Shown: piece after piece, positions 1-64,000 of the stretch | How positions within the stretch are numbered: position 1 is the stretch's first letter | Layout: each line of letters opens with the position of its first letter | Assembly: GCA_041645165.1 (NCBI GenBank) | Contig: JBAZQN010000003.1 | Location: 28,198-92,197 of the forward strand | Source of the DNA: Patescibacteria group bacterium | GTDB lineage: Bacteria > Patescibacteriota > Patescibacteriia > 2-02-FULL-49-11 | Reading direction: 5' to 3' | Length of the DNA: 64,000 nucleotides | Notes under the pieces: generated by a model | What the model was told of the DNA's origin: nothing | The model's input: the letters and a program-made list of their open reading frames with translations, nothing else | The model's database searches: none | Translations under genes and position numbers: made by a program

Positions 1-194
1 AAGTTCCGTCTGAATGTCTGCTTCTGACAACACAAGTCCGGGCGGGCAGCCATCAATGACCACGCCCACCCCGCCCCCGTGCGACTCGCCGAAGGTAGTA
101 ATGCGAAATAATTGTCCAAAACTATTACCAGGCATATGCACTGAAGATACAAGTTACAAGAGACAAACACCAAACAATTTCCAAGATACAATAA

Positions 195-1067
195 TCAATT
201 TGGGATTTTGAGTTTTGGGTATTGGTGATTATTTGTTACTTGTTTCTTGGTTATTTCGTTCAATGTCATCTTCATAACTTTAACAGGCGCATCACAACCA
301 GTAAATAATGTAAATGATAATATTGCCGTTTCTAAAAGCATTTCCGTACCAGGAATAACGAAACAACCTGCCTCTCTTGCCAATTTAGTCAAAGGCGTGC
401 TTTTGGCTGAATATACAATATCATACACCACTAATCCTTTCCGCAATAATTCCTTGCGTACGGGCGATCCTTGAACGCCATGCGGTAGGCCTATTGAGGT
501 CGCATTCACCAGAATATCGGTGGCAGCAATGAATGACGATAAATCATCAAGCGATCCCGCCGCATGCGCGCCAAATTCGCGGGCAAGCGCTTGAGCTTTA
601 TCTGCGGTGCGATTGAGAATAGACACGTAAGCATCAGCCTGCAAAAGCGCATAAACGATCGCCCGCGCAGCCCCTCCCGCGCCAAGCACGACTATGTGTT
701 CTCCTTTCACCTCGCCGATCGCGTGACGAAGCGTCGACATAAATCCCGGCGCATCCGTATTGTATCCCTTAAGCCTTCCTTCCTCGTTCACAATCGTATT
801 CACGGCGCCAATTGAGCGCGCATGATCATCAAGCGCGTCAAGAAAGGGAATCACGGTTTGCTTGTGCGGCACGGTTACATTGAGCCCCCGCACCCCGAGG
901 CTCCGCATGCCTTTGACTGCGGCTTCCACATCCTTCACCGGAAACGCGGCATAGATAAAATCCAAACCTAGCGCCTCAAACGCCGCATTATGGATCACGG
1001 GTGAAAGTGAATGATCTACCGGATCTCCTATGATGCCGCAAACTTTAGTTTTCGCGGTTATGTGCAT
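195..1067 (-). CDS. aroE: shikimate dehydrogenase
   Basis: Translation MHITAKTKVCGIIGDPVDHSLSPVIHNAAFEALGLDFIYAAF matches the AroE N-terminal substrate-binding motif; start at internal Met assumed (ORF extends to 1115). Confidence 0.85.
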   Translation of the reverse strand: MHITAKTKVCGIIGDPVDHSLSPVIHNAAFEALGLDFIYAAFPVKDVEAAVKGMRSLGVRGLNVTVPHKQTVIPFLDALDDHARSIGAVNTIVNEEGRLKGYNTDAPGFMSTLRHAIGEVKGEHIVVLGAGGAARAIVYALLQADAYVSILNRTADKAQALAREFGAHAAGSLDDLSSFIAATDILVNATSIGLPHGVQGSPVRKELLRKGLVVYDIVYSAKSTPLTKLAREAGCFVIPGTEMLLETAILSFTLFTGCDAPVKVMKMTLNEITKKQVTNNHQYPKLKIPN

Positions 1068-1584
1068 ACGACTTATGCTTATCAAACAATATATTGATAT
1101 CCCGAATAATGGCATGCGGAGCCTTGCCGCTTACATCGACCACCGCATCAGCCGCAGCGCGATACTGGGCTTCCCGTTCCTTCCATGTGCGCAGCATATC
1201 CTCTTCAAATGTTTCCGCATTGGTTAAATACGGGCGCTCCCCTTTCTCTCCCTGAAGGCGCTCCATAAGGCGCTCAACCGGCGCGTATAATAAAACCAAG
1301 AAGCCATTGATTTTCAGCCGCGTAACGCTTTCGTTGTTCATCACCACCCCACCGCCAGTCGCGATAACCGCCTTCTCGTCTCCTGCGACTTGAACAATCA
1401 CCTCAGCTTCGTGCCGCCGAAACGCATCCCAGCCCTCTTCGTTCACAAAATCCTCCAAGGAAACGCCTATGCGCTTCTCTATCAAGCTATCAGTATCCAA
1501 AAATGCATAGCCTAAAATATCAGCCAAGAGCTTCCCCACAGTTGATTTCCCGCTTCCCCGCATGCCGATTAATACTATGTTCAT
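1045..1584 (-). CDS. aroK: shikimate kinase
   Basis: MNIVLIGMRGSGKSTVGKLLA Walker A P-loop and size (179 aa) typical of AroK. Confidence 0.85.
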   Translation of the reverse strand: MNIVLIGMRGSGKSTVGKLLADILGYAFLDTDSLIEKRIGVSLEDFVNEEGWDAFRRHEAEVIVQVAGDEKAVIATGGGVVMNNESVTRLKINGFLVLLYAPVERLMERLQGEKGERPYLTNAETFEEDMLRTWKEREAQYRAAADAVVDVSGKAPHAIIRDINILFDKHKSYAHNREN

Positions 1585-1592
1585 ATTCGCAT

Positions 1593-1684
1593 GTCATTCC
1601 CGCGAAGGAGGGAATCTAGACAAAATAAACAAAAAACGATTATTTATTTTTAATTTCTGGATCCCCGATTAAATCGGGGATGAC
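1593..1684. repeat. family-1 TIR-bounded palindromic element (MITE/RPE-like), copy a
   Basis: gtcattcccgcgaagg(a/c)gggaat palindrome + AT-rich aaacaaa..tttgttt core + ggatccccgat..atcggggatgac palindrome; termini gtcattccc/gggatgac are inverted repeats. Same architecture at 9731, 11228, 12929, 48090. Confidence 0.6.
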
Positions 1685-1720
1685 AATGATGCGTGTTTCC
1701 CCAACGGGAAACCCGAATGA

Positions 1721-2980
1721 CTAGGCGTGTTTGCCAATGAGCATCCCGAGCGCTTCCCAAAACCCCGGATACGATTTGCTCACCACTTCCGCGTCCTGTA
1801 TCACCGTCTCCCCATCTGCCGCAAGCCCGGCAACCGCAAATGCCATTGCCATCCTATGGTCGCCGTGCGGATCAATCACTGCGCCTTTCAACTTTCCTCC
1901 GTGTATTTTTAACGAATCACCGTTCACCTCCGCGCGTATGCCCATCTTGGCAAGTTCTTCCGCAGGCGCGGCAAGGCGATCGCTCTCCTTCCCGCGCAGA
2001 TGGCCAATGTGGGTGATCACGCTCATACCCGGCGCAACCGCGGCAAGCACCGCAAGGGTAGGCACGAGATCAGGAACGTCGCAGCCGTCCACAGAAAATG
2101 GTTTTACTGATTTTGCGCCGCGCACCACCACTGCATTACGCTCATACTTTACTTCACATCCTACGCTGCGCAGAATGTCCAGTACTTTCCTATCCCCTTG
2201 CACAGATTCAGGCGCAAGTCCCAAAACCTTGACTTCGCCGCGAGTGACTGCGGCTGCGGCAAACCAATACTGTGCCGAAGAATAATCCCCTTCTATGGCA
2301 TACCTCCGTGCACGATACGATTGCCCCGGCTCAACCGTGAATTGATTGCCTTTCTGTTCTACCGCCACGCCAAGCTCTTTCAAAAGCGCGATCGTCAAAT
2401 CAATATACGGCCGTGAGTATATCGGCTCTTCCACTGCAATAGTCATTCCTTGCGGTAAGAAAGGTGCGATCATGAGCAGCGCAGATACAAATTGCGAACT
2501 GACATTTCCCGGCAGCCTCACCTTGCCGCCTTGCAATGCGCCTCCCCGTACCGTGATCCTCTTCGGCTCTTGGGTCACTTCTGCCCCCAACGTTTGAAGC
2601 GCATCATACAGTGGCTGCAAGGGGCGCTCTAACAATCGCACACCGCCGGTAATGATTGTTTCGCCTGGCGCCAGCGCTGCTAACGCGAGCGCAAATCGCA
2701 AGGTGGTGCCGGAAAGGCCGCATTCGAGGGGCCTTGAAGGAATACATAATGTCCCACCTGTGCCTTGCACTACCAGCTTTAATTCTTCCTGCTTTATTGA
2801 CGCGCCGAAACCCCTGCACGCGTCCATAGTTGCTTCCGTGTCATCCGCGTACAATATATTAGTTAACACAGATTCTCCTTTTGCGAGCGTTGCGAGCACT
2901 ATTGCGCGGTGCGTAATGCTCTTGGAGGGAGGCGTGACCACGACTCCTTCTATCTTTCCTGGAATTACAGTGACTTGCAT
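1721..2980 (-). CDS. aroA: 3-phosphoshikimate 1-carboxyvinyltransferase (EPSP synthase)
   Basis: KSITHRAIVLATLAKG...CGLSGTTLRFALALAAL motifs of class II EPSPS; start at MQVTVIPGK assumed (ORF to 3013). Confidence 0.88.
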   Translation of the reverse strand: MQVTVIPGKIEGVVVTPPSKSITHRAIVLATLAKGESVLTNILYADDTEATMDACRGFGASIKQEELKLVVQGTGGTLCIPSRPLECGLSGTTLRFALALAALAPGETIITGGVRLLERPLQPLYDALQTLGAEVTQEPKRITVRGGALQGGKVRLPGNVSSQFVSALLMIAPFLPQGMTIAVEEPIYSRPYIDLTIALLKELGVAVEQKGNQFTVEPGQSYRARRYAIEGDYSSAQYWFAAAAVTRGEVKVLGLAPESVQGDRKVLDILRSVGCEVKYERNAVVVRGAKSVKPFSVDGCDVPDLVPTLAVLAAVAPGMSVITHIGHLRGKESDRLAAPAEELAKMGIRAEVNGDSLKIHGGKLKGAVIDPHGDHRMAMAFAVAGLAADGETVIQDAEVVSKSYPGFWEALGMLIGKHA

Positions 2981-3087
2981 AATAAGCTTTATATTAGCGA
3001 GGATTGCTCTCACACAAACCCTCCGCAGACTCCGCCGGCATGGTGTCCGACGTAACGTCGGACCGGCGGAGGCGAGGCGGAGTGCGG

Positions 3088-3582
3088 TCAGCCGCTGGGC
3101 TGACCGACACGTGTTTGTGCTGAGGCAAGCCTCGCGACCAGATTCTCTAACCCTACCACGTAACTCTGCTCTTTTAACCCCATGACCCTTTCCGCCGCAA
3201 TATCGGCAATCACGGAAATCCTCCGGAACGGCTCCCGGTGCTCAATGTTAGACAAATGCACCTCCACGAGCGGAAGACCGGCGTCAACAAGCGCGTCCCT
3301 CAAGGCATAGCTGTAATGGGTGAGCGCCCCGGGATTGATGAGAATTCCATGCGCACCTCCCGCCTGTGCTTGAATAAAATCAATGAGCGCTCCTTCATGG
3401 TTTGACTGGAAAAACACGAGTTCTATCACCTCATGCCCCTCGCTTAATCTCCCTGCCTTCGCGCGCAACATATCCTCAATCGCACCCAACGTGAGCGAAC
3501 CGTACTGTACGGGGTCGCGTCTCCCCAGCATATTTAAATTTGGCCCGTTGATTACTAAAATACGCATAAGTTCATTGTTCAT
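3088..3582 (-). CDS. aroQ: 3-dehydroquinate dehydratase type II
   Basis: MRILVINGPNLNMLGRRDP...HLSNIEHREPFRR canonical type II DHQase motifs; 164 aa (start may be the Met at ~3567). Confidence 0.9.
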   Translation of the reverse strand: MNNELMRILVINGPNLNMLGRRDPVQYGSLTLGAIEDMLRAKAGRLSEGHEVIELVFFQSNHEGALIDFIQAQAGGAHGILINPGALTHYSYALRDALVDAGLPLVEVHLSNIEHREPFRRISVIADIAAERVMGLKEQSYVVGLENLVARLASAQTRVGQPSG

Positions 3583-3610
3583 TATTTGTAGCGGACTTGA
3601 ACCCAGAGGC

Positions 3611-3687
3611 GAAGGAATACCAATTTGTCGAGGATTTAGGCGCGAGGGTCGCTAGATCGCGTCCGCAGAAAAATTGTGTATTCCTGA
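3611..3687. repeat. family-2 TIR-bounded element, copy A
   Basis: gaaggaataccaattt(g/t)tcgaggatttaggcg...cgcgtccgcagaaaaattgtgtattcctga; imperfect ~17-bp terminal inverted repeats (aggaataccaattttt / aaaattgtgtattcct). Copies also at 5601-5676 and 50407-50504. Confidence 0.6.
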
Positions 3688-3717
3688 CCAAGAAACAACC
3701 TGGGTGAGCAAATACCA

Positions 3718-4821
3718 TTATTCACTGTTGAACATCCCTCGCAATGCTTCATGTACAATCTTACGCGGCACCTTGACCCCCGCCCTCGCCTTCCCAATCT
3801 TCTCCAACAGCACCCACCTTACGCTGCCACCTTGCGCCTTTTTATCATGCTGAAGAATATTTATCAGTCTTGCGATGTTCGTACGCGCGGGCAATCTCGT
3901 GGGTAGATTATAATGCGCCAATAACGATTCTACACGCGCGCAATCCTGCGTATTGAAACCTAATAATTCATTGCTTATCCTTACCGCCGCAACCATGCCG
4001 ATGGCGATTGCTTTGCCGTGCGGGAGTAAAAAATTGCTCATACTCTCCAGTGCGTGTCCCACGGTATGCCCGAAATTTAATAGTACCCTCTCGCCTTTTC
4101 GGTCGTTCGGGTCCCGCGCAACCGCCGCCGCCTTCGCCCGTACGCAAAATCCCACCACTTCGTCCCAGGGCATGCGATTGAAGGCACACTCCTCCAATCG
4201 CGCCGTGAATGTGCGGCTGCCTATCAATCCGTATTTAATTACTTCCGCCATGCCGTTAATAAGCTCATCTTGAGGGAGCGTCCTTAAAAACGTGGTGTCG
4301 CATACCACTGCCTTCGGCTGGTGAAACGTGCCAATCACATTTTTTATGCCCCGAAAGTCAACGCCGGTTTTGCCGCCAATCCCGCTGTCCACTTGTGCTA
4401 AAAGCGTTGTTGGCACCTCAATATAATCTATGCCTCGCAAATAAACGGACGCCACAAAACCCGTGAGGTCGCCTACCACGCCGCCGCCCAGCGCAACGAG
4501 GATGCCGTAACGATCAACTTTTTTCTGCTGCAGTATGCGCAAGCATCGCTCGGCAATGCGCAGTTCTTTCGAACGTTCTCCCGGCCTCAGCACAATGGTA
4601 TGCACGGGCACGCGCCCTTCGCGCAAGGTTCTCAAAACCCTTCCGTGCAGGCGCGCAACCGTGCGATCGGTAATGAGAACCACAGAGGTACGGGCATTGC
4701 CCCGTGCGAACTGAGGCAAAACGGCAAGCGCCCGATTTCCCGCGATGAGCGCACACGTGTTTTTCGCTGTTACGCGATAATGTATACGGATCATACCCCG
4801 TATATCAATATCCAACGCCAA
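3718..4821 (-). CDS. aroB: 3-dehydroquinate synthase
   Basis: GGGVVGDLTGFVASVYLRGIDYIEVPTTLLAQVDSGIGGKTGVDF NAD/metal-binding motifs of DHQS. Confidence 0.9.
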   Translation of the reverse strand: MALDIDIRGMIRIHYRVTAKNTCALIAGNRALAVLPQFARGNARTSVVLITDRTVARLHGRVLRTLREGRVPVHTIVLRPGERSKELRIAERCLRILQQKKVDRYGILVALGGGVVGDLTGFVASVYLRGIDYIEVPTTLLAQVDSGIGGKTGVDFRGIKNVIGTFHQPKAVVCDTTFLRTLPQDELINGMAEVIKYGLIGSRTFTARLEECAFNRMPWDEVVGFCVRAKAAAVARDPNDRKGERVLLNFGHTVGHALESMSNFLLPHGKAIAIGMVAAVRISNELLGFNTQDCARVESLLAHYNLPTRLPARTNIARLINILQHDKKAQGGSVRWVLLEKIGKARAGVKVPRKIVHEALRGMFNSE

Positions 4822-5029
4822 ACGTGGTTGGCATTGAAGTAAGCTTTAACATGAAAGCGACCTTGGTGTATTGAATCATAGTAAAATTTGTAGATAACGT
4901 TTGGCGATCAGTGAGGGAGGCTATGTAAAAATCTGCAATACGGTCAATCCTCATCCAGTAGTACTCCATCTATATTCTGCTTAAAGATTCCCGCCTCCCT
5001 CTTGGATGTTGTATTTCGGGGCATATGGT

Positions 5030-5317
5030 TCAGCGCTTTTGTGTCTGGCGCGATGATGCAATGATAATACCCATAAGCGTACGCACCTTTGACGCCGGGA
5101 GGCCCAGGGACCTGCCAAACTTCACGGCGCATGCGATTACCCGTTGTTCCCTTTCCCTGTCTTTTAAAGAAAGAGACTGGTCTAGTTTTAGTTTGCCGAT
5201 TTCACGCGCAACCTTCAAGCGCCTGGACCACAATCGCAATAAGGCGCGGTCAAGAGCGTCAATCTGTTTCCTTAAATGAGTGAGTGATTTAGAGTTCATA
5301 GGCTGCTCCTCGCTCAT
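5030..5317 (-). CDS. chorismate mutase (AroQ class)
   Basis: LRKQIDALDRALLRLWSRRLKVAREIGKLK matches CM type 2 helical motif; ~90 aa; immediately downstream of pheA. Confidence 0.7.
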   Translation of the reverse strand: MSEEQPMNSKSLTHLRKQIDALDRALLRLWSRRLKVAREIGKLKLDQSLSLKDREREQRVIACAVKFGRSLGLPASKVRTLMGIIIASSRQTQKR

Positions 5318-6310
5318 ACGTCCCCAACACCGTGAGGGTAACCGCTTCGTGCCTCAAGGCAGAGAGCGCCCGCGTGAGCGCTTCAGGCGAGAAGGTGTGT
5401 TCAAAATCCACATAGAACAAATATTCCCACGGCTTGCCGAGCAAAGGGCGCGATTCGACTTTGGTAAGATTCATGCCCCTGCCTGCGCACTGCACGAGGA
5501 AACGTGAGAGGCTCCCCGCGACGTGCGGAAGCGTGAGCAGGAGCGATACTTTATTTCCTTTCACCGCGGATAGTAAGTACTCACCGGCTTCAACGCGATG
5601 CGAAGGAATGCCAATTTTTCGAGGATTTAGGCGTTCAAGCTGCTTGGTCGCGTCCGCAGAAAAATTGTGCATTCTGAAGCGGGATGACTTTGGATGAGCA
5701 GTTATCGCAGATATCGGCTTTTTTGCAGGTTTTATAATAGCGCCGAAGCGGGTATAATTCTCGCGATCGGTCTCAATATGGTCGGCAACTACCGACAAGC
5801 CGTACAATGACGCCGCCACCCTGCTCGCGATTGCCGCCTCATCCTGGCGCCTACGGAGCGCCACCTCCCGCGCCGCGCCCGCGGTATCGCGGAATGATAT
5901 AACTTCTATCCAGGGATGGCGCTTAAGAAATTCCTCGCATTGGTCAAGCGCTTGAGGATGCGAGTAGACGCGCCGGATTTGGCGGATTCTTTTCGCGCCG
6001 CCCGCGTGCGCAGAATTTGCAAGCAGGTTATGGGATATGCGCAAAAATATTTCTCCGTCCAAGACAAGCGAGTGGCGTGCAAGCAAATCATAAATGCGAT
6101 GGATGGTGCCGGCGACCGAATTCTCCAAAGGCACGATACCCTGCAGAGCCTTGCCTTTTGCCACTGCCTTGAAAACCTCGTCAAATGAGGGACAAGGTAT
6201 CATCGCCGCGTGTATCCCAAAATATTTCTGTGCCGCGATTTCGCTGTACGCGCCATGTTCTCCTTGGAAAGCGATTTTATTCCGTTTAGGTAATGAATTT
6301 TTTGTCATAA
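5289..6310 (-). CDS. pheA: prephenate dehydratase with C-terminal ACT domain
   Basis: NKIAFQGEHGAYSEIAAQKYFG PDT N-terminus and VSLLLTLPHVAGSLSRFLVQCAGRGMNLTKVESRP ACT motif; start at MTKNSLPKRNKIAF assumed (ORF open to 6476). Linker contains in-frame family-2 repeat. Confidence 0.85.
5601..5676. repeat. family-2 TIR-bounded element, copy B, inside pheA coding sequence (in frame)
   Basis: gaaggaatgccaatttttcgaggatttaggcg...cgcgtccgcagaaaaattgtgcattctga; translated on minus strand as [34 protein letters not shown] within PheA linker. Confidence 0.65.
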
Positions 6311-6480
6311 TTTCTTTCCTACCTTTCTCTCTTCTTAGAGCGAGTGTTGGCTGTAACGAAAAGCGTCTCGGAGGTTTTGCGGGCATGGGTCCCGCGAAGC
6401 GGGAGAGCAAAACCGAGAGCCGAGCGGTAATTTCCTCGCTGGGGAAATTGACCGCGTCTTTTCGTGGCGGCCACACTCGC

Positions 6481-7401
6481 TTACGTCGCCACCGTTCTTC
6501 CTATCGCGCCCGCAATGGTATTTATTTCTCGCATCAGCTGGTTAAGCGCCTCAATGGATATCGCTTGCTCTGCGTCTGAAATGGATTTATCCGGATCTAT
6601 GTGGCACTCGATAAGCAGCCCGTCTGCCCCCGCGGCAATGGCCGCTCTACTCATCGCGGGCACCAAATCGCGCCTGCCAGTACCGTGTGAAGGGTCCACG
6701 ATGATGGGCAAGTGGGTTTCATTTTGCAAATAAGGCACCGCATTCAGGTCAAGCGTAAACCGCAGCTCAGTGACATGCGTGCGGATGCCGCGTTCGCAGA
6801 GCATCACATTTGCATTGCCTCCGGTGAGAATATATTCTGCGGCGAGCAAAAATTCCTTGTAGGTGGAATGCATGCCGCGCTTTAAGAGCACGGGATGTTT
6901 TGTGCGCCCGACCTCTCGCAAAAGTGTATAATTCTGCATGTTCCGCGCGCCGATTTGGAGTATGTCCGCATATTCCACAATAAGATCCACATCCCTGGGG
7001 TCCATCACTTCCGTGATGGAGCGCAATCCAGTAGAACGCGCCGCTTTCTGGAGAAGCTGGAGCCCTCTCTTCCCCAACCCTTGGAAATCATACGGGCCGG
7101 TGCGGGGCTTAAATGCCCCACCGCGCAGCACCGTGCCGCCCGCCTCTTTTACCGCTTTCGCAATCAGCGTAATCTGCTCTTCGTTTTCCACCGAACACGG
7201 CCCTGCCATTATCACCACCTGCGGCCCTCCCACCAGCAGCCCTTGCACGTCAATCACTGTCTTCTCATCTCCGGAAGTATGCGCAAGCCGGTATGGTTTG
7301 AGAGGAGACGACTCTGCAGGCAATATTCCGTTGTCACTCTTAGGTGATTCTAACACTGTTTTCACTCTCTTAATGACTTTTTCTTTCATGATAGTTGGCA
7401 T
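6481..7401 (-). CDS. 3-deoxy-7-phosphoheptulonate (DAHP) synthase, class I-beta / KDO8PS-like
   Basis: [14 protein letters not shown]...[17 protein letters not shown]...[20 protein letters not shown] typical of Bacillus/Thermotoga-type DAHP synthase; 306 aa. Confidence 0.85.
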
Positions 7402-7647
7402 ATGTGTGGCGTATAAAGGCGTAATAATGGCGTGAATTGGCTTCTATAAAACATTAAACTCCCCCGTGTTTGGGAGAGTCATACTATCGCGAGGCTTGAA
7501 CTATCTTTATTTATTCATATACGACAAATCTCCCAAACGGTTAGTCGGGCTAAAGAAAAACCAAAAATAATTGTTGGAGAATTGTGCGCTTTGCATAATT
7601 AAAAATTTATACTCTACCAAAACAGATAAAAGCTCCACTTTCTCTTT

Positions 7648-8031
7648 TTATTTAGCATTTTTATCCTTTTCTTCGGAGGACGTCTGCATACCAAGCCTAT
7701 CTCTTTCAAAATCAGAAACTGCTTTGAGCGCTTCATCTGCGCGCTGTTTAAGTTTATCGTACTCTTCATTGAGTGCTCCTGCTTCCTCCTGACCAGCCCC
7801 AACCAGCTTATTCAGTCTCTGCCGTAAGAGCGCCATGTACTCATAGTTATGCGACAAACCCTGCCTCTTTGTCCTCTCCCAAAATTCTGTCACTGGTGCA
7901 TCTTTCGATAGTCCTTCTTTTCTCACTTGATCCGTTTCTTCATGCATGGATTTATTTTCCTCTGCGACTTGCCTAGCATCATCATATACTTCTGCGACTT
8001 TCTCTGGATCCCAATTTTCTTTTTTCCACAT
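7648..8031 (-). CDS. hypothetical charged helical protein
   Basis: 127-aa ORF, highly charged (E/K/R rich), no recognisable motif. Confidence 0.45.
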   Translation of the reverse strand: MWKKENWDPEKVAEVYDDARQVAEENKSMHEETDQVRKEGLSKDAPVTEFWERTKRQGLSHNYEYMALLRQRLNKLVGAGQEEAGALNEEYDKLKQRADEALKAVSDFERDRLGMQTSSEEKDKNAK

Positions 8032-8046
8032 AGGTGCAAAATTTAT

Positions 8047-8169
8047 TCACGACCGCTGATCTCCGGACGCGTCTTTCTTCTCCTTATAGAAGAGTGTCGG
8101 CCATGAAATCGCCACAAGCCCTGCCAGGATGATGGCGAGTATGATGATAATGTGTGCGTAGGGATTCAT
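8047..8169 (-). CDS. possible small single-TM peptide
   Basis: ATG..TGA ORF MNPYAHIIIILAIILAGLVAISWPTLFYKEKKDASGDQRS (40 aa), hydrophobic core; not in provided track (below size cut-off). Confidence 0.25.
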   Translation of the reverse strand: MNPYAHIIIILAIILAGLVAISWPTLFYKEKKDASGDQRS

Positions 8170-8224
8170 ACACTTTTATTAAACATCTTCACGAAACAAT
8201 ATTACCACACGCCTTATAACCATG

Positions 8225-8596
8225 TCAAATCGGGCGGACGGAAAGGTCGGGAATCCTTCGAAAATCGCGCACATTCCTCGTCACGAGACTCGTGCCAGTG
8301 AAGAGCGCAGTGGCAGCAATCGTGCTGTCCGCGAGTGAGAGGCGATAGGTGCGCCGGATAAATCCAGTGATGCGTGCAATGCGCGAGTCGAGCGAAATCA
8401 CCGCGAGCGTGCTCAATAACCTTTCGATCCGATTTTCTTCCTCGATACTCAAATCCGGAAATCCGAAAAGTTCCGCCTCGGTGAGCGCCGACACATACAC
8501 GGTGATCGGCTCGTTGAGCAGTCCGCTCAAGATTGCGGCCGCATGAGGGTCGTCCTTGAGGTAATAGATGATCGCGTTGGTGTCGAGCGTGTACAC
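8225..8596 (-). CDS. vapC: PIN-domain toxin (VapC-like)
   Basis: YTLDTNAIIYYLKDDP...SLADSTIAATALFTGTSLVTRNVRDF: PIN acidic residues (D..E..D..N/D) pattern; start likely GTG ~8596 just after upstream antitoxin stop (track ORF extends to 8638). Confidence 0.7.
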   Translation of the reverse strand: MYTLDTNAIIYYLKDDPHAAAILSGLLNEPITVYVSALTEAELFGFPDLSIEEENRIERLLSTLAVISLDSRIARITGFIRRTYRLSLADSTIAATALFTGTSLVTRNVRDFRRIPDLSVRPI

Positions 8597-8610
8597 AAAC
8601 AGAATGTGCG

Positions 8611-8814
8611 CTACGCCTCCGCTGACGTCCGCTCCCACTCACGACGCATCTTCCGCAAGGTGAGGATGGGATCGGGTTTCCGGCGCTTCCACATCCCGCG
8701 TGCCTGTTCCCAGACGCGTGTACGGTCATTGCCGCGCAGGAGTAAGCGAAGATTCGCTTCCGCGTCACCTTTTGTACGTTCTTTTATTGGAGTCGAAATG
8801 ACAGAATATGACAT
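8611..8814 (-). CDS. putative antitoxin partner of VapC
   Basis: 67-aa ORF ending 14 bp before the PIN gene start, basic C-terminus (WKRRKPDPILTLRKMRREWE); classic TA gene arrangement. Confidence 0.5.
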   Translation of the reverse strand: MSYSVISTPIKERTKGDAEANLRLLLRGNDRTRVWEQARGMWKRRKPDPILTLRKMRREWERTSAEA

Positions 8815-8907
8815 AAAACGCCTTTTATAACCCTTACATCAATATAACTATACCCCATTCTCAAGCGTCCATCAAGTGTGTGGGGGTACTGTGTGCGGGG
8901 TACTACG

Positions 8908-9735
8908 TCAATTTATCCCTTCGCCTGCGTCCACCAACGTCCTCAAATATTTCTTTACCGCATCAATCCCTTGCCCCTGCGGCACTTTATTAAACACATC
9001 CAGCACCGCGCTGCCGACGATGGCGACATCAGCCCCCGCCTCTTTGAGTGTCTTGATATGCTCATGTGTTGAAACGCCAAATCCCACCGCGATGGACACA
9101 TCCTTATGCGCCCGAATTCTTTGAAGATGGTGCGCAAGCTCCTTATGGAGCGACGCGCGCGCGCCGGTCGTTCCTTTCTGCCCGATGAAATAGAGAAACT
9201 GGTTTGGCTTATCCAGTACTTTCTCAACTCGCTCGTCCGTGCTCACGGTGGAAAGAAACCGCATCGCTACTAAACCAGAACGCGCTGCGTGCTCCAAAAA
9301 ATGATCATGCGCTTCTTCATCAATCGGAATATCAGGAACGATGAGCCCGCTCACCCCCACCTCTGCCGCATCTCTACAAAATTGCTCGACGCCGTAATGA
9401 AAGACAAGATTAAAATACGTCATAAATAGGAGAGGTATTTTACAGTGTGCCCCAACCAAATTCTGCGCCGCGGCAAACGCATCCTTCACCTTGAATCCTC
9501 TCTTAAGCGAGACTTCATTTGCCTTCATTATCGTCGGCCCGTCAGCCAAGGGATCTGAAAAAGGAATCTGCAGCTCGATAAAATCAACGCCCGCCCCTGC
9601 CATCGCATGCACAAGCCCAATGGAATCCTGCAGCGACGGATAGCCCAAGACAATATGGGCCATGATCCCTAATCTTTTCTCCTCTTTTATTTTATTGAGT
9701 CGTGTAATAATCTTGTTCATATTCACGTGTGTCAT
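8908..9735 (-). CDS. trpA: tryptophan synthase alpha chain
   Basis: GIMAHIVLGYPSLQDSIGLVHAMAGAGVDFIELQIPFSDPLADGPTIMKA canonical TrpA motifs (start may be the Met at 9720). Confidence 0.9.
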   Translation of the reverse strand: MTHVNMNKIITRLNKIKEEKRLGIMAHIVLGYPSLQDSIGLVHAMAGAGVDFIELQIPFSDPLADGPTIMKANEVSLKRGFKVKDAFAAAQNLVGAHCKIPLLFMTYFNLVFHYGVEQFCRDAAEVGVSGLIVPDIPIDEEAHDHFLEHAARSGLVAMRFLSTVSTDERVEKVLDKPNQFLYFIGQKGTTGARASLHKELAHHLQRIRAHKDVSIAVGFGVSTHEHIKTLKEAGADVAIVGSAVLDVFNKVPQGQGIDAVKKYLRTLVDAGEGIN

Positions 9736-9833
9736 TCCCGCGAAGGCGGGAATCTAGAAAAAAAACAAACATAAAAATCGATCGTTTTCTTTTTGTTTTT
9801 TAGTTCTGGATCCCGTATCAAGTACGGGATGAC
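9731..9833. repeat. family-1 TIR-bounded palindromic element, copy b
   Basis: gtcattcccgcgaaggcgggaatctag...aaacaaacataaaaatcgatcgttttctttttgtttttt...ctggatcccgtatcaagtacgggatgac; right arm contains trpB last codons and TGA stop. Confidence 0.65.
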
Positions 9834-11119
9834 GGTAATGTTGACCTTCTCTTTAAGTATTCCTTCCAAATCTGCCCGCCGAATATATCCCCGAGAATAA
9901 ACAAATCTTTATCACCGCGTCCCGACATATTCACGACGATGATTTTTTCTTTGGATAAGGTGGGTGCAAGTTTCACGACATGCGCGAATGCGTGTGCCGA
10001 TTCAAGCGCGGCAAAGAGCCCCTCCATGCGCGCCAGAGCTTGAAATGCACTGAGCGCTTCCTCGTCGGTCGCCGACACATACTGCACTCTTCCCTTCTGG
10101 TAAAGCAGCCCATGCTCCGGCCCGATCCCCGCATAATCAAGGCCCGCAGAAATGCTATGCGTGTTTTGTATTTGCCCGTCTTCGTTCTGCAGAAAATAAG
10201 ACTTATATCCTTCAACAACCCCAAGCTTGGGATCGCGGGCTAGGCGCGCCGCGTGCTTCCCTGTTGATGTCACTCCCTCGCCCCCTGCCTCCACGCCAAT
10301 AAGACGCACGGAAGGCTCTTCCAAAAAGGTGTTGAAAATGCCTATGGCATTACTGCCGCCGCCCACGCACGCGATCACATAATCAGGGAGTTCTCTGCCT
10401 GTTTGTGCCTTTAACTGCTCCCGCACCTCAAGCCCCACAATATTCTGAAAATCGCGCACCAGAGAAGGGTAAGGGTGCGGGCCTAAAGCGCTTCCCAACA
10501 GGTAATAGCTCTCATCCACGTTCGCGATCCAGTCTTGGATGGCAGCCGTGACTGCGTCTTTTAAGCGTTTAGTGCCATGGGCAACCGGCACTACCTCAGC
10601 GCCCAATTGCTCCATCCAGAATACGTTCGGCCGCTGCCGTTCATAATCCACCTCGCCCATGTAGACGGTGCATGCAAATCCAAACTTCGCCGCGACCGTT
10701 GCGGCCGCCAGCCCATGCTGTCCCGCGCCTGTTTCTGCGATTAGGCGTTTTTTGCCCATGCGGCGAGCAAGGAGCGCCTGCCCCAGACAATGGTTCATCT
10801 TGTGCGCGCCGGTATGGTTTAATCCTTCATTTTTAATAAAAATATTCGCGCCGCCTAAGTGCGCGCTCAAATTTCGCGCAGAGGTAAGCGGCGTGGGGCG
10901 GCCGGAATAATTCTGATAGAGATCCATAAGCTCGCTCAAGAAAGTAGGATCATTTTTCGCGGTTGCATAGGCGCGCTCAAGCGCGAGTAACGCCGGCATC
11001 AAATTTTCCGGCACATACCTACCACCCAGCTCGCCAAAATGCCCCTGCGCGTCTGCATCGTACGGTGTGGAGAAAAAAATGTTCTTCACCCCGTTAGAAA
11101 TTTGTTTTGCATCTTGCAT
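9818..11119 (-). CDS. trpB: tryptophan synthase beta chain
   Basis: HFGELGGRYVPENLMPAL...HTGAHKMNHCLGQALLA...GGGSNAIGIF PLP-fold TrpB motifs; 433 aa. Confidence 0.9.
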   Translation of the reverse strand: MQDAKQISNGVKNIFFSTPYDADAQGHFGELGGRYVPENLMPALLALERAYATAKNDPTFLSELMDLYQNYSGRPTPLTSARNLSAHLGGANIFIKNEGLNHTGAHKMNHCLGQALLARRMGKKRLIAETGAGQHGLAAATVAAKFGFACTVYMGEVDYERQRPNVFWMEQLGAEVVPVAHGTKRLKDAVTAAIQDWIANVDESYYLLGSALGPHPYPSLVRDFQNIVGLEVREQLKAQTGRELPDYVIACVGGGSNAIGIFNTFLEEPSVRLIGVEAGGEGVTSTGKHAARLARDPKLGVVEGYKSYFLQNEDGQIQNTHSISAGLDYAGIGPEHGLLYQKGRVQYVSATDEEALSAFQALARMEGLFAALESAHAFAHVVKLAPTLSKEKIIVVNMSGRGDKDLFILGDIFGGQIWKEYLKRRSTLPSSRT

Positions 11120-11227
11120 AATATTTCATCCCTGTTAGAAGTCTTTCTTGTGATTTCTAACGGGGTTAATAAACAATATGACCATTTAGCCATGTATACT
11201 CGATTGCTATTCAAATTTCGATTGCAT

Positions 11228-11392
11228 CGTCGTTCCCGCCCCGTATCACGGTACGGGGTAAACCATGGCCTCGCGCAGGCGGGGCTCTTGCGGGAATCCA
11301 GACGCCGTCCTCGACCGAGATCGGGAAAAACCAAAAGAAAATCGATTTTTGCTTGTTTTTTATGTCTGGATTCCAAATCAGGTCTGGAATGA
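11228..11392. repeat. family-1 element, copy c (with nested extra hairpin module)
   Basis: gtcgttcccgcc[ccgtatcacggtacggggtaaaccatggcctcgcgcaggcgggg]ctcttgcgggaatc ... ctggattccaaatcaggtctggaatgac; same nested module as copy d. Confidence 0.6.
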
Positions 11393-11437
11393 CAATCGAA
11401 ATTGGGTTGGCAATTTATTATAACCATTACGCTATTT

Positions 11438-12073
11438 CTATTTTGCGTTTTTAATAAACAATCGTACCTTTCGCATATCTTTCACCCCCGGTTTAACTTC
11501 AACTCCGCCCGAGGCATCAATAATTCGCGATCGCGTAAACTTGATGCCATCATGGATATTTTCTGGTGTCAACCCGCCGGAGAGCACCACCTCATATCCC
11601 GCTTCAACAAGCTCACGCGCGAAGTTCCAGTCAGCACGCTTTCCGCTCCCGCCTGCCCCGTGCATTGGATTTTTTGCATCAACCAGCAGCACCTCAACGA
11701 CACTCGCGTAGTGCAGGTAATTTTGCCGCGTCACCGCTTTCCATATTATTACCCCTCGTTTTCGCAGCCGATTAACGTAGGCCGTTGTTTCATTCCCATG
11801 CAATTGCCAAATACTGATTCCCGATTCCTCGATTAACCTGCACAACCGTTCAAACGGCAGATTCACCACCACCCCCACCGTACGGGCAGAAAATTTTCTG
11901 CCCCTACACCTATTATTTACCGCCTCCTGTATCTCCCGAGCTTTCTCTCCCGTAACGCTTCTTGGACTCTTAGGAAATTCTATAACACAGCCTACAAAGT
12001 CCGCGCCTTGCCGCGCGATTTCCCGCGCCTGCGCGGGCAGTGTCACACCGCAAATTTTTACCTTTACGTTCAT
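11438..12073 (-). CDS. trpF: phosphoribosylanthranilate isomerase
   Basis: MNVKVKICGVT...position in trp operon between trpC and trpB; TIM-barrel PRAI signature KICGxT. Confidence 0.85.
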   Translation of the reverse strand: MNVKVKICGVTLPAQAREIARQGADFVGCVIEFPKSPRSVTGEKAREIQEAVNNRCRGRKFSARTVGVVVNLPFERLCRLIEESGISIWQLHGNETTAYVNRLRKRGVIIWKAVTRQNYLHYASVVEVLLVDAKNPMHGAGGSGKRADWNFARELVEAGYEVVLSGGLTPENIHDGIKFTRSRIIDASGGVEVKPGVKDMRKVRLFIKNAK

Positions 12074-12098
12074 ATCCGAAATATAAAACTTATTAGGC

Positions 12099-12920
12099 TT
12101 ATTCTGCCAACGATAACGCTCTGACCATATTTACAGGATCGCCCGATTTCATCAGCGCTTCCCCCACCAATACAGCGCGTACACCAGCATGGTGCCACTT
12201 CCGTACTATTTCAGCTGATACAACGCCGGACTCGCCGATCAGTAAGGGCAAAAAATCTTTTGCCCCTACGGCACGTGTCGCCGTTCTTGCCAATCTCACC
12301 ACCCTATCCACATCCACCGTCAAATCAACCAGACTCCGCGCGTTTATCCCGATAATTTCTGCGCCAATCTTCATGGCACGTTCAAAATCCTCCTCTTGTT
12401 CCACTTCCACCAATACCTGAAGCCCAAGCGCACGGCTTAATTGAAAGAGCCTTTTTAGTTCATCGTCTTCAAGCCATCTGGTAATAAGGAGCACGAGATC
12501 TGCGCCTGCCGCCTTGGATTCATACACCTGATACTCGCTGATGATGAAATCTTTGCGCAAAAATGGCATGGAGGGGAAACTCTCTTTCAGTTGCTTCAAT
12601 TCTTCCAATGAACCGTTAAAATAATTCGGCTCGGTAAGCACGGATATGGCGACTGCGCCGCCATCCACGTACGCCTGCACCTGCGCCAGATGGTCGCGGC
12701 CGCTGATCATGCCTGCGTTCGGGCTTGCGTGCTTGATCTCACCGATAACCGCGACAGGGCTCTGCCGCCTTACGATGCGTTCCTTTATGTCAACGAGGAG
12801 CAGTGTCCGCACGGCCGCTAGCCGCTTCAAATCCTCCAAAGGAACAGCCGCCTCTTCTTTCTGAACGCGTTCCTGAATGATTGGATAAATTTTTCCTAAA
12901 AATCCATTCAAATTTTTCAT
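12099..12920 (-). CDS. trpC: indole-3-glycerol phosphate synthase
   Basis: IGEIKHASPNAGMI...AISVLTEPNYFNGSLEELK...FLRKDFIISEYQV IGPS motifs; start at ATG 12918-12920 (track ORF begins TTG 12926). Confidence 0.9.
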   Translation of the reverse strand: MKNLNGFLGKIYPIIQERVQKEEAAVPLEDLKRLAAVRTLLLVDIKERIVRRQSPVAVIGEIKHASPNAGMISGRDHLAQVQAYVDGGAVAISVLTEPNYFNGSLEELKQLKESFPSMPFLRKDFIISEYQVYESKAAGADLVLLITRWLEDDELKRLFQLSRALGLQVLVEVEQEEDFERAMKIGAEIIGINARSLVDLTVDVDRVVRLARTATRAVGAKDFLPLLIGESGVVSAEIVRKWHHAGVRAVLVGEALMKSGDPVNMVRALSLAE

Positions 12921-12928
12921 ACTCAACT

Positions 12929-13074
12929 GTCATTCCCGCCCCGTATGCCGCTACGGGGTAAACCATGGCCTCGCGAGGCGGGGCTCCGGCGGGAATCCAG
13001 ATAAATAACAAACATGAATTACCGATCGTTTTCTTTTTGTTTTATCTAGATCCCGTATCTCGGTACGGGATGAC
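12929..13074. repeat. family-1 element, copy d (with nested hairpin module)
   Basis: gtcattcccgcc[ccgtatgccgctacggggtaaaccatggcctcgcgaggcgggg]ctccggcgggaatccag...aacaaacatgaattaccgatcgttttctttttgtttt...gatcccgtatctcggtacgggatgac. Confidence 0.65.
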
Positions 13075-13099
13075 AACAGGACGTATTCGTGCCCGATAA

Positions 13100-14122
13100 T
13101 CAACTTTTCAACCTATTACTCACCTCAATAAACTTTTCCAACAACTTCGTCGCTTCCCCATTCGTCACTGCCTCTCTCGCTATTGCAATCCCTTCTCCAA
13201 CATCCTTCGCTTGCCCCGCCACATACAACGCCGCACCGCTGTTGAAAAGCACCGTATCAAGCCGCGCTCCTTTCTCTCCCGAGAGCACGGCACGGATAAT
13301 CGATGCATTCTCCTGTACATCACCACCTCTCAGGTCATTGTTCGTCGCGTGCGAAAAACCGTAATCCTGCGGATCTAAGACATACTTCTCGATAATTCCT
13401 CGCTTCACTTCATACGCGTCAGCAGTGGCCGTAGTGGTAAGCTCGTCGTGCCCATCCCCACTGCGCACTACCATTGCGTGTTCGCTGCCTAAAAGCCGTA
13501 GAGTTTGCGCAATTATCTGCATCTTCGCGGGATCGGCAATGCCGATAATTTGCCGCCGCGGCATCGCGGGATTCACGAGCGGCCCTAAGATATTGAACAG
13601 CGTGCGCACTCCAAGCTCTTTCCGCACTGGCCCCACCTTCGCAAACGCAGGGTGATACAGAGGCGCGAAGAGAAACACAATACCCGCTTCTTCTAAACAG
13701 CGGCTTGCCTGCGCGGGCGTGAGATTAATATTCACACCCAGCGCTTCCAGGACGTCCGCGCTCCCGCACGCGCTCGAGACCGCCCGGTTGCCGTGTTTTG
13801 CCACTTTCACTCCGCACGCCACGACGACCAGCGCGGTTGCCGTAGAAATGTTGAAAGTGCCTCTGCCATCGCCGCCAGTCCCGCACGTATCAAAAACTTC
13901 CGTGTGTGCGCCGGGTAAGGCTATTGCGTGGGTGCGGAGCGACCGCACAAAACCCACGATCTCCTCTGCAGTTTCGCCTTTTATGCGAAGTGCTACCAAC
14001 AATGCGGCAATCTGCGCAGGGGTATAGTCCCCTCCTATAATCGTTTCCATCACTAGCTCTGCCTCTGTTAAAGTAAAGCTCTCTCGATTGAGTATTTTGT
14101 TGAGTATTTCAGAGTATATCAT
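13100..14122 (-). CDS. trpD: anthranilate phosphoribosyltransferase
   Basis: AALLVALRIKGETAEEIVGFVRSLRTHA...DTCGTGGDGRGTFNISTATALVVVACGVKVAKHGNRAVSS TrpD signature. Confidence 0.9.
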   Translation of the reverse strand: MIYSEILNKILNRESFTLTEAELVMETIIGGDYTPAQIAALLVALRIKGETAEEIVGFVRSLRTHAIALPGAHTEVFDTCGTGGDGRGTFNISTATALVVVACGVKVAKHGNRAVSSACGSADVLEALGVNINLTPAQASRCLEEAGIVFLFAPLYHPAFAKVGPVRKELGVRTLFNILGPLVNPAMPRRQIIGIADPAKMQIIAQTLRLLGSEHAMVVRSGDGHDELTTTATADAYEVKRGIIEKYVLDPQDYGFSHATNNDLRGGDVQENASIIRAVLSGEKGARLDTVLFNSGAALYVAGQAKDVGEGIAIAREAVTNGEATKLLEKFIEVSNRLKS

Positions 14123-14697
14123 AGGCCTAAAAAATTCTTTATTAAATCCATACCCAATTCCGTCCTAATCGATTCGGGATGGAACTGAATACCCTCAATA
14201 GGAAATTGGCGATGCCGCACGCCCATGATCTGCCCGTCATCCTTTGCGAGGGCCGTAATCTCGAGGCATGCAGGGAGGCTTTCCCTCTCGCCCGCGAGAG
14301 AATGATAGCGCATGCCCTGCAAGGGACTGGCAAGACTCTTGAAAATACCTTTTCCTTCGTGCACGATAAGGCTCACTTTGCCGTGTTTGACGACTGGCGC
14401 GCGCACCACGCGCCCCCCAAACGCCGCAATAATCCCCTGATGCCCGAGACACACGCCCAACACCGGCGTCGTTTTTCCGCATTCAAGAATAACGTCTTTA
14501 CATACACCGAAGTATTGGGGGTCCGTAGGATCGCCCGGGCCCGGGGAAATGACGACATGGGTATACCCTCCTCCCCTCACGTCATCTAATGTGACTGCAT
14601 CATTCCTTTCTACCACAGGATTTCCTCCCAACATCCCCACATATTGGTAGAGGTTGTAGGTGAATGAATCGTAGTTGTCGATAATAAGTATTTTCAT
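14119..14697 (-). CDS. trpG: anthranilate synthase component II (glutamine amidotransferase)
   Basis: MKILIIDNYDSFTYNLYQYV...GVCLGHQGI class I GATase triad context; 4-nt overlap with trpD. Confidence 0.9.
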   Translation of the reverse strand: MKILIIDNYDSFTYNLYQYVGMLGGNPVVERNDAVTLDDVRGGGYTHVVISPGPGDPTDPQYFGVCKDVILECGKTTPVLGVCLGHQGIIAAFGGRVVRAPVVKHGKVSLIVHEGKGIFKSLASPLQGMRYHSLAGERESLPACLEITALAKDDGQIMGVRHRQFPIEGIQFHPESIRTELGMDLIKNFLGL

Positions 14698-14867
14698 AAT
14701 CTTTCTTCTTCCCTTCTCCTCCTAGTGGGCGGGGTTAATCTCAGAGTGAGGATTAGCCGTTGAAAAACCCTCCGCAGTCCCGCAGTGGCGGGACGAGGCG
14801 GAGTGCCCCGCCGCGCTGGAGGCGGGGACGCGTGTTTTTCCAACGGACAAGCCGAACGACTGTACGT

Positions 14868-16169
14868 TCACACTCGCGCACACGCTACCGCCTGTTGTAT
14901 TGCCCTCTGTTTATTCATAATCTCCTCATATTCCTTCTCGCACACCGAATCATACACAATCCCGCTTCCTGACCTGGTATATGCCTTGTTGCCTGAGACA
15001 AAGAGCGAACGGATCGCAATCGCAAACATCGCATCGCCATTCACGCTAAAATATCCGACAGACCCCCCGTACAAACCGCGCGGGCTCCTCTCCAATGCGG
15101 CGATTATTTTCATTGCCTCAATCTTGGGCGCGCCAGTGAGCGTGCCTGCGGGGGCGCACGCCGCCAGAACATCAAAACTGTCCAACCCTTTGCGCAGAGT
15201 CCCGCGTATTTCTGTCGATAAATGCTGCACATGGCTATAGCGCTTCACTGCCATGAGCCCTTCTACGCGCACGCTCCCGAACTCCGCCACCCTGCCGACG
15301 TCATTGCGCGCCAAATCCACGAGCATCATGTGTTCTGCCACTTCCTTTTCGTCGGATTTTAATTGCGCCGCAAGACGCTCATCCTCTTGCCTGTCTGCGC
15401 CGCGCTTTATGGTCCCGGCAAGCGTGCCAAAATGCTCAATTGCGTGCCCCTTGGTCCTGAATAACAATTCCGGCGATGCACCCAGCGCATACCTTTCCCG
15501 GAACTTCATACAATACATGTGCGGCGAAGGATTAATTTCGCGCAGGTTCCCGTACACCGCGACTGGCGATCCTGCACACTCATACTCAAACCCCACAGAA
15601 AATACAATCTGAAATGCATCGCCCCTCCCCACATGCTCTTTGATTGATGCAAACGCCTCTTGGTATTGCGGCAGCGACATATCCGAGGTGTGCGATTCCA
15701 CCTCAAAACGGGGTGTCTCACCATGTTTTTTTAGCATCTCCTTGAACTGCGCTCTCCTGTCCTTTTCAAGCGTGAAGTACCGTATTGATTGCGTGTGCTT
15801 ATCAAAAATAAAACCATCAAGGTAGAGTCCGAACTCAAATTGGGGAAAATACGGCTGCTTTTTCCCCGAGAAAGCCGGTTCAAAAAGCGCCGTGCCGTCA
15901 TATGAGACATATCCCACCAGACCGCCATGATAATGCGGCGGCAGCCCCTCGACATGGGGAAGCAGACCCTTTAACGCGGCATAATCAGTAGTGGCATCAG
16001 AAACCACTGATTGCGGCTCCGCGCCAAGGTACGTGAAACGGGAAAACTCCGATTCCGCGCCAAGCGACTCAAGGATAAAAGCGTTTTCGCAGCGCTGTGC
16101 AAGCCTTTCAAATATCTCAAATGGCTTTAAATCGGTGCTAAATTCGAACTCTTGATATTGAAAACTCAT
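14868..16169 (-). CDS. trpE: anthranilate synthase component I
   Basis: 433-aa chorismate-binding enzyme (…GTLTGAPKIEAMKIIAALERSPRGLYGGSVGYFS…) at head of trp operon. Confidence 0.9.
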   Translation of the reverse strand: MSFQYQEFEFSTDLKPFEIFERLAQRCENAFILESLGAESEFSRFTYLGAEPQSVVSDATTDYAALKGLLPHVEGLPPHYHGGLVGYVSYDGTALFEPAFSGKKQPYFPQFEFGLYLDGFIFDKHTQSIRYFTLEKDRRAQFKEMLKKHGETPRFEVESHTSDMSLPQYQEAFASIKEHVGRGDAFQIVFSVGFEYECAGSPVAVYGNLREINPSPHMYCMKFRERYALGASPELLFRTKGHAIEHFGTLAGTIKRGADRQEDERLAAQLKSDEKEVAEHMMLVDLARNDVGRVAEFGSVRVEGLMAVKRYSHVQHLSTEIRGTLRKGLDSFDVLAACAPAGTLTGAPKIEAMKIIAALERSPRGLYGGSVGYFSVNGDAMFAIAIRSLFVSGNKAYTRSGSGIVYDSVCEKEYEEIMNKQRAIQQAVACARV

Positions 16170-16285
16170 AAGTATTCAATGGATACCACCCCTTATGTCC
16201 CCTCCTTACTAAGAGCCTGACCCGTGTTTATCACGGGGAGGGGGTAGGGAGGTCTCCTTAATTTAAAACCAATGGCGTACATAAC

Positions 16286-16313
16286 AAAAAACTGACCCCC
16301 TCTCGGGGATCAG
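16286..16313 (-). terminator. trp attenuator terminator hairpin + U-run
   Basis: Minus-strand gatccccgagagggggtcagttttttg; GC hairpin followed by T6, located between leader peptide and trpE. Confidence 0.6.
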
Positions 16314-16349
16314 TCAGCGTTAGGTAAGGTAAAAAATCTCTGGAATACC

Positions 16350-16415
16350 TCAAACCACTGATCTCCGAGAGAGACCAGTGCTCCACCAATTCAATTGCAC
16401 GTTCGTATATTTCAT
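16350..16415 (-). CDS. trpL: trp leader peptide with tandem Trp codons
   Basis: ATG AAA TAT ACG AAC GTG CAA TTG AAT TGG TGG AGC ACT GGT CTC TCT CGG AGA TCA GTG GTT TGA = MKYTNVQLNWWSTGLSRRSVV*; WW codons overlap first stem of alternative hairpins. Confidence 0.6.
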   Translation of the reverse strand: MKYTNVQLNWWSTGLSRRSVV

Positions 16416-16597
16416 ATTAAGTATCCACACTATAGCTCAGCATGATTTTTATGTCAAATTTCTTTCCCACTCCCCATAGTCATTGACAACTCTCTCTCTC
16501 TCTGCTTAACTGAACGTTAAAACTAATTCACAAATAGAGAGATTTTGTAATTCCTGCCCTTTGAAAACCTAGACGAAAAAATAGAGGAGAATTTGCC

Positions 16598-17707
16598 GTG
16601 GAAAATTTACACATCCAAACCGAAGGGTTTGCGGGATTCCTCATTCCTGCGATTGAAAAAATCATAAAAGTGGCATTCGATGTCCCGCTTTGCTGCACCA
16701 ACGCCGGAGAGAATTTAGATCAGGTCGTTGCCGAACTTATCGGCTCTAACCAAGTCCGGCAAGAAGGTGTACCCGTAACATCTGAGCTCCAACAAGGGGT
16801 TACCGAGATCGTGAAATATTACGTTGGCCTTCAACGTCCCATCCCCATTCTGACACCATGTGGAGGGAGAAAAACCATTTGTGGTCTCAGTATTGACGTG
16901 GCTGAACTTGTCGCGTTAAAAATGCTCATGTGTCTTCAACGGCGGGTACAGCAACATTATCCTCCAGGGTTGGAAATTCGTATACGAATTGAGGATATGG
17001 GCGCACTCCATCTCTTTAACCGAGATGATATCGCAACAAATCGACGCACGGTGAATGAGTATGCGAACGATTTCAGCTCATTAGTTCACATACTTGGGTT
17101 CGACTTATTACCGATACCGGAAAGCACTTTCATGGACGAGAAGCAGTACTCGGCTCTCGCCGACAGCTTCATCCCGCTATTGGAAGCTTATATCGTTGAG
17201 TCCGATGAGCACGGGCTTGATGCTTATGAGCGACTTCCCTGTTGGAAACAGTTGGCAGAAGTGGGGTGGACCGGTCCTATTCCGATTGAACAACGGGAAT
17301 ACTATCGTTCCCGTTACCGGGTACTCTATCCCGGCATTACGCCAGCCCAAGCAACGGAAATGCTGGCTCGTTATTTTGCCGGGTCGTTGGCAAGATACAA
17401 ACTGAACGGAACCTGCGTAGGTGACCTTGAAGGAAAATACATTCAAGTCACCTTCATGTGCCCGATTCCAGGTGTTCCTCCCGAAATGGTCTGGCGAAAT
17501 ATCTACTACCGCACGCTCCCGACCAAATTGGCGCGCACCCACATTCCCTTCTGGCGAGGAAAGGGGTACTTGCGAGTTCAGGGCGATACTGTTTGCCCAA
17601 AACTCGCGAGTTGGAGCGAACAGCTCAAATACAATCCCGCCTCAATTACTCTCTCCAACCAAAATTTAGCGGTAACCCTCGCCGCCGATTATGTAATCAT
17701 GCATTAA
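16598..17707 (+). CDS. hypothetical protein (369 aa), divergent from trp operon
   Basis: Long GTG-initiated ORF with good coding look, RBS-like aggag 8 bp upstream; no motif I can assign confidently. Confidence 0.6.
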   Translation: MENLHIQTEGFAGFLIPAIEKIIKVAFDVPLCCTNAGENLDQVVAELIGSNQVRQEGVPVTSELQQGVTEIVKYYVGLQRPIPILTPCGGRKTICGLSIDVAELVALKMLMCLQRRVQQHYPPGLEIRIRIEDMGALHLFNRDDIATNRRTVNEYANDFSSLVHILGFDLLPIPESTFMDEKQYSALADSFIPLLEAYIVESDEHGLDAYERLPCWKQLAEVGWTGPIPIEQREYYRSRYRVLYPGITPAQATEMLARYFAGSLARYKLNGTCVGDLEGKYIQVTFMCPIPGVPPEMVWRNIYYRTLPTKLARTHIPFWRGKGYLRVQGDTVCPKLASWSEQLKYNPASITLSNQNLAVTLAADYVIMH

Positions 17708-17857
17708 TCTCTCCTCACTATAAAAACACGAACAGGTGAAAATCCATCTGTTCGTGTTCCCTCCTTTGTTACGAGATACTCGTGATAATGGAGAGAACAT
17801 TCATATCCACATAAAAAGTCCCTATTGAAGTCGGGATTTTTAATAAAAATCTGCTTT

Positions 17858-17892
17858 CGAGCCATTTCGCGCCAAATGGCTCATATTTTTAT
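17858..17892. terminator. hairpin + T-run between convergent genes
   Basis: gagccatttcgcgccaaatggctc followed by atatttttatgg. Confidence 0.4.
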
Positions 17893-18449
17893 GGCTTTAC
17901 CACGAGCAACTCCTGATACTTCTTCCTTATTTTTTCGATTTTCGGCTTAATGACTGCTCTTGAATACCCCTCATTAAGATGGCAGGCGTAATAATTCTTG
18001 TGGTACTCTTCCGCAGGATAAAACGCCTCCAAGGGAGCGATTTCCGTCACGAGGGGTTTGTCGTAAACGCGGGCATCGGCGAGCTCGTTCACAAAACGTT
18101 CTGCGGCGGCACGCTGGTCAGGTACGGTGAAAAGAATAATAGATCGATATTGGGTGCCGATATCGTCACCCTGCCGGTTCAGGCTGGTCGGATCATGACT
18201 TTCGAAAAAAATTTCAAGTAATTTTTCATACGAGATAATTTGAGGATCGTATACTACCAGAATTACTTCCGCATGCCCGGTGGCGCCGGTGGACACTTGT
18301 TCGTAGGTGGGATTCGGCACCGTCCCTCCGGCGTATCCCGAGGTAACATTCACCACCCCTTTTAATCCAAGAAAAACCGCTTCAGTGCACCAAAAGCATC
18401 CACCGCCGAAAGCAACACGCTGATATACTTTTTGCCCAATAGAATTCAT
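17889..18449 (-). CDS. msrA: peptide methionine sulfoxide reductase A
   Basis: VAFGGGCFWCTEAVF GCFWC active-site motif. Confidence 0.9.
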   Translation of the reverse strand: MNSIGQKVYQRVAFGGGCFWCTEAVFLGLKGVVNVTSGYAGGTVPNPTYEQVSTGATGHAEVILVVYDPQIISYEKLLEIFFESHDPTSLNRQGDDIGTQYRSIILFTVPDQRAAAERFVNELADARVYDKPLVTEIAPLEAFYPAEEYHKNYYACHLNEGYSRAVIKPKIEKIRKKYQELLVVKP

Positions 18450-18451
18450 AT

Positions 18452-18866
18452 TTAAACCTTAGCAACGACAAATCGCATAGCCACGGAATTAATGCAGTAC
18501 CGCTTGCCCGTGGGTTTGGGCCCGTCATCAAACACATGCCCAAGGTGAGAATCGCATCGTGCGCAGCGCACTTCCGTGCGCTGCATGCCGTGCGTAGTAT
18601 CCTCGCGCGCTTTAATGTTTTCTGGGTTAACAGGCCTGGTAGTAGCTCGGCCAGCCGGCGCCTGATTCAAATTTGGCGTCCGCGCGGAACAAAGGCAAAT
18701 CGCACGCGGCGCAATGGTACGCGCCGCTTTTATGAGGCATTCCCGTAGGACAGGAAAACGCAGGCTCGGTCCCCTGCGTGCGCATTATCCGGTATTGCTC
18801 CGGTGTGAGCAGAGCCTTCCATTCCTGTTCCGTCTTATACATTTTTTCCATATTGCTGCTACCCAA
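18452..18866 (-). pseudogene. msrB: methionine sulfoxide reductase B, split by a frameshift
   Basis: N-terminal half ([19 protein letters not shown]…[10 protein letters not shown]…SGAGWPS) in ORF 18627-18866 and C-terminal half ([28 protein letters not shown]) in ORF 18452-18670, different frames overlapping ~40 bp. Confidence 0.6.
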
Positions 18867-18873
18867 AAACTAC

Positions 18874-19077
18874 TTAAGAAAAAATAAAAAGATCATCGAT
18901 TCTGGTTTTGAGGATCTTAGCAATCTGATAGGCAAGCCTCAGAGAAGGATTATATTTCCCCTGCTCCAGAAACACGATGGTTTCCCTGCGCACACCCGCG
19001 TGCGCGGCCAGTTGCTCTTGCGTCAGGTTATACTTTGTACGAAATTCTTTAATACGATTTTTCATAAATGTTTTCAC
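18874..19077 (-). CDS. XRE-family HTH transcriptional regulator
   Basis: [41 protein letters not shown] Cro/C1-type HTH. Confidence 0.75.
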
Positions 19078-19143
19078 GCGACTTGATACGACTATTGCCT
19101 CATTTTTTCAATGGATGCCGGAGGTTATCGCTCCTCCTGCGGC

Positions 19144-19704
19144 TCACATCGTATCGTCAACGCAAGGCGCATCAGGCATAGGTGTTCGCGGATTACCATG
19201 CTTGATCCACTGCCCCTCATCGCAGAGCCATGTATCCTCGTCCCCGCTGAATAGGCGCAGGCCGACTATCACAAACGCCAAGAGTAATGCTCCCATCAAT
19301 ATAAAAGCCAGAACTTTACGACTCTGCACACGCGGTTTATTGAGATAATTGAAAATAATGCTATAAACGAGGAGGATAAAACAGGTAGCATACGCTAATA
19401 CATAACCTATTACTTCAAAGAGAGGGTGCCCTTCCCGTAAAGCAATGAGAATAAAAGTGGCAATGCTCGCCATAACCGCAAATATTACCATGGCATAGCG
19501 CGCCGCCTTGCCCGCGATCTGATAATCCCGCTCGTCAGCGATAACCTCTTTCACCTGCCTGCGGAACATCATCATAAGCCCCGCCGCAATCGCAACCGAT
19601 GCCGCTGCCAATGGGTAATTATCGATAATAATAGCTTGGCTTATCACTGCAGCTAATATCATTGCTACGATAATTTTTGCGAATTTATATCTTTGGTAGG
19701 TCAT
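19144..19704 (-). CDS. membrane protein (DUF2178-like partner of XRE regulator)
   Basis: 186 aa, 4 predicted TM helices, immediately downstream of small XRE gene, a recurrent pairing. Confidence 0.5.
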   Translation of the reverse strand: MTYQRYKFAKIIVAMILAAVISQAIIIDNYPLAAASVAIAAGLMMMFRRQVKEVIADERDYQIAGKAARYAMVIFAVMASIATFILIALREGHPLFEVIGYVLAYATCFILLVYSIIFNYLNKPRVQSRKVLAFILMGALLLAFVIVGLRLFSGDEDTWLCDEGQWIKHGNPRTPMPDAPCVDDTM

Positions 19705-19990
19705 AAGATAATAGTTAGAAATACCTCACAATCTTAATGTTGTATTATTCTAACATTGTTGTCAAGGCGTTTGGTGAATATGCTAAATTATGTAATCTGG
19801 CGATATCTGCCGATACCCGATTTTGACCGATCGGCCATAGTCTTTTATAATGGTAAAGTACCAATTAACGAGGGGCTTATTTGGTGCCTCACAGGTAACC
19901 TATAAAGGTTTTTATTTATTATGGCGGCTTTCCGCTTGACGTCCGGCAGTTGCCGACGCTGGCCGTTTACCAGCCAGCCGCCACGGGAGA

Positions 19991-21094
19991 ATGGTTATGT
20001 CCGAAAAAGTTATGGCCGAGTATATATGGCTGGACGGCCGACGACCCACCGCCAAATTGCGTTCCAAAACAAAAATTGTGAACGGGCCTATAGCCAAAAT
20101 TAGCGATTTGGCGGATTGGGGTTTTGACGGTTCTTCCACCGAACAGGCCGAAGGTCACTTTAGCGACTGCATGCTGAAACCGGTACATTTTGTCACCGAT
20201 CCGATACACAAAGCGCCGCACATATTAGTGCTCTGTGAAGTGCTGAATGCCGACGGCACGCCGCACGTTTCCAACACGCGCCATGTGTTAGCCGCAACCG
20301 CCGCCAAATACCGGTCTCATGAACCGTTGTTCGGCATTGAGCAAGAATATACTTTATATCATAAAGATTGGCCACTGGGGTGGCCGACGAGCGGTTTCCC
20401 GCATCCGCAAGGGCGTTATTATTGTGGCGTCGGTTACGATGAAGTACACGGCCGTGAGCTGATAATGGAACATGTGGAGGCCTGCCTGGAAGCCGGACTC
20501 GCCATATCCGGCATTAACGCCGAGGTAATGCCGGCGCAGTGGGAATTCCAGGTCGGCACGCTAAGTCCTTTGGAAGTGAGCGACCAGTTGTGGCTCGCGC
20601 GCTGGCTATTGTATCGCTTGGGAGAAAATTTTTCCGTGTATGCCAAACTGGATCCCAAACCCATGCCAGGAGATTGGAACGGCGCCGGTGGCCACACTAA
20701 TTTTTCAATCAAGAGCATGCGCGAAGACGGCGGTTTAGCAGTCATTAAAAAAACTTGCCAAAAACTGGGCCAATTCCATAAAGAACATTTGCGGGTGTAT
20801 GGCGCGGATAACGATAAGCGTTTAACCGGCAAACACGAAACTTGCAGTATTTACCAATTCCGTTATGGCGTGTCCGACCGGGGAGCCTCTATCCGCATTC
20901 CCATGGCCACGGCCAATGCCGGTAAGGGTTATTTGGAGGACCGCCGGCCAGCGGCGAATCTGGACCCTTACCAAATTTGCACGGCCTTGATCGAAACCGC
21001 GTGCGGAGACGGTTTTAATCCGGATAAATACGGCTGGGGTAATTTTGAAATTAATAATGCGAAACCAGTGGAAATCCAGGCAGAGGACGCTTAA
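19991..21094 (+). CDS. glnII: glutamine synthetase type II (eukaryote-like GSII)
   Basis: ~360 aa, EYIWLDG…GIEQEYTLY…PAQWEFQVG…NGAGGHTNFSIKSMRE motifs of GSII rather than the 470-aa GSI. Confidence 0.85.
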   Translation: MVMSEKVMAEYIWLDGRRPTAKLRSKTKIVNGPIAKISDLADWGFDGSSTEQAEGHFSDCMLKPVHFVTDPIHKAPHILVLCEVLNADGTPHVSNTRHVLAATAAKYRSHEPLFGIEQEYTLYHKDWPLGWPTSGFPHPQGRYYCGVGYDEVHGRELIMEHVEACLEAGLAISGINAEVMPAQWEFQVGTLSPLEVSDQLWLARWLLYRLGENFSVYAKLDPKPMPGDWNGAGGHTNFSIKSMREDGGLAVIKKTCQKLGQFHKEHLRVYGADNDKRLTGKHETCSIYQFRYGVSDRGASIRIPMATANAGKGYLEDRRPAANLDPYQICTALIETACGDGFNPDKYGWGNFEINNAKPVEIQAEDA

Positions 21095-21132
21095 ATAAAC
21101 GCATTTTTATCTGTTGAATTGGTCTTTAAAAA

Positions 21133-21159
21133 GTGGCCGAAATGCTGCAATTCGGCCAC
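21133..21159. terminator. hairpin between convergent glnII and zupT
   Basis: aaaaagtggccgaaatgctgcaattcggccac; A-run on plus side gives T-run for minus-strand transcript. Confidence 0.4.
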
Positions 21160-21188
21160 ATAGGTCTGAAATCAATAATCTGAATCAG

Positions 21189-21989
21189 TTACCCAAACGC
21201 GACGTCAAGCACCATCATGACTGTAAATCCGATCATGGCCCCGATGGTTGCCACGTCCGTGGCATTTTTCTGCGATGCAGGGATTATTTCTTCCACCGAC
21301 ACGTAAATCATGGCGCCTGCGGCAAAGGCAAGCGCATACGGCAATATCCCGCGCATGACGAGCACGCTCGCCGCACCCAATACTGCCGCCACCGGTTCAA
21401 TGAGCGCGGATGCCTGCCCGTAGAAAAAAGCGCGCCAACGGCTCAATCCTTCCCGACGGAACGGAAGCGATACCGCGAGCCCTTCGGGAAAATTCTGTAT
21501 CCCGATCCCCAGCGCGAGCGCGGCCGCGCCTGCCCAGCTTGCCCCGTCTATGCCCTGCGCCGCAGCCCCGAACGCCACGCCGATCGCAAGCCCCTCCGGA
21601 AAATTATGGAACGTGATCGCCAAAAAAAGGAGCATCGTCCTATGCCAGGACGTGCGTATGCCTTCCACGCGCGCAAGCGGCTGACCGAACCATAAATGCG
21701 GAAGCGCTTTATCAATCAGCCAGAGAAACAAGCCGCCGCTTAAAAAACCAACAGCAGGAGGCATCCACGGGAGTATGCCAAGCTTCTCACTCATGGCAAT
21801 GGAAGGCGCAAGCAGCGACCAAAAACTCGCCGCAATCATGACTCCTGCGGTGAAGCCAAGCATGGCGTCTAAAAGCCTCTGCTTAATTGTTTTAAAAAAG
21901 AAAACGCCGGCGGCTCCGACGGCAGTCATGCCCCAGGTAAAGAGCGTGGCATAAAACGCGGCAAGGACTGGATTATCAGGGAAAACCAT
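21189..21989 (-). CDS. zupT: ZIP-family zinc transporter
   Basis: HNFPEGLAIGVAFGAAAQG and second IQNFPEGLAVS motif; multi-TM. Confidence 0.8.
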   Translation of the reverse strand: MVFPDNPVLAAFYATLFTWGMTAVGAAGVFFFKTIKQRLLDAMLGFTAGVMIAASFWSLLAPSIAMSEKLGILPWMPPAVGFLSGGLFLWLIDKALPHLWFGQPLARVEGIRTSWHRTMLLFLAITFHNFPEGLAIGVAFGAAAQGIDGASWAGAAALALGIGIQNFPEGLAVSLPFRREGLSRWRAFFYGQASALIEPVAAVLGAASVLVMRGILPYALAFAAGAMIYVSVEEIIPASQKNATDVATIGAMIGFTVMMVLDVAFG

Positions 21990-22126
21990 GAATGGTCGAA
22001 ATGGTCATGCGATATCTTCCTTATAAGCTTACCAAAATAATGGGAAAAAAGCCATGGAGAAAAAGTCATAATAAATAAGCGCCTTCGCTATATCGAGGCT
22101 ATTCGCCTGCAAAAACTTTCTCTCAA

Positions 22127-23104
22127 CTATAATATCCATGTGTACACATACCCCAGTATGATTATGCTCGCCGTGATTGTGCCATAAAATATGGCGATAA
22201 GCCTGCAGGTCATCGCTTTCTTGAGCATTATGGCAGACGGGAAAGAGAGGCCGACCGCTGCCATCATAAAGGCAAGCACCACTCCGAGCGGAATGCCCTT
22301 GTCTACCAGCGCTTGCGCAATAGGGAGTATCCCTGCCGCATTCGCATACAGGGGCACAGCTACCATGACGGCAACCGGTACGGCGATGAGACTATTCACA
22401 GGGAGATATGTTTCAAAAAATCCTATGGGAACAAAGCCATGAATGACCGCGCCCACGCCCACACCGATGATTACATAAACCCCCACGCTCCGCACGATGT
22501 TCCATGTTCCTCTGGCAGCGCGAGCTAGCTTCTTTGAAAAACCGTTACCTTCCTGAATAAATACTCCCTGCACCTCCTGCATTACGGCTTGCGTAACCCA
22601 AGACGATAAATACTTTTCTAACCTCATTTTCCCAAGCAGGTAGCCGGCAACCACCGCTACCAGTATCCCGCTCATTACGTAAATAAGGGTAACTTTAACG
22701 CCAAATACACCCAGAAGCATAGCTATCACTACCGAATCGACTAGCGGCGAGCTGATAAGGAAGGCTAAAGTCACCCCCAAGGGAATGCCGCCGCGCACGA
22801 ACCCTATGAAGAGCGGCACCGAGGAACAGGAGCAGAAAGGCGTGATAGTGCCAAAAAGCGCTGCCAATAAGTAATCAGCGCCATATAATTTTTTAGTACT
22901 AAGATACGCACGCACCTTTTCCACGGGAAAATACTCATTCACCAAACCCATGACGAGCGCTATGCTAAAGAGAAGAATAAATATCTTTAGGGTGTCGTAA
23001 ATAAAAAACCGCACGCTCTCGCCAATGCGGGTCGCCTCGCCGAGTGAAAAGACGCGGAATGCCGCCCAATCGGCGAATTGTTCAAGCGGGTACCAAATAC
23101 TCAT
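22127..23104 (-). CDS. permease (ArsP/DUF318-like)
   Basis: 325-aa multi-TM protein with TPFCSCSSVPLF cysteine motif typical of ArsP-type permeases; co-operonic with thioredoxin-like and ArsR genes. Confidence 0.65.
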   Translation of the reverse strand: MSIWYPLEQFADWAAFRVFSLGEATRIGESVRFFIYDTLKIFILLFSIALVMGLVNEYFPVEKVRAYLSTKKLYGADYLLAALFGTITPFCSCSSVPLFIGFVRGGIPLGVTLAFLISSPLVDSVVIAMLLGVFGVKVTLIYVMSGILVAVVAGYLLGKMRLEKYLSSWVTQAVMQEVQGVFIQEGNGFSKKLARAARGTWNIVRSVGVYVIIGVGVGAVIHGFVPIGFFETYLPVNSLIAVPVAVMVAVPLYANAAGILPIAQALVDKGIPLGVVLAFMMAAVGLSFPSAIMLKKAMTCRLIAIFYGTITASIIILGYVYTWIL

Positions 23105-23105
23105 A

Positions 23106-23345
23106 CTATCCTGCCTGCTGAATGAGTTCCTTTATTTTCTCTAAAGAGGGCAGACTCCCGGCCAACACAGACTTCTCGTCAATGACGAGAACCGGACTGT
23201 GCATAATCCCCCTAGCCACAATCCTTTCCACATCCGTGATATATTCAATCTCTGCAGATACCCCCAACAATGTTACTGCTTCTTTTGTTCGCTCTAAGAG
23301 CATTTTACACGTAGGGCATCCTGTGCCCATAACTTGTATCTTCAT
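23106..23345 (-). CDS. small thioredoxin-fold redox-active disulfide protein
   Basis: MKIQVMGTGCPTCKML CPxC motif, 79 aa. Confidence 0.7.
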   Translation of the reverse strand: MKIQVMGTGCPTCKMLLERTKEAVTLLGVSAEIEYITDVERIVARGIMHSPVLVIDEKSVLAGSLPSLEKIKELIQQAG

Positions 23346-23674
23346 AGTGGTGCATTTAATAAGCGCAATACGCGAATAAGGCGCTTCCCTTGCGCCGTCA
23401 GAGCATAATCAATGTACTTGCCAGCGCGTTTTTTCTCCACCACGCCTCCTGCCATCAGATCGGCCAGGTGATGCGATATGAGTGTTTGGGACATGCGCGT
23501 ATGCGTCATTAAATCGCACACGCAGTGCGCGCCTCGGGAGAGCAGCAAGAGTAGTCTCACGCGCGCAGGCACCGCAAGCAATTTCAATGTATTCTCCGCC
23601 GCAACGAGTGAAGCATCTCCTTGCTCTAACGCCGGTGATGAGGAATGACAACGACAACGTTTATATATGAACAT
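23342..23674 (-). CDS. arsR: ArsR/SmtB-family metalloregulator
   Basis: CVCDLMTHTRMSQTLISHHLADLMAGGVV wHTH with CVCDL metal-binding motif. Confidence 0.8.
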   Translation of the reverse strand: MFIYKRCRCHSSSPALEQGDASLVAAENTLKLLAVPARVRLLLLLSRGAHCVCDLMTHTRMSQTLISHHLADLMAGGVVEKKRAGKYIDYALTAQGKRLIRVLRLLNAPL

Positions 23675-23740
23675 ACGTTCATATAATAATCCCTTCTATT
23701 CATTCAGTCAATCGGGTTCGAACTCCCTTTCTTACCCAAT

Positions 23741-23778
23741 CAAAAACACCCTGAAAGGGATGTTAAAAATCAAAACTC
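23741..23778. repeat. conserved hairpin module (copy 1) next to tRNA-like remnant
   Basis: caaaaacaccctgaaagggatgttaaaaatcaaaactc; second copy with compensatory stem changes at 48168-48207; preceded by gggttcgaactccc T-arm-like fragment. Confidence 0.5.
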
Positions 23779-23854
23779 TCTAGGATAAGATGGCGTTAAT
23801 AAGGACCAGGCTTATAACCCAGTCTTATACAAATCTGAACAATCTTGGAAACAA

Positions 23855-25360
23855 TCAGCGCCTGGTCATGAGATTCATGATGTTCATTTCATACCACACC
23901 TTCTCCGCCACTCTCTTCTCCTGCCGCTCGATCCAGGGTGTCCAGTCAAATGCTTCTTCAGATTTATTTTTCCCTTCTCTCTCCAGATAATCGGCTTTTT
24001 CTTTCAACGCGCCTTGTTGCTCATATCGTTTCACTAATGAGAGCACGTCCGGTGACAGCATGGTAAGCTCGTACAGCCGAATTCTTGAATTTTCTATGCC
24101 GGACAGGGCGACATTGGCACGTAAGATGAATTGTTCAACGGGTAACACCGTCACCGCGGCATACATCCAAATAAAGAGCACTACCAAAAATTTGAGGATA
24201 TTGGAGCGCTGCGCGATAAACAAGCGCGTGATGAGCCACACAAAGACTATCGCACAATAGAGCACCGTGTAGGCGGCAAAAAATTTTTCGTAGCTGAACC
24301 CGTAATAGGTGACATAGAGCCCCATGCGATAGCCTGCGGAAACTAGCAACAGCAATGACGCGGCAGTAAAAGCCGCCAGAATCTTTTGCACTATGGGGCT
24401 GGTTTTTCTGTATGCGAAGAAATAAATCAATATATTGATCACGGACAAAAACAGCAGCTGCCAAAAACCGCTTTTCACCAAATGCTCGGTTTCCTTGAAA
24501 TCAAAGGGGAGGTCTCCCACCCACAAACGCTTCACCTGCACCCAGAGAAAAAGCGCATACAGGCAGAGGATGCCGCCGAGCACGATCCCTGCGACAATCG
24601 AGTCGATCGGCTTGTCCTGTTTCTCTTTTTTGCCGTAATCAAACGGCCCGCTCCACGCCGCGAGCACTGATGAGAATAGGATTGATAAAGCAATGCCCAC
24701 CAGCAGCTTGTACATGAATGGCACAGAGATAATTTCTTTGAACCAATCATAGATGCCTTTCATGCGTTCGGCGAACACAGCATCGGCAGAGGAGAGAAGC
24801 GGAATGAAGACAGTGAGCGCGATGACCAAAAACAAGACTAGGCCGGCTGTTACTCTTACCGCAATCCGCTTCTTTGCCGATCCGGTCGGTACAATAAGAT
24901 TCAGATAGAGTGTGGCGGACTTGCCAATCTGCAAGAGGAATGAGAAAAATCGGCTAATTATCCTTAGCACATACTCGATATCCCAGTACTTTGACTCTTT
25001 ATCAGGCAAAAACGCCTGATTGTAAAAAATCGCAAACCCCGCCGGCAGAACCATGAGACTGAATATTTTTAGAAAAGGATTATCGTAGAGCGCGAAACTC
25101 AGGACGATAAGTGTGAACGGTATGAGCCACGCGAGATCATTCTTTCCAAAATGCCCTTCTTTGCGCAAGACCCACACGAATAACCCAAGAAATAAAACCA
25201 GAAAAATAAAGGCATTGAATCCCAGCGCATACACTCCTTTGCTCCAGAAATTCCACAGGAAGACAACCCAAAAAATCGCCAAACCAGCGCACAAAATAAG
25301 CCTAAGGGCCAAATCCCTGTTTAAACTCTCCGGGTGTTCCGTGGGAGCATTATTTGCCAT
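23855..25360 (-). CDS. polytopic membrane protein (DUF4153-like)
   Basis: 501 aa, ~12 TM helices, charged C-terminal tail; no catalytic motif recognised. Confidence 0.55.
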   Translation of the reverse strand: MANNAPTEHPESLNRDLALRLILCAGLAIFWVVFLWNFWSKGVYALGFNAFIFLVLFLGLFVWVLRKEGHFGKNDLAWLIPFTLIVLSFALYDNPFLKIFSLMVLPAGFAIFYNQAFLPDKESKYWDIEYVLRIISRFFSFLLQIGKSATLYLNLIVPTGSAKKRIAVRVTAGLVLFLVIALTVFIPLLSSADAVFAERMKGIYDWFKEIISVPFMYKLLVGIALSILFSSVLAAWSGPFDYGKKEKQDKPIDSIVAGIVLGGILCLYALFLWVQVKRLWVGDLPFDFKETEHLVKSGFWQLLFLSVINILIYFFAYRKTSPIVQKILAAFTAASLLLLVSAGYRMGLYVTYYGFSYEKFFAAYTVLYCAIVFVWLITRLFIAQRSNILKFLVVLFIWMYAAVTVLPVEQFILRANVALSGIENSRIRLYELTMLSPDVLSLVKRYEQQGALKEKADYLEREGKNKSEEAFDWTPWIERQEKRVAEKVWYEMNIMNLMTRR

Positions 25361-25419
25361 GTTTCAATAATCCCACGAAATATGACTTAAATCAAGGAAA
25401 ATCGCCCAAACGCTAAACC

Positions 25420-25452
25420 CGCCCCGCAAATGCGGGGCGGGTTTAGGACCTC
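25420..25452. terminator. perfect GC hairpin flanked by A/T runs (bidirectional terminator)
   Basis: aaacccgccccgcaaatgcggggcgggttt. Confidence 0.5.
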
Positions 25453-25995
25453 TAAATACGGCAGTATTCCGAATGGTCAGAACCTCTCAAAATGCATGTA
25501 AATAAAAGAGAAAACGAGCGCTTGTACGCTCGCTGTCCCATATTCCTCTCCGCCTTGACTGACGTTAGAACCTGCTTGCAAGGATTAGTGGATAAATATT
25601 TGCCGTTTGTATTGGTAAAATCGTGGTAGTATCTTAGTGCAAAATTGAACAATTTCCGTATATATATTCAACGAAAAGTGGCTTTCGGATGTCCCCTCCC
25701 TGCGATAGAGACCGTAGGGGATCACGGCTGGCGATCCCACGGTCTTACGAACCTAACCATGTTACTGCTCTTAAACTTTTTCCTTAAGGTAACCCTATAG
25801 CAAGAGCCACAGGGTGTCCTGTGAAGCTATCAACCTTTCGCTCTCCTGAGACCATGCATGTATATGATAAGAAGTCGCGACGTAACAAAAAAGATTACAT
25901 CCGCCTTCTGCGCCGTTTCTGCCCGCACCGTAATCTCTGACCACACCATGTGCCGCCCAGCAAGAAAATGCAATGTGCATTGCCTTTCACACGGC

Positions 25996-27942
25996 CTACA
26001 AGCTGCCCATATCTAGTGTCTTCCAGAGGGTTGCCAAGGAGAGAGAGGCTGCGCCGACGACCTGATCTGCGGCCCCGAAATACATGTAAAGATCACCGCC
26101 CCTAATGACCGCGCCGCAAGGGAAAACGACATTCGATACCTGACCTAATTTTTCAAACGGCATCCGCGGCTCAAACAGCGACTCATCAGTTCGCGCGATA
26201 ATGCGGGTAGGATCCTTCACATCGGCCAACACGGCGCCGACGCGGTATTGACCATCATCGTCGGATATGCCATGGTAGAGCACCAGCCACCCTTTATCGG
26301 TCTTCAACGGCGGCGCAGCAATGCCAACTTTACGTGAATCCCACATGCCTTTCCGCGGCGCGATCCAGCGGTACTCCTCGAGCCACGTCTTCCCGTCAAA
26401 CGCAAGGCTGGCATGAAATGAAAGGTCAATATCATCCCCACTTCGATGGATAATGAGGTAGGTGCTGTTGATCTTCTCCGGGAAGAGACACGCATCTTTA
26501 TCATCGCACCCGGGCGGCGAAATGAGTACGGGTTTTGCCCAATTCCATTTTCTCTCAAGGAAATCCTTCTCATGAATTGAGGTGAGCGCGACCCGCGGTG
26601 GATTTTTTCCATCGTAGGCCGTATAGCACATATAGAATTTAGTACCCATCTTCGTCAGCCGCGGATCTTCGCATCCCGAATTCGCCCCGGGCACCACTTT
26701 TTGTTCAAATACCTCTCGAGGAACGTAGACCGGCTCTGGTAACCGCTCATCAATGTCAAATCCGTTCGTGCTGTTGGCGTATCCCAACACTGACGTATTG
26801 TCGTGAGACATGGCGCGGTACAGGAGATGCACCTTGCCATTCAGGTACACAGCCGCGGGATTGAATACCGCCTTAGACTCCCACGGATGATCAGCGATGG
26901 GCGCAAACATCTGTTGCTCGCGCGCCCACAACGATCGCAGGGGACCAGCAGGCGCTGTGAGTTTCTGCAATAATCCTTTGAGGGAAATAAATGCGAGACA
27001 GCAAACGGTATCAGCGGCGCCGTAGTACAGGTACACCTTCCCTCGGCGGATGAGCGCGCCCGAGGGGAATACCACATTCGGCACGATCCCGATTTTCTCA
27101 TAGTATTCCTCTGCGGTAAGCAGCGGATACAGGGTACGCGCAATGACGTGTCGTGGATCCTTGAGATCAAGCAATACTGCTTCCACGCCAAACACCTGAT
27201 GAGGATGACTGTAGTTCTTGATATACGAGTAAAGCAGTAACCAGCCCGCCTTTGTCTTCAAAGGAGGCGCACCTACTTCAACGTGGTCATAGGGAGTCCG
27301 CTGGAGCGGCAGGGTGGGCTGCGCGGAGAGATTACGGTACCACTCCTGCCAGTAATCCTCTACCCACATGTCTTGCGGCGTGTCAAAACTCGCGAGGCAT
27401 ATATGCGTGGGCGGCCGGTCAGTATTCACCGACAGCACCGCCCAGATCTTGCCGTTCACTCTCTCCGGAAATAGTGCCATGGCCTTCGCATTAAACGACG
27501 TCACGAGGTGTTTCTCCTTGATAGTCTGCAAGTCGGCGCTCACGGCCACGCCCACGCGGATGCCATCGGCTCTAAACGGATACTCGGACAGCGCGGTATA
27601 AAAGATGTAATACATTCCCTCAAGGGCAGTCACCCGAGGATCTTCGCACCCAAACCGGTCCCACGGCATATCAGGAACAATAAATCGTTGCCGTGCAGAA
27701 AAATGCACGCCATCCTTACTTTTCGCGATCCCCACATCAGACACCTTCAGCGTGGTGTTTGCGGCAGAATGGAAATGAGGCAGTGAGACAGCACGGTAGA
27801 GCAGGTAAATGGAACCCTGGTGGAGTACCGGGCATCCATTAAATACCGCATCCGCCTCCCACGATTGATGCCGATGGGGGATGAGTATCGGATTTTTACT
27901 CAATCGCTCGACGATCATAGCTGCGTAAAAAAAATAACCCAT
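25996..27942 (-). CDS. tandem-fused glycoside hydrolase family 130-like protein (two phosphorylase domains)
   Basis: 648 aa = two ~320-aa halves each with GH130-like blocks (…LYRAVSLPH…DPRV…GAPPLKT.KGWLLLYS… and …LLYRAMSHD…GCEDPRLT…APPLKTDKGWLVLYHG…). Confidence 0.7.
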   Translation of the reverse strand: MGYFFYAAMIVERLSKNPILIPHRHQSWEADAVFNGCPVLHQGSIYLLYRAVSLPHFHSAANTTLKVSDVGIAKSKDGVHFSARQRFIVPDMPWDRFGCEDPRVTALEGMYYIFYTALSEYPFRADGIRVGVAVSADLQTIKEKHLVTSFNAKAMALFPERVNGKIWAVLSVNTDRPPTHICLASFDTPQDMWVEDYWQEWYRNLSAQPTLPLQRTPYDHVEVGAPPLKTKAGWLLLYSYIKNYSHPHQVFGVEAVLLDLKDPRHVIARTLYPLLTAEEYYEKIGIVPNVVFPSGALIRRGKVYLYYGAADTVCCLAFISLKGLLQKLTAPAGPLRSLWAREQQMFAPIADHPWESKAVFNPAAVYLNGKVHLLYRAMSHDNTSVLGYANSTNGFDIDERLPEPVYVPREVFEQKVVPGANSGCEDPRLTKMGTKFYMCYTAYDGKNPPRVALTSIHEKDFLERKWNWAKPVLISPPGCDDKDACLFPEKINSTYLIIHRSGDDIDLSFHASLAFDGKTWLEEYRWIAPRKGMWDSRKVGIAAPPLKTDKGWLVLYHGISDDDGQYRVGAVLADVKDPTRIIARTDESLFEPRMPFEKLGQVSNVVFPCGAVIRGGDLYMYFGAADQVVGAASLSLATLWKTLDMGSL

Positions 27943-27983
27943 CCACGAGCATCAATAAAAACGTAGCAAGCATAAGGTGTATC

Positions 27984-29120
27984 TTATGATTTCTCTCGCA
28001 CGACGCTCCGCGTGAGTACAGGCTCCTGGTCTTTCCGGAGCGCGTCGATGAACTGCGCAAAATCGACATGGGCCACGCAGACGTAACTGTCTGCCGCGCC
28101 ATAGTACACGAGCAGCTGTCCGTCTTTCACCACGGCGCCTGAAACGTACACCACACCTGGTTTAAACCCGTGATGCTCATACGGCTCACTAGGCTCTAAG
28201 ACTGGCGTGCGTGCGCGAGAGCGCACTATAGTCGGGTCATCGTGATCAAGCAAGAGCGCGCCGACCCGGTACTTGCTCCAGTCATGATCCATCGCGTGGT
28301 AGAATACCAGCCAACCATAGTCCGTCTTGAGCGGCACCGGCCCGGCGCCCCGTATCCATCGATCCCAGCAATTCTGCCGCGGTTTCCCGCCGTGATTGCT
28401 GGCGATACAAGCCTGATTTTTAAATTCGAGGCTGTCCACATACTCGACGAGCACCTCTGGATTGAGGCTGTGCAGTATCGCATACTTCCCATGTATCTTC
28501 TCCGGGAATATCACCCAGTTCTTATGGACCTCCTCGGGAGGAGAGATGAGGAGGGGCGCTTTCCAATGCCACCGCTTCTGCAGAAAGTCTTCGAGAGATA
28601 TTGAGGTGAGTGCAACCCGTAAGTCGCCGTTGCAGGCCGTATACATCATATACAAAACATCCTCGTCGCCCACGCGCACAATGCGCGGATCCTCACTACC
28701 GCCCCAGCTCCCGCCCGACTGATAACAATACACCTGGGAAGGCCTCCGCCCGACCCGATGTTCGTACACAGGATGGGGCAGCCTTTCGTTAATCACAAAT
28801 CCATCCTTGGACGCCGCATACCCAAAGCGCGAAATGCCGTCTTTTCCAATCGCTCGGTACAAAAAATGGACGACATCGTTCAGCACGATCGCTCCTGGAT
28901 TGAATGTCTGCCACCCCTCCCACTCATTCTCTGTACGGGGGAAAAGTATGGGATTCTCGGGAATTTTGTGTAATTGAAAAGCAGATACTGTCCTTTTTCT
29001 AGCTCTCTGCGCCCCCTTTGTGGCTGTTTTCTTTGCTGCTCCCTGGGATTTCCCCGCCTGGTAGGGTCTAGTACCCCCCGTTGAGAACTTAAATAAATAC
29101 TTCAATAGTGTTTTGAGCAT
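27984..29120 (-). CDS. GH130-like glycoside phosphorylase/hydrolase
   Basis: IPENPILFPR…FNPGAIVLNDVVHFLYRAIG…GGSEDPRIV…GPVPLKTDYGWLVFYHA; start uncertain (ORF open to 29291, basic N-terminal extension). Confidence 0.65.
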   Translation of the reverse strand: MLKTLLKYLFKFSTGGTRPYQAGKSQGAAKKTATKGAQRARKRTVSAFQLHKIPENPILFPRTENEWEGWQTFNPGAIVLNDVVHFLYRAIGKDGISRFGYAASKDGFVINERLPHPVYEHRVGRRPSQVYCYQSGGSWGGSEDPRIVRVGDEDVLYMMYTACNGDLRVALTSISLEDFLQKRWHWKAPLLISPPEEVHKNWVIFPEKIHGKYAILHSLNPEVLVEYVDSLEFKNQACIASNHGGKPRQNCWDRWIRGAGPVPLKTDYGWLVFYHAMDHDWSKYRVGALLLDHDDPTIVRSRARTPVLEPSEPYEHHGFKPGVVYVSGAVVKDGQLLVYYGAADSYVCVAHVDFAQFIDALRKDQEPVLTRSVVREKS

Positions 29121-29656
29121 AGGACTATATAAAACTGACCAAGAATATAGAAATTGACTAGGTAGAATAGCACTATGGCTAATCCCTCCATAACTACTCT
29201 TATATTCTCCCACTTTCTGTCTTGATTGACAATATGTTTGGTTATACACCAAGAGCCGCAGGAAACGACTTTTACGATTCCTCCGCTGCAATTTACTCTC
29301 TTTCAGGATGGATCATTGATATTTTTAACTTAAGGCCATGACGCGGCAGAGGAAGGCATCGCAGATAATCTCGAAAAAGAGACTCCCCACCAGGAAATGC
29401 GAGGAAGGTAAGGCTTACCATGCCGTCATAGCCTGGCTCCGGTGAAAATGAAATGGCGGGAGGCTGATCGGGAGGAAGCGTCTGCGCCGTACTGGGAATA
29501 AAAAACACCCTCCGAAAAGAGTGTTCTTGTTTGATTACCAACCTGCTGTGAGGTTTTTGAGACGGAAACGGGCCTGCCGCGCCGGAGTCCAGAATCTCTG
29601 GACGCAGGTGGGTCTCTTCCTCCAGAGGCGGACAAGCGAACCGCGCAATAATTTGA

Positions 29657-29710
29657 CTCCGAGGGCGAGATTCGAATCCCAAACCAATCCGCCGCAATTT
29701 CTCTGGCTCC
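29657..29710. repeat. left copy of 54-bp direct repeat (putative attL of genomic island)
   Basis: ctccgagggcgagattcgaatcccaaaccaatccgccgcaatttctctggctcc; identical (1 mismatch) to 48205-48258 which overlaps the tRNA-Asn 3' end. Confidence 0.6.
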
Positions 29711-30034
29711 CTAGCTCGGTCTGGTACTGAAAGTATAGCGGTTTCGCAAGGATTTCCGCGCCTCTTTCTTGATGCCCCGGAACGGAGCTGGGTCAGGCTC
29801 TTAAATGGAGGGATGAGACAAATGAGACAGTTCTTAAGGGCGGTCTTTCGTGTCTCATTTGACGCGACTGTCTCATTCGTGGTCTTCTTATTTCTCACTT
29901 ATAACTTGACCTTCTTCATCTTTGCGATGAACCAACGGATATCGTCGTACGTGACAGAGTCGGGGCACTTTTCTTTGATTGAGCCGAGACGGGCAGGATC
30001 TTCGCATTCGCTCATGGCTTTGAGGGTCGCGCGT

Positions 30035-31303
30035 TCATGGTCGCGGGAAAGAAAGGAGTTGATTACCTAAACAATGATCGCACCCTTGGCAATGGTCCTT
30101 CTGAAGAGAAGAGCCGCCACCGAAATAATCAAGGATGATCTTACGGCGACAGGCGCGGGCGGTGGAATATTCCTGAATTTTCTTAAGTTTCTCATATTTA
30201 ATCACGCGCACGACGGTTGCCTCTTGCAAGGGCTTCCCCCGCTCCAATGATTCCTCATAATTCTTCCCAATGAAGAATTCGTGGAGCGCGCTGTCTTTCC
30301 TGCTATGCAGAAGCACACAGTACGCAATCTCGCCGTCCCTTCCTGCGCGTCCCGCTTCCTGGTAGTAATTCTCCAGAGAGGCAGGCATATGCGCGTGGAT
30401 GACAAAACGGACATCGGGCTTGTCCACCCCCATGCCAAAGGCAATGGTCGCAGTGATTACGGGCACTTCGTCCCGCATGAATTTCTCTTGTACGCGTGTC
30501 CTCTCCTCTGAATCCATGCCTGCATGATACGGAAGCGCCTTAATCCCGTGTTCTTGAAGATACCATGCGAGTTCCTCAGTCTTGTCTCGCGTGCCGCAGT
30601 ACACGATGCCGGAACCTTTCATAGAACGCGCGAGCCGCACTACTTCTTCATCCCGCTCAAAATCGGAGAGATACGCACGGGTGAAGAACCGGAGGTTGGG
30701 GCGGTCAAACCCCCGCACGAACGTTTGGGGATCCTTGAGCCCCAACCGCTTGATGATGTCCGCTTTCACCTCGGGCGTGGCGGTCGCGGTAAAGGCGGCG
30801 AGGATGGGACGCTGTGGGAGGCAGGAAATGTGTTTCTGAATTTCGAGATAATCCGGCCGGAAATCGTGCCCCCACGCGGACACGCAATGCGCCTCATCTA
30901 TGGCGACGAGGGAAACGAAAACTTTCTTCAACATCTCAATAAAGCCGGTGGTCAGACGCTCCGGGGCAACGTAGAGGAGCTTAGTCTTTCCCGCTAACAC
31001 CTCTTGTGTGCGCCGTTCAATTTCGTCATCCGGCAGGGATGAGTTAATAAAACTTGCCGCGATCCCCCTGACGTTCAGCGCATCCACCTGATCCTTCATG
31101 AGCGCAATCAAGGGCGAGATCACCACGGTCGTGCCGGGAAGCGCGAGCGCGGGCAGTTGGAAACACAAGGACTTCCCCCCTCCGGTGGGCATGAGCGCGA
31201 GCGTATCGCGTCCCGCAAGAATACTTGCGACAATCTCCTCCTGCCCGGGACGGAAAGAGACAAAGCCGTAATGGAATTTCAAGAGTTCATCAAGGTCAGG
31301 CAT
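30035..31303 (-). CDS. recQ: RecQ-family ATP-dependent DNA helicase (short form, no HRDC)
   Basis: FRPGQEEIVASILAGRDTLALMPTGGGKSLCFQLPA…DEAHCVSAWGHDFRPDY…C-terminal CQGCDHC zinc motif. Confidence 0.85.
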   Translation of the reverse strand: MPDLDELLKFHYGFVSFRPGQEEIVASILAGRDTLALMPTGGGKSLCFQLPALALPGTTVVISPLIALMKDQVDALNVRGIAASFINSSLPDDEIERRTQEVLAGKTKLLYVAPERLTTGFIEMLKKVFVSLVAIDEAHCVSAWGHDFRPDYLEIQKHISCLPQRPILAAFTATATPEVKADIIKRLGLKDPQTFVRGFDRPNLRFFTRAYLSDFERDEEVVRLARSMKGSGIVYCGTRDKTEELAWYLQEHGIKALPYHAGMDSEERTRVQEKFMRDEVPVITATIAFGMGVDKPDVRFVIHAHMPASLENYYQEAGRAGRDGEIAYCVLLHSRKDSALHEFFIGKNYEESLERGKPLQEATVVRVIKYEKLKKIQEYSTARACRRKIILDYFGGGSSLQKDHCQGCDHCLGNQLLSFPRP

Positions 31304-31385
31304 GGACTCTATTAAACCACCCTCCTTTCATGCATATATGAACGAATGGACACATCTTATTCCGCTGTGGCGCATTTGGCGAATT

Positions 31386-31958
31386 TCAACGCTTCAGCTT
31401 AATCTCATACGCGATCCGCTCCAATTTCACGAGATTGCGCTCCAGGTCGTCATACTTTTCCCGGAGCTTGCCGGAGAAGGATACATGAGAGAGCTCGTCC
31501 ATAATTGATTGCGTTATACGGACATACGACTCAATCTCTTTAAGGTGCGTGGTGTCGGCAATGCTCATGGCCTTGCGCACCAGTTCTCCGGTAAAATCAC
31601 AAACCCCGCCCAGAGCTTCGTCGGTATCGAGAGGAATGAACGATGGGATAGTGAGTCTCCCGCCAGTAAGAAAACTCAAATACGCTTTTGCCTCCACGTA
31701 TTCCTCCAGCGCCTCGCGGAAGAAGCCTTCGGTGGCGAGCAGTGGCTGGCGCGTGAGCAGAGCTTGAACCGATCTCAGAGTGCGTTCGGCATCGGCCAGC
31801 AACCGCTTCCCGTCCTGAAACTTATCCTGCCGCATCAGGGTGATTGCCTGCTTGGCTAGAGAGCGCGTCTGATCGGAAGGCGCCTTCAGCCGATGCCGCA
31901 AGTCTTGATATTGCCGGTAGTCTTTGACTAACCGTCGAAGAGTTTTGGTATCAAACAT
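31386..31958 (-). CDS. translin-family-like helical protein
   Basis: EEYVEAKAYLSFLTGGRL…EALGGVCDFTGELVRKAMS…LREKYDDLERNLVKLE recalls translin DLTGEL block; assignment from memory only. Confidence 0.4.
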   Translation of the reverse strand: MFDTKTLRRLVKDYRQYQDLRHRLKAPSDQTRSLAKQAITLMRQDKFQDGKRLLADAERTLRSVQALLTRQPLLATEGFFREALEEYVEAKAYLSFLTGGRLTIPSFIPLDTDEALGGVCDFTGELVRKAMSIADTTHLKEIESYVRITQSIMDELSHVSFSGKLREKYDDLERNLVKLERIAYEIKLKR

Positions 31959-32067
31959 AATGCGAATGTTAAAATTCGTACCCTTGACGCATCTTGGCGG
32001 GATATGCTATCTTAATACTGCGATAGCACTCTGGAGTATTCCGCAAGGAATAGCTCCAGATTCTTTT

Positions 32068-32577
32068 TTATTGGCTGATCTCGGCTTTTAACTTCCTTAG
32101 ATCAACGAATTTCGCGAGGTTAAGGAGTTCTTTACCGACCCTTCCGCGCGTAGACATCACAATGACCCGCTTTCCCCTTTGTTTAAGCCGCTCCAGAGCG
32201 GGCGCAAAATCGCTGTCGCCGGAAACGAGAACGGCGGTATCGTATTTCTCCGCGAGCTCCACCATTTCAAAGGCGAGTTCAATGTCGAGACTGCCCTTAT
32301 GTTTATTGCCTTCGTTAGTTTTAATCTCTTTGAGCGCTTTGGTACGCAGAATATAACCGTTGATATCGAGCATGTCAAGGAATTTGCGTTCGGCGAGATT
32401 GTTTTCATCGACGGCGGCGTAAGCGAAACACTTCATGCCCTCGCCGCATTCGCGCTTAAGGTACCGCATCAACTTGGCATAAGCAACCTTCCAGCCAAGC
32501 GTGCGCTGCGAATAGAAGACATTAGAAACGTCGATGAAAACGTAGACTTTGCCGTGGACGAATGAGGAAATCATAAT
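32068..32577 (-). CDS. NYN-domain (LabA-like PIN) protein
   Basis: KVYVFIDVSNVFY…DIELAFEMVELAEKYDTAVLVSGDSDFAPALERLKQRGKRVIV: NYN acidic residues and layout. Confidence 0.7.
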   Translation of the reverse strand: MMISSFVHGKVYVFIDVSNVFYSQRTLGWKVAYAKLMRYLKRECGEGMKCFAYAAVDENNLAERKFLDMLDINGYILRTKALKEIKTNEGNKHKGSLDIELAFEMVELAEKYDTAVLVSGDSDFAPALERLKQRGKRVIVMSTRGRVGKELLNLAKFVDLRKLKAEISQ

Positions 32578-32774
32578 GGTAGCGTAGCAAAAAAGCGTGT
32601 TTTTCACAATATTACCCGTTCATACGGGTTAACAACGACGGCGACACGTTCCACTGCCGCCCGTCGCCAGTTCTGACCGTGACACTCCGGCGGTTTACCC
32701 CGCAGTGCGGGGTGAAGGAGTAATTGTCATGTGGTATACTACAAGTAGAATCAGTTTGTTTCTTTACTTAATTT

Positions 32775-33743
32775 ATGACCAAACTCATTCGGCTGAAAGT
32801 TTCCCGCATCAAATACACCGGCGATTCCATCGGCGATGACATCCGCATTGAAGTCGAGAGCCTGAACAAGTTCGTGGGGTTGAATATGCGGCTGAAGCGG
32901 GGAAGCGATAGAGCGCTGAATGTCGAAATAGGGCAATTCTTTGGCGACGGTGTGTCGTTCGCCCTGCCAGTAACAATCAGAATCATCGAACGAGATCTAG
33001 TATTCAACGACGTAGGAAGCGTGCAAAAAACGATCAAGGTCAATTTGAGCGACCCTTCGTCTCAACGTAACATCTATACGATAGAAGTGCGGGAACGGCG
33101 CGGTTATCTGACCCGGAAAAAGGCGGTCTTTGAAGTAACTTTGGAAGCAGGCGTGTCGGATACGATTTTGTACGTAGCAGACGAGAGCGGAGACGGCTGG
33201 GTGGTCACCGTGCCAGAACACGGTACCGAGAACATAAGCCTTCCATACCACTTAAAAATCTCGTTAGAAAAATACGATACTAAGCGCCAGTACTTTAAAA
33301 TCATGGAAGGGATCATACAGGGCACGAAGGCTTCAGTACAAATCGAATCAAACGGCACATCACACCTCCGTACTGAAAATCCGCATACCGGATCGGCGCA
33401 TCTCACATATTCGCTTTCTCGAGGAACGTTAAAGATGAACCGTAACGTCTACAAAGTCCTTAACTTCCCCCAAGACCCTGAACCATGGAAAAATGGTCTT
33501 TATGATATCGAAATACCTGACGCGCCGCATGAGCCCGGAGAAGCATATTTAGACCGTGCCAGATTGGCAAAAGTCTGGTTCCGCGTTGGTCACGGCGGAG
33601 AGAGGTACCTCCATACCGGCAGCGTGACACTTGGGTGCATCACGTTGACGGAAGTAGAACGCTGGGATTATATGTGTAAAGTACTCATGAAAGCGCGCAA
33701 AGGCGATGGGGAGAGCATCGGCGTGTTAGAGATAACCGACTGA
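32775..33743 (+). CDS. hypothetical protein with C-terminal YkuD/L,D-transpeptidase-like H…GC motif
   Basis: 322 aa, beta-rich; C-terminus VGHGGERYLHTGSVTLGCITL resembles LDT catalytic His…(S/T)xGC(I/V) signature. Confidence 0.5.
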   Translation: MTKLIRLKVSRIKYTGDSIGDDIRIEVESLNKFVGLNMRLKRGSDRALNVEIGQFFGDGVSFALPVTIRIIERDLVFNDVGSVQKTIKVNLSDPSSQRNIYTIEVRERRGYLTRKKAVFEVTLEAGVSDTILYVADESGDGWVVTVPEHGTENISLPYHLKISLEKYDTKRQYFKIMEGIIQGTKASVQIESNGTSHLRTENPHTGSAHLTYSLSRGTLKMNRNVYKVLNFPQDPEPWKNGLYDIEIPDAPHEPGEAYLDRARLAKVWFRVGHGGERYLHTGSVTLGCITLTEVERWDYMCKVLMKARKGDGESIGVLEITD

Positions 33744-33749
33744 GACTCT

Positions 33750-34727
33750 ATGCACCGAAAATATGCTCTCATCGCGTGTATAAGTCTCATACTCGTGACT
33801 GGCTTGGCCGCGCTGGTTCTCTACCGCTTCCGGGTTTCAGCCCCCTTGCGGAGCGTGCGTGAATTTGGCCCATTAACATTAGGAAGCAGTATGCCGTTAG
33901 CAGGACCGGGAGATTGGACGTTCGCACCGTACAAAAAGATACCTGAGTCAGATTTTTACGTACTCGTCGTCCAATATGATAATTGGTGCATCCAAGCTTC
34001 ATGCAGTCTTGATGGCGCTTTGGTACAAACTATGGGCGGATGGCTGCAAGGAGAAACAACGCGTAATTTCCCAGACTTACCGGAGATCATTGGTTTTGAC
34101 CGGGAAGAAAATAGGAAAGTGAAATCCATCGTCGTCATCGGCGACTCGAAGGGGAGGATTGCCGGCATCTATCCGAACAAGGGCATGGAAGACCTTATCC
34201 CCGTCTTGAAACTCCATCCTGATATTGCCGACTTCAGCCTCTTAAACGGCGTGGACGCATTCGGTCCGCTCAAAGTCGGAGAACCTTCACCGGTACAGCC
34301 CGGCAATCCGACCGGCTACCAGGCGGGAGCGCCAACGTCGTTTCCTTACATCCAAATACCAGCAGGAAAAAAATTTTATGTATTCTCATTTCAACAAGAA
34401 CTAACGGGAACAGGCTATTGCGCGTTCTGGAATTGCATCACGAGCAACTATGGCTACCGTAACTATACCGCGAACTATGTTGAAGATTTGGGCGGGTGGT
34501 GGTCAAGCGACGGATTACCTGAAACGGCACGGAAATTCGGCCTTGACCCTAACCGCGTGGCAAAAGGAGAAGCCTCGCTCGTGGTCGTGACCGACCCCTC
34601 CGGCGCCATCGTCGCCATTCATCCCAACAAAACCATACGGGACATCCTCTCCATCCTGCGGCAACTTCCCGAACTCGCTGACGTGGAACGGTTATTCGGG
34701 GACCGCGCCGACGACGCTCCCATTTGA
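33750..34727 (+). CDS. membrane-anchored protein with two tandem thioredoxin/redoxin-like domains
   Basis: N-terminal TM helix; internal duplication; each half has hydrophobic strand + WC..C-like motif (YVLVVQYDNWCIQASC / YVFSFQQ…YCAFWNC) and peroxiredoxin-like C-terminal strand (KSIVVIGDSKGRIAGIYPN / ASLVVVTDPSGAIVAIHPN). Confidence 0.45.
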   Translation: MHRKYALIACISLILVTGLAALVLYRFRVSAPLRSVREFGPLTLGSSMPLAGPGDWTFAPYKKIPESDFYVLVVQYDNWCIQASCSLDGALVQTMGGWLQGETTRNFPDLPEIIGFDREENRKVKSIVVIGDSKGRIAGIYPNKGMEDLIPVLKLHPDIADFSLLNGVDAFGPLKVGEPSPVQPGNPTGYQAGAPTSFPYIQIPAGKKFYVFSFQQELTGTGYCAFWNCITSNYGYRNYTANYVEDLGGWWSSDGLPETARKFGLDPNRVAKGEASLVVVTDPSGAIVAIHPNKTIRDILSILRQLPELADVERLFGDRADDAPI

Positions 34728-34732
34728 AAATG

Positions 34733-35032
34733 CTATGCCTTGATCCTCGTTAAAAACGACGGCGAGACGTTCCATTGGCGCCCATCGCCAGTCTTGATTG
34801 TTACGCTCCGGCGGTTGAGTTTCATGACGATGCCGACGATCTGCTTCCCCTCATGTGTAAAGTACACTCTGTCCATGAGATTGAATTTCGCAAGACCCTT
34901 CAAGTCACGGGCTTTGTGATAGAGCTTTAATCGTTCAACGACCATTCGGTTAAGCAGCCTCAAATCTTCTTCACTCAAACGATTGAGGAAATGCTCGAAT
35001 TCGGTGACAGGTTGGAGATGTTGATCCGGCAT
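34733..35032 (-). CDS. hypothetical small protein
   Basis: 99-aa ORF 3 bp downstream of pRiA4b-like gene; C-terminal beta-rich segment (VYFTHEGKQIVGIVMKLNRRSVTIKTGDGRQWNV). Confidence 0.4.
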   Translation of the reverse strand: MPDQHLQPVTEFEHFLNRLSEEDLRLLNRMVVERLKLYHKARDLKGLAKFNLMDRVYFTHEGKQIVGIVMKLNRRSVTIKTGDGRQWNVSPSFLTRIKA

Positions 35033-35035
35033 ACA

Positions 35036-35638
35036 TTAATCAAGCGCAGGATATTGTTCGGGCGCGACGCCGCGCTGGTCTATCACGCGCGGAAAATCGC
35101 GTGCTGTTTCTTGTTTATCAACGTGACGCGTTCCTTTCAACTTAACATCAAACCTGTGGCCGTCGCCAAAGTCAAACATGAATTCCAGCCTTGGGTGCCG
35201 GGAGTAATCGAGGTCGCAGATGCGGATTTCGTCTGTCTTGAACGTCGGATGCGGATCGTCTTCCCAACCCGGCGCAAAAAACGCAATGGATGAACCGGTG
35301 AACAATGGATCTGGTCTTTTACGCGTGTCGAGAAATTCAAAACCGTGCATGTGATCGTTATCCCAGCACATCGACTCAATTATCGTCTCGGCAAGATCGC
35401 AAAAAGTCTGCGTACCCAAAATTGCGATATCCCGCCATACAGGCCTTTTCAGGAGATACGTTGCACGGAACGCATACACCGCATCTTTGGGATTCTTGTC
35501 CGTAAAATTTTTCTCAAACTCCAGCTTATACTCCTTGTACTTCTTCAGCACTTCCTGTAAATACTCAACATGCCGCTCTTCTGTTATGGCACGATTGATA
35601 CTCTCGTGAAAATTACCTTCTTGGATTTTTGGGTGCAT
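35036..35638 (-). CDS. plasmid pRiA4b ORF-3-like family protein
   Basis: MCWDNDHMHGFEF and FMFDFGDGHRFDV blocks match the W.D.HLH.F / DFGD motifs of PF07929 as I recall them. Confidence 0.5.
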   Translation of the reverse strand: MHPKIQEGNFHESINRAITEERHVEYLQEVLKKYKEYKLEFEKNFTDKNPKDAVYAFRATYLLKRPVWRDIAILGTQTFCDLAETIIESMCWDNDHMHGFEFLDTRKRPDPLFTGSSIAFFAPGWEDDPHPTFKTDEIRICDLDYSRHPRLEFMFDFGDGHRFDVKLKGTRHVDKQETARDFPRVIDQRGVAPEQYPALD

Positions 35639-35758
35639 ATATAAGGCAGCTAAGCCATAGCGATACGCATACGGTCCATGGCGGCATTCCCACAACGCCC
35701 CCCTCGCTTTCAACGCCGACGGAATTTGTGCCAGCAGAAAGCTCTCGCGCCGCTTTAT

Positions 35759-38443
35759 TTATTTTTTAATCCAAGTCCGAACAACTTCTTGAAAATTGCG
35801 AGGTTTCTGTTGTTGGGTTTCCCATTCTTCCTGTCTGACGTAAAGCATTTTGTAAACGACGTTCTTTTGATTCGCGTTTACATCCACGCACCATTGAGCA
35901 AGCCGTTTAATTTTCTCGACATCATCGAGATCCTCTCGCCCTTTGGTTTCAACGACATAGTATTCTTCAGGGCGTACTTTTACAATATAATCCGGGTAGT
36001 AATCTGAAATGCTTCCGTCCGCGTTTTTATAATCAATTTTGAAATGCACCGCAAAATAGTTTTTGGCGTAAGAAATTATATCCTCGCAATTTTCAAGAAA
36101 GCTCGCGAATTCCAACTCAAAATGGCTATCACCAATAATTTTATTAAAAATGCTTCGCTTTGGCACAATATACTCCTGATCTTTGACCACGAACGGGCGA
36201 CTTTTGCCGATTTTTATATAGTCCCGAATTTCCGTCTCGCCTTTATCCAAAACAGTGAGCGTGTTGATTTCTTTTTTGAATGTTTCAAAGATCGTCCGCG
36301 AAGCCTCAATTTCGGATAGATTGCGAAGCGAATTGAGGTTATCAAGATCAATACGCGTATTAAATAAATGTCCTTGGATAAACTCCTTAACCTTGCCGTA
36401 AAGTATGTCATAGCCGGAAACAAGCCGGAGTTCTTTCATAATAACCTGCGTAAAATATCCGATTACGCTTTGATAGTTAGGCACAAAATTGCTATCAAGC
36501 TCCGTTTTGTGGGTAATATCTCCGCTCGCTATATCACGAAAGACAATCTCTCGTTTTTCCTCCTCCGAAAACTCTTTGATAGGGATTTTTTTATGACCGA
36601 ATTTCGCGACATCAAGTCCGGACAAATTTTTATATTCGCGATAAATGCGGGGAGTAAGAACCGGAATTTGAATATCCATTTTCTCAATGTCCTTTTTCAT
36701 ATTCTCGCGATCAACTTCAACCACGAGCGGACTTTTTGGGCCGGTGCCTTCGCCCATCTTGCGGTGTTCAAATTCAACTCCCTCGTTTTTGATAGATTCC
36801 ACAAAATCCATAAATGCGTCAGTGCCTACAACACTGACAAGCTCCGGCAAGTCCGGATCGCGATACATTCGGCGCAAACCTCGTCCAAGCGTCTGCTCGG
36901 GCAGAATGTTGCTTTGCGCAACATAAGCCCGTAGGCCGACAATAGTCGTTACATTACGAACATCCCAGCCCTCTTTGAGCATAAGCACCGAAACAATCGC
37001 TTTGTACGGACTGTCGAGCTGATCAATCTCATTAGCCGCCTTACGCAGTATTTTTAGTTCTTCCTCTTTTTTGCCAGTTACACTTTCCGAAATTTCTCCG
37101 TTGTTTTTCGTGTGAATCACTAACACCGCGTCTTTTAGCTCCGCATAGGTGTTTTCAAGATATTCCGCCACCTCATCGCAATTTTTTGTATCATCTGTCA
37201 TCAAAAATAAGACTGCTTTTTTGCCGAGCTTAGTGTGCACGTCGTACACTTTTTTCCATTCAAGAAAACCGAGATGGATATAATCTTTATATTTCTCGGT
37301 ATACTTCGCGCTTTTGTGTTCCTGTAATTTTGCGCGGCTGGCTGAATCCGGCAAAACAGGGTGCTTAACGACATTTTGATGGATTGCTTCAACAAGCGGG
37401 TAGTCGCTTATCGTTTGCACAAAAATTGCGCCGCTGTTGTGCTTCGGCGTAGCCGTTACATCAACCTGCAAAGCAAGCTGACCACCTTTCATCTTGAGCC
37501 GATTGTGAATATCCTCAATTGCCTTGAACCACGCCAAGCGCGGATCGTGGATATGGTGGGCTTCATCGTTTAGCACAATAAGTTCGTCCACATTGCGAAC
37601 AATATCCCCAAGATCAAGTTTTGATTCGTTCGTCGCGCCAACCGGCTGCTTTCCAAGAAAATAATCGGTTGTATCGGGATCACCGAAGCTCGCCGACTCT
37701 ATCGCGCCCTCGTAGACACGGTGAATGTTCGTAAGAAAGATATTGCCGGTTTTTCGCACAGTGCCAATTTCATCCTGAATATGAAGCGTCATTTGAAAAT
37801 CATCGCGCCAGTTCCGTCCTTGATAGCCGTTGTCGGGAAGCACGGGATCCCCAAAAAATATTTTGAGTCCGTCAAAATCGGCGCGAATACGATCAAGAAC
37901 GATAATATTGGGCGTAATGACCAGAAAATTGCGGGCCAACCGCGAATCGTCCTCATAAAGTTTGTGATAGTAGCACCATGCCAAAATCAAACTCAATACT
38001 TTTGTTTTTCCACTACCAGTTGCCATCTTTACTACATATCGCGTCCATGTCTCGCTAAACATACTTGTTGAAATCGCCCGCGAGCTATCAAATTGCATAA
38101 GTGCGTATGGATCTCTCGCCTTGGCGATTTCATACAGCCAAATAATCGTTTCCACCGCCTCTCGTTGGGCAAAGTAGTATTGAAAAAGAAATATCTCGCC
38201 GTCTGATGTTTCTGTCGGATGATCAGTTAAAAACCACCACTTGAGCAATGTTTTGCTTGTTTCGCTAGCGCCGTCATAACCGGACAATCGCCAATCCCGA
38301 ACTTTTTTGCGAAGTTCGGCAACGAGTGGAGGGAGTAGTTTTTCATATCCCTTTTCACGCAAATTCTCATCAGCCGGAAACCACCGGATCGCCGGATCAA
38401 GAATTTCATATGGTGATTGTGGAAACTTTTGATGAAGTGCCAT
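35759..38443 (-). CDS. res: Type III restriction endonuclease Res subunit (SF2 helicase + PD-(D/E)xK nuclease)
   Basis: MATGSGKTKV Walker A, LNDEAHHI DEAH box, C-terminal DYYPDYIV…VVETKGRE nuclease motif; 894 aa. Confidence 0.85.
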   Translation of the reverse strand: MALHQKFPQSPYEILDPAIRWFPADENLREKGYEKLLPPLVAELRKKVRDWRLSGYDGASETSKTLLKWWFLTDHPTETSDGEIFLFQYYFAQREAVETIIWLYEIAKARDPYALMQFDSSRAISTSMFSETWTRYVVKMATGSGKTKVLSLILAWCYYHKLYEDDSRLARNFLVITPNIIVLDRIRADFDGLKIFFGDPVLPDNGYQGRNWRDDFQMTLHIQDEIGTVRKTGNIFLTNIHRVYEGAIESASFGDPDTTDYFLGKQPVGATNESKLDLGDIVRNVDELIVLNDEAHHIHDPRLAWFKAIEDIHNRLKMKGGQLALQVDVTATPKHNSGAIFVQTISDYPLVEAIHQNVVKHPVLPDSASRAKLQEHKSAKYTEKYKDYIHLGFLEWKKVYDVHTKLGKKAVLFLMTDDTKNCDEVAEYLENTYAELKDAVLVIHTKNNGEISESVTGKKEEELKILRKAANEIDQLDSPYKAIVSVLMLKEGWDVRNVTTIVGLRAYVAQSNILPEQTLGRGLRRMYRDPDLPELVSVVGTDAFMDFVESIKNEGVEFEHRKMGEGTGPKSPLVVEVDRENMKKDIEKMDIQIPVLTPRIYREYKNLSGLDVAKFGHKKIPIKEFSEEEKREIVFRDIASGDITHKTELDSNFVPNYQSVIGYFTQVIMKELRLVSGYDILYGKVKEFIQGHLFNTRIDLDNLNSLRNLSEIEASRTIFETFKKEINTLTVLDKGETEIRDYIKIGKSRPFVVKDQEYIVPKRSIFNKIIGDSHFELEFASFLENCEDIISYAKNYFAVHFKIDYKNADGSISDYYPDYIVKVRPEEYYVVETKGREDLDDVEKIKRLAQWCVDVNANQKNVVYKMLYVRQEEWETQQQKPRNFQEVVRTWIKK

Positions 38444-38627
38444 AAAACTATTTAAAGTTTCAACTAATTCCAGCCCTTATTTTAAGCCAAATTTTAATCA
38501 TTTTTTAACTAATTCGTCTCTCTTTTAACTAACTTCCAAACCGCAATTCCGATCTTTTCTTCTAATCCCTTAGCTAGGATAATGACCCGCCCAGAAACGG
38601 CCTTAAAATAGAGCCTAAATCGGCCTA

Positions 38628-40082
38628 TCATGTTTTATTATCAACCCCCCTTGAAAATAAACCCTTGGGCATCTCTTGCCCAGGCTTTCTATAGTAACGA
38701 TCCTTTTTTGCCTTACCAATTTTTTCTAGCAGTCCTTTTTCAACCCAGGCCTTCAAAATCCTAGACATTCTTAAGACATCGTGTACGCCGGTTGTTTCAC
38801 GGGCCTGTTTATTCGTAATGCGATAGTTTGCATCTAAATATTTACTGACGGTATCCCAATATTCAACTTTTTGCAGATTAAGAAGTATAAGCAACACCGA
38901 GTTCGGTTTTATTGTCGGCGGAAAGTATAACGGTTCGTATAGATTTTTCTCTTTCATCACTTTATACATACGATCAACGCCTTCTCCAATATCCAGGTTT
39001 GGAGCAACTTGAAAACGATTCAATGTTCTTAATATTAAAGGGTTTCTGGCGAATCTTTCTGACCGTATATTTTCAGTAGTGATGTGTCCCGGATAAGTCC
39101 CCGGACTTTCCACCTCAACACGATCGTCAAAGAATCTAACCTGTATATCGTTCTGGACAAAATAATTTCTATGAATAACTGCGTTCGTAATAGCTTCTTG
39201 AAATGCCCACTCGGGAATCATAAAAGTTGGTCTAAATGAGGCGCCGCTTAGTTTTGGTCGAGAACTTTTCGCCACACTCTTAAAATAGTCAACAGCTTTT
39301 TCTATCTGATGCAAGAGAGATCCTTCAAGAGTAAATGGCCGGTCTACAAAATTTGGCTCACCTGTATAATTTGGTTTGGTCCCATAATAGTGAGAAATTT
39401 TAATTCCGCATTTATTTTTCAACATAACCGATGGATTTTTACCGAACAATAAGACTCCGGCTGTGGTGAGCTCGTGCTTTCCAGCTTGATCAATCGAAAG
39501 TCCGTTATCTTTCAAAAACTGCCAGTCATTCAAGCTTTCACTTGCGGTATCCTTTTTATATTGCTTCAGTAAATTTTCATCCACGTCGTCGAGCGTAAAA
39601 ATGTCTGATTTCTCACTTTCAAATTTTATAGCGCCCTTCTCATACTTAAGACGCATTATTTCCGTAGAGCCGATTTTTACATTCTGCCTGCCTTTCCTTA
39701 CGAAAGTATCGCCGCGCTTGAGGGAATGCACATCATTGCTCTTTTTTACACTCACTACAAACAACTTGTCCGGCTGCCTATTCACATTGGTTATATCGAG
39801 TTCAAATTTTCCCCAAAGATTAAGCGGTGGTTCAATTTCTTTTTCAATGAGCTTCAAAAACTCTGAAATATTATCCAGGTTTTCACTGATTCCAAGTAGT
39901 CGTTTGTGGCCTTCTGCTTTTGACGGATCTTCAAGCCCAACGACAATGTAACCACCTTCCGTATTTGCAAAGGAAACAACCGTCTCTAAAAGTTTCGCCG
40001 GCTCAATAGCGGCTCGCTTACACTCAAAAGTCTGCCACTCCTGGGTATCTAGAAAAATCTTTATTATTTCTTGGTCATTCAT
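38628..40082 (-). CDS. AlbA_2 (Schlafen-like) DNA-binding + HATPase_c_4-type ATPase protein with C-terminal wHTH
   Basis: N-terminal divergent-AAA/AlbA_2 fold (…VSFANTEGGYIVVGLED…), central region often mis-annotated as RecG C-terminal domain, C-terminal HTH; start overlaps mod stop (ATGA). Confidence 0.65.
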   Translation of the reverse strand: MNDQEIIKIFLDTQEWQTFECKRAAIEPAKLLETVVSFANTEGGYIVVGLEDPSKAEGHKRLLGISENLDNISEFLKLIEKEIEPPLNLWGKFELDITNVNRQPDKLFVVSVKKSNDVHSLKRGDTFVRKGRQNVKIGSTEIMRLKYEKGAIKFESEKSDIFTLDDVDENLLKQYKKDTASESLNDWQFLKDNGLSIDQAGKHELTTAGVLLFGKNPSVMLKNKCGIKISHYYGTKPNYTGEPNFVDRPFTLEGSLLHQIEKAVDYFKSVAKSSRPKLSGASFRPTFMIPEWAFQEAITNAVIHRNYFVQNDIQVRFFDDRVEVESPGTYPGHITTENIRSERFARNPLILRTLNRFQVAPNLDIGEGVDRMYKVMKEKNLYEPLYFPPTIKPNSVLLILLNLQKVEYWDTVSKYLDANYRITNKQARETTGVHDVLRMSRILKAWVEKGLLEKIGKAKKDRYYRKPGQEMPKGLFSRGVDNKT

Positions 40083-42235
40083 ATATTCACCTCAATTATC
40101 TTCATCGTATCATTGCCGAAAATATCCACGACCTTGATTGCAAGCTTGTGCTTGCCCTTTCCAAGCTCGCGGGAAATAGATGTAAGTTCAAGCTCGCGCT
40201 TCTTCTTCGTACGGAAATCCTGCCACTCGTTTTCAAACACATAATCGCCAGTCCATACTTCTTCATATTCCAAGAGGTTCACCTGCGTTGGATTCGTTGA
40301 GCCGTCCAGTTTTATCTGCGTGGCTTCTTTTTTGGGTACGCGAACAACTTCTTTTTTGCTCTCAAAATTAAAATCAACCGCCCAATAATCAATCCAGTCC
40401 GTCCATTTTTTCGTGAGCGTCTCTCGCTCCACAATACCATCTTTGTCTTTGGATATTTTGATGATTTGGCCGTTTTCCACCACCAGCTTTTTACCCCCGG
40501 CTTTAAGATTTTCCTCAACTTCTTTGATTGAATCCTGATTATAAAATACTGAAAAATCAGTCAGCTCAACCGCTACCATTCCTTTTTTAACAATAGGTTT
40601 TACTTCAATATAGCTCACATCATGGAATACTACTTGATTCTTCTCAATCGCGCGCTTGTCAAACACATCGCGGGGAATGTATTTGAGCGCGAGATCAACG
40701 CCTTTGCCTTTGGCTTCTTCCTGAATGTTGGGAAATAATCCCATTTCAAACTCAAACGCCAAAACATCAACTTTGGTGATTTGCTTTTCAACTGCTTCTG
40801 TTATCACCGCGTCAACGAACAGCCGCGAGACCGGCATATTGATTGGCCCAATGGCAACGAGGCGAGAATTTTTCTTACCATGAAATGTTTTAAAGCCGTC
40901 AAAACTTTCGGCTTTGTATGCCGAAATAATAAGTGCAATAAAATCTTTTTCTTTTTGAGCGATTTGCTTTTGTTTCTCATCTTCGCGCAGGTTCGGATTG
41001 ATACCAACAAACATCTGGCGTTCGTATTTTCCGAGATTTAAAATTTCAAAGGCGCGAAAATCTTTTCCCGCTTTTGCCAGTTCACGCTGAACACCAATCA
41101 TTCGCTTGCGAGTTGTATGAATTGAGAATTTGCCTAAATCAGAACCAATCCACTTACGCCCGAGCTTTTCCGCAACAGCGAGCGTAGTACCCGAACCAGC
41201 AAAAAAATCCGCAACGAGATCGCCTTCGTTAGACGATGCTTTAACAATTCTCTCTAATAAATCTTCATGTTTTTGAGTAGGATAACCAACTTTTTTGTCC
41301 CCTCTTAACGCTGGCAATTCGATAAAATTATCGGCCTTGTTTTCCGTAACTTCAAAATAAACAATTTTGCCATTTTCGTCTCTTAGTCTTTGGGCTTTCC
41401 CCGTAACTGGATCCCAGACATGCTTGCTTGCGGTTCTAAATCCTTCTTCATTTTTAATTTTTTCGTAAACAATATTCCAGATATGCTCACCCTTGTTTTT
41501 TGCGTAATAAAATACCGTCTCGGTATTTTGATGAAATTTTTTCGACAAAGCTTTTAAACCTACTGCTGTGTAATGTATGACAATTTCATTTTGAAAATTA
41601 TTTTCATTGAATATCTCATCCAGTAATATTTTAATATACGGGCTTACTCTCCAATCGCAATGCACATAAATACTTCCATCTTCAGCAAGTAAACCGTGCA
41701 TAAGCGACAATCTCTCATATATCATCGCGATAAAACTATCCGCGCCCTTGCCCCATGTGTCACGATACGCTAATTCTTCCAGCACGCCGGGCTTTTTAGT
41801 AAATTCTTCTTCCCCGACTTCAATGTTCATTGAAAAATCCGCACCAACATCAAACGGCGGATCAATGTAAATCAATTTAATTCCACCTTGTTCTTGGATT
41901 TCTTGCCGAAGCGGACCATTTTTCAAACTGGAAAGGATTAATTTGTTGTCGCCCCAAATGAGCTTATTCGTCCATCCTTTGAGCTGGCGGCCGCGAGTGT
42001 CCACGTCAAACAGGGCCTGCTGGAGCTTGACCTCTTTTTCGCTTCTCGGCTCATCAACCTGCTCAATAACTTGAAATGGCAAAACGACATTCGTAACCTC
42101 ACTCGTTTTTCCATTCCAGACAAGCTCCACCTCCTGCTTATCCGCAAAAAGCAAAAAACGATATTTATCCGGCAACGGCTTATCGGCTTCCAAGTATTTG
42201 ATAATATCCCGTTTTTCGTTATCTGCTATTTTCAT
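40079..42235 (-). CDS. mod: Type III R-M DNA methyltransferase Mod subunit
   Basis: IYIDPPFDVGADF (DPPF motif IV) and DFFAGSGTTLAVAEKLGRKWIGSD (motif I FxGxG) in N6/N4-MTase beta-class order; 718 aa. Confidence 0.85.
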   Translation of the reverse strand: MKIADNEKRDIIKYLEADKPLPDKYRFLLFADKQEVELVWNGKTSEVTNVVLPFQVIEQVDEPRSEKEVKLQQALFDVDTRGRQLKGWTNKLIWGDNKLILSSLKNGPLRQEIQEQGGIKLIYIDPPFDVGADFSMNIEVGEEEFTKKPGVLEELAYRDTWGKGADSFIAMIYERLSLMHGLLAEDGSIYVHCDWRVSPYIKILLDEIFNENNFQNEIVIHYTAVGLKALSKKFHQNTETVFYYAKNKGEHIWNIVYEKIKNEEGFRTASKHVWDPVTGKAQRLRDENGKIVYFEVTENKADNFIELPALRGDKKVGYPTQKHEDLLERIVKASSNEGDLVADFFAGSGTTLAVAEKLGRKWIGSDLGKFSIHTTRKRMIGVQRELAKAGKDFRAFEILNLGKYERQMFVGINPNLREDEKQKQIAQKEKDFIALIISAYKAESFDGFKTFHGKKNSRLVAIGPINMPVSRLFVDAVITEAVEKQITKVDVLAFEFEMGLFPNIQEEAKGKGVDLALKYIPRDVFDKRAIEKNQVVFHDVSYIEVKPIVKKGMVAVELTDFSVFYNQDSIKEVEENLKAGGKKLVVENGQIIKISKDKDGIVERETLTKKWTDWIDYWAVDFNFESKKEVVRVPKKEATQIKLDGSTNPTQVNLLEYEEVWTGDYVFENEWQDFRTKKKRELELTSISRELGKGKHKLAIKVVDIFGNDTMKIIEVNI

Positions 42236-42255
42236 AACTACTCGATGAAAAAATC

Positions 42256-42588
42256 CTACAGGTTTTTTGGAGAAGGTGGCGAATTGTTTTCATTATAGCA
42301 ACTCTCGCACTCCCAATACTCAAAACACCCATACGGTTTTGGGTCCTGGTTGAGAACTCGGAGAGTAAAATTACCGATGCGTTCCGTTTTGTGCCCCGCT
42401 TTCTTGGCTCTCTGAAATTCTGCTTTTGAAATTTTCGGTACCTTGCCGAAGTAATGCCCGCCGAGGTAGGAGCGGTTAGCACTAAGCCTGATAGAAACAG
42501 CACATCCGCAAATGCTGCACTGACGTGCGAGCACCCGAGCCGTCACCCGATCTTTGAGATTTTTAGTGAGAGTTAATGGCCTTGCCAT
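42256..42588 (-). CDS. small zinc-ribbon protein
   Basis: CSICGC … CESC cysteine pairs; ~110 aa from MARPLTL; 20 bp upstream of mod. Confidence 0.4.
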   Translation of the reverse strand: MARPLTLTKNLKDRVTARVLARQCSICGCAVSIRLSANRSYLGGHYFGKVPKISKAEFQRAKKAGHKTERIGNFTLRVLNQDPKPYGCFEYWECESCYNENNSPPSPKNL

Positions 42589-42663
42589 ACCTCCATGATC
42601 CCACAAAAAACGGCTTGGGGCAAGGAAAAACGTGGCAAACATACTGCAAATTTGCCACATCGC

Positions 42664-43200
42664 CTAGACGCCGCCTGACAATTTATACTTGGCATGGCGT
42701 TGATCGCCCAGCCGCGCCACAAGACCGCGGTTGATGAGTTCTTTGAGCCGGTTAGTCGCGGTAGTGTCGGTGACGTGGAACGCATCCCGAATATCCTGAT
42801 TGGTGACCAGCGTGCCCTTCTGTTTGATGAAATCCACGATCTCCTGAAGACGCGCTTCATACTGCGCGCGCTTCCTGGTGTGTGCAAGCGTGAGATTGGC
42901 GTCCAGCTTGTCCTGAAATATACGGTCTTTGTCCGCATCCGTGAGCGGCTTCTCTACCTCTTTTATAACTTCTTTCACCACAGGCTCTGCGACAGGCGAC
43001 GTATCGTGTGTCTCCTGAATAGGTGGCTCGCTTTCTAGCGAAGGCGCGTCCGGTGCAGGCGGTTCAAATATAGACGATGGTTCTACCTCCGGCGCGGGCT
43101 CTATAACAGTCACCGGTTCAGCGACTGGAGCAGGTTCGGCAACTGGCGCAGGCGAAACCGGCGCGCTTTCCGGCATGGTCTCTTCTGAAGGCGCATCCAC
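42664..43200 (-). CDS. Pro/Ala/Glu-rich protein with C-terminal winged-helix DNA-binding domain
   Basis: N-terminal PAPVAEPAPVAEP low complexity; C-terminal TLVTNQDIRDAFHVTDTTATNRLKELINRGLVARLG HTH. Confidence 0.5.
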   Translation of the reverse strand: MDAPSEETMPESAPVSPAPVAEPAPVAEPVTVIEPAPEVEPSSIFEPPAPDAPSLESEPPIQETHDTSPVAEPVVKEVIKEVEKPLTDADKDRIFQDKLDANLTLAHTRKRAQYEARLQEIVDFIKQKGTLVTNQDIRDAFHVTDTTATNRLKELINRGLVARLGDQRHAKYKLSGGV

Positions 43201-43323
43201 CTGCGCACTATCACTTGGGATTATAGTACTCTCATCGCTTATACATTAAATTCTCTCAAACCCGTCGTAGGCCCTTTCGTGCGAAAGGTATCACGACAAC
43301 AAATAAATTTTATGCGATGAGGA

Positions 43324-43767
43324 CTATCCGCCGACAACGGCTGGTGGAGTCTTCGCTTGCCGCTTGAGGCGGCGATGCGTGCGGATGATGAGAATGATGC
43401 TTACAATAAAATATATCAGACCCAAAAGTGATCCATAAAATTCTCCGCTCCCAATCCCCAACGAATTACCGTCTCCGTTAGAACTATCCAGCACGATAAA
43501 AAGAATAGAAAGGGGAATATATATGCGGGCGAATTTGAACCAGTTAATAAAAACCTCCTTCTTTAAAAAAGCAAGTATAAACAGAAATGCCGATATTCCT
43601 ATTGACCACGCGAATACGACGCCAGCAACGGTGTCAAAAAAATTAAGGCAATCCCACCTAGCATTCATACAAATCCCACCATAATCTACCCGCGCAAGTA
43701 ATACTGATGCTACAGTTAAAACCAAGAGAAAAACGATACTAATGATCAATTTTTTGGTGTGTGTCAT
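43324..43767 (-). CDS. 4-TM membrane protein (paralog of 44559-44978)
   Basis: 147 aa hydrophobic; C-terminal IRTHRRLKRQAKTPP resembles VRENVKLRRSKQTTP of paralog. Confidence 0.5.
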   Translation of the reverse strand: MTHTKKLIISIVFLLVLTVASVLLARVDYGGICMNARWDCLNFFDTVAGVVFAWSIGISAFLFILAFLKKEVFINWFKFARIYIPLSILFIVLDSSNGDGNSLGIGSGEFYGSLLGLIYFIVSIILIIRTHRRLKRQAKTPPAVVGG

Positions 43768-43779
43768 AGGCAGTAGTTA

Positions 43780-44493
43780 TTATACCAACGAAGCCCGTAT
43801 CGTTTCAATGATTTGGATAAGCGGCTGGGCATCCGATGGTTTGATGAGGAACTTGGGGAAACCCTGCAATTGTTTGACCAATCCCTTGAGAATACCATCG
43901 GCGGCCTTCACAAGTCCTTTGTCTAGTAGTTTCTCCGCCACTTCTAATTGCTTGATAACCGCATTCTTCACTCCTTTCTTAATGGCAAGCGTATTCACCA
44001 CTTGCTTAAGCGCTTTGAGCGATTCCTTCGGATCGGGTTCTGCCGAAGGGGAAACGGTAACATCCGGCGTGCCGTCTCCCTGCAGATCAATTGAAAGACT
44101 GCTTGTAGTCTCAACTGTTTGCGTGATGAGGAACGCTTTGGTGTCTGGCGTGACGGGTATATTCGTATAGGCGGTAGAGTCAACCACTTCGTCATTAAAC
44201 ACCTCATCGATTTCGAGCGTGAACGATCCGAGAGCAAGACCCTGAATCTCGATGCGGTACTGATCTTGCGTATCCAAGCCCAGGTAAGTCTTTTCTCCTA
44301 TTTTGTAGTAATAACTATTGGGGACTTGCGCTTCGAAAAGTTGATCATTTGAATTTGGGACGGGGCCGGTGTGGTTGCCGAAGGAATTGGTCATATAACG
44401 GTCCTTTTGCGACACCCTCTCGAGGCGATACACGTAACAAATCAAACGCAAAAATCCCCCTAAAAAGGGAGAATCCACAAAGCTTAAAAGCAA
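43780..44493 (-). CDS. truncated paralog of the lipase-like protein (C-terminal domain only)
   Basis: Aligns along ~190 aa with the C-terminus of 44994-47999 (…TLEIDE…IPV…GDGT.DVTVSP…LK.VV.TL.I.KG.K.A.I.QLE.AEK…FP.FLI.P.DA..LI.II..IR..LV); no signal peptide; possibly a gene remnant. Confidence 0.45.
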   Translation of the reverse strand: MLLSFVDSPFLGGFLRLICYVYRLERVSQKDRYMTNSFGNHTGPVPNSNDQLFEAQVPNSYYYKIGEKTYLGLDTQDQYRIEIQGLALGSFTLEIDEVFNDEVVDSTAYTNIPVTPDTKAFLITQTVETTSSLSIDLQGDGTPDVTVSPSAEPDPKESLKALKQVVNTLAIKKGVKNAVIKQLEVAEKLLDKGLVKAADGILKGLVKQLQGFPKFLIKPSDAQPLIQIIETIRASLV

Positions 44494-44558
44494 TTGTGGA
44501 TTAGTTAGTAGGGAAGCGGATTTATGGACTGTCGCCCAATTGAGGTTTTGCAGCTGGG

Positions 44559-44978
44559 TTATTTGTTTGGAGTGACTGGAGACGACGGTGTTGTCTGTTT
44601 TGATCGGCGGAGTTTGACGTTTTCACGTACAATAAGGATGATGGAAGTTAGTAAGAAAATAACAACCATTGTCCATGTGATTGATTCGTGATCAATGCCT
44701 ACACTAAAACCCATTCCTGTCTCACCGGTTGCTGGTGCGAGAATTATGAGTACAAAAGCGATGAGGAGATAAACACGGGCGAAATTTAGCCATGATTGAA
44801 AAACCTTGATCTCCATGAATGTCATGGTAAGTGAGAGTAGAAATACTATTACAGAGAAGTAGGCGATTGCTGCGCCGGACTCTCCAACAGAATCTGACTC
44901 TGAGTAATTTAAAAAAGCACCTAGCAAAAAGCTGATCACCGATAGGAATAAGATTTTTTTAGGGTTAATTTTCTGCAT
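44559..44978 (-). CDS. 4-TM membrane protein
   Basis: 139 aa, hydrophobic, paralog of 43324-43767; immediately downstream of lipase-like gene. Confidence 0.5.
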   Translation of the reverse strand: MQKINPKKILFLSVISFLLGAFLNYSESDSVGESGAAIAYFSVIVFLLSLTMTFMEIKVFQSWLNFARVYLLIAFVLIILAPATGETGMGFSVGIDHESITWTMVVIFLLTSIILIVRENVKLRRSKQTTPSSPVTPNK

Positions 44979-44993
44979 ACGCGTATCGCGTCT

Positions 44994-47900
44994 TTATTGT
45001 ACCAACCGCCCCCTTATCTCGTCAATGATCTTAATAAGCCGCGTCGCATCCTCGGGGCTAATAAGAAACGTGGGAAAGTGTGTAAGTTGAGTCGTCATTG
45101 TTTTGAGAATTTGGCTCGCCACCTTGGGAAACCCTTTCTTGACGACCTTTTCCGCAGCTTCTATCTGTGCGATCAGCGCTTTTTTGAGACCCTTTTGGAT
45201 ATCAAGAGTCTGAACTATCTTTTTCAATATTACCAACGACACCCCCGCGTTGTCGGCTGTATCAGGAGTCACCGTTATATCATTCGTTCCGTTCCCATCA
45301 ATGTCCATATTCAAATTAATGGGCGTTAGTCCAGTATCTGTTGTTTGTACCGTGAGTGTCGCTATGGTGTGTTCGGCAACCGGGATATTTCTGATGGCCG
45401 TAGAGGCGACAAGTGTATCACCGCGCGCTTCGTCAATTTCGAGCGTAAAGGTGCCAAGATCCGTGCCTTTCAGGACGACGCGAATCGGTTCGCTTCCGTC
45501 CGCCCCAGCGTATTTCACTTCACCGGACTCCATGTAGTAGCTGTTCGGTATCGTCTTTTCATAGAGCCGGATATCTGAATCGGGATCAGAATTTTCTATC
45601 AAGCCCGTATGGCTGCCCAACGCATCGTAGAGATGAATGTCAACTGGCGAATGCAGGGTGAAATCTATGGTTGTGTCTGAGGATCCCTGTGTCGGCTCTG
45701 TTACGGTGATGTGTTTAGTGTTCTCTCCTTCTTCAGGGTGTTCTTTCCCCTGGATGATATTGACAATGAACTCCTGCAGATCATCTATTTCGAAGATGCT
45801 GCCGTGATCTCGATTTTTTCTAAGTCGAAGATTCTCTTTATTATGTTTTCTTATATTCACATAATACCGATCCACTCCCTCCATCATGAGCGCGCTGGGC
45901 AGCACGACCGTTCCATCGCCTTGTATAGTCATCGGTTTGACTGTTTTATCGAGCGAACTGAGAGAAGCGCAGAAGAGACCGCATGAATACGTGATATGCG
46001 AAATCGTCTTAACACCCCATCCGGCAACTTGCACTACCTGCATGTGCGGGGGCGGCGACCATATATCGAGCGTGTCGTTATGCGTGGCTATAGCCCGCGA
46101 GAGAAGGTGCGGTTTGAGCACGTTGGGGTATTCGGCATCTTCCTTGTCAGGTTCTTGTCGCGTTCCTTCATCGCCTAAGAGGAATTTGTAAAGTTCTTCA
46201 GAAGAGGAAATATGTGCACCCGCGCGATTCACAAGCGCACCAAGTTTGCTGACACTTTCATCGAAGTTGATGACTGGCGTATGCACGATGTCGAAATACT
46301 TTTCTGACGGCAGAAGATCATACGCGCTTATCATGTTTTCCGCGGCCTCGCGCGCACGTTCTTCGTCCATGAGGAAACCGATATCATCAAAAGGCAGCTG
46401 CGCAGACTCGGCGTGCAGAAGCGCCTCAATCGCTTTCGGCGTGCCTAGCTGTGGCGGAGCAACCATGACGAGACGGTCAATATGATTGTAAAGATCGTGG
46501 TAAGGGTGATTTTCGTTTGCAATCTGAGTCAGAAGCGTTTTAGCGATCAAGCCGCCCATGCTATGCGTAATAATGGTGACATTGCCGCTTTTCGAAGATA
46601 CAATAAGTTTTTTTATCTCTTCGAGGAGATAGGGCGTTTCAGTGACTCCACTGTTGTAATTGACATTTTCTCCGTCCACGATACCGCTTCGTATGAGGTG
46701 TTCGAAATCAAGGCGCCAATCGTAGGGAAGGGCTTTCCACTCGTTGATGATTCCGTCATCGTCATCTGCTAATTCATCCATGAACTTTTTAAATTTTTCA
46801 TAGAAATTTGCCTGCAATACTCCGGTCGGGTCTGGAATAATATTGGCTTCGTCAATGATGTCGCGGGTATAAATACTTTTATCCAGACTTTCTCCTGTGG
46901 TAGAAGATGTATATAATTTTTCCACGTCAAAATTTCGATTTGGTTCCCACAGTTGATTTTCGAAAATTTCTTTTTTGTAGAGTCTGCTACCTTGAATACC
47001 AGGAAGAAACGCCACATTCGAGTAGCCTGTTTCGAATGTGAGTTCTCCGGTTGCGGGTAATCGCGATGACTCCTCGCCGTCGCTGGTTTCAAAATGGTAT
47101 TGGTAATGCCCTTTGGGGAAGGTATCGGTGCGGACGTATTGTTCTCCGTTGGTGTAATTGCCATCGCGCAGCGAGATAGGTATGGTTTCGGCAGTGTCAG
47201 GCTGCAGGAAGCTAAGGATGGCTCCGGTGCCGTCGTCTCTGGAGATTGCCACATACGGCGGCGGATCATTGTCGGCGTCGGTGTAAATTATCTTAAATAC
47301 GAGCGGGGTAACATCCGCCGTGCCCTTGTCCGGATTGATACCGTCGGTTCCATAACCGCTCTCGGCAGAGAATGAAAGGATGGGCGCGTGATTCGAGGGG
47401 AGCGCGGGGGTGAGGGTAAAGGTGAAGGGGCCATCCACCCATGGTTGGCCAAGATACCGCCAGTGTTCACCGTCCGTGGCTTGGAAATAGTATTCGTAGT
47501 TAGCGGCGTACGGAAATCCCGCTGGTACGGTTACGGTAAATTGCTCGCCGTCCGTATAATCTCCATTGTGGAGGAGAGGGAAAACGGGATCGGGAGCGGT
47601 GTCGCGGTGCAGGCGCAGTTCAGTAAAGAAAAATGGGTAACTTTCGGTGGTGCTGACGAATAGTTTGATCGCTTCTTCCGTTTCATCGTCGTCATGCGCG
47701 AGCGCGGCAGGGATGAAATCGTGGCGCGTCAGTACGGGCGCTGCGATGACCGGAGGATGGTTGTCCGGATGGGTGTAAACCATGGAAAAGGTGAGCGGGG
47801 TATTGGCAGGCGCGGTGTCAAGATTAATTGCGTCCGTACCGTCAAACCCTTCGGCGGGAGAGAAGGCGAGCGTGGGAGGGTGCGCAGGAAAAAACGCCCT

Positions 47901-47999
47901 TGCCGGATCGACCGGATTGGGAAGAATGGAAGCAATCGCCCAGGCCGTAACAGTGCCTATGAGAAGTAAGGAAATGCGTTTGAGAATTGAGAAGTGCAT
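44994..47999 (-). CDS. secreted multidomain protein with LCAT/PGAP1-like alpha/beta-hydrolase (lipase) domain
   Basis: N-terminal signal peptide; two repeated beta-domains (…NGDYTDGEQF… / …DGNYTNGEQY…); ALPYDWRLDFEHL and VTIITHSMGGLIAKTLL (GxSxG nucleophile) typical of LCAT-like lipases; 1001 aa. Confidence 0.6.
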   Translation of the reverse strand: MHFSILKRISLLLIGTVTAWAIASILPNPVDPARAFFPAHPPTLAFSPAEGFDGTDAINLDTAPANTPLTFSMVYTHPDNHPPVIAAPVLTRHDFIPAALAHDDDETEEAIKLFVSTTESYPFFFTELRLHRDTAPDPVFPLLHNGDYTDGEQFTVTVPAGFPYAANYEYYFQATDGEHWRYLGQPWVDGPFTFTLTPALPSNHAPILSFSAESGYGTDGINPDKGTADVTPLVFKIIYTDADNDPPPYVAISRDDGTGAILSFLQPDTAETIPISLRDGNYTNGEQYVRTDTFPKGHYQYHFETSDGEESSRLPATGELTFETGYSNVAFLPGIQGSRLYKKEIFENQLWEPNRNFDVEKLYTSSTTGESLDKSIYTRDIIDEANIIPDPTGVLQANFYEKFKKFMDELADDDDGIINEWKALPYDWRLDFEHLIRSGIVDGENVNYNSGVTETPYLLEEIKKLIVSSKSGNVTIITHSMGGLIAKTLLTQIANENHPYHDLYNHIDRLVMVAPPQLGTPKAIEALLHAESAQLPFDDIGFLMDEERAREAAENMISAYDLLPSEKYFDIVHTPVINFDESVSKLGALVNRAGAHISSSEELYKFLLGDEGTRQEPDKEDAEYPNVLKPHLLSRAIATHNDTLDIWSPPPHMQVVQVAGWGVKTISHITYSCGLFCASLSSLDKTVKPMTIQGDGTVVLPSALMMEGVDRYYVNIRKHNKENLRLRKNRDHGSIFEIDDLQEFIVNIIQGKEHPEEGENTKHITVTEPTQGSSDTTIDFTLHSPVDIHLYDALGSHTGLIENSDPDSDIRLYEKTIPNSYYMESGEVKYAGADGSEPIRVVLKGTDLGTFTLEIDEARGDTLVASTAIRNIPVAEHTIATLTVQTTDTGLTPINLNMDIDGNGTNDITVTPDTADNAGVSLVILKKIVQTLDIQKGLKKALIAQIEAAEKVVKKGFPKVASQILKTMTTQLTHFPTFLISPEDATRLIKIIDEIRGRLVQ

Positions 48000-48089
48000 G
48001 AGGGTAAGGATAATCCCTCCAAGTATGCCATTACCGTATCACGCGGACGGAATTGCGCAAGTGGATATATTTTCTGTTTGTTTTCTTGT

Positions 48090-48164
48090 CCCCCGATCAG
48101 GTGAGGACAGCGTCTGGATCCCCGATCAAGTCGGGGATGACAGGTGGAGAGCGCGGGAATGACA
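48090..48164. repeat. family-1 element, partial/rearranged copy e
   Basis: ctggatccccgatcaagtcggggatgac…gcgcgggaatgaca. Confidence 0.5.
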
Positions 48165-48167
48165 AAA

Positions 48168-48207
48168 CAAAAACACCCCGTAAAAGGGGTGTTAAAAATC
48201 AAAACTC
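48168..48207. repeat. conserved hairpin module (copy 2)
   Basis: caaaaacaccccgtaaaaggggtgttaaaaatcaaaactc; compare 23741-23778. Confidence 0.5.
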
Positions 48208-48258
48208 CAAGGGCGAGATTCGAATCCCAAACCAATCCGCCGCAATTTCTCTGGCTCC
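48205..48258. repeat. right copy of 54-bp direct repeat (putative attR), overlapping last 7 nt of tRNA-Asn
   Basis: ctccaagggcgagattcgaatcccaaaccaatccgccgcaatttctctggctcc. Confidence 0.6.
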
Positions 48259-48326
48259 GAGACCGGGATTCGAACCCGGAACCAACTGCTTAACAGGCAG
48301 CTGCTCTACCATTGAGCTATCTCGGA
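48252..48326 (-). tRNA. tRNA-Asn (anticodon GTT), CCA encoded
   Basis: Minus-strand TCCGAGA-TA-GCTC-AATGGTA-GAGC-A-GCTGC-CTGTTAA-GCAGT-TGGTT-CCGGG-TTCGAAT-CCCGG-TCTCGGA-G-CCA folds as cloverleaf with 7-bp acceptor, GTT anticodon. Confidence 0.85.
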
Positions 48327-48422
48327 CGGTTAGCCAGAGAATTTGGGCGGACTGCTCTACCTCCGCCAGCTGGCGGAGAGCTACCTCGGATTATTGTTCA
48401 TTGTGAAAGAACCATTTTGTCT

Positions 48423-48782
48423 TTATTCTTCTTGCATCTTTTTGTGCCGCGCCATCTGTGCGGCATAGGAGAACGCGTAGAAATATTTCTGCCAAAGCTC
48501 GTCAGTTGAGCCGTACTGGTTTTCTCCCACAAAATAATCAGCGAGCGCTTCCCGCACGCGCGCCACTTCTTTCAAGCGCGGATACATTCTATTGCGGGGA
48601 TCTTGCAGTGTCAAATCAAGAAGTTCGAGCGCCCTGTCAAAGGCGAGGGCGCTATACTCCCCATTTCCTTTTTTTCTCCAGCTGATGGTCCGTTCCACTT
48701 CGCTGCCCACGTTCGCAAGCTGTTCCATGAATGGCAGCTCAAACCACCTGCCATTGGCCAATTGTTGATGCTGGAATGTCAT
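48423..48782 (-). CDS. hypothetical protein
   Basis: 119-aa ORF, 4-nt overlap (ATGA) with upstream ORF. Confidence 0.45.
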   Translation of the reverse strand: MTFQHQQLANGRWFELPFMEQLANVGSEVERTISWRKKGNGEYSALAFDRALELLDLTLQDPRNRMYPRLKEVARVREALADYFVGENQYGSTDELWQKYFYAFSYAAQMARHKKMQEE

Positions 48783-49120
48783 AATTTCACTAAATCCCGC
48801 ACCACCTCACATATTTTTTTTTGCAGTTCAGCGTTATCAACCCCGCGGCTCCGGTTATCCTGCCAGGGGCGTATATTAATCATCGAGTCAAATTCTATCC
48901 ATTCCTCTCCCTCCGCCTCAGGTTGCAAATTGATGCCCCACAGATCTTTTTGCGCTGAACCGTTTTGTAACATGAACGCTTCCTCATCCGCATGCAAATC
49001 TCCCCCCACCGCCATAATTCTCTTCTCAATATCCACCACTGCCTTCACCAAATTTCCATAGAAACCCTTCGCCATATCCCGGAGCTCTGCGATAGTAATA
49101 TGATCGTTCACAATTTGCAT
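48779..49120 (-). CDS. hypothetical protein
   Basis: 113-aa ORF directly downstream of rpoD, co-oriented, coupled to next ORF. Confidence 0.45.
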   Translation of the reverse strand: MQIVNDHITIAELRDMAKGFYGNLVKAVVDIEKRIMAVGGDLHADEEAFMLQNGSAQKDLWGINLQPEAEGEEWIEFDSMINIRPWQDNRSRGVDNAELQKKICEVVRDLVKL

Positions 49121-49131
49121 AATTCGTTTGA

Positions 49132-50358
49132 TTAGTAATCCTTCAATTTTGCCATACCGGCGTGCGCCTCGATTTTTTCCAAAGCCTTCGCTTCGATCTG
49201 CCGAATGCGCTCCCTTGTCACGCCGAACTCCTGCCCCACTTCTTCCAGAGTGTGCGCGATGCCGTCCACCAGGCCGAAGCGCATTTCCAGGATCTTCTGT
49301 TCGCGCGGCGAGAGCCCTGAAATAATTTGCCGCACGTGGTCGCGCAGGAGCTGCAGGGCGGCCGCCTGGGAAGGGGTGACGGTTTTGACATCCTCTATGA
49401 AATCGCCGAGCTTTGATTCATCCTCCCCTTCATCCCCCACCGAGGTCTCGAGCGACACGGTATCCTGCGATATCTGGATGATGTGGCGGATTTTGGCGAC
49501 CTCTTCGCCCATTTCCGCGGCGATCTCTTCAGGGAGCGGCTCTCTTCCAAGATCCTGGATGAGCTGCCGCTCCACTTGCTGGAACTTATTTATAGTCTCC
49601 ACCATGTGCACGGGAATACGGATCGTGCGCGACTGGTCTGCCAAGGCCCTGGTGATAGCCTGCCGGATCCACCACGTGGCATAGGTGGAGAATTTATAGC
49701 CCTTGCGGTAATCAAATTTTTCAACCGCCCTAAAAAGCCCGATATTCCCCTCCTGAATAAGATCAAGAAGTGTTAAGCCCCCGCGCCCCACGAATTTTTT
49801 CGCAATGGATACCACGAGCCGAAGATTCGCTTCGACGAGCCGCTTGGTCGCTTCCCGTTCGCCCCGCTCTTTCCTCTTGGCAAGGTTCAGTTCCTCTTCC
49901 TGGACAAGGAGCGGCACTTTCCCTATCTCCCGAAGGTACATCTGGATCGAATCAGAAGAAATGTCGGAAAGGTCAAGCCGCTTCTGGTCGGCAGAGAGCC
50001 CTACTTCGCGCAGGATCTTTTGGCGCTCCTCAGGCTTCGCGAGTATCCCTAAATCCCTTTCAATCACCTGGATGCCTGCATGTTCAAGCTGGTCAATCGT
50101 CTCCTCAAATAGGTCAAGGTATTCCTCAAGCCGGGGAAAGGCGTACAGGAGCTCCATTTCAGTCACGAAACCGCGGGACCGCGCTTTCATGACCACCTGC
50201 GCTATGTCCGGTTTAAGATCTACGCGCGGCGCCTCTGCCGCAGCGCGCGGCTTGCGGACCGGCACATTCCTTTGCATCCGTGCACGGAACGCGCGGTGCT
50301 TGGGCCTGCGGATGAGCCTCTTTTGGTGTTTCATCTTTGTGCGTGAAGGATGTTTCAT
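49132..50358 (-). CDS. rpoD: RNA polymerase sigma-70 factor
   Basis: Regions 1.2-4 recognisable: [40 protein letters not shown] (region 2), …[45 protein letters not shown] (region 4). Confidence 0.9.
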
Positions 50359-50406
50359 GCGTTGAAGAGAAAAAAATTCTGTAACTACTGACTTAGTCCT
50401 TATAGC

Positions 50407-50504
50407 GAAGGAATACCAATTTTTCGAGGACTTATGCCTGTTTCAGACAGGCATAAGCGTTCAAGCTGCTAAATCGCGTCCGCAGAAAAATTGTGTATTC
50501 CTGA
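50407..50504. repeat. family-2 TIR-bounded element, copy C (with extra 27-bp palindrome)
   Basis: gaaggaataccaatttttcgaggac[ttatgcctgtttcagacaggcataag]cgttcaagctgct…cgcgtccgcagaaaaattgtgtattcctga in the rpoD-dnaG intergenic region. Confidence 0.6.
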
Positions 50505-50708
50505 GCGGGAAAAACCTGTGAGCAGATACAATCTTTAATGCAAAACGCTTCAATGCCGCGGGCTGACGCCCGCCGCAGTGAGTACAAAGGGGTAAACCCC
50601 GTTACCATGGGCTTGAGGTCCATGACATTGGTCGTCATTCCCCTTTTGGGTTGATGTACATTCATCTACGGTCTCAACGACTCTGTAACGCTCTAGTAAC
50701 GGGGTAAA

Positions 50709-52526
50709 TCAAAATTCAAGCTCGGCAAGCGCTTGCGTGAGCACGGTGAATTCCCTGCTCAGCGCGTCAAGCTCGGCAGTGTCCTTAGCTGCCGTTGTAG
50801 GCAAATTTTTTTGTTCGCGCTCCCGGATAATCCGCGAGAGCGCTTCCACACGCTCTTTCAGCACGAGCCGCTTCAGCGACCGTGCCAGATGAGTGATTTC
50901 TTGGAGAAGCTCCGAATCGCTTCTTCCTTGATACTCGAGGTCCCCGCGGGTGGCGAGGATTTGGACGTTTCTGTGAAGCTCTGGTAGAGACGCTTCAATC
51001 GTCGCAATGAGATGTTCGCTGGTGTGGATTCTTGACTCACTGTACCAAGAAGTGAGCATCTTGTAAAGCGCCTGATGCGGCTCCGGCACATACTCATGGG
51101 CAATGATCTGGACCGCATGCGGTATCATGGGAGGCGTAGTGAGCAAAAGCGAAAGCATGCGCTCCGTCAAACTCTGCGCAGGAAGAAAGGGCACTGCTTC
51201 CTTCACGGGCGCCGCGGCGGCGCGCGTGCCCTGCGATGAGGAGACAGCTTTGGCAAGCGCTTCGCGCAATGCCTGTTCTGACACACGCAGTTCTTCAGAC
51301 ATGCGCTTTACATAATGGTCGCGCTCAATCGGGTCCGCGAGCTTGAGAAGGTAAGGAAGCAGTGCGCCGGCAACCGCCTTTTTATCCTGTACGGTATCTC
51401 CAGGATGCTCTAGGCGGGCTTGCGTAAATAAATATTCAAGGATCGGCTGGCTTGCATTAACCGCCCCGATAAACGCTTCCTTGTCTTTCCGCACCACTTC
51501 ATCAGGGTCTTTGCCTTTATTCTTAGGCAATCGGGCTAATTTTACCGTGAAGCCGGCTGCCCAGGCGAGTTCGAGCCCGCGCAGCGCCGCGCCTTTTCCG
51601 CCCGCATCGACATCGAAACACAACACGAGCGTGTCCGTGACGCGCTTGAGAAGGATGAGTTGCAGCTCCTCGAGATTAAATGAAGTTCCTGACGAGGCTA
51701 TGGTATTGCGGATACCCGCCTGCCATAAGGAAGTAACATCCATTTGCCCCTCCACCACCAGCGCAAACCCTTGTGCGCGTATGTCCTGTTTGGCTTTATC
51801 GAGACCGAAAAGTACCGCACGTTTGTGATACAGCAGGGTTTCGGGCGTGTTCACGTACTTGCCCCCTTCCTCCTTATTTTCTTTGAGCTGCCTGCCGGTA
51901 AACCCAACGATGGCGCCATGGTGGTCCCGCAGAGGAAACATAATCCTGTCGCGGAAACGGTCGTAGACACCGCGCTCTCTCCCCGGCAAGGCCATACCCG
52001 CGTTTACCATCTCCTGGTCGCGATATCCTTTCGCGCGCAAAAAGCGCGTGAGCTCTTCCCAACCCTGCGGCGCGTAGCCTAAGAGCCATTCCTCGAGCGT
52101 GTCAGGGATAAGACCGCGTGTTTCTTTTAAATAACGCAGGGCTTCTGCGCCTCGCGCGGTCTGCAGCTGAACCGCAAACCACTGCGCGGACGCGGAAAGG
52201 AGCTCCCTCATCCTCTGCCGCTCACTCTTAAGCTGCGGATCCTCCCGTTTCAATTCAACATTCGCTTTTTTCGCGAGGATCTCCAACGCTTCCGGAAATT
52301 CAATATTCTCGATCTTCTGGATAAACGTAAACATGTCTCCCCCAAGATTACACCCGAAACAATGCCACATCTGCCTTCCCCGGTGCACCATGAATGAAGG
52401 GGTTTTTTCATGATGAAACGGGCACAAACCTTTGAGGTTTGCACCTGCCATCTTCAGCGGCACGTATTCTTGGATAATATCCACGATATCCAGCCGCGAT
52501 TTGATGTCATCGACAGGAGAGAACAT
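50709..52526 (-). CDS. dnaG: DNA primase
   Basis: CPFHHEKTPSFMVHRGRQMWHCFGCNLGGD zinc-binding domain; TOPRIM (…VVEGQMDVTSLWQAG…); upstream of rpoD as in MMS operon. Confidence 0.9.
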   Translation of the reverse strand: MFSPVDDIKSRLDIVDIIQEYVPLKMAGANLKGLCPFHHEKTPSFMVHRGRQMWHCFGCNLGGDMFTFIQKIENIEFPEALEILAKKANVELKREDPQLKSERQRMRELLSASAQWFAVQLQTARGAEALRYLKETRGLIPDTLEEWLLGYAPQGWEELTRFLRAKGYRDQEMVNAGMALPGRERGVYDRFRDRIMFPLRDHHGAIVGFTGRQLKENKEEGGKYVNTPETLLYHKRAVLFGLDKAKQDIRAQGFALVVEGQMDVTSLWQAGIRNTIASSGTSFNLEELQLILLKRVTDTLVLCFDVDAGGKGAALRGLELAWAAGFTVKLARLPKNKGKDPDEVVRKDKEAFIGAVNASQPILEYLFTQARLEHPGDTVQDKKAVAGALLPYLLKLADPIERDHYVKRMSEELRVSEQALREALAKAVSSSQGTRAAAAPVKEAVPFLPAQSLTERMLSLLLTTPPMIPHAVQIIAHEYVPEPHQALYKMLTSWYSESRIHTSEHLIATIEASLPELHRNVQILATRGDLEYQGRSDSELLQEITHLARSLKRLVLKERVEALSRIIREREQKNLPTTAAKDTAELDALSREFTVLTQALAELEF

Positions 52527-52534
52527 AATAAGTG

Positions 52535-52622
52535 AAAAATCCCAATGTCAAAATCCCAATGTCAAATGAAATCCCAATAACCAATATCAAATTTGACATT
52601 TGAAATTTGAATTTTGACATTA
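52535..52622. repeat. AT-rich tandem TTGACA-containing repeats (promoter-like)
   Basis: aaaatcccaatgtcaaaatcccaatgtcaaatgaaatcccaat…aaatttgacatttgaaatttgaattttgacatt upstream of dnaG; related array at 56770-56867. Confidence 0.45.
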
Positions 52623-52638
52623 CCGCGCCCTGCGCGGT

Positions 52639-54177
52639 TTATTCCCACTCGATCGTGCCCGGCGGTTTGCTGGTGAGATCATAAAGGACGCGGTTGACGC
52701 CCTCCACCTCATTGGTAATCCGCGTGGCGAGGCGTGCGAGCACGTCCTCGGGAATACGCGCCCAATCCGCGGTCATCGCATCCTCTGAGGTTACGGCGCG
52801 CACGACGATGGGATGCGCGTACGTACGCTCATCGCCCTGCACGCCCACAGAACGCACCTCCGGCAGAAACGCAGCATAATATTGCCACAATTTTAATTTT
52901 TTTGCGAGCGGGTCTAGCGTTTCGCGCACGATCGCGTCCGCCTGCGCGAGGGTCTTCAGGCGCCCTTCATCCACCGCGCCCACAATCCGCACGGCAAGGC
53001 CGGGACCGGGAAACGGCTGGCGCTCCACCACTGCGCGCGGGAGCCCCAAAATCCTTCCCACCTCCCTGACCTCATCTTTGAAGAGCATGCGCAGCGGTTC
53101 AATAAGTTTCAAATGCATGCGCGCAGGCAGCCCTCCCACGTTGTGGTGCGTTTTGATGGTGCTTGCCGTCCTGCCGCTTCCCGCCATTGCCGATTCGATC
53201 ACGTCAGGATAAAGCGTGCCTTGGACCAAAAAGGCGGGTTTTGATTTCAGCCGTTTTGCCTCTCTCTGGAACACTTCAATAAAAGTCCGTCCTATGATCT
53301 TCCTCTTCTCCTCTGGATCGCTTACCCCTTTTAATTTATGCAAAAATAATTGCGGCACGCGCACCACCTTCAAATCCGCCTTCAGCATGCGCCGCATCGC
53401 CTGCGCCACTTCTTGTTCCTCGCCCAAGCGAAGCAGGCCGTGGTTCACGAACACCGCAATAAGCCGGTGGCCGAGGGCATGGTGCACGAGCGTGGTGGCC
53501 ACCGCCGAGTCCACGCCGCCGGAAAGCGCGGCGATCGCGTATCCCTTGCCCGCCTTTGCTTTAATTTCCTCTATGGCTGACGTCACGAACGACGGCATAG
53601 ACCAATCCGGCGTGAGGCCTGCAATACGGACCAGAAAATTCTCAAGCATTTTTTTTCCAAACTGCGTATGCACGACTTCCGGATGGAATTGCACGCCCCA
53701 TATATTCTTTTCCTTATCCCCCACGAGGGCAAATGGGGAATGTGCAGTCACGCCATATGCGTGAGTGCCTTTGGGGAGCCGCACGACGGCATCGCCATGG
53801 GACATCCATACTCTCAATTGCTGAGGGAGACCGGCAGTGAATGGCGATCCGCGGACAATCTTTACGCTCGCGGGGCCGTATTCTCTCTGCTTCATCCTTA
53901 CCACTTTCCCTCCGGTGAGATAACACGTCAGCTGCTGGCCATAACATATCCCTAAAATGGGAATGCCCAGCGCAAACAATTCTTTCGGCACGCGCGGCGC
54001 TCCCTCTGTATATACTGATGAAGGCCCTCCGGAAAGAATAATCGCGTGTGCCTGCTTGAGCCTCTCAAGCGGCGAGCGATAAGACACCAGCTCCGCGGAA
54101 AATCCCAACTCGCGCACCCTACGGGCGATCAACTGGCTGTACTGCGCGCCAAAATCAATGACAAAAACTTGGGACAT
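52639..54177 (-). CDS. guaA: GMP synthase (glutamine-hydrolysing)
   Basis: N-terminal GATase (…GICYGQQL…) + ATP-PPase SGGVDSAV P-loop + C-terminal dimerisation domain ending …PGTIEWE. Confidence 0.9.
   Translation of the reverse strand: MSQVFVIDFGAQYSQLIARRVRELGFSAELVSYRSPLERLKQAHAIILSGGPSSVYTEGAPRVPKELFALGIPILGICYGQQLTCYLTGGKVVRMKQREYGPASVKIVRGSPFTAGLPQQLRVWMSHGDAVVRLPKGTHAYGVTAHSPFALVGDKEKNIWGVQFHPEVVHTQFGKKMLENFLVRIAGLTPDWSMPSFVTSAIEEIKAKAGKGYAIAALSGGVDSAVATTLVHHALGHRLIAVFVNHGLLRLGEEQEVAQAMRRMLKADLKVVRVPQLFLHKLKGVSDPEEKRKIIGRTFIEVFQREAKRLKSKPAFLVQGTLYPDVIESAMAGSGRTASTIKTHHNVGGLPARMHLKLIEPLRMLFKDEVREVGRILGLPRAVVERQPFPGPGLAVRIVGAVDEGRLKTLAQADAIVRETLDPLAKKLKLWQYYAAFLPEVRSVGVQGDERTYAHPIVVRAVTSEDAMTADWARIPEDVLARLATRITNEVEGVNRVLYDLTSKPPGTIEWE
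54133..54177. repeat. 45-bp direct repeat copy 1 (= authentic 5' end of guaA)
   Basis: ctggctgtactgcgcgccaaaatcaatgacaaaaacttgggacat identical to 55449-55493. Confidence 0.7.
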
Positions 54178-54208
54178 AATGCTTAAAATGAGAATAGTGA
54201 ATTATTAA

Positions 54209-55411
54209 TCAGGGGTGCATCACGCCTTTATTAAGAAATGAGAGTATTTCATCAGCCGCCTTTCGGTAACCGCCGCTCGTTAAAAAAGATTGCCTTATTT
54301 TCTCAGCTGAACTCACATATGCTCCCTCATGTAACACCTTTTTTGCGGCCATCGCTAATATCTGTGGAGTTACCGCAGAACGATCAATCATGATACCCGC
54401 CCCAAGTCGCTCTACGCGGCGCGCATTTAATTCCTGCTCCAGAGTCGAAGGAATCATGACAAGAGGCGTCTGGTAATACATGCCTTCGCTCACACTATTC
54501 AATCCGCCATGGGTTATAAAGAGTTTCGCTCTTTTAAGAATCGCTTTTTGGTCAACAAACGTTTCGACTTGAAAATGAGAGGGCAGATGAGTGAAATGTG
54601 TCTGCGTAAGGCGCCCGCCCAGAGACAGTATGACATGATAATCCATGCCTTTGAATGCCTCAAAACATATTTCAAAAAAATTATCTAACCGATCAAATAA
54701 GGTGCCGAGAGAAATATAAATAATATTTTCCTTTGCCTCTCTGTTGCCTTCCTCCTGTTCCTCATCGATAGATGCCCCGATAAATTTGTATTCCTCGCCA
54801 AAGAATCGCTCAAAGGGTTGGAAATAACGCGAAGTATACACGATATTCAGCTTTTCCCTATTGTATATAATATCCTTAAATATGCTTTTGCGTACCCCAA
54901 AAGTCTTGCATAAACGGCGCGCAACATTTATATATTTCCCGAATTGGGACGCGCCTTTGAGGGTAAACTTCCAAAGATAAGGCGTTCTTAAGGTCATCCG
55001 TCCGTTCATCAAACCAATGGGGACGGAGCAAATGGCGGGGGTATTTGTCTTGAGGGCAGCTATTTTCCCTCCTAACACCATTGCATCATGAATGAGAAAA
55101 TCCGGCTTCGTCTTTTCAATATCCTCAATACCTGAAGTGATGAATTTCTCCGTATATTCTAATATCGCAAGCCAAAAATCGGTGAGTCCGCGACTCCTCA
55201 AACACTGAACCAGCTTGTCTTCGAGCGCCGAATAAAAATCATTTCCGTAGGGATAGCGTTTAAACGCTATACCATGTCCTTCTATAACCTTCCTAAATTT
55301 ATCTGTGGAGTAATATATCATTTCTACCCCTCTCCTCGTCAGCTCACGGCAGACAGGCAGGGTTGGCAAAGTATGTCCCCAAACTGGTAAACTAAAAAAT
55401 AATCCTCTCAT
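54209..55411 (-). CDS. GT1-family UDP-glycosyltransferase (MGT/macrolide-glycosyltransferase-like)
   Basis: MRGLFFSLPVWGHTLP N-terminus and C-terminal …ITHGGLNSVSEGMYYQTPLVMIPSTLEQELNARRVE donor-binding motif; start at internal Met (track ORF extends to 55522 through duplicated guaA fragment). Confidence 0.8.
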   Translation of the reverse strand: MRGLFFSLPVWGHTLPTLPVCRELTRRGVEMIYYSTDKFRKVIEGHGIAFKRYPYGNDFYSALEDKLVQCLRSRGLTDFWLAILEYTEKFITSGIEDIEKTKPDFLIHDAMVLGGKIAALKTNTPAICSVPIGLMNGRMTLRTPYLWKFTLKGASQFGKYINVARRLCKTFGVRKSIFKDIIYNREKLNIVYTSRYFQPFERFFGEEYKFIGASIDEEQEEGNREAKENIIYISLGTLFDRLDNFFEICFEAFKGMDYHVILSLGGRLTQTHFTHLPSHFQVETFVDQKAILKRAKLFITHGGLNSVSEGMYYQTPLVMIPSTLEQELNARRVERLGAGIMIDRSAVTPQILAMAAKKVLHEGAYVSSAEKIRQSFLTSGGYRKAADEILSFLNKGVMHP

Positions 55412-55448
55412 GTATTTTATGCGACTGATCGAAAAAATATAATCCAAG

Positions 55449-55493
55449 CTGGCTGTACTGCGCGCCAAAATCAATGACAAAAACTTGGGACAT
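55449..55493. repeat. 45-bp direct repeat copy 2 (duplicate of guaA start incl. ATG)
   Basis: Same 45 bp; creates a 33-codon uORF MSQVFVIDFGAQYSQLGLYFFDQSHKIHERIIF overlapping the GT start. Confidence 0.7.
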
Positions 55494-55534
55494 GGGAAAA
55501 TAATGAAAAACTCAAAATGCATAATGGTTCGACA

Positions 55535-55645
55535 GGCTCACCATGACATTTCTGTCACCCTGAGCTTATCGAAGGGTCACGCCGAAGGCTCACCATAACA
55601 ACCACTTTCTTGTCATCCTGAGCCCGACGAAGGATGATTTTTGAA
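55535..55645. repeat. two tandem degenerate palindromic units (family related to family 1)
   Basis: ggctcaccatgacatttctgtcaccctgagcttatcgaagggtcac / ggctcaccataacaaccactttcttgtcatcctgagcccgacgaaggatgat. Confidence 0.5.
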
Positions 55646-56659
55646 TCACGATCTTATAAAGCTCGCCTCGAACCCGTTCTCACTGCACTTGGTCAGTTCG
55701 CTTGCGGTGAAAATTTTATTTTTCTTAAGCAATTCATACTCCTGCTTTAGGTTGGTCCCGTGCATTTCAGGGCCGTCCGTGTTGATCGTGAGACGCACGT
55801 GGTGCTCTAAAAGAGTCCGGAAAATGCGGCGCATCTCTTCCACGCTCTTGATGACGCCCACATTCAGGTTGGAGGTGGGGCAGAGCTCAAGGGTAATATT
55901 TTTTTCTGCAACCATATGCATCAATCCCGTGTCCTGCCATGCGAGAAATCCATGCCCGATCCGGTGGGGGGCGATATGTTCCACAATATATTTCATCTCT
56001 TTCACAGATCCTTCCTCGCCCGTATGGATAGTGGCTCCGAAACCAAGATCTTTTGCTTCCTGAAACAAGCTCTCGTATTCCTCAATATGGAACGCAGGGC
56101 TCTGCGGCCCTGCAAGGTCAATGCCCACGATCCCCCGATGCTGGTATTTCTTTGCTTTTTCAAAAATGATGGTATTCAGCTTCTTGGGGTATTCCCGGTC
56201 AAGCATCAGGATTAATCCCGCGCGCACCGAAGGGTATTCAAAGAGCGCATTTTCCATTCCGCGGATTGCTGCAAGAATAATGTAATCAAGATCGCGCTCT
56301 CCGCCGCGATTGCGCTTCATGGGATTGAACCGGAGCTCGTGCACGACGACGTTATTCGCGCGGTACGCGCCTCCTATGGTGCCGTGCACTGCCGGCTCGA
56401 TCGCCAAAGGGGATGATTGGATGAGCTCGGTCCAGTGATATAATTGCCGATCAACCTCCAAAAAGCGATGAAACTTTCCTTTCTCCTTAATAGTGACCAT
56501 CCGTTCGAACTCCCAATAATCCTTCGTCGGCAATTTGATCCCCTGTTCGTGCGCCAAGGTCCACAAGATTGCGGCGTCCACGGCGCCGCCGAGATGAGAG
56601 TGAAGCTCGGTTAGAGGAGGACCGGCGGGATGATTAGTAATTGAAGACTCACTTTTCAT
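55646..56659 (-). CDS. add: adenosine/adenine deaminase-family metallohydrolase
   Basis: LHSHLGG…HTGEEGS…TINTDGPEMHG metal-ligand motifs of adenosine deaminase superfamily. Confidence 0.8.
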   Translation of the reverse strand: MKSESSITNHPAGPPLTELHSHLGGAVDAAILWTLAHEQGIKLPTKDYWEFERMVTIKEKGKFHRFLEVDRQLYHWTELIQSSPLAIEPAVHGTIGGAYRANNVVVHELRFNPMKRNRGGERDLDYIILAAIRGMENALFEYPSVRAGLILMLDREYPKKLNTIIFEKAKKYQHRGIVGIDLAGPQSPAFHIEEYESLFQEAKDLGFGATIHTGEEGSVKEMKYIVEHIAPHRIGHGFLAWQDTGLMHMVAEKNITLELCPTSNLNVGVIKSVEEMRRIFRTLLEHHVRLTINTDGPEMHGTNLKQEYELLKKNKIFTASELTKCSENGFEASFIRS

Positions 56660-56769
56660 AGCCTTACACTTATGATGAGTAAAAATATTTTACACGCTGA
56701 AGTTCAAAATCTCACCGCTTCAGCGGGATCCCGCATACTTTAGATAAATTAGTTCAATGTGCGGGACAA

Positions 56770-56867
56770 AACTCAAATGCCAAATTAAATTCAAAATCAC
56801 AACGCCAAAACTTTGACATTTAGGCTTTGACATTTATTTGAACTTTGAAATTTGTCATTTGAACTTA
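56770..56867. repeat. AT-rich TTGACA-containing tandem repeats
   Basis: aaaactttgacatttaggctttgacatttatttgaactttgaaatttgtcatttgaac between guaB stop and add start. Confidence 0.45.
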
Positions 56868-57941
56868 TCAATAATTTGGCGCATGCTTCGTAATAAATAC
56901 TGAATGCGGGTGGCTCTCTCTCATGCCTGCATCGGTGATGCGGATAAAGTGAGCTTTCCTCTGGAGCTCGGGAATGTTGCGCGCGCCCACATATCCCATC
57001 CCGCTTCTTAATCCTCCCACAAGCTGGGTAATTATGTCCGAAAGCGGCCCCTTGAGAGGCACCGCGCCTTCCACCCCTTCGGGTACGTATTTTTTTGACC
57101 CTTTTTGGAAATATCGATCAGCGCTTTGCCCCACGTTCATGGCTCCCAAACTTCCCATACCGCGATAGGTTTTGTACGCCACGCCTTCGATGATCACTTT
57201 TTTCCCCGGCGCTTCATCCGTACCGGCAAACAGGCTCCCCAGCATGACAGCGGACGCGCCCGCGGCAAGCGCTTTCACAATATCGCCGGAGTGCCGGATG
57301 CCCCCGTCCGCGATCACGGGAATCCCTTTTTGTTTCGCGACCCGCGCCACTTCCATGATCGCGGTCAATTGCGGCACGCCTACACCAGCGACGATCCGCG
57401 TCGTGCAAATGGAACCAGGCCCTACACCCACCTTGAAGCCGTCGGCCACGCCTAAAAATGCGCGCGCCGCTTCTGCGGTTGCCATATTGCCCACAATGAG
57501 CTTTGCCTTTATTTTTTTCTTTAATGCTTTGGCAGCGGCAACGGAAGATGGCTTGTGGATATGCGCGGAATCAAATACTATCACGTCCACGCCCGCCTTA
57601 TCAAGCGCAAGGGCCCTCTCTCTATCGCCTGGCCCTACGGCAGCGGCAACCTTATTTTTGATTTTTGATTTTTGATTTTTGATTTCGTGAATCATCTTTA
57701 CCTGCTCTTCCACGGTGCAATTGCGATGCAATACCCCCATCCCCCCCGCTTCACCTAAGGCTGCGGCGAAACGGGCGTCGGTCACGGTGTCCATTGCCGC
57801 AGAGAGCAAAGGAAGGATAAGCGGCAATCCTTTGGCCGCATATGACGAAATATCAGCCTCGCGCGGGCTGATGGCAGATTCTTGCGGAATCAGGAGAACA
57901 TCGTCAAAAGTAAGACCAAACGGAGTCTTTGAGGTTTCCAT
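56868..57941 (-). CDS. guaB: IMP dehydrogenase lacking the CBS subdomain
   Basis: [11 protein letters not shown]…SAAMDTVT…GPGSICTTR…[20 protein letters not shown]…YVPEGVEG; CBS pair replaced by short [10 protein letters not shown] linker; 357 aa. Confidence 0.8.
57655..57682. repeat. (TTTTTGA)x4 heptanucleotide tandem repeat inside guaB
   Basis: tttttgatttttgatttttgatttttga encoding [10 protein letters not shown] on minus strand. Confidence 0.8.
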
Positions 57942-58048
57942 AGAGGAATCTTAGCAAACCTTTGGGAAATTTCAAAATTCACAGGTCTCCAATGGACTGC
58001 CGTACAGTTTCAAGAATCCGTACGACCGAATCATGCGGCGAAAACCAT

Positions 58049-60484
58049 TTACTCCTTCGGTTTAAGTTTCGCAAGATGCTTTTGGAGTATCGCCTGCATG
58101 GCTTCAGGGAATTCGTTCACGCTCTTCGGAATAATGCTGTCTTTACCGAAATGGTACTGCACCATCCCCGCCACCTCTGGTTCAGGCGTGATCGCCGTCC
58201 CTTCGAGAGGAGTAAACTTACGCGCTTCATCGGCCGCTTGCTTAGTCGACGCTTCCTGCGTGGTGCTATCGGTAATAAATATCATCAAAGATCCAATCCG
58301 ATCGACTTCTGCGCGTTTTCTCTGCAATATCTTCTTTAATCGCGGCACCGCCACTTCTATAGCCTCAGCATCCCGATTATCCCCGCCGAATCCTGACTTT
58401 TGACTATCCAACATCATGACGATGCGTGACTTGACCCTCCCATCGTATGGCTCATTGGCTGCCTTGATAATATACCTTTCATCGTGAGTTAAATTCTTAT
58501 CGTCGCTCGCCAGGATCTCAATATAGACATTATAGTCTTTTGCCGCTTCGCATGTTGCAATGCATGACTTAACCGCGTTCACGATGCGTTGTTGATCATT
58601 ACTATACATCGATCCGCTCACGTCAACAAGAATTTGCAACACCATTGCCGTTTCCTCAGGCGTTTCCCGGCGCCCCATGGGTTTCTCGGTGCCGGTGCCG
58701 ATGCGCTGAACGTACCGTCTCACGTCAAAACGGATTCCTCTTCTGCTCCATTCGTATTCCAGTTCATCCACCTTTGGGACAAATCTTTTAAAGATTCGCT
58801 TGAGTCTCTGGGTCGCGGAATTTACTTCGAGCCGGAGTTCATTGTATTTTTCGCGCAGGACGGGATCGTTAAAGTTATCTCTGCTTTTTTGTAACTCATG
58901 TTTTTCTTGCTCCCGCTCCGCTTGTGTTTCTTTATTTTGCTCTGCACGCTCTTTTGCTTCTCTAGCCCTCTGCTCCAGCCGCTGGTTATGCTGTTCAATC
59001 ATCTTCTTCAGAATCTTTTGGAAATGTATAGGCCAGGAAGATGGATCGTGAGGGTCGAGATTGGGATCTTCTTCGGGCTTGGTGCCGCCTTCGGAAGGTT
59101 GGCCTCTCTTGCCTTGTTGCTGTTGCTTACCGCCTTTCGCTTGACCTTGCTCTGATGGTTTACCTTCCTGCTCTCCACTCTCATCTTGATCTCTCCGATC
59201 TTGTTCACCTTCTCCGCCAGTCTTACTTGTATCATCTTTGCTACCTTGAGCACTAGCACCATCTTTCTCATCGGGAAATCCATTCCCATCTTTCGATTCA
59301 TCAGCACTTTGTGATCCTTCTTTCGATTCATCGCCTCCATCTTGTGCAGTATCTTTTTCATCACCACTATCTTTGCCGCTTCCTTGATCGTCTTTACCAT
59401 CATCTTTTTTACCATCGCTTCGATCTGCTTCCTCATCTTCTCCATTAGCTTCTTTACCACTTTGCTTACTCCGTTGATCCACGCCTTCCGTACTCTGAGA
59501 TTGATCCTCTCCCGGCTCGCCGTCCTCTCCTTCACCATCGCCTCCTCCTGACCCTTGTTGTTTCTGCTCTCTACTCTTATCAGGAAATTCATCAATGAGC
59601 CTTTTGAGCGCAGGCCAAATATGCTCAACAATGAGCTTCTCTATCTCGGGGTTTACCTTCATCGCTGGTTTTACTGCGTCACCAGTAATTTGAGCGACAA
59701 TTTGTTCAATTTTTAGATACTCCTCCCTTACCCGCGGATGGAGGTCGTCTAGACCCCACGGCTTCTCGACTCCTTTTACTTCTTTTTCATGCAACGCCCA
59801 AAGTCGCTCTAGCTTGATCATGAATTTGAACTGATCGGTGGGAGACATCTTCGCCACTCCACCCGCTTCTCCGTCAATGTTTTCCATCTCTTTACCGTGT
59901 ATCCCTTCAACGATATCGGGGATGATCATCTTGCTATTTTTTTCAAATAACTGCAAACGAGCATTCTCATGAAGAGGTCCCCCAACGAGGCGCTCCATGC
60001 GAGGATCTTCAAGACAATTGTTTAGTTCGAGAATCTCCTGCGGATCGTACCCTTCCTGCCGCGCGAGCGACTCGAATCGTTTCAAGCGGCCGTAGTCAGT
60101 CCATTCCGTATGACCTTTTTCATGGCGAATCTCTCCCAATAAAAAGTTAAGGGGAGCATCGCCGGCGATGAATCCAAACGGCGCGCCAATGATGTATTGC
60201 TTGCGTACCGGATCGTCGACGATCTCGCCTTCCAAGGTCACTCTCTTGGCAGGTACTTGAGCGCAGAAAAAGGTGTCGAGTTCGGGATCGGTGTAAATCT
60301 CGATTGCACGGTCTGGCGACTGGGAAGCGTGCTCAAGCGTGGCGAGGACATACGCCATGCGTTCAGGATTCGGCCGCGCGGCATTCTCTTGAAGCCGCTG
60401 CATGAAAGCTTGGTAACCCTCAATCATCGGGTGCTTCCCTGTCTCTGCGGGTTTATAAAAATCAAAATCTTCGTGCTTAATCAT
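58049..60484 (-). CDS. HExxH metallopeptidase-like / acidic low-complexity / C-terminal VWA-domain protein (CobT/DUF2201-like architecture)
   Basis: IRHEKGHTEWTDY HExxH; ~150-aa D/E/G/K/S-rich spacer; C-terminal VLQILVDVSGSMYS MIDAS-like DxSGS motif. Confidence 0.55.
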   Translation of the reverse strand: MIKHEDFDFYKPAETGKHPMIEGYQAFMQRLQENAARPNPERMAYVLATLEHASQSPDRAIEIYTDPELDTFFCAQVPAKRVTLEGEIVDDPVRKQYIIGAPFGFIAGDAPLNFLLGEIRHEKGHTEWTDYGRLKRFESLARQEGYDPQEILELNNCLEDPRMERLVGGPLHENARLQLFEKNSKMIIPDIVEGIHGKEMENIDGEAGGVAKMSPTDQFKFMIKLERLWALHEKEVKGVEKPWGLDDLHPRVREEYLKIEQIVAQITGDAVKPAMKVNPEIEKLIVEHIWPALKRLIDEFPDKSREQKQQGSGGGDGEGEDGEPGEDQSQSTEGVDQRSKQSGKEANGEDEEADRSDGKKDDGKDDQGSGKDSGDEKDTAQDGGDESKEGSQSADESKDGNGFPDEKDGASAQGSKDDTSKTGGEGEQDRRDQDESGEQEGKPSEQGQAKGGKQQQQGKRGQPSEGGTKPEEDPNLDPHDPSSWPIHFQKILKKMIEQHNQRLEQRAREAKERAEQNKETQAEREQEKHELQKSRDNFNDPVLREKYNELRLEVNSATQRLKRIFKRFVPKVDELEYEWSRRGIRFDVRRYVQRIGTGTEKPMGRRETPEETAMVLQILVDVSGSMYSNDQQRIVNAVKSCIATCEAAKDYNVYIEILASDDKNLTHDERYIIKAANEPYDGRVKSRIVMMLDSQKSGFGGDNRDAEAIEVAVPRLKKILQRKRAEVDRIGSLMIFITDSTTQEASTKQAADEARKFTPLEGTAITPEPEVAGMVQYHFGKDSIIPKSVNEFPEAMQAILQKHLAKLKPKE

Positions 60485-60486
60485 AC

Positions 60487-61467
60487 TTAATCATTACGAT
60501 GTTTTTGCCTCCACTGCGGTTTATATTGATCAATGATCAGATCGACAGATTGTGGAACATCTAACCTAAAAGTAAATTGTGCCAAGATTTTCGCTGTCTC
60601 CATGTCAACCGCTTGAAGGCCGTTAAGCATTATCTTGTTTTCATGTTTGACCAACTCTTTCGCTATATCAGAATCAAGAGCGGTCAAACCATTCAATTCA
60701 AGTGGGCCTCGAACCCTCGCAAGCGCCTTTGCAGTAGCAACTGAAAGCGTAGTAAGATTATTCAATTTGAGCCAATCAGTAGTATAGGCAGGTGACGGAT
60801 AGCTTGGAGGGACGAAAAGGCAATCCGCTACTTCCGACGATATTTCTTTTATGCCTAAAGTCTTAGATGGAATCTTCGCTAAACATGTTGCAACCTTAGG
60901 AGTAAGCGACTTCATTCCATTCAAGGAAATGGAGACGCTACTCTTACCTAATATTTCTGCTATTTCGACTGGAAGATTGTTTAATCCATCCAATTCTATA
61001 CGGAGACGGCGAACAGATGATAATTCCTGAGCCGTTTTATACGATATCGACTTAAGGCTGTTTAACCACACCGTAATGCCTTCAATGGGGCTGTTTGCTT
61101 GTTTGATTAAAATGATTCGTCTCAGGATATTAGGAGGACAAAATGTTAATCTGTAGGTATTATCAACGTTGCCGTCTTCAATCTCGTGCCAAATCTTAAC
61201 ATCTTCCTCGATCAAAGACGAGAGATTATCTATTAAACACTCCTCGCCTTCAACATCAATGGTGAGTCCATTGATTGATTCCTCAAGATTATGAACTTGC
61301 CCCACGGTAACCGGCCTGTCATTCTCAACAGTGGCCACGAGTTCTTTTGCGTGATTCACTACATCGTCCAATTCCGGTGTTCTCGCAATTTCCAGATTCA
61401 AGTATACCGATTGCTCACTTTCACGATCCAGCTTTACTTCAAACATGTTTTCACTTTTCTCAGACAT
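60487..61467 (-). CDS. RI-type leucine-rich-repeat protein (paralog 1)
   Basis: Repeats IELDGLNNLPVEIAEILGK / LELNGLTALDSDIAKELVKH / IMLNGLQAVDMETAKILAQF resemble ribonuclease-inhibitor-type LRR (LxLxxNxLxxxgAxxLaxaL). Confidence 0.55.
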   Translation of the reverse strand: MSEKSENMFEVKLDRESEQSVYLNLEIARTPELDDVVNHAKELVATVENDRPVTVGQVHNLEESINGLTIDVEGEECLIDNLSSLIEEDVKIWHEIEDGNVDNTYRLTFCPPNILRRIILIKQANSPIEGITVWLNSLKSISYKTAQELSSVRRLRIELDGLNNLPVEIAEILGKSSVSISLNGMKSLTPKVATCLAKIPSKTLGIKEISSEVADCLFVPPSYPSPAYTTDWLKLNNLTTLSVATAKALARVRGPLELNGLTALDSDIAKELVKHENKIMLNGLQAVDMETAKILAQFTFRLDVPQSVDLIIDQYKPQWRQKHRND

Positions 61468-61486
61468 AATGGAGTTGAATGCATGT

Positions 61487-62569
61487 TTACGATTTTCCGA
61501 CTGCTGCCTTCTCGGATTTTTCTTTATACGCACAAATCCTTCTATCTACATCCACTGAGAATCCATATTTTTGTACCTTCTCCCACGGAGCGCTTGCCAA
61601 AATCGGTATCGCTTCGGGAGATACTTTCACGCAAATCAAGTCAAAAACACCAGGATTATCGAATGATATCAATTCCTTTGCCGCTGCGGGAGAAAGCTCA
61701 AAATCAAGATTGCTAAAATTTATAGATCGATCTGCCAACTTCCATTTTCCTTTGAATGCCCGTATAACCTCTGGGGTAGGTTCGAGTTGCTCAAAATAAT
61801 ATTTCCCATGATTTTTCGCCAACTCCTCAAGCGCCCCCGATTCAAAAGACTGCAGACCATGTAATGAAAATTTGTCATGCGAAGAAGCCCCTCTTCGCCC
61901 AAAAGCTTCTGCAGCCTCGACCGTAATTGATGTAATGCCATGTAAATCTATTTCACTGCCATACCTGGTCGTTAACAACGCACGCGCTATCTCTGGTGAT
62001 AATTCAGAAAGCCCATTCAATTCGACCTGGCGGCCAGTTTGACTGAGCGCCTGCGCAGTCTCTGGAGAAACATGATGGATATTGTTAAAATTAAGCCTTA
62101 CTCCATGAGCGTCAGCTAATGCTTTTGCTGTCCCTGATGAGAGCCATCGTAAGCTCTTGAAATTCCATGTTTTAATATCGTCAAAATGGTGTTCCTTAGT
62201 ATACTCAGCCAATATCCGCGCATACCTCTCGGGCAACATGGTGAGCGCTTGTATTGATTCGCGGTTAAGCACACGACCGTAATTCTTCGAAAAATCCTCC
62301 ATGGCTTCCCAAATCGGATGATTTCTCTCAATTTCGTCCTTTAGATCAGCAATCGGCACTCCTTCGATAGTTAGCTGTCCGATGGAATCATTGAGAGTCT
62401 GGAATTCGCCAGCAGCTATTGGCTGATCCTTCAACATTACTTCCTTCAAGGTCGTCAAATTTTTTAGTACTGAACCCAATGCAACATCGGGGGCAATTTC
62501 CAAGGAAGTGACTGATTTGGTCTCATGCATCTCCACTGCATCGTACACTTGTTCATTTAGCTCCGACAT
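61487..62569 (-). CDS. RI-type leucine-rich-repeat protein (paralog 2)
   Basis: VELNGLSELSPEIARALLTT / IDLHGITSITVEAAEAFG / FSLHGLQSFESGALEELAKN repeats. Confidence 0.55.
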   Translation of the reverse strand: MSELNEQVYDAVEMHETKSVTSLEIAPDVALGSVLKNLTTLKEVMLKDQPIAAGEFQTLNDSIGQLTIEGVPIADLKDEIERNHPIWEAMEDFSKNYGRVLNRESIQALTMLPERYARILAEYTKEHHFDDIKTWNFKSLRWLSSGTAKALADAHGVRLNFNNIHHVSPETAQALSQTGRQVELNGLSELSPEIARALLTTRYGSEIDLHGITSITVEAAEAFGRRGASSHDKFSLHGLQSFESGALEELAKNHGKYYFEQLEPTPEVIRAFKGKWKLADRSINFSNLDFELSPAAAKELISFDNPGVFDLICVKVSPEAIPILASAPWEKVQKYGFSVDVDRRICAYKEKSEKAAVGKS

Positions 62570-62738
62570 AGTACAAGAACTTAATTTATTGTGCCTCCCC
62601 CGACACCGCCTCAACTTTCGCTTCGTTGAATGAGCTTGACCGAAGAAGAGAATCCTCACGCTCGTGAGGATGCACTTCCTGATGTGATATTTCGTTCACT
62701 TCTAGCATAATTTATTCGCTCGAAACTTTGTCTCATCC

Positions 62739-63554
62739 CTAGCCAAAGTGACAAAAGCGCTGGTGTTCCGGAACGCTTGTTAAAATTTGTTTCACCTCAT
62801 CGTTGAGCTGCGAGAATAATGTTTCTGGAAAATAGACCCCTCCATGCCGATCATGAGGTTGTGATACGAACTCCATCGCCGCTTCCGCAGAGATATCAGT
62901 CACCCCGAAGAGTCTCACGCCAGTCGTGCTTTTCGTGAGTGCTCTTGCCAACTCAGGTGAAATACTTGTCAAACCATTCAGAAAAATTACTCCCCTGTTG
63001 CGCTTGACCAGGATTTCTACGACTTCAGGCTTTATTGAAGTGATGCTGTCGAGTTTAATGGCGCCTTCATGAAAGTGAAAAGCAGACGCTGCTCCCTCAT
63101 CCAAAGAAGTAAGGCCGGACAGATCAATGTCCTCGCTATACATACCATGATTATCGTTGAGGTAGAAAACTGTACTACGGTCAATAAAAGTCAACTTTTT
63201 CGAGAGTTTATCAACTTCAAATCCACCCGATCTTAACGCTCCGTCCTGTTTAATCTTTTGTTTGAACATTTGCAACGTCTGGACAGTATCCTTGAACCCC
63301 TTAATCTTTAGCAATTCACTAAAGGTCGCTCCCTGCCCGTCTCCTCTATCCAAGAGTAGTAAAGATACCAGATGCTCTAGCCTTGCCATTTGTCCTTCCG
63401 TCACGGCCTGATTAGTATCTACTCGCGCGGCTAAACCTTGAATATGAGAAAGTGCCTCCTGGAAATGGGGCGTCTGCATTATTTCCACCCGCGCCAGCTC
63501 TTCGGTCTCACGTTCATGAGGACTCGATTCTTCTATTGTGTTCAAGTGCTCCAT
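62739..63554 (-). CDS. RI-type leucine-rich-repeat protein (paralog 3)
   Basis: IDLSGLTSLDEGAASAFHF / IFLNGLTSISPELARALTKS / VRLFGVTDISAEAAMEFV repeats. Confidence 0.55.
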   Translation of the reverse strand: MEHLNTIEESSPHERETEELARVEIMQTPHFQEALSHIQGLAARVDTNQAVTEGQMARLEHLVSLLLLDRGDGQGATFSELLKIKGFKDTVQTLQMFKQKIKQDGALRSGGFEVDKLSKKLTFIDRSTVFYLNDNHGMYSEDIDLSGLTSLDEGAASAFHFHEGAIKLDSITSIKPEVVEILVKRNRGVIFLNGLTSISPELARALTKSTTGVRLFGVTDISAEAAMEFVSQPHDRHGGVYFPETLFSQLNDEVKQILTSVPEHQRFCHFG

Positions 63555-63576
63555 AAAATTTAGAGAAGGGGAACAC

Positions 63577-64000
63577 TTACTTAGACGGTGCTACAAGCGT
63601 ATCGTCAATGAGTTGTTCAAGAGATATGAGTACCGTATCGAGTCCTTCGATCGGATTTTTTCGGTAATCATCCATCACTCGCAGCCATGCGATGCGCACA
63701 TCCCGGGTTTTCCTATACTCACGTACCACCGCAATCGTGTCGCGCCGGCTGACGCCGATGAGATCGAATCGCTGGCGTTTCTCATAACCCTTCCGCCAGC
63801 TGTCCGCAATGCGCAGAATATCCCGCAGATCGATCAATATTTTTTTGATATGTTCAGCGGAGGGAGGCGTTTCAATGAGCTTCTTTAATTTAGGATTCGT
63901 TTCGATCTCGGTGATTCTCGACCCTTGAGTATCTTCATTCACGAAATAGTCCCACAGGAGGGCAAATTCCTGATCGTTAATGCCGGTGAATTCATTCAGT
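63577..64000 (-). CDS. hypothetical protein, N-terminus beyond window
   Basis: Reading frame stays open to the window edge (…LNEFTGINDQEFALLWDYFVNEDTQGS…). Confidence 0.4.
   Translation of the reverse strand, partial: LNEFTGINDQEFALLWDYFVNEDTQGSRITEIETNPKLKKLIETPPSAEHIKKILIDLRDILRIADSWRKGYEKRQRFDLIGVSRRDTIAVVREYRKTRDVRIAWLRVMDDYRKNPIEGLDTVLISLEQLIDDTLVAPSK

Follow-up and report, generated by a model that had tools for sequence, protein, structure and literature searches.

Direct repeats made of tRNA-Asn 3' ends and the putative integrase-less segment they enclose in a Patescibacteria genome

Two 54-bp repeats bracket 18.5 kb of a Patescibacteria (CPR) genome, and we propose that they would be attL/attR-type duplicates of a recombination site made from tRNA-Asn 3' ends. 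The pair would enclose an integrase-less segment, similar to cis-mobilizable elements (CIMEs), in a multi-layer accretion array downstream of tRNA-Asn. The explanation we favour, with a probability of roughly one half, is that a recombinase encoded elsewhere lately re-joined an old segment, lying in a tandem-accretion hot spot, at GGAG(CCA) cores. As part of this explanation, and with the same probability, only the Type III R-M cassette would be recent and most other bracketed genes would have been at the locus since before the related lineages split. The features of the analyzed DNA, a stretch of 64 kb referred to as the window, are collected in Table 1.

Table 1. Coordinates of the repeats, tRNA-derived units and genes in the window.
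Feature	Position	Strand	Basis or remark
t1, second and fuller copy: terminator + GGGAGTTCGAACC	23715..23778	-	preceded by CCTAGAGAG, after DUF4153 gene
GH130 x2, 61-aa ORF, DUF4153	23855..29120	-	between S and outer t1 copy
S, conserved non-coding unit with own terminator	29500..29656	-	homology to metagenome contigs
DR-L, distal left repeat	29657..29710	-	DR-R sequence with one change (CCTCGGAG)
Arm of inverted repeat, AGCCAGAGAAATTG	29695-29708
Conserved block at island end	29704..29896	-	array 29812-29877, then remnant M
RecQ-family helicase, 422 aa	30035..31303	-	truncated vs 640-aa relatives
Translin-like gene	31386-31958	-	
NYN nuclease gene	32068-32607	-	homologues in L087, L102, L109, L117 (62-93% aa)
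322-aa all-beta protein + 325-aa protein with hydrophobic N-terminus	32775..34727	+	no Pfam hits
orf99 + PRiA4_ORF3-like gene	34733..35713	-	homology
Type III R-M cassette: Res, SLFN/AlbA_2-HATPase_c_4 ATPase, Mod	35759..42235	-	only clearly foreign-composition block
134-aa ORF, wHTH, three small membrane/unknown proteins, 1001-aa LCAT-type lipase	42256..47999	-	homology
t1', terminator unit directly 3' of DR-R	48165..48204	-	homology to relatives' tRNA flank
DR-R, tRNA-proximal right repeat	48205..48258	-	minus-strand order: GGAGCCA, GAGAAATTGC, H3' ending CCTTGGAG
T*, working tRNA-Asn(GTT), encoded CCA	48252..48326	-	ARAGORN + Rfam, 75.4 bits
H5, 5' half of disrupted older tRNA-Asn	48328..48390	-	fold, repeats, alignment
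Arm of inverted repeat, CAAATTCTCTGGCT	48331-48344

The repeat pair and the tRNA-Asn locus

The two repeats are identical at 53 of 54 positions, and the 54-mer occurs twice in the window (with 0 mismatches as DR-L and 1 mismatch as DR-R), as compared to 0 copies expected from shuffles. This agrees with the direct repeats described in an earlier sequence-only reading. That reading had also extended the similarity a further ~15 bp upstream, which did not hold, as identity gained one base only: the repeat finder returned 55 nt at 98% (29656-29710 / 48204-48258). For the A/T-rich stretch left of DR-R (48171-48207) the best match was at 23742-23778 (86%). The overlap of the right copy with the last 7 nt (GGAGCCA) of tRNA-Asn(GTT) was confirmed by ARAGORN, by Rfam and by direct reading of the sequence. 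Read along the gene strand, each repeat has first GGAGCCA, a tRNA end that comes from the working tRNA-Asn or from a decayed remnant, M; a spacer of 10 nt is next, and the remainder is the 3' half of a disrupted tRNA-Asn of older date. Over 31 nt, the older 3' half in DR-R (H3') shares 77% identity with the working tRNA at its 3' end. The repeat core had no exact match in viral or metagenome collections, nor in 80 rpoD loci from genome contigs, and the only carriers found were contigs of the same strain.

The working tRNA, T*, is 74-81% identical to the tRNA-Asn of nine compared Patescibacteria loci, six of which share 86-94% identity with each other, and as such a sequence outlier it was probably imported, making it a xenologue. 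H5 carries the acceptor TCCGAGG, a D stem, a 16-nt palindrome in the D loop and then the helix arm CAAATTCTCTGGCT, which pairs with AGCCAGAGAAATTG of the repeat, and it could be aligned with a pseudo-tRNA shell in locus L087 and with the tRNA of L089. Owing to the single difference in DR-L, its acceptor strand pairs perfectly with H5, and in DR-R a G.U pair is found at that position. The whole locus folds into a shell with a tRNA nested inside, with 3'-half-like sequence in the repeat and the matching 5' half upstream of the tRNA (z = -5.4 for the predicted fold around the tRNA); H5 was not called by ARAGORN as part of an intron-containing tRNA. The older tRNA-Asn is dead, and its anticodon arm is taken by an insert of ~110 nt bearing the working, apparently imported, tRNA-Asn.

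The unit t1' is homologous to the sequence immediately after tRNA-Asn in L089 and L111, and after the pseudo-tRNA shell in L087. The fuller t1 copy is 78% identical to positions 8198-8264 of L089 over 67 nt. This copy may mark the outer edge of an older accreted segment, with the GH130 to DUF4153 stretch as the candidate older unit, and it suggests at least one older layer. The accreted region appears to reach past the left boundary first drawn, to about 23.7 kb. The unit S comes directly after an intact tRNA-Asn-CCA in L107 and is preceded by ~30-nt tRNA 3'-end remnants in 12 other metagenome contigs. Its stem is conserved with no covariation, and it matched no family in Rfam. At the island end, the array (AATGAGACA x2 / TGTCTCATT x2) is followed by the decayed tRNA 3'-end remnant M, ending GGGAGCCA. 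This block is 79-85% identical in L101, L102, L106 and L109, where S and the lipase gene come directly after, and in L118 the first half of the array sits right behind the RecQ stop codon. Judged by eye, all module junctions in the window, five in number and the basis of the GGAG core, coincide with tRNA-Asn 3' ends of the GGAG(CCA) type (T* / spacer-H3'; H3' / t1'; M / spacer-H3; H3 / S; CCTAGAGAG / t1, where H3 is the 3' half in DR-L). With 1 difference in 54, as compared to 78-85% identity for the homologous non-coding DNA of relatives, the present repeat pair appears to be young.

Bracketed genes and related loci

The gene content given by the sequence-only reading was recovered: RecQ, a translin-like protein, NYN, two proteins without Pfam hits, PRiA4_ORF3, Type III Mod/Res and an LCAT-type lipase. 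The C-terminal codons of RecQ survive as a relic at 29900-30045. Both RecQ and the 322-aa protein are members of families widely distributed over Patescibacteria, and homologues of the 322/325-aa region adjoin RecQ in L118-L123. C2-like sandwiches are predicted for the 322-aa protein (pLDDT 91.9); this protein and the 325-aa protein were considered as recombinases and rejected, as neither is one. A homologue of NYN in an IMG/VR contig is 68% identical, the orf99 homologue of L117 is 88% identical (aa), with a fragment of orf99 in L087, and the 134-aa ORF looks Zn-ribbon-like by eye. The lipase homologues, which in the relatives are always immediately downstream of S, are 41% identical in L089/L095 and 61-70% identical over N-terminal fragments in L087, L101, L102, L106 and L109.

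A clear deviation in composition was seen only for Res, SLFN and Mod, with a GC3 of 0.38-0.45 as compared to 0.54-0.68 in the neighbouring genes and a GC of 0.40-0.44 for the cassette. In this cassette the SLFN/AlbA_2 + HATPase_c_4 gene stands between Mod and Res, and a second Res allele, 85% identical, was found in the same ENA sample. GC3 is also low in two small membrane ORFs, plausibly as a result of their amino-acid composition. Most genes between the repeats are native in composition.

In the nearest relatives, whose flank shows about 92% nt identity, tRNA-Asn is plain and the t1 terminator comes directly after it; beyond this are PRK-aminotransferase-HAD and next a tRNA 3'-end remnant, S and a lipase homologue. 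In L087 the order is tRNA-Asn, the homologous pseudo-tRNA shell, t1, LysM, remnant and S, lipase fragment, orf99 fragment, AEP-TOTE helicase and NYN. In L101, L102, L106 and L109 it is NYN block, array-M, S and lipase, which is the window island circularly permuted across the junction expected from circularisation; terminase genes lie beside the NYN block in L102. Lipase, orf99, NYN and RecQ all have counterparts in the relatives, in an order that agrees with the window where readable. The cargo after tRNA-Asn varies among relatives, with decayed tRNA 3'-end remnants at the module borders, and in L095 a different cargo (an HNH + Dam-type methylase pair) occupies a position comparable to that of the R-M cassette. 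The repeats themselves are att-like and of tRNA-gene origin, as first suggested. In L117, where DUF4153 adjoins RecQ, synteny (RecQ-DUF4153-Zip) passes across the left repeat; the contigs of relatives are metagenome assemblies, with chimeric joins observed in one, and L087 and L117 may not represent one organism. Since this synteny crosses the left repeat and most genes are native, the bracketed DNA behaves like chromosome, unlike an element. L117 comes near to a relative with the same genes at tRNA-Asn and no repeat, which the sequence-only reading had named as evidence against an island.

Recombinase searches, known systems and origin of the repeats

Pfam, PHROGs, NCBIfam and PADLOC detected no recombinase family between the repeats, and no recombinase was found in the 64-kb window. 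The non-coding gaps between the repeats comprise 1368 nt in total and are so small (largest 324 nt) that there is no space for an integrase pseudogene, in agreement with the recombinase-free island first described. Neither an empty tRNA-Asn site nor a circular junction turned up among the relatives and collections searched, and no intact relative of the element with an integrase was found there either. For the repeats themselves "decayed or mobilised in trans" would be the best label. As a recombinase was found nowhere, site-specific catalysis is purely what we infer, and the exact event order and any present-day mobility are put forward on the same footing. Most likely, the repeat pair would stem from excision and re-integration, or from unequal exchange then deletion, between alternative GGAG(CCA) cores, and the recombinase acting on these cores would be encoded outside the island.

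The anatomy of the window appears to match the definition of CIMEs and tandem accretion arrays, exemplified by the ICESt1-related elements of Streptococcus thermophilus (PMC5704250): attL/attR-like repeats are kept, integration and transfer genes are absent, and several segments form an array with copies of the target-gene end at each boundary. Unlike in that system, no functional cognate (ICE, IME or prophage) sharing the att site was found, in this Patescibacteria host conjugative machinery is not evident, and mobilisation is putative. The tyrosine-integrase islands in tRNA/tmRNA genes of the Islander database (PMC4383910) likewise pair an intact tRNA gene with a displaced tRNA fragment, which forms the direct repeat at the opposite end, and have variable cargo at one tRNA in related genomes and decayed 3'-end remnants from older events; the intact unit in L107 and the twelve contigs with ~30-nt remnants and S match their displaced-fragment signature. 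Here, in contrast, the integrase gene is absent, the overlap with the working tRNA is 7 nt and the remainder is an older disrupted tRNA 3' half, and most of the cargo has a native composition and keeps synteny with relatives, with no empty site found. The tandem islands described for Dehalococcoides, which lie at its single-copy ssrA gene (PMC3146451), similarly go back to site-specific insertions that recurred at a single small-RNA gene of a small genome, with 3'-end direct repeats between modules, but those islands bear identifiable integrases and here there are none. A foreign-composition Type III R-M system with an embedded SLFN-type ATPase in a variable region also resembles defence islands or R-M cassettes in chromosomal hot spots, but this covers only 6.5 kb of the 18.5 kb and leaves the tRNA-derived repeats unexplained.

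A possible, if rather doubtful, alternative is that there was no site-specific mobility, that the repeats arose from microhomology-mediated copying, unequal homologous exchange or gene conversion in a region full of repeats and prone to rearrange, and that the 18.5 kb is chromosome. Copying would have placed ~50 nt of the tRNA 3' flank between the GGAG of M and the CCAA starting S. In L102 and L109 the junction homologous to DR-L indeed lacks the ~50-nt stretch (repeat remainder plus TCA) after GGAGCCA, M being joined straight to S, and the extra segment is edged by GGAGCCA and GGAGTCA, a 7-nt microhomology. The native gene composition, the synteny in L117 and the lack of a recombinase gene also fit, and the small palindromic repeats, which are abundant in the genome, could favour rearrangement. 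However, the module junctions all fall at tRNA-Asn 3' ends and remnants of this kind recur across 13 unrelated contigs, a pattern not expected from random breakage. Furthermore, the cargo at the site differs in each related lineage, and the circularly permuted blocks in L102 and L109 suggest a circular intermediate.

That a single foreign 18.5-kb integrative island inserted recently by tRNA-Asn and lost its integrase later, which is the simple version of the sequence-only reading, is very unlikely and largely refuted. Near-perfect repeats over a tRNA 3' end, defence-type cargo and a GC dip at 35-46 kb are what such an island would show, but only the R-M trio is clearly foreign. RecQ is 84-86% identical to that of close relatives, comparable to the flanking core genes, conservation of the 322-aa family extends across Patescibacteria and to contigs as long as 621 kb, the lipase, orf99, NYN and RecQ homologues are, where readable, in matching order continuing into the left-flank genes, and t1', the inner end next to the tRNA, has its homologue in the chromosomal tRNA flank of relatives. 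Slighter still is the chance that the anticodon arm of the old tRNA-Asn (H5 and the left-repeat H3) received an ~18.6-kb element that had 14-bp terminal inverted repeats and brought a replacement tRNA-Asn at its end. The inverted repeat itself is real, but its right-hand arm is present also beside the tRNA, within DR-R, and therefore the 110-nt cassette accounts for it equally well. The perfect pairing of DR-L with H5 as against the G.U pair of DR-R, the position of S after DR-L as the native partner of tRNA-Asn-CCA in L107 and the outlier tRNA agree with such an element; the missing transposase gene, the native interior genes syntenic with relatives and an H3'-t1' adjacency that fits the tRNA-t1 layout of relatives do not. 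Least credible is selection for two copies of a functional RNA or regulatory module, such as a tRNA-like 3' trailer, processing or decoy element, since the strong predicted structure around the tRNA and a weak Y-RNA likeness (long stem and tRNA-like module; Deinococcus_Y_RNA, E = 0.13) are countered by an Rfam score far under threshold (21.7 bits vs a gathering score of 80), a DR-L without the 5' partner (H5) that the fold needs, a broken T stem in H3 with no tRNA seen by ARAGORN, and the lack of the repeat in all relatives examined.

We thus favour the re-joined, CIME-like segment over the one horizontally acquired accessory island first proposed, as only the R-M trio is clearly foreign and relatives share genes and, where readable, their order. 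The bracketed DNA would mostly be long-resident genes of the group, reshuffled at a tRNA-Asn recombination hot spot, rather than a fresh mobile island.

Direct repeats and the nested tRNA-Asn

The 54-mer CTCCGAGGGCGAGATTCGAATCCCAAACCAATCCGCCGCAATTTCTCTGGCTCC occurs exactly at the left end of the segment and with one mismatch at the right end (53/54 identity), no third copy is present in the window, and by chance none is expected. A repeat search returned the two copies in direct orientation (98% identical), with the identity running one base further. ARAGORN and Rfam both found a single tRNA in the window, tRNA-Asn(GTT) (75.4 bits), and from its position the right repeat includes its last 7 nt, GGAGCCA. 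The sequence-only reading had described this repeat pair and its overlap with the tRNA, and both were confirmed; the further ~15 bp of upstream similarity it had added is not real, and the A/T-rich terminator left of the right copy best matches 23742-23778. As in an Islander-type tDNA island, one end has the intact target tRNA and the opposite end a direct repeat that is a displaced piece of this target gene. The two direct copies also correspond to the attL and attR kept in a CIME (cis-mobilizable element; CIMEs and tandem accretion are defined in PMC5704250).

On the tRNA strand each repeat reads GGAGCCA, GAGAAATTGC and then GGCGGAT TGGTT TGGGA TTCGAAT CTCGC CCT(C/T)GGA G. The last part is tRNA-Asn-like and comprises the 3' strand of an anticodon stem, a variable loop, a T arm and the 3' strand of an acceptor stem, with 77% identity to the real tRNA 3' end over 31 nt. 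A matching 5' half was located upstream of the real tRNA, with the acceptor strand TCCGAGG, a D stem, a D loop holding a 16-nt palindrome and the 5' strand of the anticodon stem, followed by CAAATTCTCTGGCT, which pairs with AGCCAGAGAAATTG in the repeat. The working tRNA occupies the anticodon arm of this disrupted older copy, here called the shell, and contributes 7 nt only to the repeat, the other 37 tRNA-like nt being the 3' half of the shell. When the 231-nt region was folded, the tRNA-Asn cloverleaf tipped a 21-bp helix inside the outer shell (-97.3 kcal/mol, z = -5.4). The T stem of the shell is broken, and ARAGORN in intron mode made no tRNA call for it. A palindrome, TCCGCC-N3/4-GGCGGA, recurs in tRNA-like scars of the window, of L087 and of L104.

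Compared with the tRNA-Asn of nine related loci, the working tRNA showed 74-81% identity to all nine, and six of the nine share 86-94% with one another. This outlier position argues that the working tRNA was very probably imported, and we infer that the shell is what remains of the resident tRNA-Asn gene. In L087 a homologous shell lies downstream of a normal tRNA-Asn and has no inner tRNA. A scan of viral contigs for a source of the working tRNA gave no match.

Positions of features in the window
Feature	Position	Strand
Left repeat	29657-29710
Right repeat	48205-48258
Working tRNA-Asn(GTT)	48252-48326	minus
Shell with the working tRNA in its anticodon arm	48205-48390	minus
5' half of the shell	48328-48390
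Fuller t1 copy (terminator unit)	23715-23778
t1' (terminator unit)	48165-48204
S (conserved non-coding unit)	29500-29656
AATGAGACA array	29812-29877
RecQ region	29900-31303
Relic of the RecQ 3' end	29900-30045
Stretch similar to L109	32722-33160
Res stretch compared with the ENA contigs L083 and L085	35760-37159
SLFN/AlbA_2-HATPase_c_4 gene	38628-40082
Glycosyltransferase gene	54209-55522
45-bp direct repeats	54133-54177, 55449-55493
REP-like palindromic repeats	1592-1685, 9730-9834, 11229-11394, 12929-13001, 48084-48142
78-nt repeat	3606-3683, 5597-5674, 50423-50500

Gene content and composition between the repeats

Pfam and PADLOC searches identified, between the repeats, a RecQ-type helicase, a translin-like protein, an NYN nuclease, a PRiA4_ORF3-like protein, Type III Res and Mod, an SLFN/AlbA_2-HATPase_c_4 gene, a wHTH protein, small membrane proteins and an LCAT-type lipase. 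The ATPase gene of the SLFN/AlbA_2 type sits between mod and res with its 5' end overlapping the mod 3' end by 4 nt, and it also matches a PADLOC model labelled 'pAgo' (4e-30). No recombinase family was matched between the repeats with Pfam, PHROGs, NCBIfam or PADLOC, nor in the rest of the 64-kb window, and the non-coding DNA between the repeats amounts to 1368 nt with a largest gap of 324 nt, so the absence of an integrase claimed from sequence alone was borne out. The tyrosine or serine recombinase of an Islander-type island is thus absent, and no integration or transfer genes were detected, as in a CIME. The model of the 322-aa protein (pLDDT 91.9) consists of all-beta sandwiches with C2-domain matches, and this predicted fold is not that of a recombinase. 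An LD-transpeptidase-like identity is not claimed for this protein, as the motif was seen by eye and had no Pfam or PDB sequence support; DpaA appeared as a weak fold match at rank 46 only. The 325-aa protein has a hydrophobic N-terminus by eye. Structural, packaging, replication or regulation genes of a phage, as in a prophage or phage satellite, are not seen, PHROGs giving weak wHTH matches alone for the island ORFs.

GC3 was 0.38-0.45 for Res, SLFN, Mod and two small membrane ORFs, 0.54-0.64 for RecQ, translin, NYN, both unknown proteins, orf99, PRiA4 and the lipase, and 0.52-0.68 for the flanking genes. A foreign composition across the whole island, as in Islander-type elements, is therefore not seen; the first five genes alone deviate. 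RecQ has thousands of homologues in Patescibacteria, the closest 84-86% identical, and the family of the 322-aa protein spans the Patescibacteria, including contigs of up to 621 kb. Both unknown proteins adjoin a full-length RecQ of 640 aa in the relatives L118-L123. RecQ has 422 aa in the window, whereas that of L118-type relatives has 640 aa and includes the domains HRDC and HTH_40; in the window gene an internal loss of 533 nt shifts the frame, and what is left of the final ~49 codons persists past the stop codon. The gene order in L117 is orf99 (88% aa identity), NYN (87-93%), ..., RecQ (85%), DUF4153 (89%) and Zip, which means that synteny spans the left repeat. Identity to L109 is 91% over the upstream DNA and 5' portion of the 322-aa gene (L109 534-978) and 67% only in the adjoining NYN gene, a difference that suggests a patch recombined recently between lineages.

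The Type III R-M cassette arrived separately and recently. In the same ENA sample Res has a second allele, 85% identical, which supports the mobility of the cassette. Contigs from the same strain (Logan SRR8449827 and ENA ERZ27249422) match the window at 100% except along one part of Res; they end at the repeats, and no alternative junctions were seen in them. Two of the ENA contigs (L083, 1-1160, and L085, 21900-22501) are identical to the window except in the Res 3' part, where they switch to the second allele and then to a YerC/TrpR-like gene. A chimeric join with a second Type III R-M locus, or with a second strain present in the sample, probably accounts for both, and a variant junction after Res was rejected as such a join.

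The tRNA-Asn site in relatives

Among GTDB species representatives, the best rpoD matches to the gene beside the tRNA reach 74-75% identity, and every one comes from a Patescibacteria/CPR MAG. A neighbouring 119-aa protein is NCBI MFA4872663.1 ('Patescibacteria group bacterium'), encoded on a 116-kb contig; rpoD, DUF5674 and DnaG gave no exact-protein record. In the relatives L089-L098 and L111, whose rpoD flank is ~92% identical in nt, t1 ('TTTTGACC...terminator...GGGAGTTCGAACC') comes directly after a plain tRNA-Asn and precedes PRK, aminotransferase and HAD genes. Past HAD come a decayed tRNA 3'-end remnant ending in GAGCCA, S with a terminator, and an LCAT-like gene, 41% identical in aa to the window lipase, with small membrane proteins alongside. 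L087 (~85%) carries tRNA-Asn, shell, t1, LysM, a remnant with S, an N-terminal lipase fragment, an orf99 fragment, an AEP-TOTE helicase and NYN. A scan for S junctions yielded 13 metagenome contigs; in L107 S directly follows an intact tRNA-Asn-CCA, and in the others ~30-nt remnants, (G/A)GTTC(T/G)AAC...GGAGCCA, stand ahead of S. Repeated integration at a tRNA 3' end leaves a regenerated target and displaced fragments (PMC4383910), and the hot spot of the relatives, with both, matches this Islander-type signature. The relatives carry other cargo at the tRNA-Asn site, yet they also have homologues of the island genes, in matching order where it could be read. None of the relatives compared reads tRNA-repeat-S-GH130.

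In the window, t1' just inside the right repeat is homologous to the tRNA flank of the relatives, a fuller t1 copy follows DUF4153, and S adjoins the left repeat on its outer side. From the positions of this t1 copy and of S, the accreted array reaches at least 23.7 kb. Four relatives (L101, L102, L106, L109) have the order NYN block, AATGAGACA array, M (a decayed tRNA 3'-end remnant), S and lipase, which is the window segment circularly permuted across the junction expected from circularisation; S there replaces the ~50-nt stretch (repeat remainder and TCA) and t1'. Terminase genes beside this block in L102 and an NYN homologue in one viral contig give only hints of a link to a cognate element, and no element with the same att specificity was found in the window or the collections scanned. 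Neither a 24-mer of the repeat core in the viral and metagenome contig collections nor a 22-mer in 80 rpoD loci had an exact match; the repeat is present in same-strain contigs only and in none of these collections.

S consists of a stem (CTAGTGCGCGGTTC / GAAxCGCGCAGTAG), a variable insert and a terminator. Many Patescibacteria contigs (for example L107 14612-14736, L087 12205-12345 and L089 11230-11345) have it directly behind tRNA-Asn-CCA or a remnant of this gene, with a lipase gene downstream in most. It had no Rfam match, and a structured RNA was rejected since the conserved stem shows no compensatory changes in 7 sequences. AATGAGACA is present four times within 66 bp, two per orientation, and no other stretch of the window matches it exactly. 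The four relatives with the permuted order have kept the array, and in L118 its first two copies closely follow the stop codon of RecQ. The copies may bind a protein or form a long hairpin. A role as integrase arm sites is unproven, as no copies lie near the other repeat and the first half of the array is native to the RecQ 3' flank in L118. Viral contigs with the same 18-mer share the short motif only.

Elsewhere in the window, a glycosyltransferase gene of low GC3 (0.45) lies between perfect 45-bp direct repeats that are copies of the first 15 codons of guaA, and in L087 and L089 the gene is missing from the interval that runs from the adenosine deaminase gene to guaA. It resembles a small gene cassette whose insertion duplicated the start of guaA. 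Several families of REP-like short palindromic repeats are intergenic, for example TCTGGATCCCCGAT...ATCGGGGATGACA and TGTCATTCCCGCGAAGG.GGGAATC. A 78-nt repeat ending in TCGCGTCCGCAGAAAAATTGTGTATTC is found in three intergenic regions, one copy being between dnaG and rpoD, where L089 matches too; possibly it is a shared promoter or leader. DnaG has 1000 aa in L087 (5256-8258), with a faint LAGLIDADG Pfam match that is probably an intein, and 605 aa in the window.

Age of the repeats and readings of the locus

The repeat copies differ at 1 of 54 positions, and homologous non-coding DNA of the window and its relatives is only 78-85% identical; the repeat pair thus postdates the lineage splits, and the genes between its copies were in this order before them. 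The left repeat is made up of the last 7 nt of M and the ~50-nt stretch missing from L102 and L109, a stretch bounded in the left copy by GGAGCCA and GGAGTCA. Read by eye, all five module junctions in the window (5/5) fall at GGAG(CCA)-type tRNA ends. The best-supported reading, to which we give a probability of about 0.5, is that this would be a CIME-like, integrase-less segment in a tandem-accretion array. The present repeats would stem from recent recombination between alternative tRNA-end cores, by excision and re-integration or by unequal exchange and deletion, with the enzyme encoded elsewhere and acting in trans. No catalysis, empty site or circle could be demonstrated in the same-strain contigs and collections scanned.

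The main rival is copying or exchange that is not site-specific, within a region as rich in repeats as this one, and we regard it as rather unlikely. More doubtful still is a trans-acting system of the clade that shuffles modules at tRNA-Asn GGAG/CCA cores, with the working tRNA as a small mobile cassette of a new kind. If true, the cassette would be a complete xenologous tRNA gene with ~20-bp inverted repeats that entered the anticodon arm of the resident tRNA-Asn and replaced its function, a 'tRNA inside a dead tRNA'. A minor possibility is an element of 18.6 kb whose ends are inverted repeats; a 14-bp inverted repeat is present, one arm of which falls within the direct repeat, and neither the transposase nor a clear target duplication of a TIR transposon was found. 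A functional RNA in the repeat is likewise a minor possibility. In Rfam only tRNA passes, and a Deinococcus_Y_RNA identity (E = 0.13) was dropped as far under threshold. The simple version of a recent foreign island is largely refuted: of the sequence-only reading the repeats, the tRNA overlap and the missing recombinase stand, but not the single foreign island, as RecQ to PRiA4 and the lipase have flank-like GC3, relatives carry homologues of island genes, and only the R-M trio and the two small membrane ORFs deviate.

The locus belongs to the known class of tRNA-site accretion arrays and CIMEs, in an under-studied phylum. Integrated elements and attachment sites are poorly charted in the CPR, whose small genomes are usually called streamlined. 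Taken together, our results describe a tRNA-Asn hot spot built up in layers, where tRNA-end scars date from several generations, defence and surface-enzyme genes are exchanged as modules, and no integrase is resident. A repeat-bounded segment next to a tRNA need not be a foreign island, and the nested, very probably imported tRNA-Asn would be an unusual route to keep a probably single-copy tRNA gene working through recombination.

Follow-up and report, generated by a model that had tools for sequence, protein, structure and literature searches.

Patescibacteria, which live as epibionts, account for a large part of bacterial diversity. In a limited literature search we did not find toxin-immunity weaponry described for this group. 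Among the closest described systems are the Tlde1/Tldi1 T6SS pairs of Salmonella, the LDTs, whose canonical catalytic motif is HXX14-17-(S/T)HGCh (PMC9638812), and the eCIS toxins, for which an N-terminal DUF4157 combined with a C-terminal toxin domain is the published architecture (PMC8213781). Here we analyzed two adjacent genes, A and B, in a stretch of 64,000 nucleotides from a Patescibacteria group bacterium, the whole of which is referred to as the window. Both genes are currently annotated as "hypothetical" only. Literature searches yielded no account of the A family, nor of any LDT-like toxin that has a thioredoxin-fold immunity protein.

Gene layout and domain structure

Both open reading frames given in the initial annotation were recovered at the same positions and lie downstream of a candidate promoter:

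32724..32751, plus strand: sigma-70-like promoter candidate, TTGTCA-16-TAGAAT, 10/12, a consensus match only
32775..33743, plus strand: gene A, 322 aa, putative peptidoglycan L,D-peptidase effector, no signal peptide
33750..34727, plus strand: gene B, 325 aa, membrane-anchored tandem thioredoxin-fold protein, putative immunity protein

The two genes are separated by 6 nt (33744-33749) rather than by the 7 bp originally claimed and, as had been noted, are the sole plus-strand ORFs of at least 90 aa between about 21.2 and 48.0 kb after overlap filtering. Both belong to conserved families (382 matches for A and 70 for B at E<=1e-3) and are thus real genes rather than chance ORFs. The promoter candidate is located 24 nt upstream of the A ATG in a divergent intergenic region shared with an NYN gene; the region contains four sigma-70-like sites compared with 2.7 +/- 1.8 in shuffled sequences, which is not above the shuffles. 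Neighbors of the pair in the window include the NYN gene, PRiA4_ORF3, a type III restriction-modification system and SLFN/AlbA_2 genes. Neither a secretion apparatus near the pair nor a T4CP was found within the window, and T6SS genes (Hcp/VgrG/PAAR) were absent from the window as well as from 80 loci of the family.

The A protein is composed of three domains, the last of which carries the catalytic core:

32775..33179, plus strand: A residues ~1-135, eight-stranded beta-sandwich, C2-domain-like
33186..33464, plus strand: A residues ~138-230, small beta-barrel, a probable SH3b-like domain for wall binding
33477..33740, plus strand: A residues ~235-322, compact YkuD/Tlde1-like catalytic domain
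33612..33644, plus strand: catalytic core H280-T-G-S-V-T285-L-G287-C288-I-T290, family motif H-x-G-x-x-[ST]-x-G-C-h-T

The proposed absence of a signal peptide from A was upheld, because conservation in 60 homologs begins at residue 1, directly with a beta-strand (M-x-K-x-I-x-L-K...). The C2-like sandwich contains a conserved acidic/Gly cluster (Y14, G16, S18, G20 and D22 as well as E72, D74, N78 and D79), is missing from stand-alone and eCIS-fused relatives of A and is proposed to have a role in targeting or export. The SH3b-like barrel opens a conserved module with the pattern "DGWL..v....lP.YLKV....R(D/E)YF.ILEG". Scans of A against Pfam, NCBIfam and PADLOC gave no match, and PDB sequence searches, run with profiles of A and B in full and of the C-terminal part, returned spurious matches only, to UPF0100 and a zinc finger.

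The features of B are as follows:

33753..33833, plus strand: B residues 2-28, N-terminal transmembrane or signal-anchor helix, an AF2 helix
33858..34244, plus strand: B repeat 1, residues ~37-165, thioredoxin-like, C80-IQAS-C85 at nt 33987-34004
34251..34715, plus strand: B repeat 2, residues ~168-322, thioredoxin-like, C224-AFWN-C229 at nt 34419-34436

The initial description of B as an anchored, internally duplicated and redoxin-like protein was borne out in every part. AF2 predicts a helix at residues 2-28, the two halves align at E=3e-14 with 30% identity (BLASTP), the sequence carries W79-C80-x4-C85 and Y223-C224-x4-C229, and the repeats have a thioredoxin fold, with ResA, TlpA, DsbE and Etrx-type anchored reductases among the structural neighbors. 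The Cys pair occupies the thioredoxin active-site position and is kept as Cx4C in almost every repeat of ~57 partners. B itself has neither a CxxC nor a peroxiredoxin PxxxT/SxxC motif and carries Cx4C instead (CIQASC and CAFWNC). It did not match the curated thioredoxin, redoxin and AhpC-TSA models of Pfam and NCBIfam, and its PDB sequence profile search yielded nothing relevant. The sole match of B in the Pfam, NCBIfam and PADLOC scans, to Glyoxal_oxid_N (17 bits vs 37.5), was rejected as chance.

Catalytic core of A and reuse of its C-terminal module

The likeness of A to YkuD had been proposed on the basis of the motif LHTGSVTLGCITL, which was placed at the very end of the protein; it actually spans residues 279-291, 31 residues before the C-terminus. 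The likeness holds for the fold of the catalytic domain, which is that of YkuD and has Csd6 and Pgp2, both housekeeping L,D-carboxypeptidases, as its best structural neighbors, but it does not extend to membership in Pfam YkuD or Tlde1_dom by sequence. PF03734 (YkuD) did not match the window protein at E<=1, and one homolog reaches E 0.076 with 14 bits against a gathering threshold of 23.4. Similarly, the window protein itself did not match PF10908 (Tlde1_dom), while eight of 25 family members gave weak matches (best E 0.019, ~14-15 bits vs a threshold of 30.1) that span profile positions ~75-113 of 120, on the His...GC segment. The family does not follow the canonical LDT motif: its invariant His lies 8 residues ahead of the Cys and no His adjoins G-C, which results in H280-x-G-x-x-[S/T]-[A/L]-G-C288-h-T. 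Among 144 representatives, G282, S/T285 and G287 were conserved in all 144, H280 and C288 in 143 each and T290 in 139. H273, which would provide canonical-like spacing ("FRIGHxG"), was rejected as the catalytic His, since it is kept in 88 of the 144 representatives compared with 143 for H280.

The C-terminal ~185-aa module of A was also found behind eCIS_core/DUF4157 domains, next to Hcp/TssD and fused to Amidase_3. Relatives of it in other bacteria are associated with phage-tail-like injection systems. A search with a 145-aa profile retrieved 496 cluster representatives, and the module is C-terminal in nearly all matches listed, with P0260, in which it is N-terminal, as the exception. The module occurs with eCIS_core (8 proteins), HepT, Peptidase_C70 or the C2-like sandwich on its N-terminal side as well as stand-alone, and thereby shows the polymorphic-toxin arrangement of one C-terminal domain behind different N-terminal trafficking domains. 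In eight of the ten long homologs scanned, the N-terminal side carried eCIS_core/DUF4157, and one eCIS_core-bearing homolog is encoded inside a full eCIS operon. Instead of a cargo toxin, this homolog may be a structural enzyme that pierces the wall. Among the distant relatives, a stand-alone copy directly follows TssD/Hcp, and a gene for a B-type lipoprotein (E=1e-15) follows a stand-alone module. Further wall-active fusions or neighbors of the module are OmpA and Peptidase_M23. The eCIS- and Hcp-linked homologs provide independent support for the original idea of an enzyme paired with an immunity protein.

Gene pairing and competing explanations

Across 80 genome loci, mostly from CPR, an exported partner almost always follows A within -14 to +12 nt, a range that contains the distance from the A stop to the partner start in 55 of 58 loci. 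In 57 of 82 loci, a B-type gene with one to three repeats, oriented like A, follows it with an overlap or a gap of a few nt. Three outcomes had been set beforehand as evidence against the initial annotation, namely an unrelated fold for A, an unrelated fold for B and a pair that is not conserved; each was looked for and none was observed. Loci without a B-type gene encode a different, unrelated anchored or exported protein in its place, and such non-thioredoxin substitutes account for ~20% of loci. CPR partners have an N-terminal anchor, and the six TL4 copies from diderms all have a lipoprotein-type signal; the flanks of the TL4 copies contain transposases and TA genes but not a T6SS. Beyond the core family the pairing does not always hold, as some distant relatives (P0290 and P0242) have no exported downstream gene.

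The pair has a patchy, multi-copy distribution, with at least six copies in one genome, and its neighbors include transposases and TA genes. It adjoins MurJ in several CPR loci, and at several loci MurJ and LepA, which adjoin elsewhere, are apparently separated by an insertion of the pair and an IS200-like gene. Clustering of 754 neighboring ORFs revealed strong recurrence only for A and its partners, and no conserved secretion genes recurred strongly among them. A VirD4-like coupling-protein gene was located one to five genes from the pair in eight loci.

We consider it reasonably probable that the pair is an antibacterial interbacterial effector-immunity (toxin-antidote) module aimed at peptidoglycan. 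A would most likely be a toxin that cuts peptidoglycan and belongs to an undescribed Tlde1/YkuD-like family, while B probably protects the producer. A is made without a signal peptide, its three domains being the C2-like sandwich, the SH3b-like barrel and the cysteine peptidase domain of compact YkuD/Tlde1-like type, and outside the producer its Cys288/His280 would, by analogy with Csd6, Pgp2 and Tlde1, attack the L,D bond in the stem peptides. Its activity may be that of an L,D-carboxypeptidase, D-amino-acid exchange or that of a 3-3 endopeptidase, and the result would be a weakened wall of the competitor or host cell. B, translated from the same message, is held in the producer membrane with its two thioredoxin-fold domains on the outer face, where it would bind and neutralize A molecules that reach the wall of the producer or a sibling; its Cx4C could either form a structural disulfide or engage Cys288. 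[quoted passage not shown] Several observations count against such an effector-immunity pair: no secretion apparatus is encoded near it in the window, A has no recognizable export signal and stays below the Pfam YkuD and Tlde1_dom thresholds, the homolog in the eCIS operon has no adjacent immunity gene and may have the structural role named above, exported neighbors are missing from some distant homologs, Patescibacteria are not known to possess a T6SS or eCIS, and members of the A family are paired with partners of at least four unrelated families that are dispersed across the A tree, which is unusual for specific inhibitor proteins. A more specific version, in which the A family is cargo of a Patescibacteria T4SS or another CPR-specific export route, is used by the epibiont to cut host or competitor peptidoglycan and is neutralized by the Cx4C partner via a mixed disulfide with Cys288, is hinted at, to a limited extent, by the VirD4-like gene close to the pair in eight loci and by the position of the Cys pair, but we regard it as quite unlikely. 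To our knowledge, no effector-immunity pair with a redox-based immunity mechanism has been described.

The structural neighbors of A and B would also suit a role in wall remodeling of the cell's own, with A as an L,D-carboxypeptidase/transpeptidase-like enzyme for shape, recycling or controlled autolysis and B as an anchored thiol-disulfide oxidoreductase that keeps exported cysteines, possibly Cys288 of A, reduced. The housekeeping nature of Csd6 and Pgp2, the anchored reductases resembling B, the Cx4C at the thioredoxin active-site position and the proximity of MurJ are consistent with this role. Nevertheless, we find it unlikely, since A without a signal peptide and the exported domains of B would not meet in the same compartment, and it is further opposed by the patchy, multi-copy distribution, the apparent insertion between MurJ and LepA, the partner swaps and the reuse of the module in eCIS- and Hcp-linked proteins. 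The compartment problem also affects anti-phage defense or toxin-antitoxin-like addiction, in which A would be a cytoplasmic toxin that acts on wall precursors or another substrate and is released on infection, with B as the membrane sensor or antitoxin: the soluble parts of the two proteins lie on opposite sides of the membrane. The genes next to the pair in the window, AbiEii, PemK and PIN/PhD neighbors at other loci, one relative beside GmrSD and AAA_15/21 genes and the HepT fusion all favor this explanation. Neither protein matched PADLOC, however, the fold and the fusion partners (Amidase_3, OmpA and M23) indicate mature peptidoglycan as the substrate, and homologs are linked to offensive machines, so that we judge defense or addiction to be improbable.

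Endolysins likewise have no signal peptide and frequently contain SH3b domains, and partial Foldseek matches to three phage proteins were obtained, which would be in line with a prophage lysis cassette of A as the endolysin and B as a holin- or spanin-like membrane partner. This explanation is very hard to maintain given that no full-length viral match was detected (TMq <= 0.30, BFVD), that phage structural genes flank the pair neither in the window nor in the 80 loci and that B, as a large folded protein of thioredoxin repeats, does not resemble holins or spanins.

If the effector-immunity interpretation is true, this conserved and often multi-copy wall-targeting pair would offer a handle on how Patescibacteria attack hosts or compete. 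It would also add a new LDT-derived toxin domain, with ~500 cluster representatives and deployed by eCIS and T6SS-type systems as well, and the putative thioredoxin-fold immunity family raises the possibility of redox-based toxin neutralization.

Comparison with described systems

The Tlde1/Tldi1 T6SS pairs of Salmonella (PMC9638812) resemble the pair described here in that a compact LDT-fold cysteine enzyme without a signal peptide is encoded adjacent to an exported partner, the immunity role of B being putative. Tlde1 and A have the [S/T]-x-G-C-h core in common, and the weak Tlde1_dom matches of the family fall on the catalytic segment. In contrast, the His-to-Cys spacing is 8 in A, compared with 10 for Tlde1a and 16-21 for canonical LDTs, the His of "SHGC" is replaced by Ala or Leu, and A remains below the Pfam threshold (~14-15 bits vs 30.1) and has two extra N-terminal beta domains. 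Unlike the Tlde1 system, the window contains no T6SS and its host is a monoderm CPR bacterium; the partner is a thioredoxin-fold repeat protein.

The eCIS-associated toxins with an N-terminal DUF4157/eCIS_core (PMC8213781) share the C-terminal module with A, and one of them is encoded in an eCIS operon, whereas A of the window has the C2-like sandwich where DUF4157 would be and no eCIS genes nearby. Csd6 and Pgp2 L,D-carboxypeptidases and the YkuD-family LDTs are secreted housekeeping proteins with HXX14-17-(S/T)HGCh; A differs from them by its missing signal peptide, its shortened motif and its lack of a PF03734 match.

ResA, TlpA, DsbE/CcmG, Etrx and the BCP-type peroxiredoxins share with B an N-terminal anchor, an extracytoplasmic domain and a Cys pair at the active site, and BCP/PrxQ peroxiredoxins also have Cys-x4-Cys. 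B, on the other hand, lacks CxxC, the P-x3-T/S-x2-C context and any Pfam or NCBIfam match, and its domain occurs in tandem with one to three repeats and is always coupled to a toxin-like gene. The alternative partner P2, an anchored protein of ~247 aa encoded at loci outside the window, shows a weak, sub-threshold likeness to the RsiV/PdaC-type DUF4163-DUF3298 proteins (PdaC/DUF4163 match, E 3.5e-5). RsiV binds lysozyme via the DUF4163-DUF3298 fold and is thus a precedent for binding a wall hydrolase.

Gene pair and surroundings in the window

Both plus-strand ORFs proposed in the initial annotation were found where it had placed them, and they are indeed the only plus-strand genes of the island, all remaining substantial ORFs from ~21 to 48 kb lying on the minus strand. 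Their adjacency held as well, but the spacer is 6 nt rather than the claimed 7 bp. Protein A is 100% identical to the "hypothetical protein" WC659_01805 of a Patescibacteria-group MAG, and protein B is 100% identical to its neighbour WC659_01810. Neither protein matched any of the Pfam, NCBIfam and PADLOC models searched. Since both fall in conserved families (382 matches for A and 70 for B in the homolog search), we regard A and B as genuine genes.

Features of the gene pair and its flanks (window positions)
32068-32607, minus strand, NYN-domain gene
32775..33743, plus strand, gene A (322 aa)
33750..34727, plus strand, gene B (325 aa)
34733-35032, minus strand, 99-aa ORF without family match
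35036-42235, minus strand, low-GC stretch: PRiA4_ORF3; type III restriction enzyme (ResIII + endonuclease); SLFN/AlbA_2-HATPase_c_4; N6/N4 DNA methylase

The 99-aa ORF is convergent with B; their stop codons are just 5 nt apart, too close for a terminator to fit in between. NYN/translin/RecQ genes flank the pair on one side and PRiA4_ORF3, type III R-M and SLFN/AlbA_2 genes on the other, the remaining window genes being housekeeping. Next to the pair, the stretch from 35036 to 42235 has a low GC content (0.40-0.42 at 36-42 kb versus ~0.50 elsewhere); it is probably a defence island that was acquired horizontally. In five loci (the window, L022, L032, L059 and L083) one immediate neighbour of the A-partner pair is an NYN-domain gene, in differing orientations. 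Elsewhere in the window, the shikimate and tryptophan pathway is apparently complete (shikimate dehydrogenase at 198-1115, others among ORFs 198-27942 and 42259-63942), comprising DAHP synthase, DHQ synthase, DHQase II, shikimate dehydrogenase and kinase, EPSP synthase, anthranilate synthase, TrpD, IGPS, PRAI, TrpA/B and prephenate dehydratase. Such a set is surprising in Patescibacteria, whose genomes are generally said to lack amino-acid biosynthesis (PMC12857230).

Fold and active site of A and repeats of B

A confident AlphaFold2 model of A built from 60 homologs (pLDDT 93.5, pTM 0.81) consists of an all-beta part, reaching to around residue 230, and then a small alpha/beta domain, and the T6SS effector Tlde1a compared with it at a score of 6.6. 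Because stand-alone and fused homologs carry the module from about residue 138, the conserved unit of A is taken to begin there, with "DGWL...lP.YLKV...R(D/E)YF.ILEG" in the module alignment; only the CPR-type family has the C2-like sandwich added N-terminally. Conservation in the 60-sequence alignment peaks in the C-terminal block. Across the wider superfamily, sampled with 144 diverse representatives, H280 was kept in 143, G282, S/T285 and G287 in all 144, C288 in 143 and H252 in 141. H273 has a canonical-like spacing to C288 but was retained in only 88, and was rejected as the catalytic histidine. With H280, G282, S/T285, G287 and C288 near-invariant and H273 not, the predicted catalytic core is H-x-G-x-x-[S/T]-x-G-C-h-T, which coincides exactly with the YkuD-like His...GC segment noticed earlier near the C-terminus. 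Compared with the published LDT motif, HXX14-17-(S/T)HGCh (PMC9638812), A has a shorter His-Cys spacing and no His beside Gly-Cys. Among 25 family members, Pfam Tlde1_dom gave weak sub-threshold matches on the core segment in eight (best E 0.019), and one member gave a weak YkuD match, likewise sub-threshold. As fold and core agree while all Pfam matches are sub-threshold, A is YkuD/Tlde1-like in fold and active-site logic, yet outside both curated families.

The model of B (pLDDT 89) consists of an N-terminal helix at residues 2-28, in keeping with the membrane anchor assigned before, and two alpha/beta repeats. The proposed duplication was borne out by alignment of the halves (30% identity, E=3e-14), as was a Cys-x4-Cys in each (C80-C85 and C224-C229). 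In the model these pairs follow the first beta-strand and precede the first helix, the place of CxxC in thioredoxins, and Cx4C was kept in almost every repeat of ~57 partner proteins. One one-repeat partner (L046:1247-1714) has no cysteines, so this variant, whatever its role, has no strict need of the Cx4C pair.

Conservation, partner types and genomic contexts

Scanning one genome per species yielded 80 loci, nearly all from Patescibacteria MAGs, the rest being at least six contigs of Deltaproteobacteria bacterium TL4 and one Burkholderiales MAG. As anticipated, the two genes are conserved together by HMM and ORF analysis: in 57/82 loci A is immediately followed by a same-strand B-type gene, and in 55 of 58 cases the distance from the A stop to the partner's start is -14 to +12 nt. 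Partners carry one repeat (~170 aa, commonest), two (as in the window) or three (512 aa). Given the N-terminal hydrophobic anchor of CPR partners and the lipoprotein-type signal (e.g. FLSIGC) of all six TL4 partners, their thioredoxin domains are predicted to be extracytoplasmic. In loci without a B-type gene where the contig continues, the gene after A still encodes an anchored protein, from a different family (a ~247-aa type weakly matching PdaC/DUF4163, a ~216-aa type and others). These are scattered over the NJ tree of A, which implies that the partner has repeatedly been replaced by non-homologous proteins.

Several genomes hold multiple copies of the pair. The non-CPR genome TL4 has at least six (L009, L010, L014, L015, L016 and L027), flanked by IS4 transposases, PemK, PIN/PhD and DUF4156 lipoproteins; their partners are one-repeat lipoproteins with eight cysteines each, those of a Cys-rich C-terminal tail (...CPRGDQTVCCGCGQDL) included. 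On the L073 contig, A genes at 2-760 and 3305-3913 flank a three-repeat partner (512 aa, 768-2303), and Peribacteria contig CAZWES010000001.1 (L028/L040) bears two divergent pairs a few kb apart.

Clustering of 754 neighbouring ORFs limited strong recurrence to A and its partners, and contexts varied (IS200-like Y1 transposases in 11 loci, IS4 transposases, PemK, PIN/PhD, AbiEii). Since MurJ and LepA adjoin in L067 but enclose a Y1 transposase-like gene (Pfam Y1_Tnp, E 3.4e-5), A and B in five loci, in the order MurJ-Y1-A-B-LepA (L034, L039, L045, L049 and L052), the pair there appears to be an inserted cassette travelling with that gene.

Module reuse, export and interpretation

A profile of the last 145 residues of A, searched against 1.84 billion cluster representatives, retrieved 496 proteins (339 at E<1e-10), comprising the ~320-aa family, stand-alone forms of ~195-205 aa and long forms of 387-803 aa. 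The module is at the extreme C-terminus in nearly all hits listed; in the exception, P0260 (567 aa), it precedes an Amidase_3 domain. Eight of ten long proteins scanned carry eCIS_core/DUF4157 N-terminal to the module, the same layout as in eCIS-associated toxins, where DUF4157 is N-terminal and the toxin C-terminal (PMC8213781). Other domains in long forms were HepT, Peptidase_C70, OmpA and DUF5675; P0280 (465 aa) fuses a HepT-like RNase to a full-length A-like protein, and P0318 (803 aa) combines DUF5675, eCIS_core and module. One eCIS_core-module homolog is part of an eCIS operon of canonical make-up, with Pvc16_N, AAA, CIS_tube, Phage_GPD, base_V, DUF4280 and gp25. A stand-alone copy directly follows TssD/Hcp and precedes a truncated lipoprotein ORF, while a second precedes a 156-aa lipoprotein matching the B profile (E=1e-15, Cx4C "CLDLEC"), with a Peptidase_M23 gene and a small ORF 3' of it. 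A 428-aa relative is followed by a further small protein with a signal.

No secretion genes were found near the pair within the window, T4CP genes included. A VirD4/TraG-like T4CP or its N-terminal membrane domain occurs 1-5 genes from the pair in 8/80 loci, in several arrangements (L040:9896-12457, L046:4577-6355, L068:2126-4207, also L026, L031, L063, L075 and L077), a raw count over phylogenetically non-independent loci. This nearness is no more than a hint of a possible export route for A. CPR T4SSs are reported essential for epibiotic growth (PMC12857230). The VirD4/TraG/TrwB-like T4CPs in CPR loci have a ~400-aa N-terminal membrane domain without a Pfam match.

From the observed folds, conservation, topology signals and architectures, we favour, with some confidence, a peptidoglycan-targeting toxin and a thioredoxin-fold immunity protein: A would cut a substrate bond and be toxic, B would neutralise it, and A would leave by an export route. 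A housekeeping wall-remodelling enzyme with a redox partner would fit the closest structures of A and the thioredoxin-type anchored B, but is unlikely given the compartment mismatch of the two proteins, their patchy distribution, partner replacement and reuse of the module in eCIS/T6SS settings. The gene neighbourhoods would suit a defence or addiction module, which the topology of A and B and the absence of PADLOC matches make quite improbable, and a phage lysis cassette is highly implausible, as BFVD matches were partial only (TMq <= 0.30) and phage genes are absent from the flanks.

The toxin-immunity reading is preferred because its features together match the logic defining periplasm-acting effector-immunity pairs such as Tlde1/Tldi1: for A, a wall-enzyme fold in which the Cys/His pair is invariant, and the lack of a signal peptide; a tightly coupled, exported and fast-changing downstream partner; multiple copies in mobile contexts; and reuse of the catalytic module behind dedicated toxin-trafficking domains. 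Literature searches found no toxin-immunity weaponry of this kind in Patescibacteria. Systems in which an exported immunity protein accompanies an LDT-like wall effector are already known; new here are a toxin family scoring below all curated models with a shortened motif, its C2-like N-terminal domain and predominantly Patescibacteria distribution, and an immunity family with a thioredoxin fold and Cx4C.

Follow-up and report, generated by a model that had tools for sequence, protein, structure and literature searches.

The mod-Schlafen-res operon

The window analysed here is a stretch of 64,000 nucleotides from a Patescibacteria group bacterium. [quoted passage not shown] The genes of this region and their immediate features are the following:

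35759-38443, minus strand: res, 894 aa
38444..38627, minus strand: spacer between the Schlafen gene and res, 184 bp
38628-40082, minus strand: Schlafen (middle) gene, 484 aa, 1455 bp
40079..40082, minus strand: ATGA overlap of the mod stop and the Schlafen start, read from the sequence
40079-42235, minus strand: mod, 718 aa
41297..41647, minus strand: variable target-recognition region of mod (approximately aa 197-313), between motif IV and motif I
42256-42660, minus strand: upstream ORF, 134 aa, two CxxC pairs, no Pfam match
42664-43200, minus strand: upstream ORF, 178 aa, Pro-rich, MarR/wHTH matches all under the cut-offs

The mod product matches N6_N4_Mtase in Pfam (4e-40) and MTase_III in PADLOC (1.6e-117). 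Its motif IV (DPPF at aa 125) is followed by the variable region and then by motif I (FAGSG at aa 345), which is the motif order of the beta class, and its sequence thus identifies Mod as a Type III beta-class DNA methyltransferase. When the DNA of the operon is aligned with that of the related locus L002 (loci of the survey carry L numbers), the sole unaligned part is a gap in mod, from window position 41295 to 41644. Phase-variable repeats were searched for in mod and none were found. Res is the Type III restriction subunit, consisting of an SF2 helicase and a C-terminal nuclease. It matches REase_III in PADLOC and ResIII in Pfam (1e-13), while the RE_endonuc match (3e-4, 21 bits) falls just under the cut-off of 23.4. 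The helicase motifs GSGKT (at 143), DEAH (at 293) and QTLGRGLR (at 517) are present, as is a C-terminal PD-(D/E)xK nuclease motif (PD at 817...ETK). Type III enzymes are Mod2Res complexes, whose ATP-dependent cleavage needs two inversely oriented unmethylated sites.

The junction of mod and the Schlafen gene reads GTGAATATATGAATGACC, where the Schlafen ATG shares bases with the TGA of mod, and we read this start/stop overlap as translational coupling. The Schlafen gene is coupled to mod only, since the 184-bp spacer parts it from res. Order and strand of mod and res are kept, with the 1455-bp gene and the spacer lying between them, in place of the 3-18 bp found at the 36 canonical sister loci. 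All three ORFs are intact and under purifying selection (dN/dS against L002: 0.083 for mod, 0.072 for the Schlafen gene and 0.059 for res). The dS of res is 0.60, whereas mod and the Schlafen gene have values of 1.56-1.60. This lower value and the spacer mark the locus as a recombinational mosaic and not as a co-evolved unit. The GC content of the module is about 41%, that of the genome about 51%, and the chromosomal site of the module differs between the window and L036. A search for tRNA-Asn direct repeats as island boundaries found none, and tRNA-Asn is the sole Rfam match in the whole window. The IMG/VR search with the patterns used returned no relatives, i.e. no phage carriage was seen.

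The spacer, which is approximately 93% identical to that of L002 and not conserved in L017, L024 and L016, probably holds the res promoter or a 5' leader. A promoter-like site lies at 38508-38479, in a scan that is as a whole at chance level, and the promoter and terminator scans were both at that level. RNA structure in the spacer was not significant (z = -0.89), no known RNA family was found there by Rfam, and no remnant of the mod 3' end (an insertion scar) was found in it. A 40-codon ORF, predicted in the spacer by the gene caller, was rejected and is probably non-coding: in our own count on the alignment with L002, it has 7 nonsynonymous changes and 1 synonymous change.

The initial annotation had combined the two upstream ORFs with the operon to a possible five-gene module. 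This grouping does not hold: a search of the 80 related Type III loci gave no match to either protein, and both are missing in L002/L036-39, the closest relative, which has ftsK upstream in the opposite orientation. They were found only in contig L034 of the same organism and are, by this comparison, local neighbours outside the conserved module.

Domains of the Schlafen protein

The middle gene encodes a prokaryotic Schlafen of the type called 'Schlatpase-HTH', which comprises a SLFN nuclease, a linker domain, a GHKL ATPase and a winged helix. The domains were assigned as follows:

39675..40040, minus strand: SLFN/AlbA_2 nuclease domain, aa 15-136 (Pfam and motifs)
38913..39215, minus strand: GHKL (HATPase_c_4) ATPase core, approximately aa 290-390 (Pfam, N-box)
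38688..38876, minus strand: predicted C-terminal winged helix-turn-helix, aa 403-465 (AF2 and Foldseek)

Two Pfam families match well above their cut-offs, SLFN_AlbA_2 (PF04326) with 66.7 bits (cut-off 25.3) and HATPase_c_4 (PF13749) with 56.4 bits (cut-off 26; aa 312-386). In PADLOC, the protein matches positions 56-424 of the 1121 positions of the pAgo model PDLC02394 (E 4.4e-30), and profile matches in the PDB are 3lmm, SLFN13, SLFN14 and SLFN12. The Ex4ExK motif (E15WQTFE20CK22) and a SFAN box (aa 37-40) are present. Among 78 homologs, E15, K22, N40 and D52 of the nuclease domain are invariant, as are E296 and N300 of the GHKL N-box (E296AITN300), and E20 is conserved in at least 90%. The GHKL core aligns to residues 271-383 of 3lmm. 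Pfam gave no match to an ABC or HEPN domain, which would mark a protein of the PrrC/RloC type, and the Argonaute core (PAZ/MID/PIWI) of SLFN-pAgo proteins is absent, the protein ending at 484 aa.

The C-terminal domain was modelled by AF2 as three helices (403-419, 424-431 and 436-448) and two strands (453-455 and 463-465) with pLDDT values of 73-85, within a whole model of only moderate quality (pLDDT 70). Foldseek returned weak matches of this domain to winged-helix, MarR and Fur domains. In the distant homolog L121, HTH_24, MarR_2 and DIP2311-like_C match at the level of the whole protein, with no single stretch passing alone. By the model and the Foldseek matches, the protein possesses the C-terminal helix-turn-helix of the Schlatpase-HTH class.

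These results confirm the core of the initial annotation, a Type III operon with a mod-coupled AlbA_2/HATPase_c_4/wHTH gene between mod and res, by the ORFs, Pfam, PADLOC and the ATGA overlap. Its remark that the family is often labelled 'RecG' also agrees with the names given in the sources. The AlbA_2 part, which it took for a DNA-binding domain, is more plausibly the Schlafen nuclease domain. Its C-terminal wHTH is backed by the AF2 model and the weak Foldseek matches and not by Pfam, where the C-terminal winged helix of the window copy has no match. An R-M controller (C) protein was considered for the middle gene and rejected. C proteins are small (approximately 70-100 aa), of the HTH_3 type and usually encoded upstream of the genes they control, whereas the Schlafen protein is a multidomain protein of 484 aa with intact catalytic motifs, encoded between mod and res.

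Neighbours of the Schlafen homologs and the mod-res junction

Of 29 genomes (GTDB loci) with close homologs of the Schlafen protein (59-84% identical), 15 have R-M genes next to the homolog. The R-M partners belong to Type I, II, IIG and III systems that are unrelated to one another, one of them with the order hsdM-SLFN-hsdS-rhuM-hsdR (L011). The R-M linkage is polyphyletic, and the Schlafen tree is incongruent with the genomic context. In about half of the loci the homolog adjoins a methyltransferase gene, often as a start/stop-coupled member of one operon, a frequency far above chance. The survey of homolog neighbourhoods that the initial annotation had proposed shows R-M genes recurring beside the homologs, so that the finding it had named as a refutation, homologs without any R-M genes nearby, did not come about, and the combination of restriction and abortive infection that it had suggested fits the comparative data. 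A linkage specific to Type III systems does not emerge, since the homologs also lie beside Type I, II and IIG genes.

The order mod-SLFN-res recurs at L002/L036-39, L017, L016 and L043, and because the same order is found in several loci, the arrangement is not due to chance. The enzymes of these loci span a wide range of identity to those of the window, from 81% (Mod) and 93.5% (Res) in L002 over 58.5% and 69-70% in L017 to 36% and 35% in L043 and 27% and 23% in L016, with a Schlafen identity of 71% in each of the last two. In L043, start/stop overlap or close spacing of the Schlafen gene with mod is also seen, and a separate gene for a 72-aa HTH_3 protein lies upstream of mod, besides the Schlafen gene. 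Members of the same Schlafen clade (at least 70% identical) are also solitary (L045, L006, L013, L023 and L047), next to housekeeping genes (dnaJ, rpsB, hisS, GATase) or in other, non-R-M defence islands. The pairing of the clade with unrelated R-M enzymes speaks against a specific binding of the Schlafen protein to Mod or Res.

The mod-res junction itself was surveyed in 68 loci of this Type III lineage. It is canonical in 36 of them, with a gap of 3-18 bp, and bears cargo in the other 32. We found about 20 cargo configurations, which include SLFN-GHKL, SLFN-only, NYN, HEPN, OLD, ABC ATPase, Fic, KilA-N, ClpP-like, DUF3800 and PDC-S05-like genes as well as unknowns; approximately nine cargo families are without a match in Pfam or PADLOC. 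The unknown cargo proteins include those of L066 (296 aa), L093 (206 aa), L055 (176 aa), L104 (229 aa), L099 (225 and 121 aa), L102 (271 aa) and L085 (156 aa). Most cargo genes either overlap mod by 4 nt of start and stop or begin 3 nt past its stop codon. The overlap is mostly ATGA, with GTGA or TTGA in L069/L070, L120 and L129. Loci whose Res proteins are 95-98% identical carry different cargo, and the DNA similarity between loci ends exactly at gene borders. By these sequence comparisons, accessory genes turn over rapidly at the mod-res junction of this lineage. A literature search turned up nothing specific on genes in this position. The general idea of toxin or Schlafen genes in R-M operons is already in the literature, and the locus is one example of it; what is new here are the counts of the polyphyletic R-M linkage and the hypervariable cargo slot in this Type III lineage.

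Interpretation and comparison with known systems

Taken together, we consider it fairly probable that the locus is an intact Type III R-M operon, in which the fast-changing mod-res slot of the lineage holds a Schlatpase-HTH RNase as a second defence layer. By analogy with RzAgo, Cash and the pSlfns, the Schlafen protein is most likely an ATP-regulated RNase. It would add an abortive layer to restriction and would be made in step with Mod. The trigger might come from the winged helix or from the products of the R-M enzyme (DNA ends, failed restriction). In this slot, the Schlafen gene is interchangeable with other genes of the toxin or abortive-infection type. More tentatively, the mod-res junction of this widespread lineage (mostly Patescibacteria and groundwater metagenomes) might be reserved for effectors, hypervariable in content and coupled to mod by translation; Mod or Mod2Res would then be the sentinel, or latency partner, that interchangeable toxins (Schlafen, NYN, HEPN, OLD, Fic, ABC ATPases) have in common. 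We regard this wider reading as possible but doubtful. If true, it would show that the mode of action of PrrC also holds for Type III systems and make the nine or so unmatched cargo families new R-M-coupled abortive-infection effectors.

It is also conceivable, if rather unlikely, that the Schlafen gene is an autonomous hitch-hiker, i.e. a self-sufficient defence gene or a selfish, toxin-like gene, which uses the junction as a safe harbour that is well expressed, favourable to recombination and bordered by conserved sequence, and which works without sensing the Type III enzyme or relying on it. The solitary members of the clade would be expected in this case, and so would its pairing with unrelated R-M types, the sharp end of DNA similarity at gene borders, the acceptance of some 20 unrelated cargo configurations and a dS of res unlike that of mod and the Schlafen gene. 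The authors of the SLFN-pAgo study likewise saw no conserved partner. However, independence does not account well for methyltransferase adjacency, often coupled, at a frequency far above chance. The two pSlfns of the HisKinase type that were expressed singly in E. coli failed to protect it from phages (PMC13056530), a result that also counts against the second-layer reading, and PrrC is an established precedent for an embedded RNase that can depend on its R-M host.

That the cargo serves the mobile module and not the host, by making loss of the R-M cassette costly through post-segregational killing, appears very improbable. The deviating GC content and the different chromosomal sites of the module speak for such an addiction function, as does the overlap of the cargo families with toxins of toxin-antitoxin systems (HEPN, Fic, AbiEii-like ATPases). 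However, the Schlafen gene has no evident antitoxin partner, R-M systems need no additional toxin to be addictive, and cargo is freely gained and lost between near-identical Res backbones. We give just as little credit to a winged-helix transcription factor that controls res or the operon like a C protein. The older label of the pSlfn HisKinase-HTH class, which we take to be COG2865, presumably reads as a transcription factor. Some sources call relatives 'transcriptional regulator', the modelled winged helix would suit this role, and the gene lies just upstream of the spacer before res, which is well conserved with L002. However, a regulator would hardly need nuclease and ATPase residues that are invariant across the clade, and 36 of the 68 sister systems do without any gene in the slot, which is otherwise filled by toxins and not by regulators. 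No operator-like sequence is conserved outside the Schlafen gene, and L043 has its own small HTH_3 gene in addition.

The locus is of wider interest, since proteins composed of Schlafen, ATPase and HTH domains form the largest class of prokaryotic Schlafens, with tens of thousands of sequences. The lineage offers a natural experiment, in which Type III systems with nearly the same backbone (95-98% identity of Res) occur without cargo, with the Schlafen gene or with about 20 other configurations, while the same Schlafen clade occurs with Type I, II or III partners or alone. This comparison makes it testable whether embedded RNases are R-M-dependent like PrrC or have merely settled at a convenient place for insertion. 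The slot also offers a compact hunting ground for new defence effectors.

The initial annotation knew of no described function for the family inside a Type III system, which is outdated by papers from 2026: these present prokaryotic Schlafens as tRNA-cleaving antiphage effectors and report R-M-linked members (PMC13462974, PMC13056530, bioRxiv 10.64898/2026.05.29.728809). The architecture found in the window is the commonest among prokaryotic Schlafens. It is named HisKinase-HTH, with 19.2% of the pSlfns, or 'Schlatpase'-HTH; a GHKL domain is present in 58.6% of SLFN proteins and an HTH in more than 90% of Schlatpase tails (PMC13056530, bioRxiv 10.64898/2026.05.29.728809). The window protein shares the three-part architecture, the Ex4(E/D)xK motif, the SAFAN-type box and PF13749 with this class and differs in lying inside a Type III operon, start/stop-coupled to mod. 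In the Nature Communications paper of 2026 (PMC13462974), more than half of the defence-linked Schlafens lie near R-M systems or other nucleases, and Schlafen-ATPase-DNA-binding proteins (cluster 7), which resemble the window protein in composition and in their tie to R-M, are 'tightly associated' with R-M, a bioinformatic association for which the accessible text names neither R-M type nor gene position.

The idea that R-M operons of Types I and III harbour toxin genes goes back to 2012-13, and displacement of toxins in these two types is also described. PrrC, an NTPase-regulated tRNA (anticodon) nuclease embedded in the EcoprrI Type Ic locus, acts as a fallback defence once restriction has been blocked. 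The likeness, a gene for a regulated nuclease between R-M genes, is a functional analogy only: PrrC combines an ABC ATPase with HEPN in a Type I host, whereas the window has GHKL and Schlafen domains in a Type III system, and PrrC binds its own R-M enzyme, whereas the clade of the window pairs with unrelated R-M types. In the Type I operon of the IncC plasmid pNDM102337 (hsdR - TrlF-like ATPase - Schlafen-like gene - hsdS - AAA ATPase - hsdM), a Schlafen-like gene is also embedded with overlapping starts and stops, but with 23% identity and in another position relative to the methyltransferase gene. The best full-length match is DIP2311 from Corynebacterium diphtheriae (PDB 3lmm; Foldseek 1e-19, profile 4e-14), a structural-genomics entry with about 20% identity to the window protein. 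For the SLFN-pAgo protein RzAgo, ATP-driven tetramerisation and tRNA cleavage have been shown (bioRxiv 10.64898/2026.05.29.728809). Its N-terminal Schlatpase supradomain matches the window protein, which lacks the Argonaute core and would carry the winged helix in the place of the sensor.

The Type III operon and its middle protein

The genes of the R-M operon in the window are arranged as follows:

40079-42235, minus strand, mod (718-aa ORF)
38628-40082, minus strand, middle (Schlafen) gene (484-aa ORF)
35759-38443, minus strand, res (894-aa ORF)

In Pfam, Mod matches N6_N4_Mtase and Res matches ResIII, with RE_endonuc below threshold, while PADLOC recognizes the genes flanking the middle gene as MTase_III (1.6e-117) and REase_III. 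Mod carries DPPF at aa 125 followed by FAGSG at aa 345, Res carries GSGKT, DEAH and QTLGRGLR as well as PD...ETK at its C-terminus, and both flanking genes show the domain and motif features of Type III R-M. Measured against L002, the closest relative, dN/dS is lowest for res (0.059), followed by the middle gene (0.072) and mod (0.083), and these low values indicate that all three are functional genes. ORFs, Pfam, PADLOC, motifs and dN/dS thus confirm the initial annotation of a three-gene Type III operon with an inserted middle gene. No simple-sequence repeats were found in the window mod, and therefore there is no sign of phase variation. As had also been claimed, the mod TGA and the middle-gene ATG share bases (...AATATATGAATG...); between the middle gene and res lies a spacer of 184 bp.

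The middle protein matches SLFN_AlbA_2 (66.7 bits) and HATPase_c_4 (56.4 bits) in Pfam. Judged from sequence, its E15-x4-E20-x-K22 motif is the counterpart of the Ex4(E/D)xK active-site motif of mammalian and prokaryotic Schlafens, and its SFAN box (aa 37-40) that of their 'Schlafen box' (PMC13056530; bioRxiv 10.64898/2026.05.29.728809); E296AITN300 is a GHKL N-box. Across 78 aligned homologs, E15, K22, N40, D52, E296 and N300 do not vary, and conservation of E20 reaches at least 90%. The family profile matches PDB 3lmm (DIP2311), rat SLFN13, SLFN14 and SLFN12. With an AlphaFold2 model of moderate quality (pLDDT 70.2, pTM 0.56), Foldseek finds 3lmm as full-length top match (1e-19), followed by SLFN14, SLFN5, SLFN13, SLFN11, the AlbA_2 domain of SAMD9 and histidine-kinase CA domains; residues 403-465 of the model match winged-helix proteins. 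The protein also matches positions 56-424 of the PADLOC pAgo model PDLC02394 (4.4e-30), which are the 'Schlatpase' supradomain (Schlafen nuclease plus GHKL ATPase) of the SLFN-pAgo RzAgo, residues 1-442 (bioRxiv 10.64898/2026.05.29.728809). Taken together, motifs, profile, Foldseek and PADLOC matches show an architecture of Schlafen nuclease, GHKL ATPase and HTH, and every testable feature of a Schlatpase-HTH (pSlfn HisKinase-HTH) protein is present. This architecture makes up 19.2% of prokaryotic Schlafens in one survey (PMC13056530); in another study (bioRxiv 10.64898/2026.05.29.728809) 58.6% of SLFN proteins have a GHKL domain, and more than 90% of their C-terminal tails contain an HTH. Three other identities were ruled out, namely a PrrC/RloC homolog (no ABC or HEPN domain), an SLFN-pAgo (no Argonaute core) and an R-M controller (C) protein.

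Schlafen homologs beside R-M genes and the limits of the cassette

At E <= 1e-5 the databases contain 1361 relatives of the middle protein; the best 120 of these are 70-83% identical and stem mostly from Patescibacteria metagenomes. A scan of GTDB genomes yielded 30 loci, in all of which except L002, L017 and L024 the DNA similarity to the window ends exactly at the gene borders. According to neighbour annotation, R-M genes lie at most two genes from the homolog in 15 of the 29 usable loci.

Table. R-M genes beside Schlafen homologs in GTDB loci
Type III mod-SLFN-res: L002, L017
Type III mod-SLFN-res, very distant partners: L016
SLFN-res at contig edge: L024, L010, L029
Type I: L011 (hsdM-SLFN-hsdS-rhuM-hsdR), L020 (hsdM-SLFN)
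IIG-like N6 methyltransferases: L001, L025, L027, L028
EcoRI methylase and GmrSD: L003
Dcm/Vsr: L004
R.Pab1 endonuclease: L019

Additional look-ups revealed HTH_17-SLFN-DUF7695-Dcm-Vsr adjoining a serine recombinase (L031/32) and HTH_3-mod-SLFN-res (L043), the latter again with a 4-nt start/stop overlap of mod and SLFN. The linkage to R-M genes therefore recurs. Distant plasmid relatives are likewise found beside R-M genes, for instance in the Type I operon of the IncC plasmid pNDM102337. Stand-alone copies occur after dnaK-dnaJ (L045) and in a HEPN/Fic/AbiEii island (L047). Conservation is uneven: relative to the window, Mod, Res and Schlafen are 36%, 35% and 71% identical in L043 and 27%, 23% and 71% identical in L016. 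In a neighbour-joining tree of the Schlafens, which has no bootstrap support, Type III-embedded copies are interspersed with stand-alone copies and with those from Type I and Type II contexts. Together with the uneven identities, this makes the Schlafen gene a conserved plug-in that has repeatedly arrived beside methyltransferase genes of unrelated R-M systems. Two loci show peculiarities: the L019 homolog is split by an apparent frameshift into two ORFs of 187 and 302 aa (6848-8323) beside the R.Pab1-type endonuclease gene and may be decaying, and L017 has an extra 148-aa ORF (7536-7982) between mod and the Schlafen gene, which overlaps the mod stop and has no Pfam match.

The initial annotation had considered a five-gene module including two upstream genes (134 and 178 aa). 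Neither was found in any of 80 metagenome loci collected with the window Res, and this version is rejected. The three-gene cassette lies between ftsK and rpoC in L002, and downstream of rpoD and tRNA-Asn in the window, in a stretch of ~41% GC within a genome of ~51% GC. The absence of the upstream genes elsewhere, the differing sites and the GC content show that the conserved unit comprises three genes, not five, and is mobile. Since dS against L002 is lower for res (0.60) than for mod (1.56) and the Schlafen gene (1.60), the window locus is a mosaic formed by recombination, with the implied breakpoint close to the 184-bp spacer. This spacer is ~93% identical to L002, above the coding DNA on both sides. 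Just upstream of res, L002 (5500-5587) and L024 (1030-1112) share an element of ~85 nt with a TTTACC...GGTAAA inverted repeat, which the window does not have.

The surroundings of the cassette comprise the following features:

48252-48326, minus strand, tRNA-Asn (GTT), between rpoD (~49.1-50.5 kb) and the lower-GC stretch (~35-47 kb) holding the cassette
44994-47999, minus strand, 1001-aa protein with LCAT/alpha-beta-hydrolase (DUF900, PGAP1-like) domain, upstream of the cassette and followed there by three small same-strand ORFs without family match
35036-35713, minus strand, PRiA4_ORF3-like gene directly downstream of res
32602-32695 and 34723-34816, 94-nt direct repeat (77% identity)
32775-33743 and 33750-34727, plus strand, two ORFs without Pfam match, flanked by this repeat

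A tRNA-derived direct repeat at the tRNA-Asn, which might have defined the island borders, was not found. A Schlafen homolog also lies less than 10 kb from rpoD in L015 and L031/L032.

The mod-res junction as a cargo slot

In the 80 metagenome loci, Res is 65-91% identical to that of the window, and mod and res are both visible in 68. The spacing is canonical in 36 of them (3-18 bp, mostly 8 bp) and amounts to 215-2729 bp in the other 32. All but one of these wide gaps hold one to three same-strand ORFs, the exception being L128 with only a 49-codon ORF in 215 bp. The cargo ORFs of at least 49 aa form about 26 sequence clusters, or 30 if four short antisense ORFs are included. Three different Schlafen types occur among them, including SLFN-GHKL(-wHTH) proteins that are 21-34% identical to the window Schlafen (L069, L070, L081, L121) and SLFN-only proteins of 328 aa (L054, L079, L114); the window type was found in none of the 80 loci. 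Further cargo comprises NYN RNases (with a 70-aa partner in L056 and L087, absent in L126), HEPN proteins paired with a 131-aa partner, OLD-type ATPase-TOPRIM, AAA_21/AAA_15 ABC ATPases, Fic with wHTH, KilA-N, a ClpP-like protease, DUF3800, and PDC-S05-like and PDC-M36A-like proteins. An NYN-domain RNase gene is also present in the window (32068-32607, minus strand), 3 kb beyond the PRiA4_ORF3-like gene.

About nine cargo families gave no match in Pfam and PADLOC:

L066/L067, 296 aa
L093/L094, 206 aa
L055, 176 aa
L104, 229 aa
L099, 225 and 121 aa
L102, 271 aa
L085, 156 aa
L096, 132 aa

Since they share the slot with known toxin or defence families, they are candidate new effectors, and the slot thereby supplies a shortlist of cargo genes of no known family. 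Most cargo genes either overlap the mod stop by 4 nt at their start or begin 3 nt past it, so that the overlap seen in the window is the rule for the slot, and many stop 1-15 bp upstream of res. Loci whose Res proteins are 95-98% identical differ in their cargo or lack it; cargo turnover is much faster than backbone divergence. A literature search for genes 'between mod and res', apart from the supplementary tables of the 2026 Schlafen papers, returned nothing specific, and an explicit earlier description of a hypervariable, start/stop-coupled mod-res cargo slot within a single Type III lineage does not seem to exist.

Possible function and relation to known systems

The initial annotation knew of no described function for this family inside a Type III system. 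This is outdated, as both tRNA cleavage and phage defence are established for prokaryotic Schlafens (PMC13056530; PMC13462974). Tetramerisation of RzAgo is driven by its GHKL domain, which binds ATP and hydrolyses it; the Schlafen domains are thereby brought together in pairs that cut tRNA, and invader DNA is detected by a fused sensor (bioRxiv 10.64898/2026.05.29.728809). For toxin-like genes embedded in Type I/III R-M operons, a role as second layer of defence, acting by suicide or dormancy, was put forward in 2012-13; PrrC-EcoprrI served as worked example, and the same literature mentions 'repeated toxin displacement'. In the light of this tRNA cleavage, the ATP mechanism and the toxin precedent, the middle protein is most likely an ATP-regulated RNase. 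Made together with Mod, it would through its RNase activity give the Type III system an additional layer that arrests translation. The trigger may be DNA to which the winged helix binds, restriction-made DNA ends (speculated in PMC13462974) or inhibition of the R-M enzyme. The hybrid of restriction and abortive infection suggested at the outset is plausible, though not in its five-gene form.

The main rival explanation is that the Schlafen gene is autonomous and the mod-res junction merely a safe harbour, a view favoured by the promiscuity of its clade across unrelated R-M types, the existence of stand-alone copies and the mosaic history of the window locus. However, the gene lies beside methyltransferase genes far more often than expected by chance, and no defence was seen when HisKinase-type pSlfns were tested alone (PMC13056530). 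A role as regulator is unlikely, since the catalytic residues are conserved, a conserved operator is absent and half of the sister systems have no gene at this position. Whether embedded RNases of the Schlafen type, as we read the middle protein, depend on their R-M host is a question for which this locus family offers a clean natural experiment.

The idea of toxins embedded in R-M operons predates the association described for Schlafens. The latter has already been published as 'cluster 7' (PMC13462974), which consists of Schlafen-ATPase-DNA-binding proteins tied to R-M systems.
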